A DNA stretch of 32,000 nucleotides from Wolbachia endosymbiont of Cimex lectularius (GTDB lineage Bacteria > Pseudomonadota > Alphaproteobacteria > Rickettsiales > Anaplasmataceae). A program made the translations under genes and the position numbers. The DNA is taken from NCBI RefSeq assembly GCF_000829315.1, contig NZ_AP013028.1, forward strand, positions 150,001-182,000, given 5' to 3'. Below are positions 1 to 32,000 of this stretch, piece after piece; the first letter of the stretch is position 1; each line of letters opens with the position of its first letter. The notes below the pieces were generated by a model. That model did no database searches and had not been told where the DNA came from. It was given only the letters and a program-made list of their open reading frames with translations.

Positions 1-578
1 AAAAGAATGGAGAAGAGCCAAGCTTGTTGGAATTAGTCTTAAAAAAAATTAGTTGGAGAGGCCCGTATCAGCAATGGTCGGAAAGAGAAAACTAGCTTTT
101 GTATAATTGATTCTCAAAGCGTTAAAAACGCAGATACTGCTGAAAAAAAAGGCTATGATGCAGGTAAAAAGATTTCAGGGATAAAGCGCCATATTGCAGT
201 TGATACACAAGGTTTGCCACATGCAATTTATGTAACAACGGCAGAAGCAACTGACCGTAGCAGTGCTGTGAAAATGGTCGAAAATGCTAAAGCAAACCTC
301 TCTGAAGTTAAAAACATACTGGTTGATGCTGGCTACACAGGAGAAAATTTTGCAACACAAATAAAAGCTATCATTGGTGCGACTGTTGAAGTAATAAAGC
401 GAAGTGAGTTACACACTTTCGTCGTATTGCCAAAAAGATGGGTTGTTGAACGCTCTTTTGCCTGGTTAGAAAAGTGCAGGCGATTGTGGAAAAATTGCGA
501 GCGGAAGCTCAACACTAGCTTACAGATGATAGTCCTCTCCTTCATTTCTCTCCTGTTACGAAGATTTTAAACAGGTTC
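1..578 (+). mobile_element. IS5-family insertion sequence, copy 1 (5' part cut off by window edge)
   Basis: Bases 1-578 are near-identical to 6795-7372 and to the reverse complement of 27821-28398. It ends in the terminal inverted repeat AAGATTTTAAACAGGTTC (561-578). Confidence 0.85.
43..570 (+). CDS. IS5-family DDE transposase, orfB frame (copy 1)
   Basis: This frame is open from the A8 run at 41-48 to the stop at 568-570. It reads KKLVGEARISNGRKEKTSFCIIDSQSVKNADTAEKKGYDAGKKISGIKRHIAVDTQGLPHAI..., with IIDSQSVK and GYDAGKK...KRHI.VDT motifs typical of IS5/DDE_Tnp_1 transposases. There is no start codon before 214, so translation probably enters from orfA (which ends at 93-95) by frameshifting. 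Confidence 0.7.
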   Translation, partial: KKLVGEARISNGRKEKTSFCIIDSQSVKNADTAEKKGYDAGKKISGIKRHIAVDTQGLPHAIYVTTAEATDRSSAVKMVENAKANLSEVKNILVDAGYTGENFATQIKAIIGATVEVIKRSELHTFVVLPKRWVVERSFAWLEKCRRLWKNCERKLNTSLQMIVLSFISLLLRRF

Positions 579-1268
579 TAAGCGTATTGCAGATTCTATC
601 CTAGATTTCATAGCAGATTTTATTGCCGGCAGCACAGAAGAATTATCTGCTTTAGCAATCTTGATTGTGTCGTTAACCACCTCTCTTATCCCTTTTTGCT
701 GAAGTAATTCTTGCACAAGTTGAGACTCCATTGGGTGTTCACCACTATGAGCAAATTCTTTTAAGGAACCACCAAGACGATCTGCTGCAGTGCTGGCACC
801 TTCTTTTGCTTTACCTTTAATGTACACAACACCAGCTTTAATTTTCCTGGCAGTATATTCCGCCCCTTCAACTGTTTTTTCTGCAGCATATTTGAAGCCT
901 GCTTTTATTTCTGCCCTATATCTCCATGCTGCGTAAGAAACACCAACCAAAACAGCAGCTCCTATTATTGCTCCAACTACAATTCCAATTACTGGTGATG
1001 CAGCGGCTGTAGCTGTTCCTGCAGTTGCAAAAGCAGAAGCAATTGTTGACCAGTTGGTTGGAATAATATAACCTATCAAGCCAATTACTCCCAGCCTGAT
1101 AATACCACTATTTAACTGGTTCTGCTTTCTTAACGACTTTATTTCTTTCCCTAACGATTCTATTTTTTGCCCTAATGGATCCTTTGAAAAAGAATTTTCA
1201 GTCTGAGTTCCAACAGAACCTGGATTATTGTCATTAGTAACTAATGTTCTTTCTGAATTATTTGACAT
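567..1268 (-). CDS. hypothetical membrane protein with Gly/Ala-rich TM region; 3' end runs into the IS terminal repeat
   Basis: ORF track 567..1280. An ATG at 1268 follows GTGAGG and is the better start. There is a central GxxxG/Ala-rich hydrophobic stretch. The last 4 codons and the stop (LEPV*) are encoded by the IS inverted repeat, so the native C-terminus is probably lost. Confidence 0.5.
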   Translation of the reverse strand: MSNNSERTLVTNDNNPGSVGTQTENSFSKDPLGQKIESLGKEIKSLRKQNQLNSGIIRLGVIGLIGYIIPTNWSTIASAFATAGTATAAASPVIGIVVGAIIGAAVLVGVSYAAWRYRAEIKAGFKYAAEKTVEGAEYTARKIKAGVVYIKGKAKEGASTAADRLGGSLKEFAHSGEHPMESQLVQELLQQKGIREVVNDTIKIAKADNSSVLPAIKSAMKSRIESAIRLEPV

Positions 1269-1411
1269 TTTAAACCTCACTATTAATTAAACATATTAAT
1301 ATTGTACATCCTCAATTCTTAAATTAGTGATAATTTGACTGTCAGTGTGCATTTGCCTGCAAATAATTTTGCTTGACGCTGGTACAACAAGGATGAAGGG
1401 ACTGGGATTGT

Positions 1412-1621
1412 ATGGGGTATAGAAAAAAATTGTTTCTTTTACTGGCTGCTGTAATTTTAGCGATTCTATTATTAAAAGATTATAGTGGTTCTCACAAAGA
1501 TATAGTGCACCTCAAAAACGACAACAAGGAATTTAAAAGAAGACCAGAAAATTCTATAGAGTCAACCATATTACATAGAGAAAAGGAAGTGTATGATCAT
1601 GTTCTCCAATCTGATAATTAA
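1412..1621 (+). CDS. small hypothetical protein with N-terminal TM helix
   Basis: 69-aa ORF with a hydrophobic N-terminus (KKLFLLLAAVILAILLL), lying upstream of hflK. I recognise no homology. Confidence 0.3.
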   Translation: MGYRKKLFLLLAAVILAILLLKDYSGSHKDIVHLKNDNKEFKRRPENSIESTILHREKEVYDHVLQSDN

Positions 1622-1695
1622 TTCGTAAATAAAATAGTCTTGCATTTTCCTACTAAAGAAGTAATATTAGCGTATTAGTTATAGAATTAATCATT

Positions 1696-2730
1696 ATGTT
1701 TGATGAGAACAATCCTTGGAATCTTGGAAAGAAACCGATAAGGAATAAAACTCCTAATAATGAAGATATTTTAAGTAAAATTATATCCGAGATAAGGTAC
1801 TTTTTTAATGTCCTAACAAGAAACAGCGGCAAAAAGCCTTATTTAATTATTTTTGTTATTTTGTTCTTCTATGCTTGCACTGGCTTCTATATTGTCCACC
1901 CAAGTGAGGAAGGCATAGAACTTACTTTTGGCAAATATTCTAATACAGAAACACCTGGTTTGCGCTATCACTTTCCTTACCCTATTGGCAAGGTCTTTAA
2001 AGTGAACGTCAAAGAAGTAAATCGTGAAGAAATTGGGGTCATCAGTTCCTATGGGCGAGACACAGACCGCGGTGAAGGTGTGATGCTCACCGGAGATGAG
2101 AACATAGTCAACGTTAATTTTGAGGTCCAGTGGCGCGTTAGAGATGCTAAGGATTACTTATTCAAAGTGCGGGATTACACACCTGGTTTTAGTGTTAAAA
2201 ATGCTGCAGAGAGTGCTATGAGAGAGATAATAGGTAAAAATACGATCTCTTTTGCACTTGGTCAAGGCAGACAAGAAATTCCTATAGACACTAGAACTTT
2301 ACTGCAACAGATTCTTGATGGATATCAAATGGGCATAGAAATTTTATCTGTCCAAATGAAAAAAATTGACCCACCAGAAAAAGTAATTAGCTCATTTAGA
2401 GATGTGCAAAGTGCTCGTGCGGATAAAGAGCGTACTATAAACGAAGCATATGCTTATAGTAACGATATTATACCTCGAGCAAAAGGTGAAGCAATAAAGA
2501 TAAAACTAGATGCAGAAGCATATGAGAATGAAATAATAAATGAAGCAAAAGGTAATGCAAATCGCTTTTTGTCCCTCTATGAAGAATATAAGCAAAATCC
2601 TTCTCTCGTTAAAAATCGTATTTATCTTGAAACTATGGAAAATATTTTCAGTAAAGTAGATAAATTTGTTGTAACTGATGATCTGAAAGGTATGTTTTCT
2701 TATTTACCTCTTGCAAATTTTGGAAAATAG
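1696..2730 (+). CDS. hflK: FtsH protease modulator HflK (SPFH/band-7 family)
   Basis: 344 aa with an N-terminal TM helix followed by an SPFH domain. hflC starts 2 nt after its stop. Confidence 0.85.
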   Translation: MFDENNPWNLGKKPIRNKTPNNEDILSKIISEIRYFFNVLTRNSGKKPYLIIFVILFFYACTGFYIVHPSEEGIELTFGKYSNTETPGLRYHFPYPIGKVFKVNVKEVNREEIGVISSYGRDTDRGEGVMLTGDENIVNVNFEVQWRVRDAKDYLFKVRDYTPGFSVKNAAESAMREIIGKNTISFALGQGRQEIPIDTRTLLQQILDGYQMGIEILSVQMKKIDPPEKVISSFRDVQSARADKERTINEAYAYSNDIIPRAKGEAIKIKLDAEAYENEIINEAKGNANRFLSLYEEYKQNPSLVKNRIYLETMENIFSKVDKFVVTDDLKGMFSYLPLANFGK

Positions 2731-2732
2731 TC

Positions 2733-3605
2733 ATGCGCAGTAATATTAAAATTGCTTTTATTTCTGTATTCGTTGTCGTGTTAATCGCCTTGTTTAATTC
2801 AATGTTTGTGGTACAGGAAACGAAGCAAGCAATAGTTATACAATTGGGTAAAGTGGTAAGAGATATTAAGGAAAGCGGTTTATATTTTAAGCTGCCATTT
2901 ATAAACAACGTAGAATTTCTCGATAAGAGAGTTTTAGATTTAAGCCCTGATAAAACTCCAAGAGAAGTAATAACTGCAGACCAAAAACGCATCATAGTAG
3001 ACGCCTATGCAAAATATAAAATAGTAGAGCCTATCACTTTTTACCAAGCTGTGAGAAGCGAATCAGGATTAGTCAGAAGACTATATCCAATCATAGAAGC
3101 TCACATAAGGGAAAACATAGTAAAATTTTCATTAATTAGTTTGTTAAATGAAAAGAGATCAGAAGTTATGCAATTAATCCAGCGCGGAGTTTATTCTGAA
3201 GCTAGAAAATTTGGTATAGAAATAATAGATGTAAGAATTAAGAGAGCAGATTTACCAGAAGAAAATAGTTCTGCAATATTCCTTCGTATGCAAACTGAAA
3301 GAGCAAAAGAAGCAAAAGAAATCAGAGCAGAAGGTGAGCAAGCTGGGCAGGAAGTTAAATCAAAAGCTGATAAACGAAAAAGGGAAATTATTGCTAGTGC
3401 AATAAAAGAAGCCCACGAAATAAAAGGGCGTGGTTATGCTGAAGCAACCAGAATTTATAATGAGGCATTTAAGGTTGATGAAGAGTTTTTTAATTTTTAC
3501 CGCTCTATGAGCGCTTACAGCAAATCATTCGCTGGAAATAACACTAAATTTATACTTTCACCAAATAATAATTTCTTAGATATTTTGAACAAGGGATGGA
3601 AATAG
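2733..3605 (+). CDS. hflC: FtsH protease modulator HflC (SPFH/band-7 family)
   Basis: 290 aa with an N-terminal TM helix, an SPFH domain and a charged coiled C-terminal region. Tightly packed between hflK and degP. Confidence 0.85.
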   Translation: MRSNIKIAFISVFVVVLIALFNSMFVVQETKQAIVIQLGKVVRDIKESGLYFKLPFINNVEFLDKRVLDLSPDKTPREVITADQKRIIVDAYAKYKIVEPITFYQAVRSESGLVRRLYPIIEAHIRENIVKFSLISLLNEKRSEVMQLIQRGVYSEARKFGIEIIDVRIKRADLPEENSSAIFLRMQTERAKEAKEIRAEGEQAGQEVKSKADKRKREIIASAIKEAHEIKGRGYAEATRIYNEAFKVDEEFFNFYRSMSAYSKSFAGNNTKFILSPNNNFLDILNKGWK

Positions 3606-3608
3606 TTT

Positions 3609-5096
3609 ATGAAAAGTAAGGTTTTATCTATATTTACATGTTTTTTGATTTCGTTCTCCTCGTATGCTAACATGTTTGACTGGGGTGCAAAAAAGACTTC
3701 AGATACTAACACTTCTGTATGCAACTGTAATCAAGGACTTGCTGACCTGGTAGAAGAACTTATTCCTGCAGTTGTAAATATCTCGAGCGAACAAATCATC
3801 AAACAAGAAAGTAACAATAGAACTAGAATCCCTTTTACACCAAGAAATAATTTTTTTGATGGTTTCAGAGAGTTTTTTGAGCATTTTGATCAATTTTTTA
3901 TGGACAGGGGTCCAAGCATCAATAGAGAAGTAGTGCTGCTTGGGTCTGGATTTATTATAGACAAAAGTGGAACTATCGTAACTAATTATCATGTTATTAA
4001 AAACGCCCAAGATATCACAGTTACTATGAACGATAATACTTATTTCAAAGCAGAAGTTTTAGGTTATGACGCAAAAACTGATCTTGCTGTGCTTCAGATC
4101 AAAGCTGACAAAGACCTTTCCTTTGTAGCATTTGGTGACTCTGATAAAGCAAGGGTTGGTGATACGGTCATGGCAATAGGCAATCCATTTGGGTTAGGTG
4201 GCTCTGTAAGTACAGGAATTATATCTGCAAGGTCCAGAGACATCAGTATTGGCACCATGAATGAATTTATTCAAACTGACGCTGCAATCAATAGAGGTAA
4301 CTCTGGAGGACCATTATTTGATTTAAATGGAAAAGTCATAGGTATTAATACCGCCATCTATTCCCCATCTGAGTCTGGCGGTAATGTGGGTATAGGCTTT
4401 GCTATACCGTCTAATCTAGCTGTGTCAATCATTGACACACTAAAAAGTGGCAAGAAGATAAAACACGGTTGGCTTGGTGTGCAAGTTCAGCCTATAACAA
4501 GGGAATTTGCAGAGTCTTTGGGTTTAAAAGATACAAAAGGTGCATTAGTTGCAGACATAGTAAAGGACAGTCCAGCAGAGAAAGGTGGTATCAAAGTAGG
4601 TGATATATTACTAGAATTTGATGGCAAAAAAGTTGAGAGAATGACACAGCTACCTCAAATGGTTTCAAGAACTGAACCTGAGAAAAAAGTGCAAGTTAAG
4701 TTACTGAGAAGTGGTAGAGAAGTTAATATCAAAGTCATAATTGGAGAATCTACAAGTGACAGCCAAGGTAACAACCAAGAAGAAAATGAATCAACATCTG
4801 ATTATATAACTGGTTTAACTGTCTCAAATCTACCACAAGAGTCAAAAGAGAGCAAAAATGACGTGCCTACAAAGGGTGTAATAGTTACCAATGTAGATGT
4901 TAACAAGAACGTTACGTTGCGTGGTATCAAAAAAGGAGACATTATTATGCAAATAAATGGAACTTATATAGAAAACGTTGAAAGCTTCCAAAATCAAATA
5001 AATTTAGCAAAAGAGAAGGATAAAGAAAAAGCAATAATGTTGCTTATTTACCGCAACGGAAATCAGTTTTTTACTTCAATAAAGCTAAAAAAGTAA
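3609..5096 (+). CDS. degP: periplasmic serine endoprotease DegP/HtrA (trypsin-like domain plus two PDZ regions)
   Basis: Signal-peptide-like N-terminus. It has a TNYHV histidine region, a DLAVLQ aspartate region and the catalytic GNSGGPL motif. PDZ-like segments follow (GWLGVQVQ..., GDIIMQING...). Confidence 0.9.
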   Translation: MKSKVLSIFTCFLISFSSYANMFDWGAKKTSDTNTSVCNCNQGLADLVEELIPAVVNISSEQIIKQESNNRTRIPFTPRNNFFDGFREFFEHFDQFFMDRGPSINREVVLLGSGFIIDKSGTIVTNYHVIKNAQDITVTMNDNTYFKAEVLGYDAKTDLAVLQIKADKDLSFVAFGDSDKARVGDTVMAIGNPFGLGGSVSTGIISARSRDISIGTMNEFIQTDAAINRGNSGGPLFDLNGKVIGINTAIYSPSESGGNVGIGFAIPSNLAVSIIDTLKSGKKIKHGWLGVQVQPITREFAESLGLKDTKGALVADIVKDSPAEKGGIKVGDILLEFDGKKVERMTQLPQMVSRTEPEKKVQVKLLRSGREVNIKVIIGESTSDSQGNNQEENESTSDYITGLTVSNLPQESKESKNDVPTKGVIVTNVDVNKNVTLRGIKKGDIIMQINGTYIENVESFQNQINLAKEKDKEKAIMLLIYRNGNQFFTSIKLKK

Positions 5097-5335
5097 TTTC
5101 GTAAATCATTTACCAAATTCACAAAATAGCAACGTTGTAAGTTTGCTGCTGTAACACTTTAGCCTAAGTTAAAACCGACCTATTACATGAAAAACTAGCC
5201 TACCGTTATTCCAGCTACACAGCTAGAATCTCATTTCACTTTATAGCAATGTCATCCAAGTAGCCCATTCTCCCGTCATTCCAGCGCTCTCTTCTTGTCA
5301 TCTAATACCAATTCCCACTACACAAGGAACAAGCA

Positions 5336-5820
5336 GACAACAGTGGAAAAAAATTATAACGTCATTCGATAGAGACGAAAAAAACTACTTGACAAATTCT
5401 TTCAATCCTTTTATCATAGTATTGAAGCTATTTGTTTAACTTCCCATCTGTACAGGTAAAATGACAAGAAAACTTGTATTTGGCGTACTATTGTTTAATT
5501 TTTCGCACTATGTGCACTGCATGTCTTTTTAAAACTTCGGGTTTTTGCCCATACAAGCTGAAACGCGCTTATAAGTCGTTTAAGACATCACCCAACGCCG
5601 GATTTTAAAATAGAGAGTGGAATAACTAGCTACCTCGGGTTTTTATTGTCTTTTTCTCCTGCCTGGTAAATTTCTTAAATATTATAGCTTGGACTAGTTG
5701 CGTTTAAAAGCAGCTAAATTGCAGCGTTTAAGACATAAAAACGCCAATACTAAAAATAAATACCGACTAGGGTTTCTTTTGCTTTTTTTTCTCTATTTGG
5801 TAAATTTCTTAAATATTTTA
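5336..5820 (+). repeat. promoter-bearing modular intergenic repeat, type 1, copy a
   Basis: Homologous along its length to the reverse complement of 8397-8821 and of 22114-22527. Modules in order: GACAACAGTGGAAAAAA, AAAAAACTACTTGACAA, core CATACAAGCTGAAACGCGCTTATAAGTCGTTTAAGACA, and two tails GGTAAATTTCTTAAATATT at 5665 and 5799. Confidence 0.75.
5389..5417 (+). promoter_or_regulatory. sigma70-like promoter inside repeat copy a (TTGACA-17-TATCAT)
   Basis: Exact TTGACA at 5389-5394, a 17-nt spacer ending CCTTT, and TATCAT at 5412-5417. An A-tract lies immediately upstream. Confidence 0.5.
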
Positions 5821-6116
5821 TCTGAGGCAATTTGAGAGCACACAAAAAACACCAATGTTAAAATAACTGCTTTTTAGTATGCAAGAAGTCTGCTCGTATC
5901 TGTTCAAAGGTATGGTTAAGATACAAGTGAAAAGACTTTAAATTTTTGCTTCAAACCACATTACACCGTATTTAGCCCATTTTTTCTAGCTCGTTCAACC
6001 ATTTTCTGCCGCTTCGCTGCGTTTCATAAGGTAGTGAGTGGATGTTTTTTCGGTATGCTAAAATCCAAGAAAGTTAGTTTTTGTGCTATAATGGTCCTTT
6101 ATTGAAAATAGCGTTG

Positions 6117-6513
6117 ATGGATATCACTACTGGTTTATTAGAGGATATTAGTAATTTAATAGATAGAGCAAAGAATCATCTCTCCACGCAGTTCAATTCT
6201 ACTTTAGTGTTATTAAATTGGGAAATTGGCTTTAGAATAGACCAAGAAATCTTAAAGCACAAACGTGCAGGCTATGGCAGACAAATCGTTTCTCGGCTTG
6301 CGAAAGAACTTCAGATTAAATATGGACGCGGATTTGATCAAACCTCATTGTCTCGAATGGTCAAATTTTCCAAACTATTTTCCAATCAAGAGATTCTTGC
6401 GACAGTGTCGCAAGAATTAAGTTGGTCACACTTTGTAGAAATTATTGCAATTTCTGATAATCTGAAGCGCGACTACTATTTAGAGATGTGTCGTGTTGAA
6501 GGATGGAGTGTTA
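6117..6513 (+). pseudogene. DUF1016/YhcG-like protein, N-terminal fragment truncated by IS copy 2
   Basis: MDITTGLLEDISNLIDRAKNHLSTQFNSTLVLLNWEIGFRI...YGRQIVSRLAKEL resembles the N-terminal domain of DUF1016 (YhcG) proteins, from memory of that family. The frame runs straight into the IS end at 6514, and the C-terminal nuclease-like domain is absent. Confidence 0.6.
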
Positions 6514-6575
6514 GAACCTGTTTAAAATCTTGGAAATGTGAGGTAAAGTAAGCATAGATTAATAATGAGGTGTCT

Positions 6576-6889
6576 ATGCAGAAAAGTTATCCAAGTAATA
6601 TAAGTCAAGAGCAGTTTGAAAAAATCAGGCCAATTTTGGAGAGTGCAAGCAGAAAACAAAACCAAGAAAACTTGATTTGTATGACGTATTTTGTGGGGTG
6701 TTGTACGTCTTAAAAAGTGGTTGTCAGTGGAGGATGTTACCAAAGGGTTTTCCAAGATGGAAAAGCGTATATTACTATTTTCGAGTGTGGAGTAAAAAGA
6801 ATGGAGAAGAGCCAAGCTTGTTGGAATTAGTCTTAAAAAAAATTAGTTGGAGAGGTCCGTATCAGCAATGGTCGGAAAGAGAAAACTAG
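6576..6889 (+). pseudogene. IS transposase orfA, copy 2, disrupted by a 1-nt deletion
   Basis: ATG at 6576 follows GAGG. Copy 3 reads GAGAGTAGCAAGCAG where copy 2 reads GAGAGTGCAAGCAG (near 6643). This shifts the frame, so only the C-terminal 70 codons (6677-6889) remain as an ORF. Confidence 0.7.
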
Positions 6890-7364
6890 CTTTTGTATAA
6901 TTGATTCTCAAAGCGTTAAAAACGCAGATACTGCTGAAAAAAAAGGCTATGATGCAGGTAAAAAGATTTCAGGGATAAAGCGCCATATTGCAGTTGATAC
7001 ACAAGGTTTGCCACATGCAATTTATGTAACAACGGCAGAAGCAACTGACCGTAGCAGTGCTGTGAAAATGGTCGAAAATGCTAAAGCAAACCTCTCTGAA
7101 GTTAAAAACATACTGGTTGATGCTGGCTACACAGGAGAAAATTTTGCAACACAAATAAAAGCTATCATTGGTGCGACTGTTGAAGTAATAAAGCGAAGTG
7201 AGTTACACACTTTCGTCGTATTGCCAAAAAGATGGGTTGTTGAACGCTCTTTTGCCTGGTTAGAAAAGTGCAGGCGATTGTGGAAAAATTGCGAGCGGAA
7301 GCTCAACACTAGCTTACAGATGATAGTCCTCTCCTTCATTTCTCTCCTGTTACGAAGATTTTAA
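6837..7364 (+). CDS. IS5-family DDE transposase, orfB frame (copy 2)
   Basis: Same frame and protein as 43-570 in copy 1, with an A8 run at the internal homopolymer. Open from the junction A8 tract. Confidence 0.65.
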   Translation, partial: KKLVGEVRISNGRKEKTSFCIIDSQSVKNADTAEKKGYDAGKKISGIKRHIAVDTQGLPHAIYVTTAEATDRSSAVKMVENAKANLSEVKNILVDAGYTGENFATQIKAIIGATVEVIKRSELHTFVVLPKRWVVERSFAWLEKCRRLWKNCERKLNTSLQMIVLSFISLLLRRF

Positions 7365-7372
7365 ACAGGTTC

Positions 7373-8182
7373 TAATAGCTAGAATTAAAGGAGTATCTCC
7401 TTCCTTATTTGCTGCATTAACATCCGCTCCTTCATTTATGAGATGTTCTACGTCCTCAATATTACCATCCTTGGCAGCGCTAAGTAACTTGTCATTATTG
7501 GATTTTTGTGCACTCTGCAATAGATCTTTTATTTCTTGGTTAGTAGTTAAGTCTACAGGAATCTTTCCATCGTTGTTTTTCACATTAATACTCGCTTTTT
7601 TATCCAATAAAGCTTTTACTATATCGACATAACCAAATTTAGCAGCCCAATGTAAAGCAGTATACTTATCTTTATCCACTGCATTAATACTTGCTCCTTT
7701 ATCTAATAGAAGTTTTACTACATCTGTCTTGTGCCATACTCAGCAGCCACCTGTAAAGGAGTTCTTTCGTCTTTACCTGTTACTGCATCGACGCTTATTC
7801 CTTTATCTAATAAAGCGTTTATTATTTTTATATAGCCATGTTTGGCAGCAACATGTAAAGGAGTATATCCCCAATTGTCTTCCACATTAATATTTATTCC
7901 TTTAGCGGTTAATAGGGTGTCTAATACATCTTCCTTGCCATATTAAGCAGCAGAATGCAAAGGAGTATATCCATATTGACCTTTCACATTAACATCGATC
8001 CCTTTTACTTTCAATAGAGTTTCTACTGTCTCTTTATGGCCATTTGTAGCAGCCCAAATTAAAGGAGTATCTCCATTTTTATCCACTACATTAACATCAG
8101 CTCCTTCACTTATCAGGCTTTTTACTTTCTCAATATCACCATTCTTAGCAGCATTAAGTAACTCAGTATTTAGATTGCTCAT
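7373..8182 (-). pseudogene. ankyrin-repeat protein, degraded (in-frame stop, frameshift, IS truncation)
   Basis: Repeated G.TPLH.AA..G...vv..LL..GA..N units on the minus strand. ORF 7943-8182 ends at a TAA inside a repeat (HSAA*YGKEDV). The frame is then lost near 7738 (AAEYG-HKTDVV). ORF 7350-7679 ends ...TPLILAI followed by RTCLKSS* read from the IS terminal repeat. Confidence 0.8.
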
Positions 8183-8271
8183 CCCGTCTCCATCGTAAAA
8201 TTGTATTATTGTGGCAAAGTTATTAACAATCTATGATCTCTGATGTACAGCCACAAAAATACGAGAAGTTC

Positions 8272-8373
8272 TCATACCAATTCCCATTACATGGAACAAT
8301 AACGAGGAAAAGGTCCATACTTAAGCAAGAATAGCGTGGTAAAGTGGTATATCTGCTCCCTGTGTAATGGGAA
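8272..8373. repeat. perfect 21-bp inverted repeat separated by 60 bp
   Basis: CTCATACCAATTCCCATTACA (8272-8292) and TGTAATGGGAATTGGTATTAG (8353-8373) form the pair. A related half-site, CTAATACCAATTCCCACTACA, lies at about 5311-5332. Confidence 0.7.
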
Positions 8374-8396
8374 TTGGTATTAGCTATAAAGTCCAA

Positions 8397-8821
8397 GAAA
8401 ATATTTAAGAAATTTACCAAGTAGAGAAAAAAAAGCAAAAGAAGCTCTGGTCAATATCTGTTCAAAAACATTGGCATCTTTTTAGCCTTAAACGCTGCAA
8501 TTTAGCTGCTTTTAAACCGCAACTAACCTTAGCTTAATGTTTAAGAAATTTACTAAGCAGAAAAAAAGACAAAAGAAATCCCGTGGTAGAAGTTGCTCAC
8601 TCTCTAATCCTGCAAATTGGCGTACTATACTGTCTTGAACGACTTATAAGCGCGTTTCAGCTTGTATAGGGAAAAACCTAGAAGTCTTAGGTGAAATTAA
8701 TAAAAACATGAGGTGCACAGATTGAAGCTAAATAAATAGCTCCAATATCATAATAAGGGAACTGAAGGAATTTGTCAAGTAGTTTTTTGGTTCTGTTGAG
8801 TAGCTTTTTTCCACTGTTGTC
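8397..8821 (-). repeat. promoter-bearing modular intergenic repeat, type 1, copy b (inverted relative to copy a)
   Basis: The reverse complement aligns module by module with 5336-5820. This includes TTTTTTCCACTGTTGTC (8805-8821), TTGTCAAGTAGTTTTTT, the conserved core, and two tails at 8400-8418 and 8535-8553. Confidence 0.75.
8750..8778 (-). promoter_or_regulatory. sigma70-like promoter inside repeat copy b (TTGACA-17-TATTAT)
   Basis: The minus strand reads TTGACA AATTCCTTCAGTTCCCT TATTAT, an exact -35 with a 17-nt spacer. Confidence 0.5.
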
Positions 8822-8899
8822 TACTATTATGTAATAAAGCCCGGTAGCTATTGATTTTTACAACTAGTGCAGATACGATAAAACTTTAAGCACTGAATA

Positions 8900-10435
8900 A
8901 TGGAGCAATTTGGAAACTTTTACATCACTACGCCAATATATTACGTAAACGACAAACCTCACATTGGTCACGCATACACCTCCCTTTTGTGCGATGTAGT
9001 GGCAAGGTTTATGAGACTTGCTGGAAAGAACATCAAATTTACTACCGGTACAGATGAGCACGGGCAAAAAATCGAGAAAGCAGCCAAAGCACGGGGAATG
9101 CAGCCAAAGGAATTTACAGATGAAGTAAGCGTTTCATTTAGGGAATTAGCTAAGTCCATGAATTTTCAATATGATGATTTTATCCGCACTACGGAAGAAC
9201 GTCACGAAAAAGCAGTAATAGCTCTATGGAATAGGCTTGAAGAGAGAGGACAAATATATCTGGATTCTTATTCAGGTTGGTATTCAGTCCGTGATGAAGC
9301 ATTTTATCAGGAGTCAGAGTTGATAGATGGCAAAGCACCAACAGGCGCGGAAGTTCAGTGGATAAAAGAAGAAAGCTACTTTTTTCGTTTGTCGAATTGG
9401 CAAGACAAATTACTGGAGTTATATGAAAATCAGGCAAATTTTATCTTTCCTGAGAGTAGAAAAAATGAAGTGGTATCGTTTGTAAGGTCAGGACTCACTG
9501 ACCTTTCAATCTCTCGCACTAGCTTTAATTGGGGGATAAAAGTGCCAGGCAATGACAAACACGTAATCTATGTCTGGATTGATGCACTCACTAATTACCT
9601 CACGTCAGTAGGCTTTCCTGGTACTGAAGGTGAAGAATATAAGAGGTTTTGGGCAAATGACAGCTCTTCCAATGTTCATGTAATCGGTAAAGACATACTG
9701 CGCTTTCACGCCGTATATTGGCCGGCGATTCTCCTTGCAGCAGATTTGCCGCTGCCAAAGCAAATTGCGGTTCATGGTTGGTGGCTCAGCGAGGGGGAAA
9801 AAATATCCAAGTCTCTTGGCAATGTCATAGATCCAATTGGCTTGGCTAAAGAGTTTGGCGTTGATCAGCTACGCTATTTTCTCCTTCGGGAAGCAAGTTT
9901 TGGCCAGGATGGCAACTTTAGCAAGAAAAATATGATCAGCCGAATAAATTCAGAACTGGCAAACAATATAGGCAATTTAGTGCAAAGAACAATTTCATTT
10001 TTACACAAACAATGCTCGGGAATTGTACCAACAGTTGATCAAAGCCTACTTAAAGACGAGGAAAGTCTTCCAAATTGCGAAGCTATACTTGATAAAGCGA
10101 CGGATCATCTATCAAAGTACGAGTTTAACCAGATTATACTTTTAATTATCAACATCTCCTCTGAAGCCAACGCTTATATAGATAAAAGTGCACCCTGGAC
10201 ATTAAGTAAAACCGATAGAGAGCGCATGAATTTAGTAATCTACAAATTGCTCGAATATATCAGGATAATTGGCATTCTGTTGCAGCCAATTGTCCCAAGG
10301 TCAGCAGAAATGATACTCGATCAATTACAAATTCCAAAAGAACAACGAGATTTAAAATCTCTGTGCAACGCGTGCGTAAGCTTAGGTATTACACTACTTA
10401 GACCTACGCTGGTTTTTTTGAGGGTTGATGTGTAG
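8900..10435 (+). CDS. metG: methionine--tRNA ligase (short form without C-terminal tRNA-binding domain)
   Basis: Class I synthetase signatures PHIGHAYT (HIGH) and KISKSLGN (KMSKS). 511 aa. Confidence 0.9.
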   Translation: MEQFGNFYITTPIYYVNDKPHIGHAYTSLLCDVVARFMRLAGKNIKFTTGTDEHGQKIEKAAKARGMQPKEFTDEVSVSFRELAKSMNFQYDDFIRTTEERHEKAVIALWNRLEERGQIYLDSYSGWYSVRDEAFYQESELIDGKAPTGAEVQWIKEESYFFRLSNWQDKLLELYENQANFIFPESRKNEVVSFVRSGLTDLSISRTSFNWGIKVPGNDKHVIYVWIDALTNYLTSVGFPGTEGEEYKRFWANDSSSNVHVIGKDILRFHAVYWPAILLAADLPLPKQIAVHGWWLSEGEKISKSLGNVIDPIGLAKEFGVDQLRYFLLREASFGQDGNFSKKNMISRINSELANNIGNLVQRTISFLHKQCSGIVPTVDQSLLKDEESLPNCEAILDKATDHLSKYEFNQIILLIINISSEANAYIDKSAPWTLSKTDRERMNLVIYKLLEYIRIIGILLQPIVPRSAEMILDQLQIPKEQRDLKSLCNACVSLGITLLRPTLVFLRVDV

Positions 10436-10447
10436 AGTATGCAAAAA

Positions 10448-10912
10448 CTAACTGCCTCTAGCAGGAAACAGGGTTGGTAATGCCTGCTTAACAGGACCTG
10501 TTATATTGATAGTTGGTGATCCTTGCACTTCTTTCTCAGCTAACTGTTTTTTCAGTTCATCAACCTCATTTTCTAGCTTAGAAATCCTATTGTTTCTTTC
10601 CTCACCCAACCGCTCTTCCAGGCTAGAAGTTTCAGCATTTTTACCTTCTATTTCTTTCTCTTGATTAGCTAGTTGAGCATCTTTCTCAGAAATGGTGTTG
10701 TTTTTACTAATTACTGCGCATAAGAGTTCAGTAATTATTATAGTGGAAAGTACAGCACAACCAATAATACAACCAACGAAGAAGTTAGCACTGCAACATG
10801 CAAAAACGACATGAGGAGCTACGAAAAATGCTGCTGGCATCAATGAAGCTAAAGTAGCTAGAGTACCAGCCACAAGATAAGGTGCGTTAGTTTTATTAAA
10901 TATGTTTTTCAT
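10448..10912 (-). CDS. hypothetical membrane-anchored coiled-coil protein (ISKNNxISE hinge family)
   Basis: ORF track 10448..10957. An ATG at 10912 follows GTGAGG and is the likely start. Two N-terminal hydrophobic helices are followed by AVISKNNTISEKD and a Glu/Lys-rich coiled coil. Confidence 0.55.
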   Translation of the reverse strand: MKNIFNKTNAPYLVAGTLATLASLMPAAFFVAPHVVFACCSANFFVGCIIGCAVLSTIIITELLCAVISKNNTISEKDAQLANQEKEIEGKNAETSSLEERLGEERNNRISKLENEVDELKKQLAEKEVQGSPTINITGPVKQALPTLFPARGS

Positions 10913-11025
10913 TATATACCTCACTAGAATTAATTTATTATTAAGGTTATAGCACAAATAAAGAGATATGTTAACTTTATTAATGAATCATAGTAAGGAT
11001 AGCATTGATAAAAGATTGCTGAAAG

Positions 11026-12477
11026 CTATGAACTGTTCCTCTCCGTGTAATCTTTGAATGCGCCTCTGCTGGAGTCAAAATATAGCTTTACACTGCCAAT
11101 TGGTCCGTTTCTTTGTTTTGCAATAATGAGTTCTGCAATATTTCTAATTTTTTCCATCTTCTCTTGCCATTCTCGATGTTTATTGCTTCCTTCACTTGGC
11201 TGCTTTCTTAGCTCATAATATTCTTCTCTGTAGAGGAACATTACTATATCTGCATCTTGCTCTATGCTTCCTGAATCGCGCAAATCAGCAAGTTGTGGTT
11301 TTTTATCGTCTCTTTGCTCAACAGAGCGGGAGAGCTGCGATAGTGCAACAATGGGAATATTTAGCTCCTTTGCAATTGCTTTCAAACCCTGCGTCACTTC
11401 CGAGATTTCTTGCACTCTATTTTCATTACTTCTTTTTGTTGTTCCTCTGATTAACTGCAGATAATCGATAAATACCACTTCTACATTATATAATTGATAC
11501 AACAGACGTATTCTATTACGAAGAGCACTAATTGACAGCGCAGGAGTGTCATCTATGATAAAAGGCAACTCAGACAATTCTGTACTAGCATTAATGAATT
11601 CATGCAATTCAAAATCACTAATTCTTCCGGTCAGTGCCTTATAATAACTAATTCCCGAATCTATAGTGATCAATCTTGCAGTTAATTGCTCCGCTGACAT
11701 TTCAAGCGAGAAAAACGCTACGCAGTGTTGTTTATCTGCTCTTTTTTGTAAAACCTTACAAGCATTAAGGGCAATGTTCAGTGCCAGTGCTGTTTTACCC
11801 ATAGAAGGCCTTGCAGCTAGAATTAACAGGTCAGATTTCTGCAGACCACCAAGAAGCTGATTTAGGTCTTGGAGTCCGGTTGTAATGCCCAGCGCTTCTG
11901 GATTATTTTTCAGCGTGCTTATTTTTTCAACTACATCTTTAACTGAGCTTGCAAGCTTTATATACGTCTTCTCGCCTTGCTTTTTTACTGCTAAGTTGAA
12001 CAACTTGGTCATTGCTTGTTCAATTTGCGCCTGTGCAGGGTTTTCGATGTCATAGCTGTAACTATCATCAACTATCTCCTGCCCAAGCTTGATTAAGCAT
12101 CTCCTTAAGTAAGTATCACGGATTATTCTAGTCAAGCTATAGATATCAAGCGCAATACTCGCCTTCGCTGCGAGCTTTGCAAGATATTCAACTCCACCGC
12201 ACTTGGTAAATGCTTCGTCGTTCTCAAAAAACATTTTGAGGCTCAGTTCATTAGCAACTATGCCGTGTTTTCTGGTTTTAGATATCTGCGTAAAAATGCT
12301 TTGATGCAGTGGATCATAAAAATTGTCTGCTGTGATCATATCTTCGACTGCGTCACAAATTCTATTATCACGAATCATTGCACCGATGAGCATTTGCTCC
12401 GCTTCTAAGTTATGTGGTAATTTGCATATTTCTTTATCTACGTTTCTTGAATCGATGAGATTAGCTAATTCATTCAT
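11026..12477 (-). CDS. dnaB: replicative DNA helicase DnaB
   Basis: 483 aa. N-terminal LPHNLEAEQ..IG motif, Walker A ARPSMGKTA, and C-terminal RecA-like motifs (IAKQRNGP). Confidence 0.9.
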   Translation of the reverse strand: MNELANLIDSRNVDKEICKLPHNLEAEQMLIGAMIRDNRICDAVEDMITADNFYDPLHQSIFTQISKTRKHGIVANELSLKMFFENDEAFTKCGGVEYLAKLAAKASIALDIYSLTRIIRDTYLRRCLIKLGQEIVDDSYSYDIENPAQAQIEQAMTKLFNLAVKKQGEKTYIKLASSVKDVVEKISTLKNNPEALGITTGLQDLNQLLGGLQKSDLLILAARPSMGKTALALNIALNACKVLQKRADKQHCVAFFSLEMSAEQLTARLITIDSGISYYKALTGRISDFELHEFINASTELSELPFIIDDTPALSISALRNRIRLLYQLYNVEVVFIDYLQLIRGTTKRSNENRVQEISEVTQGLKAIAKELNIPIVALSQLSRSVEQRDDKKPQLADLRDSGSIEQDADIVMFLYREEYYELRKQPSEGSNKHREWQEKMEKIRNIAELIIAKQRNGPIGSVKLYFDSSRGAFKDYTERNSS

Positions 12478-12552
12478 TCCAAATTTTTAGAGTAACTATC
12501 GATTATTGTAGAATATTTAGTCCTCATTTGAAAGATGTAAAGGTAAAAAAAT

Positions 12553-12580
12553 TTGACTAATTTCGTGTTGCCTATAGCAT
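12553..12580 (+). promoter_or_regulatory. candidate promoter for tRNA-Leu (TTGACT-16-TAGCAT)
   Basis: TTGACT at 12553-12558 and TAGCAT at 12575-12580, about 10 nt upstream of the tRNA 5' end. The -10 is weak. Confidence 0.35.
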
Positions 12581-12590
12581 TGAAACTTAA

Positions 12591-12673
12591 GCCCCTGTGG
12601 TGGAATGGTAGACACGGCAGACTCAAAATCTGTTGCTTGCAAAAGCATGCTGGTTCAAGTCCGGCCAGGGGCA
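12591..12673 (+). tRNA. tRNA-Leu (anticodon CAA), class II with long variable arm, CCA not encoded
   Basis: Acceptor stem GCCCCTG pairs with CAGGGGC. Anticodon stem-loop is GCAGA-CTCAAAA-TCTGT (anticodon CAA). Long variable arm GCTTGCAAAAGCATGC. T-arm contains GGTTCAAGTCC. Confidence 0.85.
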
Positions 12674-12694
12674 CTCAAATGTTGGAAAGTGCTT

Positions 12695-13303
12695 ATGTTA
12701 CATAGATTTTTTGATCGCTTATTTTCTATTCTCTCTTCTATGAATGCTATTCAAAAGGTGAAAAAGGATGAAAGTGGAATATGCTATGTAACGGGATTTA
12801 GGCGCTATATATCGGTATTGCTTGATTTAATTATTATCGTTTTGTTCTTACAGTTCTGCAGCCTGGCCGCAAATCAGCTCTTTACAAACTCAGAAGACAG
12901 AAAAATATTGAGCGACATAGGTGCAAAATATCTGGTGCAAACGCCACTTTCTGCGGAAGAAAGGGCAACACAGAGCAAACTTGTTAAATTAATGGTTCTA
13001 AATCAAATAGTCCAATTTATTATACTATTTAGCTATGTTGCATATATGTGGATAAGGTTCGCTGCTACGCCTGGAAAACTACTACTTGGGCTCAGAATTG
13101 TGGATGAACAGACTTTTGGAAAAATGACCCTAAAACAAGCAACGAAGAGGTTTTTCTCCTTTATATTGTCAGTTGCTCCATTATTTTTGGGTTTTATATG
13201 GTCAAATTTCGACAAACGCTGCCAAACTTGGCACGATAAGATCGCAGGCACAGTGGTTGTCACGAGCAAAAGCCTTAGAAGACAGGACCAAAAAACTACT
13301 TGA
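12695..13303 (+). CDS. RDD-family membrane protein
   Basis: ORF track starts at 12605 inside the tRNA. The in-frame ATG at 12695 is the realistic start. It has GFRRYISVLLDLIIIVL and C-terminal WHDKIAGTVVV, as in RDD-domain proteins. The stop codon TGA (13301-13303) lies inside the TTGACA of the adjacent repeat. Confidence 0.7.
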   Translation: MLHRFFDRLFSILSSMNAIQKVKKDESGICYVTGFRRYISVLLDLIIIVLFLQFCSLAANQLFTNSEDRKILSDIGAKYLVQTPLSAEERATQSKLVKLMVLNQIVQFIILFSYVAYMWIRFAATPGKLLLGLRIVDEQTFGKMTLKQATKRFFSFILSVAPLFLGFIWSNFDKRCQTWHDKIAGTVVVTSKSLRRQDQKTT

Positions 13304-13570
13304 CAAACTTTGCCAGTCCCCTTACAATAGAGTTGTGGGTGTTTTAGGCCTAAAATTTATCTTTAATCTTTGTATTAAGTGACAAAAGCACAGTATAAAA
13401 CAAGGCGTGTTATGTTTAATTTTTGCAGCATGGACACTGCATGTCTTTATAAATTTTTGTCTACATTAGCTGAGCCCCGCTTACTAAGCGGTGTAAGAGA
13501 GAATCGGACACCAAGTTTTTGAGAGAACAGTAAACAACTCACGTTGCGGGGTTTTTTTTGTCTTTTTTTT
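13290..13570 (+). repeat. promoter-bearing modular intergenic repeat, type 2, copy c
   Basis: Near-identical to 26682-26930 apart from a 33-nt indel and a few substitutions. More distantly homologous to the type 1 copies (core CTACATTAGCTGAGCCCCGCTTACTAAGCGGTGTAAGAGA). Ends GCGGGG-T8-GTC-T8. Confidence 0.75.
13300..13328 (+). promoter_or_regulatory. sigma70-like promoter inside repeat copy c (TTGACA-17-TACAAT)
   Basis: Exact TTGACA at 13300-13305, a 17-nt spacer ending CCCT, and TACAAT at 13323-13328. Confidence 0.5.
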
Positions 13571-13606
13571 AAATTAGTTAAAAATTTAACCAATCTCATT
13601 TTTTTC

Positions 13607-13790
13607 ACAAAAAAATTGCTTGACAAGTTTTGACGTTTCCCTTATCATAAATTATGGGTATTTACAACCCCAAGGTCAGCTACTTGTCAAGCGTATAGAG
13701 CATTAACGCCAAGTTATTAAAATAGATATTGATCAGGGCTTCTTTTGCTTTTTTTTCCGCTTGGTAAGTTTCTTAATGTTTAAGCTAAAA
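13607..13790 (+). repeat. short promoter-plus-tail unit of the same repeat family
   Basis: AAAAAAATTGCTTGACAAG... is followed about 120 nt later by GGGCTTCTTTTGCTTTTTTTTCCGCTTGGTAAGTTTCTTAATG (tail at 13763-13781). The unit abuts the addA stop codon. Confidence 0.6.
13620..13648 (+). promoter_or_regulatory. sigma70-like promoter in short unit (TTGACA-17-TATCAT)
   Basis: TTGACA at 13620-13625, a 17-nt spacer ending CCCT, and TATCAT at 13643-13648. Confidence 0.5.
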
Positions 13791-16700
13791 ATCAGATTGC
13801 AGGGTCAAGTTTTCCACCCAAATGACCACGCACTCTATCTGCTTGTTTGGATATATTTCTTGCACTAAGGTTTTATAGATCGACATTTGCTTTTTTATTT
13901 CATTTAACGAGGAAGCAGAAACACTGCAGTGTGATTTATAATCAATTATGATTACTTTATCTTGCGTTATACACAGCCTATCTAGCCGTACTAATATCGG
14001 CTCTCCGTCAATTGTTCCACTTAGTGTAATTTCTGATTTGCCTTCTAAATCGAATAGGTAATCATATTTTTCATTAAAGGCTAATATTTTATTGTAAATT
14101 TCATCTTTATCTTCCCTGCTGTTCATATTATCGAGATATTTTCTTACCCAAATTTTTCTCCTGTCTTTCTCTATCTTAGGCATATACTGCAATATGCTGT
14201 GGATTATTAGGCCTCTTGCATAGCCATCTGTTATTCCAGCACTTATCATCCCAGTGCTCCTTTTTTTGTCATCCCAGTGCTCCGACACTGGGATCCATTC
14301 TTTTTTTTCACCGGATTCCAGCATCAAGTGCTGGAATGACAAAGGGGAATGCTGGGATGATACCGGAGGGTGAGTAGTTGATGCTGGTGTTCCTTCTTTT
14401 TCCTGGATTCCAGTGTCAGCTACTTGGATGACAAAGGGGGGTGCTGGTTCTCCTTCTTTTTTACTGGATCCCAGTGTCGGAGCACTGGGATGACAAGAAA
14501 AGGAGGCACTGGGATGGCAGGAGAAGGGGTGCTGGGATGACATTGATAGGTTTGGTGGAGGGGAAATTACTGGAACATCAAAATAATCACGTTTTTTATA
14601 AACAGAGGGGTAATTTGCATTTACACACAGTACTTCAACCCTTTCTTTAAATATTGGACGTAAATCTGCTTGTTTTTTCTCATATGGTTCCCCGTGCCTA
14701 GTAATTATATCATACCAAGAGTTCTTTTGTACTGGCTCTTTACCTAAAATGTATAACTCATCTTCAGCACGCGTGAGTGCTACATATAGCAAACGCAAAT
14801 ATTCATTATAATCCTCTAGTTTTTTCTCTCTTTTTACTTGATCACAATAAGCGTTATCGTTTTTTCCACACCAAAATGGTGCTTCCATTGCATCAAAAAC
14901 AATGCTTTCACTGTTTCTTGGCACTGTGTTTGTATCAACCAAAAACACTATAGGAACTTGTAGACCTTTTGATTTATGAATTGTCATTATTCGTACAGCA
15001 TTGCGTTCTGATTGCATATCGTTTTTAATCTCCAGATTATTCTCCTTGATCCACTGAACAAATGCTTGAAGAGATGGGTTTTCAAATTGCAGCACAAGGT
15101 TCATAAATTCATCTAAGATCTCAAAGCACTCAAGACCTAGCCTTGCAGCAAATTTCTTCTTGCCTGTGCGCAATACATGCGTGAATAATGTAAGAGAGGA
15201 CTCTGCACGGGATAAGTCAATGAGATAATTTAATTCACTATAGATGACCTCACAATAATCCTGAAGTCTTTTCCATAATGACTGTTCTTTACGGTCGTGT
15301 GCAATATTGAATAAATCATCCTCAGTGAAATTAAATAGAGGTGATTTTAAAACATTCGCAAGAGCCAAATCGTTTGTCGGCAGGAGTAAAAATTCAGCTA
15401 AAGCTATCAAGTCCTGCACAGCTATATAGTCCATGATTCTGAAATAGTCCCGTCCTATAACCGGTACGTTTGCTTTTTTAAGTTCGCTTATTACGTAGTC
15501 AACTAATACGTTTCTTTGCCGTACCAGGATCATAATGTCCCTTGGTTCTATATGACGATCTTTAGCGACTAAAATCCGTCCTTCATTTAACCAATTGCGA
15601 ACTCTGTGGGCTATTGCCTGAGCGAGCAACCGCTCTGCTATTACATGATCTTTTCTCTGTGCTAAATGAATTTGTAAGGCTTGCTGCTTTTCCTCTTTAC
15701 ATCTTGGTAGTAATGGCCAAATTTCAATGTATCCTTGATCGTTTTCTCTATGAGGAATATGTTTTATTTCACTATCGACAAAAGATATCTCTTCACGAAA
15801 GTTGTTAAATAATCTGTCTACAAGTGCTAGAATGTGCGGAGTAGAACGAAATGATTTTTCAAGTTGACATGATATCCACTCTCTGCCGCCGGTTTTTGTG
15901 TGAAAGTATTGTTGCATGTAGTTGAATAGGTGAGGATTTGCTCCTTGGAATCTGTAAATAGATTGTTTTACGTCACCAACAACAAACAAGGTTCGCTTTT
16001 CATCACCATCGGTAAAAAATTCATCACAGAGATTTGTTATAATTTTCCACTGACTGATACTATTGTCTTGCGCCTCATCAACGAGGATATGGTCTATTTT
16101 TTGATCTAAGTTAAACAACACCCAATCTTTATAATCTGGGTTGCCAAGAAGATTTGTTGCTAAATGGATTATATCATTGTAGTCAAGCAGTGCATTCTTT
16201 GATTTTTCACTATTATATAAATCAGCATACACTTTAAATATTTTGAGTAAACTACTGGTTCTCTTGAATATTTGATAAGAATTCACATCTCTCACATGAG
16301 TAAATACTACATTTTGGATATTTTCTATGATCTGTTCTGCATCTCCGAATTTTTCCAAAGTACCCTTTGTTATGATGGATGATATGCTTTTTTTTTCGTT
16401 TGATTCTGATTTTAGAAATACTTTGATTAGGTTTTCTATATTGGTGTCATCCAAGTAGTTGACGCTGGGATCCATATTTCTTTTTTTCTGGCTTCCAGCG
16501 TCACGCGCTGGAATGACAGATGGTTTACACCAATCGTAGAGCATTGTACTGTAACTTTGATCTCTTTTGCTGCCCTCACTTAGTATTTCAGCCAATCTTT
16601 CCACGTGCTCAATCGTTTCACTTTGTAACCCATGAATTTTATATGGGGCACTCAGCTTACCTTTGATATACTCCAAATCATCTGCTGATAACGGTCTTTT

Positions 16701-17285
16701 TACGCACAAAGTATAAAGCAGGTCGCGTAGTTTGTTTTCATCAACCTCGGCTGCGATGAGGTTAATATCATCCTGCACAGTTTCGTTATGAAGTGTTTTA
16801 TCAAATATGATGGAATGTAATTCTTTGCATTCGCTCAGCGTACAACTTGGAGCGATGCCAGCCTCCACAGGGAAGCTAGAAATTAATTTGTAACAAAAAG
16901 CATGTATGGTCTGGATAGTTAAACCCAGATTTTCCAGTTCAGAGAAAAGCCTTCTTGCTTGACCTTCGTTTTCTCTAGATCCCAGTGTTGTGCTACTTGG
17001 ATGACAAAAAGACGGACTTTGGAATGACATCAAAGAGAGGCCAAATTGCTCTAAGTCTGCTGCCAGCACACTTCCTGAGCATATTGCCCACTTACTGAGT
17101 GTACTGTGAATGCGACTTTCCATCTCGTTTGCTGCAGCATTGGTAAATGTTAAGCAGAGAATATTCCTTTTGTTTTCCAATAAAAGTCTTAATACTCTAT
17201 CTATTAAGATTTTGGTTTTGCCTGTGCCAGCAGACGCGTTTACCCACACAGAGAGGCTAGGATTTATTGCATTTAATCTCATCAA
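13785..17285 (-). CDS. addA: double-strand break repair helicase-nuclease AddA (UvrD-like helicase plus PD-(D/E)xK nuclease)
   Basis: 1166 aa. The N-terminus VWVNASAGTGKTKILIDRVLRLLLENKRNILCLTFTNAAANEM matches the alphaproteobacterial AddA Walker A region. UvrD-like motifs are present (VDEAQDNS, GDVKQSIYRFQGA, TIHKSKGL, LLYVALTRA). The C-terminal nuclease signature is RGLIIHSILQ ... DRLCI ... IIDYKS. Three blocks of palindromic elements are read through in frame. Confidence 0.8.
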   Translation of the reverse strand: MMRLNAINPSLSVWVNASAGTGKTKILIDRVLRLLLENKRNILCLTFTNAAANEMESRIHSTLSKWAICSGSVLAADLEQFGLSLMSFQSPSFCHPSSTTLGSRENEGQARRLFSELENLGLTIQTIHAFCYKLISSFPVEAGIAPSCTLSECKELHSIIFDKTLHNETVQDDINLIAAEVDENKLRDLLYTLCVKRPLSADDLEYIKGKLSAPYKIHGLQSETIEHVERLAEILSEGSKRDQSYSTMLYDWCKPSVIPARDAGSQKKRNMDPSVNYLDDTNIENLIKVFLKSESNEKKSISSIITKGTLEKFGDAEQIIENIQNVVFTHVRDVNSYQIFKRTSSLLKIFKVYADLYNSEKSKNALLDYNDIIHLATNLLGNPDYKDWVLFNLDQKIDHILVDEAQDNSISQWKIITNLCDEFFTDGDEKRTLFVVGDVKQSIYRFQGANPHLFNYMQQYFHTKTGGREWISCQLEKSFRSTPHILALVDRLFNNFREEISFVDSEIKHIPHRENDQGYIEIWPLLPRCKEEKQQALQIHLAQRKDHVIAERLLAQAIAHRVRNWLNEGRILVAKDRHIEPRDIMILVRQRNVLVDYVISELKKANVPVIGRDYFRIMDYIAVQDLIALAEFLLLPTNDLALANVLKSPLFNFTEDDLFNIAHDRKEQSLWKRLQDYCEVIYSELNYLIDLSRAESSLTLFTHVLRTGKKKFAARLGLECFEILDEFMNLVLQFENPSLQAFVQWIKENNLEIKNDMQSERNAVRIMTIHKSKGLQVPIVFLVDTNTVPRNSESIVFDAMEAPFWCGKNDNAYCDQVKREKKLEDYNEYLRLLYVALTRAEDELYILGKEPVQKNSWYDIITRHGEPYEKKQADLRPIFKERVEVLCVNANYPSVYKKRDYFDVPVISPPPNLSMSSQHPFSCHPSASFSCHPSAPTLGSSKKEGEPAPPFVIQVADTGIQEKEGTPASTTHPPVSSQHSPLSFQHLMLESGEKKEWIPVSEHWDDKKRSTGMISAGITDGYARGLIIHSILQYMPKIEKDRRKIWVRKYLDNMNSREDKDEIYNKILAFNEKYDYLFDLEGKSEITLSGTIDGEPILVRLDRLCITQDKVIIIDYKSHCSVSASSLNEIKKQMSIYKTLVQEIYPNKQIECVVIWVENLTLQSDF
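14230..14545. repeat. cluster of 5-6 short GC-richer palindromic elements inside addA
   Basis: Examples: GTCATCCCAGTGCTCCGACACTGGGATCC (14268-14296), GGATTCCAGCATCAAGTGCTGGAATGAC (14313-14340), CCTGGATTCCAGTGTCAGCTACTTGGATGAC (14402-14432) and CTGGATCCCAGTGTCGGAGCACTGGGATGAC (14464-14494). The same element type occurs in intergenic DNA at 20547-20690 and 26971-27000. Confidence 0.7.
16443..16520. repeat. two palindromic elements inside addA
   Basis: GGTGTCATCCAAGTAGTTGACGCTGGGATCC and GGCTTCCAGCGTCACGCGCTGGAATGACAG. They are translated as ...CKPSVIPARDAGSQKKRNMDPSVNYLDD... Confidence 0.65.
16975..17032. repeat. palindromic element inside the addA N-terminal region
   Basis: AGATCCCAGTGTTGTGCTACTTGGATGAC plus GGAATGACATC. 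They are translated as ...MSFQSPSFCHPSSTTLGSRE... (about aa 86-104). Confidence 0.65.
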
Positions 17286-17365
17286 AAATATAAAAATCGT
17301 ATAAAATTTGACTAAAATGGCATTATAAAATATAATGTGAAAGTAGTATTAGTGAAGATATACAA

Positions 17366-18232
17366 ATGAAAAGTTTTTGTGTAAAGGCTCCTGCAAAAGT
17401 TAACCTTTTTTTGCATGTTGTAGGGAAAGAAGAAATAGGGTATCACTTAATTGAAGGCTTATTTGTTTTTGCCAATCTTTCCAATTTTTTGGAAATAAAG
17501 GTAGGTGAAAAGGATTTCAGATACGACAACTCTATAGTTGAATTTGTAAATTCCGAACTTAGAATAAATAACAGGTACAACACCGTAATGAGAGCAGTTA
17601 ACCTATTGCTTAGATACGCTCCTGCGCGAACTAAAGTCATTGTAAAGGTTGTGAAAAATATACCAATTGCTGCGGGTTTAGGTAGTGGCTCCTCAGATGC
17701 TGGGGCTATAATACGTACACTAGGGAAGTTATGGAAAATTGACAGATCAATCTTAAATGAAATAGCTTTAAGCGTTGGTGCTGATGTTCCTGCAAGTATA
17801 GATAGCAAGCCAGTTTTGGTTAGAGGTATTGGTGAAGAGTTGTGTCCCATAAAAAAATTCTCTCTACCCACAAATATAGTACTGGTGAAGCCGAAAAAAA
17901 AGTTCTTGAGCACACCAGAGGTATTTTCTAAATATAAAGGAGATTTTTCAAAACCAATTGAATGGAGTGATGATGCTGAAAAGGATCTGCTGAAACTTCT
18001 CAAAGAGACGAAAAACGATCTTCAAGAGATGGTAGTAAGTCTTGTACCTGAAATTGAAGATGTGATACTAGCACTAGAGTCACAAAAAGGTTCTATACTG
18101 TCTTGCATGTCAGGCAGCGGTGTAACGTGTTTTGGGATATTCGATAATGAAGAAAATGCAAAAGCTGCTGCAGCGAATATCAGAGAAAAGCAGCCAGAAT
18201 GGTGGGTATGTGACACTCAATTAATAACTTGA
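17366..18232 (+). CDS. ispE: 4-diphosphocytidyl-2-C-methyl-D-erythritol kinase (MEP pathway)
   Basis: N-terminus APAKVNLFLHVVGK and the GHMP-kinase motif PIAAGLGSGSSDAGA. 288 aa. Confidence 0.85.
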   Translation: MKSFCVKAPAKVNLFLHVVGKEEIGYHLIEGLFVFANLSNFLEIKVGEKDFRYDNSIVEFVNSELRINNRYNTVMRAVNLLLRYAPARTKVIVKVVKNIPIAAGLGSGSSDAGAIIRTLGKLWKIDRSILNEIALSVGADVPASIDSKPVLVRGIGEELCPIKKFSLPTNIVLVKPKKKFLSTPEVFSKYKGDFSKPIEWSDDAEKDLLKLLKETKNDLQEMVVSLVPEIEDVILALESQKGSILSCMSGSGVTCFGIFDNEENAKAAAANIREKQPEWWVCDTQLIT

Positions 18233-18235
18233 TTT

Positions 18236-18601
18236 ATGGACATAATTCCTTTAGTTTCTACGAATAAAAACTTCATAGGTAGTTATAGGAAAGGAAAATT
18301 TTTGGTGAATGATCAAGAATATCATAGCTCAATTATAATTTTTCCCGAAAAGGTGGTTGAACTAAAAGAAAGTGATATAAATAGTAAGGAGGATTTTAAA
18401 TCTCTTTTAACAGAGGAAATAGAAATTTTGTTGATAGGTACTGGTAAAACACGCAATGCATTAGATTCCTCAGTGAAATCCTATCTTATGGAACAAAAGG
18501 GTTTAAGTTTTGAATTTATGACAACGGGTTCTGCATGCAGAACCCATAATGTTCTGATATCCGAAGACAGGTTTGTTGTCACTTACTTAAGGGCCATATA
18601 G
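18236..18601 (+). CDS. Mth938-like / DUF498 domain protein
   Basis: 121 aa with ILLIGTGK ... FMTTGSACRTHNVLISEDRFV, the pattern I recall for the Mth938/NDUFAF3-like family. Confidence 0.7.
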   Translation: MDIIPLVSTNKNFIGSYRKGKFLVNDQEYHSSIIIFPEKVVELKESDINSKEDFKSLLTEEIEILLIGTGKTRNALDSSVKSYLMEQKGLSFEFMTTGSACRTHNVLISEDRFVVTYLRAI

Positions 18602-18602
18602 C

Positions 18603-19412
18603 ATGCTTGAAATGTTTACACAGGACTTTTTCATCAACAGCCTGATTGCAATAGTTATAATTGGCCTCGTAACAGGTGCACTGGGGTCATTTATGATATG
18701 GCAAAGATTATCGTATCTGGGTGATAGCTTGTCTCATTCTTCGTTGCTTGGCGTTGCACTGGCTTTAATCTTCAAGACTACTCCCTCAATCAGCATAATG
18801 TTTATAGCAATTGCTTTTGCAATACTGCTTTCCCTTAATTTTGATAGATTGTATTCTGTTGATACGATACTAAATATCGTCACTAACGTAGTTTTATCGT
18901 CAAGTTTAATACTGATGTCCTTTCTTCCATCGAGCAATAGCAGCATTATTAGCTCGCTATTTGGCGACATATTAACACTGGAGCAGAGTGAAATAGTATT
19001 GATTTTTTTAACTTCAGTAGTGGTTGGTTTGATATTAGCATTTAGATGGCGCTACTGGCTAATAATTTCAATCAACCAAGATTTGGCAATCGTTGAAAAG
19101 GTTAACGTGAATTTGGTTAGGCTAGAATTTTTAATTACTCTCGCCATATTTATAGCAGTTTCTGCTCAATTAATAGGAATATTACTCATTGCTGCATTTT
19201 TGTTAATACCGGCTGCATCTGCAAGGCTTATCTCAAAAACTCCAATGCAGATGGTTATTATTGCAACGGTTTTTTCTGTGATCTCTGGAATATCAGGCCT
19301 TATATTATCTGCAAGTTTTGATTTATTAACAGGGCCTGCAATTATACTTATTGCAGCTGCATACTTAATTATCGCTTATTTTATGAAGTTGATATTAAAT
19401 AGATTAGCTTAA
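18603..19412 (+). CDS. metal (Zn/Mn-type) ABC transporter permease, ABC-3 family
   Basis: 269 aa, multi-pass and very hydrophobic. It has LGDSLSHSSLLGVALA, as in ZnuB/MntB-type permeases. Confidence 0.7.
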   Translation: MLEMFTQDFFINSLIAIVIIGLVTGALGSFMIWQRLSYLGDSLSHSSLLGVALALIFKTTPSISIMFIAIAFAILLSLNFDRLYSVDTILNIVTNVVLSSSLILMSFLPSSNSSIISSLFGDILTLEQSEIVLIFLTSVVVGLILAFRWRYWLIISINQDLAIVEKVNVNLVRLEFLITLAIFIAVSAQLIGILLIAAFLLIPAASARLISKTPMQMVIIATVFSVISGISGLILSASFDLLTGPAIILIAAAYLIIAYFMKLILNRLA

Positions 19413-19471
19413 CTTCGCTCTAGGCGTTAACGGTCTAATCATATATAATCAAATGAGATGATATAGAGCGC

Positions 19472-20470
19472 ATGAAAGTTACACCATCTAAGATCAAAAA
19501 ATTCCTAGAGAAACCTGATACTTTAAGAGGTGTGTTAATTCATGGGAGCGATAATAGTAGAATTGATTTTTTCGTACAGGAGATAATTTCTAGTTTAGAT
19601 GAGTATTCAGTTCAGGTGATGGACTTTGCAACAGTGAATAAGTCACCTGGTTTATTACTCTCTGAGTTAGCAAACATTGCGATGTTTGCTAACAAGAAAT
19701 TAGTTAAGCTGATAAATGTAAGTGGGAGTATATCTAAAGAGTTAAAAAACGTATTGGATCATAATACAAGTGATCATTACGTAATGATGATAGCAAATGA
19801 TCTACCATATAGTTCTGCAACTAAAAGTTATATGGAAAGCTCAAAAATTTTTGGCGTAATTGCTTGCTATAAAGATAGTGGTAGTAATCTCTACGACATT
19901 ATATCCAGTTACTTAAAACAAAATGACATAAAATACACAAACGAGGTAATCTACCATTTGCAATCTTACTTTAATCATAGCAAGCTACCTATATACTCAG
20001 AACTTGAAAAATTAGTTTTGTACCTAGGAGAGAGAAAGGATCTCAAACCTGCTGATATAGAGCTGTGCCTTTCAACTTCTAGCAATGATTATGTTACACT
20101 TGATAACCTGTGCTCTGCTATAGCAAATAAAGATATGGCAAATTTCATCAAAATTTCCGATACACTGATATTACAGGAGAATTTTTCACCGATAGCGTTA
20201 ATTCGTATTATATCAAATTATTTCCTACGTCTTGAAAACGTTTTGCTGTCGATACGAAGCGGAATGAGCGAACAGGATGCAATTGATCAGCTGAGCCCCC
20301 CATTGTTCTTCAAGCAGTTGAAGAGTTTCAAGCTTCACTTGAAAAATTTTCAACTTTTAGAACTCAGAAGGATCTTAGAAAGGTTGATAAGATTAGAGGT
20401 CATCTGTAAAAAAACTGATTTAGATCATAAAATGATCTTTCAACATGCACTGCAAATGGCTGACACTTGA
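19472..20470 (+). CDS. holA: DNA polymerase III subunit delta
   Basis: 332 aa. The N-terminal layout (KPDTLRGVLIHGSDNSRIDFFVQEI) and overall length fit HolA. Similarity was judged by eye only. Confidence 0.6.
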   Translation: MKVTPSKIKKFLEKPDTLRGVLIHGSDNSRIDFFVQEIISSLDEYSVQVMDFATVNKSPGLLLSELANIAMFANKKLVKLINVSGSISKELKNVLDHNTSDHYVMMIANDLPYSSATKSYMESSKIFGVIACYKDSGSNLYDIISSYLKQNDIKYTNEVIYHLQSYFNHSKLPIYSELEKLVLYLGERKDLKPADIELCLSTSSNDYVTLDNLCSAIANKDMANFIKISDTLILQENFSPIALIRIISNYFLRLENVLLSIRSGMSEQDAIDQLSPPLFFKQLKSFKLHLKNFQLLELRRILERLIRLEVICKKTDLDHKMIFQHALQMADT

Positions 20471-20490
20471 GATATTAGAGCTAAACTATG

Positions 20491-20730
20491 GAGATTGCTC
20501 ACAGCTGTACGAACATTGCAATTAGCAGGTAATTTGCGTAACAGATGGTGTCATCCCAGTGCTCCGACACTGGGATCCAGCTTTTCCATAATCATCAAAA
20601 CGTCGTATTTTAACATAAAAGAGCTACTTTTATACTCACCAACTTAATAAAATTCCTGGATGCCAGTGTCAGCTACTTGCATGACACCCGAGTGGTAGCA
20701 CAATGTTCGTACAGTTGTGGAAGATTGCTC
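20491..20730. repeat. nested palindromic element between holA and dut
   Basis: Outer inverted repeat CACAGCTGTACGAACATTG (20500-20518) and CAATGTTCGTACAGTTGTG (20701-20719). Inner pair GGTGTCAT (20547-20554) and ATGACACC (20681-20688). Local hairpin ATCCCAGTG/CACTGGGAT (20553-20576). AGATTGCTC occurs at both ends. Confidence 0.7.
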
Positions 20731-20812
20731 TCAAATTGTAGTTTTCATATCAAGCACTGAAAGACGTTGTTTATACTTTTGCAGATACAATTTATGTGTT
20801 ATAATTTAAACT

Positions 20813-21286
20813 TTGATAGATAAAGTGCAAAGAAGTAACGTGAAAGTAGAAGTAAAAAAATTATCACATGGAGAAGATCTGCCTCTTCCCTGTTATGCAA
20901 CTACGCAGAGCGCTGGTATGGATCTTTATGCTGCGCTGAATGACTCCGCTATTTTAAATCCGCTTGAAAGGCTACTTATTCCAACTGGAATTATAATTGC
21001 AATACCGAGTGGTTTTGAGGGACAAGTCCGCACGCGTTCTGGCCTTGCTGCAAAACATGGAATCACTGTCTTAAATTCTCCAGGCACCATAGATTCTGAC
21101 TACCGGGGCGAGGTTAAAGTTTGCTTGATTAATCTCAGCAATCAACCATATGAGATAAAAAGGGGAGATAGAATCGCACAGATTCTTATTGCTCCTATGT
21201 CTCAAGTAATTTGGGATGATACAGAAGAATTCTACGTAGAAGAAACTGACCGAAATGCGGGGGGTTTTGGCTCAAGTGGTAGGTAG
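20813..21286 (+). CDS. dut: dUTP diphosphatase
   Basis: LPLPCYATTQSAGMDLYA, RSGLAAKHGI, GTIDSDYRGEV and C-terminal GGFGSSG motifs. The start is uncertain. The TTG at 20813 comes from the ORF track, while comparison with other Dut proteins favours the GTG at 20840. Confidence 0.85.
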   Translation: MIDKVQRSNVKVEVKKLSHGEDLPLPCYATTQSAGMDLYAALNDSAILNPLERLLIPTGIIIAIPSGFEGQVRTRSGLAAKHGITVLNSPGTIDSDYRGEVKVCLINLSNQPYEIKRGDRIAQILIAPMSQVIWDDTEEFYVEETDRNAGGFGSSGR

Positions 21287-21332
21287 TTTATGCAAATGTT
21301 ACCTATTAGTTGATTTTTACATCAAAAAACTC

Positions 21333-21360
21333 TTGACCGAGGTGGTTTTTTACATATAAT
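21333..21360 (+). promoter_or_regulatory. candidate promoter for the 21396 gene (TTGACC-16-TATAAT)
   Basis: AAAAAACTCTTGACC at 21325-21338 and TATAAT at 21355-21360. The A-tract plus CT.CTTGAC prelude resembles the repeat-borne promoters. Confidence 0.45.
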
Positions 21361-21395
21361 TTTAAGTATATTAATAATTTATTAAAGAGGTAGTT

Positions 21396-22028
21396 ATGCC
21401 AATTTTCAAAAACCATCGTGGTCAATTCCACAAAATGAACACTGCACTTGTTGCACTTACTTCTCTGTATGTCATAGGCGCAGCAGTAGCACTTTCATCA
21501 CCATATTGGGCGTCTTCATGTCCAGTTCTAGCTCCACTTGCAACTTTTGCAGCTACACTACTTGGAATGGGTATATTAGCATTTGTTGCTATTGCACTAA
21601 CTGGCTTAGCAATACGCGCCATCAGCAAAAATAACGAAATATCTGAGGAGAAAGCTCCGAAGATTACTAAGGATGGGTTGTTAGTAAGAAGAGACGTATA
21701 TGAGGAAATGAAGAAAAATAACCAAGTTAAAGATGATAATGGTAATGCCAAGTCAGGTCAATATTATATAGACTTCAACTTGGGAGACAAGAACTACCGT
21801 GTTATTATTGGCGATAAGCTTGACGAGGAGCGAGGTAATACTTTACTCTTCAAGACATATTCACTAGAAGTGAAAGGCACTGACGGTAAATATGCTCCGA
21901 TGGCTAATAAAAATAAGGAATTGGAAGCATTAGGTTTAAAACAATCTAGTGATGAGATTAACACTTATTTAGGCAAGCTTTCTTCTGTTACACCTGCTGT
22001 ACAAGGACAAGGAAAAGGACAACAATAA
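21396..22028 (+). CDS. hypothetical membrane-anchored protein (ISKNNxISE hinge family)
   Basis: ATG follows AGAGG. Two N-terminal TM helices are followed by RAISKNNEISEEK and a soluble C-terminal domain with no homology I recognise. A clean terminator follows. Confidence 0.6.
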   Translation: MPIFKNHRGQFHKMNTALVALTSLYVIGAAVALSSPYWASSCPVLAPLATFAATLLGMGILAFVAIALTGLAIRAISKNNEISEEKAPKITKDGLLVRRDVYEEMKKNNQVKDDNGNAKSGQYYIDFNLGDKNYRVIIGDKLDEERGNTLLFKTYSLEVKGTDGKYAPMANKNKELEALGLKQSSDEINTYLGKLSSVTPAVQGQGKGQQ

Positions 22029-22051
22029 GCAGTATAGCTTAAGTAAAACAA

Positions 22052-22080
22052 AGAGGTAGGCTAAGTCTACCTCTTTTTCT
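22052..22080 (+). terminator. rho-independent terminator
   Basis: Stem AGAGGTAG (22052-22059), loop GCTAAGT, stem CTACCTCT (22067-22074), then TTTTT. Confidence 0.75.
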
Positions 22081-22113
22081 TCTAAAAGTTTTTGAATTTC
22101 GAGCACCAAGTAA

Positions 22114-22527
22114 CAGGATACTACTTTAGTAATAAATATTTAAGAAACTTACCAAGTGGAGAAAAAAGCAAAAGAAGCCCCGTGGTGGCTAGTTATTTAC
22201 TTTTGTGTCGAAATATTGGCGTTTTTTTATCCTAAACGCTTAATAAGTGCGACTTAGCTGCTTTTTAATGCAACTAACCTTAGCCATAAACATTTAAGAA
22301 ATTCACTAAGCAGAAAAACAGGCAAAGAAACCCCGAGTAGCTAGTTATTCACTATCTATCTTATAACATTGGCGTTTTTGATGTCTTAAACGACTTATAA
22401 GCGCGTTTGAGCTTGTATAGGTAAAAAACCAGAAGTTTTTTTGTCGTTTAATCTGCACAGACTGAAGATAAATAATAGCTTCAGTCTCATTATAAGGGGG
22501 TTGAAGGAACTTGTCAAGTAGTTTTTT
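22114..22527 (-). repeat. promoter-bearing modular intergenic repeat, type 1, copy e
   Basis: The reverse complement aligns with copies a and b (core CTATACAAGCTCAAACGCGCTTATAAGTCGTTTAAGACA). Tails lie at 22135-22153 and 22289-22307. It shares the extended tail ...TATTACTAAAGTAGTATCCTG with copy d. Confidence 0.75.
22489..22517 (-). promoter_or_regulatory. sigma70-like promoter inside repeat copy e (TTGACA-17-TATAAT)
   Basis: The minus strand reads TTGACA AGTTCCTTCAACCCCCT TATAAT, so both hexamers are consensus. Confidence 0.55.
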
Positions 22528-22603
22528 CGCACATGCCAAAGTTGGTTAAATATGCGAAGAGTCTATTGACACTGAGTATAATCTGGAGTAGTGGTAAATA
22601 GCA

Positions 22604-24097
22604 ATGTTTAAAAGTATTTTCACATTTAGTTTTTTTACAGCTATTTCAAGAATTTCAGGGCTAATAAGGGATATATTAATTGCCATGGTTGTCGGTGCAA
22701 CTCCTCTTGCAGATGTATTTTTTTCTTCGTTTCGTTTTGCCAATCTATTTCGAGCGTTTTTTGCAGAGGGAGCGTTCACTACCTCTTTTATACCGTTATA
22801 TTCAGCAGAATCACGTGATAATAAAAAGGCATTTAGCTTTGCAAGTAGTGTAATATCTCTCACGTTTGTTGTTTTATTGATTTTTTGCCTTATCACGCAG
22901 ACTTTCTTTCCTTATATGATTCAAGTATTCACTCCTGGATTTGACCAAAGCAAACTTGCCCTCACTGTGACTTTATCAAGAATTATGATGCCTTACATAA
23001 TTTTTATTTCAATAGCATCACTTATCGGGGGAATGTTGCAAGTAAAGCAACATTTTGTTTCAACAGCCATTGCACCGATCATTTTGAATCTCTGTCTAAT
23101 TGTTAGTCTATTTGTGCCTTACATAAAAACACCGGCCCACAATCTCTCCATAGCTGTCCTGATTGGAGGGATTTTTCAACTATTGTTGATGCTGTTTAAT
23201 GCATATAAATTAAAGGCTGCATTTTTTTTTAGCATAAAATTAAATAATGAAGTAAAGTTGTTTTTTAAGCGTGTAATACCAGCAATTATCAACAACTGTG
23301 TAACTCAGATAAGCCTATGGATTGATACAATTATGGCCAGTTTTATACCAAATGCAGTGTCCTATATATATTATGCCGATAGACTAAATCAACTACCGCA
23401 AGGAGTAATTGGTACTGCAATTGGTACAGTGCTTCTTCCTTTAATCTCAAAACAAGTAAATGATACTGAAAAGATAGCCAAAATACAAAGCAAAGCTCTC
23501 AGTGTAGGATTAATATTAATTATGCCAACAACTGCTGCTTTTATTATTATTCCTGACATAATTTTACTTACGCTTTTTTCTTACGGTAAGTTTGATCACT
23601 ATGCAGTGCAGCAGACTGCTCCTACGTTGATAGCGCTTTCTCTTTCTTTACCCGCATTTATTATAAATAAAGCATTGCTACCCACGTTTTTTGCTAAGGG
23701 CAATTTAAAAATACCAACTATATTCTCACTAATGTGCCTTGGAATCAATGTGGTGCTAAACCTCTTGTTAATGCACAAATATCAGCACACAGGGATTGCT
23801 ATCGCTACTTCCATCTCCACTTGGATAAATTCTATTCTGCTAATTAATTATCTAACAATAAATAAAATGTATAAGATTAGCCAAGTATTACTATTAAATA
23901 TCGTAAAAATTCTTATCGCAACGTTGGTCATGTCAATAGTTCTTTATGTTTCTAGTTCCTTATCAGCAGGACTATTTCTCGATACAATATTTGCTCGTGT
24001 CATCCATTTAGCAGCGCTAATATTTTTAAGTGTCGTTGTTTATTTTGGTACTCTTTATTTAATGTTTATGGGCAATTTTAAGTATATAAAACTATGA
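22604..24097 (+). CDS. murJ: lipid II flippase MurJ (MviN)
   Basis: 497 aa and about 14 TM segments. The N-terminus FFTAISRISGLIRDILIAMVVGATPLADVFF is characteristic of MurJ. Confidence 0.85.
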   Translation: MFKSIFTFSFFTAISRISGLIRDILIAMVVGATPLADVFFSSFRFANLFRAFFAEGAFTTSFIPLYSAESRDNKKAFSFASSVISLTFVVLLIFCLITQTFFPYMIQVFTPGFDQSKLALTVTLSRIMMPYIIFISIASLIGGMLQVKQHFVSTAIAPIILNLCLIVSLFVPYIKTPAHNLSIAVLIGGIFQLLLMLFNAYKLKAAFFFSIKLNNEVKLFFKRVIPAIINNCVTQISLWIDTIMASFIPNAVSYIYYADRLNQLPQGVIGTAIGTVLLPLISKQVNDTEKIAKIQSKALSVGLILIMPTTAAFIIIPDIILLTLFSYGKFDHYAVQQTAPTLIALSLSLPAFIINKALLPTFFAKGNLKIPTIFSLMCLGINVVLNLLLMHKYQHTGIAIATSISTWINSILLINYLTINKMYKISQVLLLNIVKILIATLVMSIVLYVSSSLSAGLFLDTIFARVIHLAALIFLSVVVYFGTLYLMFMGNFKYIKL

Positions 24098-26631
24098 GAT
24101 TTTCTATATACACAATATTATCAATCTCTTTAGTGTTAATCCTTTTGCACGTTGCTGCAACTTTCAAGGATTGGAATGGCTACAAGGAGCACATTGTGCA
24201 AAAATTAGAAAATACATACAACGCTAAAGTACGCATTGGAGGAAAAATCAAAGTTTCACTAATTACTCCAAAGCTCACTATTTATAACGTGTACATTCAG
24301 TCCAACAACAATAGAGAGCAAAAATTATCAGATTTGATTAGTATAAATAAAATTGAAGTAAGGCCATCTCTTCTACCGTTGTTTTTACTTTCGCTACAAC
24401 CAAAGTCAATTACATTATTTGGTATGAAAAGCAGTAAAGAAAATTTTGTTAATATTACAAATGAAAAAGCCAGTAAGGTTGATATAATAATAAAAGACAG
24501 CCAAGTAAGTTTAAACAATAACTTCGTTGATTATAGCAATATTGTTAACATAAAAGAGATTGCTATTAAGGGAAATGGGCAATTCTCTGGTGAAGTGAAG
24601 GTAGGTGATAATAATTATGATTTTTCAGGAAAAGTTGATATTACAAAAAAGAATGTACACATTAATGTCGAATCAAATTTTATAAAGTTGCTATTCACAG
24701 GCAACAGAGATCAAGAAGGGCTCCAGGGCAAGCTAACACTGACAATTAATAACAGTTCTGATTTTGTAAGTGATCTAGCAAAGATTATCAATCTTAGCTT
24801 TCTTGCTTACGCTATCCCTAGTGAAAATATCGAGATATCATCTAACATCAACCTCAATGAAGATGAGTTTGCGGCAACTGATTTGAGAATTGATTCCAAA
24901 AGTATGCAAGCTAGCGGTACAATACGAAATGATAGAAAAAATAATCACACTAACGTCAATATTAGCTTCAGTAAAATTGATTTGGATTCTATACAAAATG
25001 ACTCACGAAAAACAACGGAGATAAAGGATCTCCTAGAATGTTTTAGAGATGTTGTGCCAAAAAACTTGAGCCTAGACTTTAATATGGAGGTTTCAAATAT
25101 CCAATACCAAAACAGAGTATTGGATAAATTTCACGCTATGTTAAAACTCGCTGATGGCGAAGTAAAAGTTGATACGCTACTTCAATTCCCTGGAACCAAT
25201 AACATATCTCACCTATCGGGAAAAGTCTCGAATAGTGGTACCTTATCTGAATTTAATGGTGGTTTATTGGTAAAAGGGGATGATTTCGAGTCGTTTATTT
25301 CATGCTTTTTCCCTTCTATAAAGATGAAAGAAAGCGAAAAAAATCAATTTACAATAAGTTCCAAATTACACTTTGCACCCAGGATATTGTCTATTTCAGA
25401 TATTAGATTGCTGAATGATAAAGAATTTTTGCAGGGATCAATTAAAGTAAGTCACATAAAAAAACGTAATGTGATTGGTGGCGGATTTAGTGTACATAAC
25501 CTTAACGCGGACAAATACGATTATTTATTACTCAGTAGCTTATCTAAAATGAAATGGTTGAAAAGTCCGAAGTATGATGTAAATATAGAAACCAGTGTTA
25601 GTGATTTTACACTAAATGATACAAAAATTGAAGACTTGGATTTTTCGTTGAAGATAGAAAAGGGTAAGCTAGTTGCAGACAAGATAAAACTATCAGGAGA
25701 GGACTTTGATATTACCGGCGACATAAAAATATTAGTGGACAAAAAATATATCAAGCCTTTGTTAGATGTGAACCTTACGGGCAATAAATTTAATAGCAGT
25801 ATCTTAAAATTACCGAATTTAATAGAGGTGAAAAGAGATTCAAAAAGTAAGATAAACCAGATTCAATGGTCAGCAAAGCAGCTTAATTTTTTAGATGACA
25901 AAAAAGACTTTGATGCAAATGTGCAAATTAATGTTGCAGAACTTAAGGATGAGCAGGATATTTTGAAGGACTTTAATTTGAATGCAGTGATGATAAATAA
26001 CATCATGACTGTTAAAAAAGTGGATTATGCATTAGGGCATGGACAAGTATCTTTTCAGGGTTATTTAAAGCCAAATTCAATGTATATAAAATTTTTCATA
26101 GCAAATTTGGATACTAAAAGGGTTGGCAAGGTTATAGGAATTAATAATGTCAATGGTCAGATAAGCTTAAATGGCGCAATTAAAGCTCAAGGAAAGAGCT
26201 TTAATGACTGGGCTAATAACTCGTCAGGGGAAGTTAATTTGCAAACACGAGGAATAGAATTTACTAACGTGGATTTTAATTCGTTCATTACTAATTTACT
26301 AAGCAGTAAAAATAAATCTGAAGTTTCCACGCTTACTAACGTTGGTATATATAATGGCAGTACATTTTTTGAAAATGTCAGCGGAAAAGCAAGCATCAAA
26401 AATGGTATATGCTCAACTAGTTTACAATTTGGAATTAATCAAGCGTCAGGGTCTACTTCTTCTAATCTAACCTTATCTAACTTCACTTTAGTTTCTTTAT
26501 CCAGATTTTTCTTCATTCCACCAGGTCGTAGTAGTCCAGTTTATATTGATATGCATTTAGATGGCCCTATTTGGCGTCCTAAGATGAGTTTTGATGAAGA
26601 CCAAATATTTACTACCCTGAATAGGAATTAA
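24094..26631 (+). CDS. AsmA-family outer-membrane biogenesis protein
   Basis: 845 aa with an N-terminal TM anchor and then a long Asn/Lys/Ser-rich beta-type region. Its start overlaps the murJ stop by 4 nt (ATGA). The family call rests on architecture only. Confidence 0.55.
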   Translation: MRFSIYTILSISLVLILLHVAATFKDWNGYKEHIVQKLENTYNAKVRIGGKIKVSLITPKLTIYNVYIQSNNNREQKLSDLISINKIEVRPSLLPLFLLSLQPKSITLFGMKSSKENFVNITNEKASKVDIIIKDSQVSLNNNFVDYSNIVNIKEIAIKGNGQFSGEVKVGDNNYDFSGKVDITKKNVHINVESNFIKLLFTGNRDQEGLQGKLTLTINNSSDFVSDLAKIINLSFLAYAIPSENIEISSNINLNEDEFAATDLRIDSKSMQASGTIRNDRKNNHTNVNISFSKIDLDSIQNDSRKTTEIKDLLECFRDVVPKNLSLDFNMEVSNIQYQNRVLDKFHAMLKLADGEVKVDTLLQFPGTNNISHLSGKVSNSGTLSEFNGGLLVKGDDFESFISCFFPSIKMKESEKNQFTISSKLHFAPRILSISDIRLLNDKEFLQGSIKVSHIKKRNVIGGGFSVHNLNADKYDYLLLSSLSKMKWLKSPKYDVNIETSVSDFTLNDTKIEDLDFSLKIEKGKLVADKIKLSGEDFDITGDIKILVDKKYIKPLLDVNLTGNKFNSSILKLPNLIEVKRDSKSKINQIQWSAKQLNFLDDKKDFDANVQINVAELKDEQDILKDFNLNAVMINNIMTVKKVDYALGHGQVSFQGYLKPNSMYIKFFIANLDTKRVGKVIGINNVNGQISLNGAIKAQGKSFNDWANNSSGEVNLQTRGIEFTNVDFNSFITNLLSSKNKSEVSTLTNVGIYNGSTFFENVSGKASIKNGICSTSLQFGINQASGSTSSNLTLSNFTLVSLSRFFFIPPGRSSPVYIDMHLDGPIWRPKMSFDEDQIFTTLNRN

Positions 26632-26681
26632 AAGTATTAAATGTGTTTTGTTGCCCAAATAGCTATCTAAACCATGGAACT

Positions 26682-26973
26682 AAAAAACTACTTGACAACC
26701 TTCACCAGTCCCCTTACAATAGAGCTGTGGGTATTTTAGGCCTAAAATTTATCTTTAATCTTGTATTAAGTGACAAAAGCACAGTATAAAACAAGGCGTG
26801 TTATGTTTAATTTTTTGTCTACATTAGCTGAGCCTCGCTTATTAAGCGGTGTAAGAGAGAATCGGACGCCAAGTTTTTGAGAGAACAGCAAACAACTCAC
26901 ATTGCGGGGTTTTTTTTGTCTTTTTTTCCACTTGGTAAGTTTCTTAAATATTTATTACTAAAGTAGTATCCTG
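26682..26973 (+). repeat. promoter-bearing modular intergenic repeat, type 2, copy d
   Basis: Near-identical to 13290-13570 but lacking 33 nt, and extended by the tail CTTGGTAAGTTTCTTAAATATTTATTACTAAAGTAGTATCCTG. Confidence 0.75.
26692..26720 (+). promoter_or_regulatory. sigma70-like promoter inside repeat copy d (TTGACA-17-TACAAT)
   Basis: TTGACA at 26692-26697, a 17-nt spacer ending CCCT, and TACAAT at 26715-26720. Confidence 0.5.
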
Positions 26974-27110
26974 GATCCCAGTACCAAGTACTGGGATGAC
27001 AAGAGAAGGGATTACTTGGATAACACCCTACTGGCTACTTTGGTGATAAGAAAAGAGGGTGTTAGAATGGCATCATAGGAGCTGTTTGCATGACGCCATT
27101 AGTTGCTGGC
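26971..27110. repeat. short palindromic elements (GGATCCCAGTAC/GTACTGGGATGAC type), intergenic
   Basis: CTGGATCCCAGTACCAAGTACTGGGATGAC at 26971-27000, followed by degenerate related half-sites (GGATAACACCC, GGGTGTTAGAATGGCATCAT, ATGACGCCATT). Confidence 0.6.
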
Positions 27111-27123
27111 TTAAAGGAAAATA

Positions 27124-27571
27124 TCAACTGGGTTTATAATCTATCACTACCGTATTTGCAATTTTATCATGAAAAGCTTGTCTATGCTTATCATCTACTG
27201 CACATACTAAAACTAAGATTAGTATAGCTAAGAATAAAATAGGATTGCAAAGTGGTATACAGTAAATTATGAAAAAAGCGATAATCCTTTTTATTGCTTG
27301 TATTAGAGTAATCTGCTCAAGTGTATCTTTGTCTCTCACACGCATGCTAAATAACAAGTGTCCTGGAGTGCCGCCAAATTTTACTAGCATGAATATGTGA
27401 AATACACATGGTATCATCAAAAATAAAGAAAATACAATCGTGGTGATTACAATTATTGCCCCCATGACCCCTTTTATTGCGTGTGTGAGTGAGAAACCTA
27501 CCGCCACCAAAAAACGGTATTACAATAAGTAAAACACAATCAACTATAAATGCTAAAGTACGTCTTGTCAT
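27124..27571 (-). pseudogene. RDD-family membrane protein, frameshifted
   Basis: ORF 27347-27571 supplies the N-terminus MTRRTLAFIVDCVLLIVIPFF, and ORF 27124-27510 supplies the rest (...GTPGHLLFSMRVRD...FHDKIANTVVIDYKPS). The two frames switch at or near the T6 run around 27500. Confidence 0.65.
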
Positions 27572-27620
27572 TGTTGAGTAGTTTACTTTTTTATCAATAC
27601 ACTGTCTATAAAGAGAAGTA

Positions 27621-27820
27621 TTAACTAGGTTTATAATCTATCACTACTGTTTTTGCAATTTTATCATGAAGAAATTGCTTGCGTTGGTCAAATATTGCAA
27701 ACATTAAAATTAAAATTGGCAAAATTGCTAACCACCAAGAAACATACTCAATCAAAAAAAGAAAACCAAATGATAAAGCTGTTTCAGAAATGCATCTTAT
27801 TGTTGCTTGCATTGGAGTAA
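27621..27820 (-). pseudogene. RDD-family paralog, C-terminal fragment truncated by IS copy 3
   Basis: Ends ...FLHDKIAKTVVIDYKPS like its neighbour. The frame stays open upstream into the IS end at 27821, and the N-terminal RDD part is missing. Confidence 0.65.
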
Positions 27821-27828
27821 GAACCTGT

Positions 27829-28293
27829 TTAAAATCTTCGTAACAGGAGAGAAATGAAGGAGAGGACTATCATCTGTAAGCTAGTGTTGAGCTTCCGCTC
27901 GCAATTTTTCCACAATCGCCTGCACTTTTCTAACCAGGCAAAAGAGCGTTCAACAACCCATCTTTTTGGCAATACAACGAAAGTGTGTAACTCACTTCGC
28001 TTTATTACTTCAACAGTCGCACCAATGATAGCTTTTATTTGTGTTGCAAAATTTTCTCCTGTGTAGCCAGCATCAACCAGTATGTTTTTAACTTCAGAGA
28101 GGTTTGCTTTAGCATTTTCGACCATTTTCACAGCACTGCTACGGTCAGTTGCTTCTGCCGTTGTTACATAAATTGCATGTGGCAAACCTTGTGTATCAAC
28201 TGCAATATGGCGCTTTATCCCTGAAATCTTTTTACCTGCATCATAGCCTTTTTTTTTCAGCAGTATCTGCGTTTTTAACGCTTTGAGAATCAA
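27829..28293 (-). pseudogene. IS transposase orfB, copy 3, frame broken by A9 instead of A8
   Basis: The homopolymer at 28249-28257 is T9 on the plus strand (A9 in gene sense). Copies 1 and 2 have A8. The extra base separates the IIDSQSVK segment from the GYDAGKK...DDE segment, producing the artefactual MILKALKTQILLKKK N-terminus in the ORF track. Confidence 0.65.
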
Positions 28294-28304
28294 TTATACA
28301 AAAG

Positions 28305-28625
28305 CTAGTTTTCTCTTTCCGACCATTGCTGATACGGACCTCTCCAACTAATTTTTTTTAAGACTAATTCCAACAAGCTTGGCTCTTCTCCACTCTTTTT
28401 ACTCCACACTCGAAAATAGTAATATACGCTTTCCCATCTTGGAAAACCCTTTGGTAACATCCTCCACTGACAACCACTTTTTAAGACGTACAACACCCCA
28501 CAAAATACGTCATACAAATCAAGTTTTCTTGGTTTTGTTTTCTGCTTGCTACTCTCCAAAATTGGCCTGATTTTTTCAAACTGCTCTTGACTTATATTAC
28601 TTGGATAACTTTTCTGCATAGACAC
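28305..28625 (-). CDS. IS transposase orfA (HTH-type N-terminal part), copy 3, intact
   Basis: 106-aa ORF MSMQKSYPSNISQEQFEKIRPILE...LKSGCQWRMLPKGFP. The likely ATG is 2 codons in, following GAGG. It ends 50 nt after the A8 junction tract. Confidence 0.7.
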   Translation of the reverse strand: MSMQKSYPSNISQEQFEKIRPILESSKQKTKPRKLDLYDVFCGVLYVLKSGCQWRMLPKGFPRWESVYYYFRVWSKKSGEEPSLLELVLKKISWRGPYQQWSEREN

Positions 28626-28976
28626 CTCATTATTAATCTATGCTTACTTTACCTCACATTTCCAAGATTTTAAACAGGTTCTTAGAGCTGAAATATTTTA
28701 CAAGGGAAGGTGAAACTGCACGCTCAATGGCGTCAACTTAAGGAAAAATGTCAGCGACTATTGTACAAAATTTCTCCCTAAAATTTTTACCATTAAATTA
28801 TCCAAAAGCTGCAAGAAACAAGCACTTTTGCTTCTATTTTATTTCAACAAAGAAGTTTAAAATGTGTCCTTTTTAGGTGAGCCTTGTCAAGGCGCGCATG
28901 TCAAAGCTAGTTTGATGTGCGAGAGATCTATTGACAGATGATTAAACTATGATGTAGCCTATCACCATACGTTCAA

Positions 28977-29513
28977 GTGTGGGTTGTGAGGTTTTTATAC
29001 TTTTTGCTTTTGTTGTTGTGTTTTTCTCTGTATTACTATGCAGGTCCTATATCTTCGCCATGCCCAAAAGCTACAGTTTGCTTCTCGCCTGAAGAAGACT
29101 GTGCTGTGCCGATAATCAGCGAGATAGACCAATCTAAAGAATCCATCTTAGTTCAAGAATATACATTTACTCTTAAAGCGATTGCAAATGCTTTGATTAA
29201 TGCTAAGGAGCGTGGTGTTGATGTTAAAGTCATTTTAGATAAATCGCAACTTTACTCGAAACATAGTGTTATAAATGAATTGTCTGCAAGCGGAATACCA
29301 GTTTGGATTGATGATAAGCCAAAAATCGCCCATAATAAGGTAATAATTATCGATAATCAAAAAGTCATCACAGGGTCATTTAACCTTAGTAAAACAGCCG
29401 AAAAAGGGAATGCTGAGAATCTATTAATTATTAAAGAATACCCTGAATTAGTTCAGCAGTATGTGAAAAACTGGGAGACACTAAAGTCACAATTTTATCA
29501 ATACGCTCCCTAG
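28977..29513 (+). CDS. phospholipase D-family protein with a single HKD motif (Nuc-like endonuclease/PLD), signal peptide
   Basis: Exact HxK(x)4D(x)6GSxN motif, HNKVIIIDNQKVITGSFN (from nt 29331). Hydrophobic N-terminus FLYFLLLLLCFSLYYYA. 178 aa, the size of Nuc-type single-HKD proteins that act as dimers. GTG start. Confidence 0.75.
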   Translation: MWVVRFLYFLLLLLCFSLYYYAGPISSPCPKATVCFSPEEDCAVPIISEIDQSKESILVQEYTFTLKAIANALINAKERGVDVKVILDKSQLYSKHSVINELSASGIPVWIDDKPKIAHNKVIIIDNQKVITGSFNLSKTAEKGNAENLLIIKEYPELVQQYVKNWETLKSQFYQYAP

Positions 29514-29604
29514 GTACTTGCTGAAAAATAGTGGAAAGAAGTTTTCTAGTTGATTGATGTAATTGCGCATGCTATAATAAGTTAAAGGTTTTAGGAATTA
29601 GGCG

Positions 29605-30144
29605 ATGGGTTATATAAACGATGCTGCTGGTAGTTACACTACCATTCATGATTTTTTTCACAATAACGGGGCAGGAGACTATAAAGTTCAATGCAGTTAC
29701 AACGGTGTACCTTATGCAACTGACGAGTGCATACATGCCGGAGATAAGTTCTACGCTGACAATTTTATGGACTCGCATTATGGTAGGGAGATAAAAATGT
29801 ACCCCCAAAGTGAACTTTTAGCTAAAGAATATGCTGGAAATATGTTACCTGTTTCAATATCACTGGATAAAGATTTAATAAAAATAAAAGACTGTCAGAA
29901 AAAAGCTGAATTTGCAGAACTAGGGGGGAAATCAGATGATCTAGTGTATGATAAGCAAGAGCGTATAAAGTGCCACACAACGGAGTTATCATATGGTGAT
30001 GTTTTTGCTTATGATAATAAAACTTCAACACTTAACATTAGACATGATGCGCCAAGTGATCCGCAATGCAGTTTAAGTATAGCATTCACAAAGGTTAATG
30101 ATAATAAACCAGGGTTTTGGCAAAAACTTAAAAATATGTTTTAG
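29605..30144 (+). CDS. hypothetical protein (Cys-containing, no TM helix, no recognisable domain)
   Basis: 179-aa ORF with an AGGAA about 10 nt upstream of the ATG. Codon usage looks like the neighbouring genes. Confidence 0.45.
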   Translation: MGYINDAAGSYTTIHDFFHNNGAGDYKVQCSYNGVPYATDECIHAGDKFYADNFMDSHYGREIKMYPQSELLAKEYAGNMLPVSISLDKDLIKIKDCQKKAEFAELGGKSDDLVYDKQERIKCHTTELSYGDVFAYDNKTSTLNIRHDAPSDPQCSLSIAFTKVNDNKPGFWQKLKNMF

Positions 30145-30262
30145 CTAAAGTAGCATTCTTCTCAATGAAAAGATTTTGTATATGTTTGCTTTATTTGTCT
30201 TGAACTATTGATAAGTCTGTTACAATAAAGTATAACTCTATTAGCTAAATATTACTTGAGAC

Positions 30263-31021
30263 ATGGAGATTTTTTGGACAACTTTGGAAAAGACATTGGG
30301 TAAAGTTTTTCCTGCTAAAATAGTGAGCTCTTTTTTAGGAATAGGGTACTTACCAGGTTGGCAGAACTATTGGTCTTCTTTTTTTATATTATTTGTTACC
30401 GATATCATATTGGTTCTCGTATACGGAGGAGATTTTATACTATACAAAATGCCAAATTCGGGCGTAGTTGTGGCTGCTATTTTTGTGAAGTTGGCAATAG
30501 TTATGTTAGTACTACAATTAGTTGGAATATCCATTTTTCATACTCAAGACCCTTCAGCAAACAGTGGTGAAAATATAGTAATACAAATAGCGTCAGGACA
30601 AGTGCTGACTGTTGCGTTTTCAATGCCAGCAATAATGTCAATTTATCATGCTGTAAGTAAACTCTATGGAAGCATATGTAAGCAGATACTTCAATGTCCA
30701 TTTTGGTTTAATGATTTCATGCACTTGTTCTTTTTCTTTATTATACCTTATGCATTTTTTAATATTGTGGAAGTGATAAAACCTTGGCCAATAACTTCGA
30801 TACAGCTCAGTTATAACAATGCAATATCAATTACACTTGAGGGGATTTTCCATACGTTTTATGCAGTAATTTTGCTGTATTTGACTGCATTTATATTCTG
30901 CGATTTAACTATGCATAACGCAATTGTCCTAAACAAGAGCATAATTCAGTATGTGAAAGAAAATTCAGTAGCCTTGAGTGACTACTTGCATAACACCATA
31001 AAAAAAATAAATATTGAATAG
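30263..31021 (+). CDS. PgpA-like (phosphatidylglycerophosphatase A family) membrane protein, divergent and extended
   Basis: FLGIGYLPGWQNYWSS resembles the PgpA N-terminal G.G..P..PGT motif. VIKPWPI resembles the PgpA KPWPI motif, from my memory of E. coli PgpA. At 252 aa it is about 90 aa longer than typical PgpA. Confidence 0.45.
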   Translation: MEIFWTTLEKTLGKVFPAKIVSSFLGIGYLPGWQNYWSSFFILFVTDIILVLVYGGDFILYKMPNSGVVVAAIFVKLAIVMLVLQLVGISIFHTQDPSANSGENIVIQIASGQVLTVAFSMPAIMSIYHAVSKLYGSICKQILQCPFWFNDFMHLFFFFIIPYAFFNIVEVIKPWPITSIQLSYNNAISITLEGIFHTFYAVILLYLTAFIFCDLTMHNAIVLNKSIIQYVKENSVALSDYLHNTIKKINIE

Positions 31022-31065
31022 TACCTATTTGCTTATATATTCAGCATAAAAAGTGTGCAGTTTAC

Positions 31066-31905
31066 GTGAACCTACAAAGTATAATAAAGGGATTGCAAGA
31101 TTTTTGGGCTGGTGAAGGATGCACCATACTCCATCCATACACATCCGAAGTTGGGGCTGGAACGTTGCATCCTGCAACAATCATGTCAGCAATTGATGCA
31201 AAACCAACAAAGATTGCGTATCTACAACCAGTAATTAGGCCAGCAGATGGACGCTATGGTGATAACCCTAATCGCTTATATCAACACCATCAATACCAAG
31301 TTATAATCAAACCTTCCGGTAATAATTTGCAGGATGTTTACCTAAGTAGCTTAAAGGCTATTGGCATATCTACAGAGAAGTATGATATTAAATTTATTGA
31401 AGATGATTGGGAAAATCCAAGTGTTGGTGCATCAGGGCTTGGATGGGAAGTTACATGCAACGGGATGGAAGTAACACAACTTACTTATATACAGCAAGTA
31501 GGAGGTATTGACTGCAAAATAATTCCTGGCGAGGTGGCGTATGGGCTAGAACGTTTGGCAATGTGCATACAAGGTGTAGATAATGTTTATGATATAATTT
31601 GGAACAACAACGGCGTGACTTATGGAGACATCTTTAAGCAAAGAGAGTATGAATTTTCTCACCTGGCGCTTGATTATTATGATACTAAAGTGGTACAGCA
31701 GCAGTTTGAGGACACAGAAAAACTATGTAAATTTCTTATTGGAAAAGAATTACCAGTAGCAGCTTATGACCAATGCGTTAAAACTAGCCACCTACTTAAT
31801 CTGCTTGATGCAAGAGGTGTGCTTGGTGTGAATGAGCGCACAGTGTATATTGGTAGAGTTAGAGAGCTGACAAAAAAATGTTGTGAATTATATATGGGTA
31901 AGTAA
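31066..31905 (+). CDS. glyQ: glycine--tRNA ligase alpha subunit
   Basis: 279 aa. LQDFWAGEGCTILHPY, YLQPVIRPADGRYGDNPNRL and GWEV.CNGMEVTQ.TYFQQVGG-type motifs. GTG start. Confidence 0.9.
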   Translation: MNLQSIIKGLQDFWAGEGCTILHPYTSEVGAGTLHPATIMSAIDAKPTKIAYLQPVIRPADGRYGDNPNRLYQHHQYQVIIKPSGNNLQDVYLSSLKAIGISTEKYDIKFIEDDWENPSVGASGLGWEVTCNGMEVTQLTYIQQVGGIDCKIIPGEVAYGLERLAMCIQGVDNVYDIIWNNNGVTYGDIFKQREYEFSHLALDYYDTKVVQQQFEDTEKLCKFLIGKELPVAAYDQCVKTSHLLNLLDARGVLGVNERTVYIGRVRELTKKCCELYMGK

Positions 31906-31908
31906 CAT

Positions 31909-32000
31909 ATGTCGTCACAATTATTATTTGAATGCCTTTCAGAAGAAATACCACCGAGAATGCAAAATTCAGCTACAGCTCAAGTTAAGAGTTATGTTGC
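31909..32000 (+). CDS. glyS: glycine--tRNA ligase beta subunit (5' end only, continues past window)
   Basis: The ATG lies 3 nt after the glyQ stop. MSSQLLFECLSEEIPPRM matches the GlyS N-terminal LL.E...EE.P pattern. Confidence 0.75.
   Translation, partial: MSSQLLFECLSEEIPPRMQNSATAQVKSYV

Follow-up and report, generated by a model that had tools for sequence, protein, structure and literature searches.

Repeats that carry strong promoters of their own may be families of small RNA genes, or may be transcribed without having any such role. This question is raised by a 32,000-nt stretch of DNA from the Wolbachia endosymbiont of Cimex lectularius (NZ_AP013028.1, positions 150,001 to 182,000; hereafter the window, numbered from its first letter). 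Within five of its intergenic regions lie six A-tract/CTTGACAA-17 nt-TAnnAT modules and eight GGTAARTTTCTTAA-type tails, where shuffling would be expected to yield about none. The original prediction described six sigma70-like promoters with an exact TTGACA, 17-nt spacing and a 17-mer common to five of them. Pattern counts and shuffles confirm this: TTGACA and the 17-nt spacer are exact in 6/6 modules, and CTRCTTGACA-N17-TAYHAT has five exact matches in the window versus none in 100 shuffles. AAAAAACTACTTGACAA occurs exactly five times and a sixth time, with two mismatches, at 13610 (expected 0.03), and among the eight sigma70-type matches that score best from 5 to 25 kb, five are family modules. 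We conclude that the six promoters are real and are members of a Wolbachia-wide intergenic repeat family.

Downstream of the promoters, the copies are homologous, as had been claimed, and modular, with a leader, an optional M module, a core hairpin and a G-run/T-run tail. The count of eight tails also holds, since seven occurrences of GGTAARTTTCTTAA within one mismatch are joined by one more family tail, AGTGAATTTCTTAA, at 22294-22307(-). An extra tandem unit of ~134-154 nt is present in copies a, b and e. In some copies homology extends upstream of the A-tract, and many copies in other genomes have U-like sequence at their 5' side.

Copy a lies on the + strand. Its upstream modules, ATACCAATTCCCACTACA ('X') and AGACAACAGTGGAAAAAA ('U'), were read from the sequence at 5306..5378; U recurs 5' of copy b, and X recurs 3' of copy b. 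The promoter module (5379..5417) has the form A6-CTAC-TTGACA-17 nt-TATCAT, and wMel homologues point to a start at the G at 5424. The type 1 body (5424..5683) comprises a 5' hairpin, the M module, a small GGG-U5-GCCC hairpin, the core hairpin AAACGCGCUUAUAAGUCGUUU and G-run/T-run tail 1, and is followed at 5684..5817 by a promoterless second tandem unit (period 134 nt) consisting of the hairpin AGTTGCGTTTAAAAGCAGCT, then TTTAAGAC, then tail 2. Copy b (8398..8823, - strand) is also type 1, with its M module mostly deleted; U spans 8823-8789 and the promoter 8788-8750, the predicted start is 8743, tail 1 ends near 8536, and the second unit with tail 2 extends to 8398. Copy e (22114..22527, - strand) is type 1 with the M module deleted. 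Its promoter (22527-22489; TTGACA-17 nt-TATAAT) matches consensus at 12/12 positions, with a predicted start at 22482; tail 1 is at 22307-22294, the second unit has its tail 2 at 22153-22140, and a 3' extension in common with copy f reaches 22114. This copy is divergent from murJ and faces a bidirectional terminator at 22050-22076. The MurJ of the window has its nearest relative in the MurJ of wMoz.

The remaining three copies are on the + strand. Copy c (type 2, 13287..13600) lies 3' of ORF 12605-13303 and is convergent with addA. It has its promoter at 13290-13328 and a predicted start at 13335, followed by the palindrome TTTTAGGCCTAAAA and an M module. The type 2 pairing proposed just before the T-run was found here, between CCCCGC at 13484-13489 and GCGGGG at 13546-13551, with a T8 run immediately after. 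The copy at 13620, d (13604..13781), has a third, shorter body (type 3), with the promoter at 13610-13648 (AAAAAATTGCTTGACA-17 nt-TATCAT), a predicted start at 13655 and the tail GGTAAGTTTCTTAA at 13763-13776; it ends 4 nt short of the addA stop codon, and in other genomes type 3 regularly lies ~320 nt after type 2. Copy f (26679..26973) is type 2 with a 33-nt M-module deletion, its promoter at 26682-26720, a predicted start at 26727, its tail at 26934-26947 and the extension in common with e running to 26973. Its helix, CCTCGC/GCGGGG, keeps the pairing through a G-U pair. The C-to-T change responsible had been assigned to copy d, and actually belongs to this copy, the one whose motif lies at 26692.

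Transcription starts of homologous units have already been mapped in other strains. The 5'RACE inserts of the wMel intergenic transcripts IGR-1021 and IGR-1047 (Woolfit et al. 2015, PMC4349823) are family members and start at GAAGC/GAAGG. So are at least five Cappable-seq starts of wMelPop-CLA: 131390, 388537, 713865 and 1067756, which are catalogued as orphan or intragenic (PMC12558409), and one adjoining hemC. These five (34-201 cpm) have a family promoter in the 50 nt upstream and a family leader downstream. In wAlbB too, starts lie on family-like sequence: one belongs to a type 1 leader, and others follow a family-type promoter that is joined to different bodies. The starts in homologues are at a G or T, 6-7 nt past the -10, matching the ~7 nt anticipated by the original prediction in wMel by both methods and in wAlbB. 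The wMel units belong to a different strain and supergroup from the window, but their promoter module, leader (GAAGCTATT...), M module, core hairpin and tail are all alike. These results support the units being independent transcription units, with starts mapped in the wMel and wAlbB homologues and predicted in the present strain. We found no published treatment of them as one family; the source papers take each as a separate intergenic transcript or orphan start, and the portions consulted neither call IGR-1021 or IGR-1047 an sRNA nor mention kinship to a repeat.

Beyond the window, more than 110 further promoter modules were found, among the matches listed, in ~10 Wolbachia assemblies, often at contig ends. 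The genome scan demanded intact hexamers, so that these copy counts are biased to active-looking copies. Module positions are canonical, with M at ~+98, the core at ~+180 and the tail at ~+285 from the start of the promoter match. The family was found in wMel, wAlbB, wBp and wMoz-like strains; a reduced 734-kb genome lacks the units, as do the orthologous sites of other supergroups. Units point at random with respect to the genes around them, 23/50 having a co-oriented and 27/50 a convergent next ORF.

Orthologous sites differ in the cassettes they hold. At the f site, identical flanks enclose a type 2 body in the window, L138 has type 3 there, and wMoz and wPaur both have type 1; at the c/d site, the type 2 plus type 3 pair of the window corresponds to one type 1 unit in wTis. 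Direct repeats bound the module-sized deletions, and the window and L138 do not have the same copy number. Among close relatives, a search for joined flanks gave only occupied orthologous sites of varying length and no empty site; in distant strains that lack the element, synteny or sequence at the site is too diverged to define a junction. In 31 copies chosen independently of the promoter pattern, the A-tract/-35 block is 97-99% conserved versus 72% for the spacer, and only ~65% retain the final T of the -10. Of four orthologous copies in close relatives, three carry a hexamer mutation. The claim that hexamer retention defies neutral decay holds only in part.

Overall, we consider it probable that the units are autonomous non-coding sigma70 transcription units, carried on a Wolbachia-specific, modular, recombining intergenic repeat and individually dispensable. 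The A-tract (about -45 to -40) looks like a proximal UP element and may act as one; together with the consensus -35, 17-nt spacer and TAnnAT -10, it would set the start 6-7 nt downstream, at a G or T. The RNA would begin with a terminal 5' stem-loop, followed by one to three short hairpins. In the present strain the G-run/U-rich tail would probably halt transcription only partly, so that RNAs of ~250-400 nt or longer read-through products would be made. The family may be spread, kept and diversified by homologous recombination, for which the near-invariant A6-CTAC-TTGACAA block and the tail GGTAARTTTCTTAAATATT would be the homology anchors, and the body 'cassettes' between them (types 1a, 1b, 1e, 2, 3 and others) would be swapped, deleted or tandemly duplicated. 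Single copies, which often lose the -10, would be dispensable and presumably have no locus-specific function. The near-invariance of the -35 and the persistence of body types across strains could, instead of anchoring, reflect selection for RNA function.

Such selection is at the centre of the reading closest to the original prediction, in which the units are trans-acting sRNA genes, multicopy paralogues whose differing bodies have differing targets and whose expression is selected. Active promoters in homologues, occurrence in several strains and independence from neighbour orientation are consistent with this, as are the stem-loop at the extreme 5' end, the conserved local hairpins and the stress response of some starts (log2FC -4.2 for oTSS 388537 and +2.4 for oTSS 131390; PMC12558409). 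The type 2 units also have a 6-bp GC helix directly 5' of a U8 run, and this CCYCGC/GCGRGG helix shows one compensatory change, C-G to U-A, in L063. However, the consensus fold of type 1 (RNAalifold, 23 units) is weak: its energy is -6.49 kcal/mol, covariation contributes a term of -0.49, and 3/28 pairs show double changes. No covariation-supported global fold was found in this alignment, consistent structure is limited to local hairpins, and single-sequence folds give z-scores of -2.1 and -0.5. The covariation expected for an sRNA gene was therefore not borne out, the type 2 helix being the exception. A terminator scan of the window called none of the tails as an intrinsic terminator, the wMel IGR-1047 RACE insert continues through a tail, and the 3' end of the IGR-1021 transcript was likewise placed outside its intergenic region. 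Nor does any Rfam 15 family match the units: only tRNA-Leu passes its gathering score in the window, and the best sub-threshold match on the units is InvR (E = 0.12, 21 bits versus a gathering score of 60). Orthologues lose hexamers and, at the e site, diverge about as fast as the flanking spacer (~9% versus 6.6%), the units are missing, as noted, at orthologous sites of other supergroups and in the reduced genome, and no target or seed region was identified. What stands of the sRNA-gene claim is a promoter of its own and a body with no ORF common to all copies; a strong type 1 fold does not. The data thus speak weakly for a defined RNA structure, terminator and function, and we find this reading doubtful, although it is the strongest of the alternatives. 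It is unlikely that the units are instead non-autonomous mobile elements (MITE- or PATE-like), in which a trans-acting transposase or recombinase recognises A6-CTAC-TTGACAA and GGTAARTTTCTTAAATATT, and the promoter is incidental. The two most conserved blocks would then be the two element ends, the dozens of copies per genome are all intergenic and assembly-breaking, presence varies between supergroups, and one of the unclassified multicopy repeat families of wMel (Wu et al. 2004), with 45 copies, is a putative match. Yet an inverted-repeat search, with the ends also read directly, gave only copy-to-copy matches and no terminal inverted repeats; comparing the left end with the reverse-complemented e/f right extension gives just one shared 7-mer, ACTACTT. 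In addition, the units lack a sharp left boundary, neither a target-site duplication nor an empty site turned up among the occupied orthologous sites, no linked transposase was found, and this reading leaves unexplained both the exact 17-nt spacing and the conservation of T, A and A in the -10. A separate candidate, a component of prophage WO or a plasmid, was rejected: the search gave no plasmid match, and the sole 'phage' match is chromosomal ruvA-rnhB spacer DNA in an UNVERIFIED WO record.

The units might also be portable promoter/5'-leader cassettes, selected to drive or tune the adjacent gene. Copy b is directed at a fragmented ankyrin-repeat gene starting at 8180 and copy a at ORF 6081-6551, and the 3' end of the IGR-1021 transcript was scored outside its intergenic region in an RT-PCR test with the downstream CDS (PMC4349823). 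The gene promoter at 21333 has the same AAAAAACT-CTTGAC prelude, as the original prediction had fairly cautioned. But a co-oriented next ORF in fewer than half of the units, copies c/d, e and f that face the 3' ends of convergent genes, and a ~250-nt conserved body plus U-rich tail between the promoter and any gene make this very unlikely. Least probable of all is that the units encode small hydrophobic or basic peptides, possibly toxin-like, with candidates of 37 aa in type 1 (MFNFLHYVHLMSLLISPRLLGFSLYKLKRAYKSFKTV) and 36 aa in type 2 (MFNFCSMDTACLYKFLSTLAEPRLLSGVRENRTPSF). The 37-aa ORF is intact in eight copies and the 36-aa ORF is present in all full type 2 copies; the 33-nt deletion of copy f is in frame, and the c/f differences inside the type 2 ORF are 3/3 synonymous, with ~6 synonymous versus ~8 non-synonymous changes between type 2 copies by a manual alignment count. 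Nonetheless, ATG is changed to ATT or ATA in whole subfamilies, frames are shifted between subfamilies by one-nucleotide indels and variable A-runs, and the ORF region is missing altogether from b, d and e; as originally stated, no ORF is common to all copies. There is also no convincing Shine-Dalgarno sequence, and hydrophobic ORFs are the default product of T-rich DNA.

We speculate that the family might constitute a genus-wide repertoire of self-promoted ncRNA 'cassettes', shuffled by gene conversion among fixed sites with the promoter block and the tail as recombination arms. We hold this to be decidedly improbable. If it were true, each strain would have its own, quickly reprogrammable set of regulatory RNAs, possibly exported to the host, and a good part of the orphan transcription starts that now lack an explanation would be accounted for.

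Several known systems resemble these units in part. Pneumococcal BOX elements, Neisseria Correia elements and Coxiella MITE-derived sRNAs are likewise modular repeats, transcribed and present in many intergenic copies, and may provide promoters or structured RNA segments. Terminal inverted repeats and target duplications mark Correia elements and MITEs, whereas neither was found here. BOX elements are without a complete promoter of their own, whereas each of the present units has a full UP-like/-35/-10 promoter with which it would start its own RNA. Listeria LhrC1-5 and Bartonella Brt are paralogous RNAs of ~100-250 nt with individual promoters, some in tandem; in such families the terminators are clear, the folds are conserved and partners or targets are known, while the present units have weak evidence of fold and terminator, dozens of copies, and decay at single loci. 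The Wolbachia VNTR-141 and VNTR-105 loci are intergenic, with periods of 105-141 bp, ~23-bp hairpins and a copy number that varies between close strains (Riegler et al. 2012, PMC3287509). By architecture only, they resemble the tandem periods of 134-154 nt, hairpin and variable copy number seen here; they differ in that the present units carry a promoter, a word that occurs 0 times in PMC3287509. Judged by their sequence, the window units are members of a family whose wMel and wAlbB relatives already have mapped starts, a family link not drawn in the literature we found.

Copies a to f, the six intergenic repeat units of the window, start from promoters at 5389(+), 8750(-), 13300(+), 13620(+), 22489(-) and 26692(+), and the promoter motif with 17-nt spacing that they share is real. 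The pattern CTRCTTGACA-N17-TAYHAT matched five times in the window versus zero times in 100 shuffles, and the 17-mer AAAAAACTACTTGACAA occurs five times exactly, with a sixth occurrence at 13610 carrying two mismatches. When 5-25 kb was scanned with the consensus, eight sites matched at 11 or more of the 12 hexamer positions, and five of them were family modules. Eight tails had been claimed; GGTAARTTTCTTAA occurs seven times at one mismatch or fewer, and the eighth is AGTGAATTTCTTAA at 22294-22307(-). As the original prediction stated, the regions downstream of the promoters are homologous between copies, and they are also modular. The family core sequence is AAGCTGAAACGCGCTTATAAGTCGTTTAAGAC. 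Copy d has a third, shorter type of body. Separately, the promoter candidate of a 210-aa ORF at 21323-21360, CAAAAAACT-CTTGACC-16 nt-TATAAT, has the A-tract/-35 prelude of the family minus one base; it may be a domesticated P module (the A-tract, hexamers and spacer of the family) or merely the generic form of a strong promoter.

A scan of species-representative genomes with the pattern AAAYTRCTTGACAA-N12-CYYTTAYHAT matched at least 120 blocks. Among the matches listed, about 104 are from Wolbachia, including wTis, wPaur, wMoz, several MAGs and the Cantharis and Psylliodes strains, and many of these lie at contig ends; the listed matches outside Wolbachia proved to be unrelated Firmicutes promoters. 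Classing the listed Wolbachia blocks together with those of the window by body gave 124 promoter modules, among which the type 1 leader GAAGCTATT... follows 87, type 2 (GTGGGTGTTTTAGGCCTAAAA...) 15, type 3 eight and other bodies a few. Full units share one fixed layout: measured from where the promoter match begins, the M module is placed at about +98, the core follows at about +180 and a tail at about +285, and some 134 nt past that tail there is often a second. The P module is also found joined to unrelated bodies, GAGTACAATGATACAAAAAATAATATCATAG... or AAGGGTATTTCTGACTCAAAACTTG... (L008 6418(-), L090 4759(+), L058 627(-), L114 3338(+) and L122 7330(+), all loci in other assemblies), and a homologue of the GAGTACAATGATACAAAAAATAATATCATAG body type has a Cappable-seq start in wAlbB. 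Another locus (L106) is interrupted about 20 nt past the -10 by an inserted IS5 end.

Starts had been predicted about 7 nt after each -10, and this is borne out in homologues from other strains. The 5'RACE inserts of wMel IGR-1021 (5' end 1,190,012) and IGR-1047 (5' end 1,216,539), reported in supplement Table C of Woolfit et al. 2015 (PMC4349823), align over their full length with units of the window and begin at GAAGG/GAAGC, 7 nt after the -10. Cappable-seq starts of wMelPop-CLA at 131390(-), 388537(-), 713865(+), 1067756(+) and one beside hemC (PMC12558409) have, in the upstream 50 nt, (A/T)-tract-NNNCTTGACA-17 nt-TATCAT and, in the downstream 100 nt, the family leader and M module; mean levels of family starts in wMelPop-CLA are 34-201 cpm, and several are stress-responsive (PMC12558409). 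Starts in wAlbB also lie on family-like sequence (PMC12558409 tables): one is on a type 1 leader and is not driven by a canonical family -10, and the others have a family-type promoter joined to other bodies. From the sequence, starts in the window are predicted at 5424, 8743(-), 13335, 13655, 22482(-) and 26727. We conclude from the published data on homologues that units of this family are transcribed. The novelty does not lie in transcription itself, since RACE products and orphan starts had already revealed individual members. The accessible portions of the text of Woolfit et al. 2015 and of PMC12558409 do not link these loci to a repeat family, and a full-text literature search with unit k-mers returned no relevant paper, homologues being found in supplementary tables only.

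The conserved structured body that had been proposed is at most weakly supported. Four local elements are consistent across copies: a stem-loop at the 5' end, ATTGRAGCT...AGCTTCAAT, with a U-A to C-G exchange and a stem whose upstream end lies 4 nt before the start; GCAC-UAU-GUGC; RGG-U5-NCCY, in which G-C is exchanged for A-U; and the core hairpin AAACG(C)GC-UUAUAA-GUCGUUU. For a predicted global fold, support is weak: single-sequence folds gave z-scores of -2.1 and -0.5, and RNAalifold on 23 type 1 units gave only -6.5 kcal/mol, with double changes in 3 of 28 pairs. An Rfam search with gathering score and E-value thresholds, a check put forward with the original prediction, matched the units to no known RNA family.

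Support for terminator-like tails is weak. A canonical terminator scan did not call the tails, the IGR-1047 insert reads through one, and the 3' end of the IGR-1021 transcript was scored by its authors as outside the intergenic region (PMC4349823). Type 2 units have a CCYCGC/GCGRGG helix directly before a U8 run, in which one locus (L063) has U-A versus C-G or U-G in the other aligned copies; L105 has G-U, and in L050 the closing pair is broken. The C-to-T change in this helix, previously placed in copy d, is in the type 2 copy at 26692. The alignment thus lends modest support to a putative terminator-like helix, in type 2 only. Reading the tail as a CtrA box or IHF site yielded no consistent motif.

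Orthologous sites in close relatives are all occupied, with bodies that differ between identical flanks. The f site, after an 845-aa gene, holds type 2 in the window, type 3 in L138 (a close relative) and type 1 in wMoz and wPaur, and the c/d site holds type 2 plus type 3 in the window and a single type 1 in wTis. At the e site, L138 has an M module and the window does not; AAAAACTT direct repeats flank the deletion, and the two also differ in how many tandem units they carry. A flank-joining search found no empty sites among close relatives; murJ loci without the element occur in a wMelPop-like strain, three genomes with 83% MurJ identity and a 734-kb Menacanthus symbiont, and wBp has one copy 6 kb from its murJ locus.

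Divergence between the window and L138 at the e site is about 9% in the unit and 6.6% in the adjacent spacer. Among 31 copies chosen independently of the promoter pattern, column identity is 0.97-0.99 in the A-tract and -35, 0.72 in the spacer between the hexamers, at least 0.9 at -10 positions T1, A2 and A5, and about 0.65 at T6. The promoter-proximal block is therefore the most conserved part of the element, and about one-third of copies have a crippled -10. The earlier view that the hexamers are kept against decay holds for the -35 block and fails at T6 and in individual copies, where a hexamer reads TTGATA in L138 e and TATTGC in wMoz e, and wMoz f has no -35 left. Copies from the same genome (for example L005, L006, L022, L031, L080, L096 and L117) have near-identical leaders and divergent pyrimidine-rich spacers (AATCTCACCAACCCCCT, ACCCCCGTCAACCCCCT, AGTTCCTCCAACCCCCT, ...), so that the spacer changes much faster than the sequence flanking it.

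We consider it probable that these are self-promoted non-coding units in a recombining repeat family, of which single copies are expendable. The invariant P block and the tail would serve as homology arms, between which bodies would be exchanged, deleted and duplicated in tandem. That the units form a true trans-acting sRNA family is a distinctly less probable reading, favored by the retained promoters, the 5' hairpin, the type 2 helix and levels that respond to stress. Mobilization by a transposase would account for the conserved ends, but a search found no terminal inverted repeats or target duplications, no linked enzyme was found, and we regard it as unlikely. IS200/IS605-type (PATE/omega-RNA) elements, IS110 bridge RNAs, retrons and group II introns were considered and dropped for want of a linked gene or defining end structure. 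Nor are the units fragments of a prophage, as the original prediction had cautioned, or a plasmid component: BLAST against phage and plasmid collections gave no real match, and the one match in the phage collection falls in chromosomal DNA, the ruvA-rnhB spacer of a WO record marked UNVERIFIED.

Two further readings are weaker than the sRNA and transposase readings. One, which we hold to be improbable, is that the units are portable promoters; of the 50 units with sufficient flanking sequence, 23 have a co-oriented next ORF and 27 a convergent one, and the unit is therefore not an mRNA leader by design. The other, that they encode small proteins, seems very improbable. ORFs of 27-37 aa recur (e.g. 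MFNFLHYVHLMSLLISPRLLGFSLYKLKRAYKSFKTV) and are not frame-conserved, in agreement with the claim that no ORF is conserved across all copies. A conserved protein was rejected because whole subfamilies lose the start codon, 1-nt indels shift the frame, and the region is missing from copies b, d and e. All full type 2 copies keep the type 2 ORF, with about six synonymous versus about eight non-synonymous changes between copies in a hand count on the alignment that is not decisive.

The window is Wolbachia-like, with a G+C of 33-41%. Its gene order runs hflK, hflC, degP, copy a, IS5, a fragmented ankyrin gene, copy b, metG and on to dnaB; then tRNA-Leu, an ORF, copies c and d, addA, ispE and on to holA and dut; and finally an ORF, copy e, murJ, the 845-aa gene, copy f and IS5. 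Its MurJ shares 93% identity with the wMoz protein and 83-87% with those of other supergroups, and identical MurJ proteins are present in other Wolbachia assemblies. Only copies a and b have a co-oriented downstream ORF; the 3' ends of convergent genes face copies c/d, e and f. A perfect 12-bp hairpin with T-runs on both strands (22050-22076) separates the end of copy e from the 210-aa ORF and looks like a bidirectional terminator that would halt read-through from e. The tRNA-Leu(CAA) at 12591-12674 overlaps the start of a 232-aa ORF (12605-13303) that has no family match and whose 3' end overlaps the copy c promoter module; this ORF probably begins further downstream or is spurious.

Other repeats lie nearby. 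One IS5-family element is present in three full or partial copies (1-580, 6513-7373 and 27820-28690; mutual identity 99-100%), one of them between copies a and b, adjoining the fragmented ankyrin gene; the copy near 27820 is absent from L138. Palindromic GGATCCCAGTG...CACTGGGATGACAA elements at 14246-14542, 16461-16523 and 16978-17027, inside the addA ORF (13785-17285(-)), include a tandem array of period 61 nt and leave the 1166-aa frame intact; they resemble palindromic elements of the Rickettsia RPE / Wolbachia WPE kind, inserted in frame. Another such element directly follows copy f (26973-27010). Downstream of copy b is an exact 18-nt inverted repeat, ATACCAATTCCCATTACA / TGTAATGGGAATTGGTAT (8362-8379 and 8274-8291, read on the - strand), with arms about 70 nt apart. 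The motif recurs, as ATACCAATTCCCACTACA, immediately before copy a (5306-5325) and is another small repeat associated with the family.

Regulation in Wolbachia is poorly understood; to our knowledge, the genus is not genetically manipulable and only a handful of candidate ncRNAs have been named in it. Scattered published orphan starts and RACE products are explained here as copies of one family with dozens of members per genome, from which unique-mapping filters under-count transcription. The module A6-CTAC-TTGACA-17 nt-TAnnAT offers a compact, strong native promoter for future tools, and the family makes it tractable to study, in an endosymbiont, how ectopic recombination proceeds and how VNTR-like strain markers arise. 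No larger sRNA family would be known in the genus, should the RNAs act in trans. The family-level picture, which we did not find in the searchable literature, is one of dozens of copies, a complete promoter in each and cassette exchange at fixed sites. Wu et al. 2004 describe multicopy repeats left unclassified, among them a 'family 8' of 45 copies that may overlap our units. The units may also be kin to VNTR-type markers, which they resemble in architecture; the VNTR-105 locus of wMel (AE017196) lies near 1,080,340-1,081,546. The units belong with transcribed intergenic repeat families or multicopy ncRNAs.
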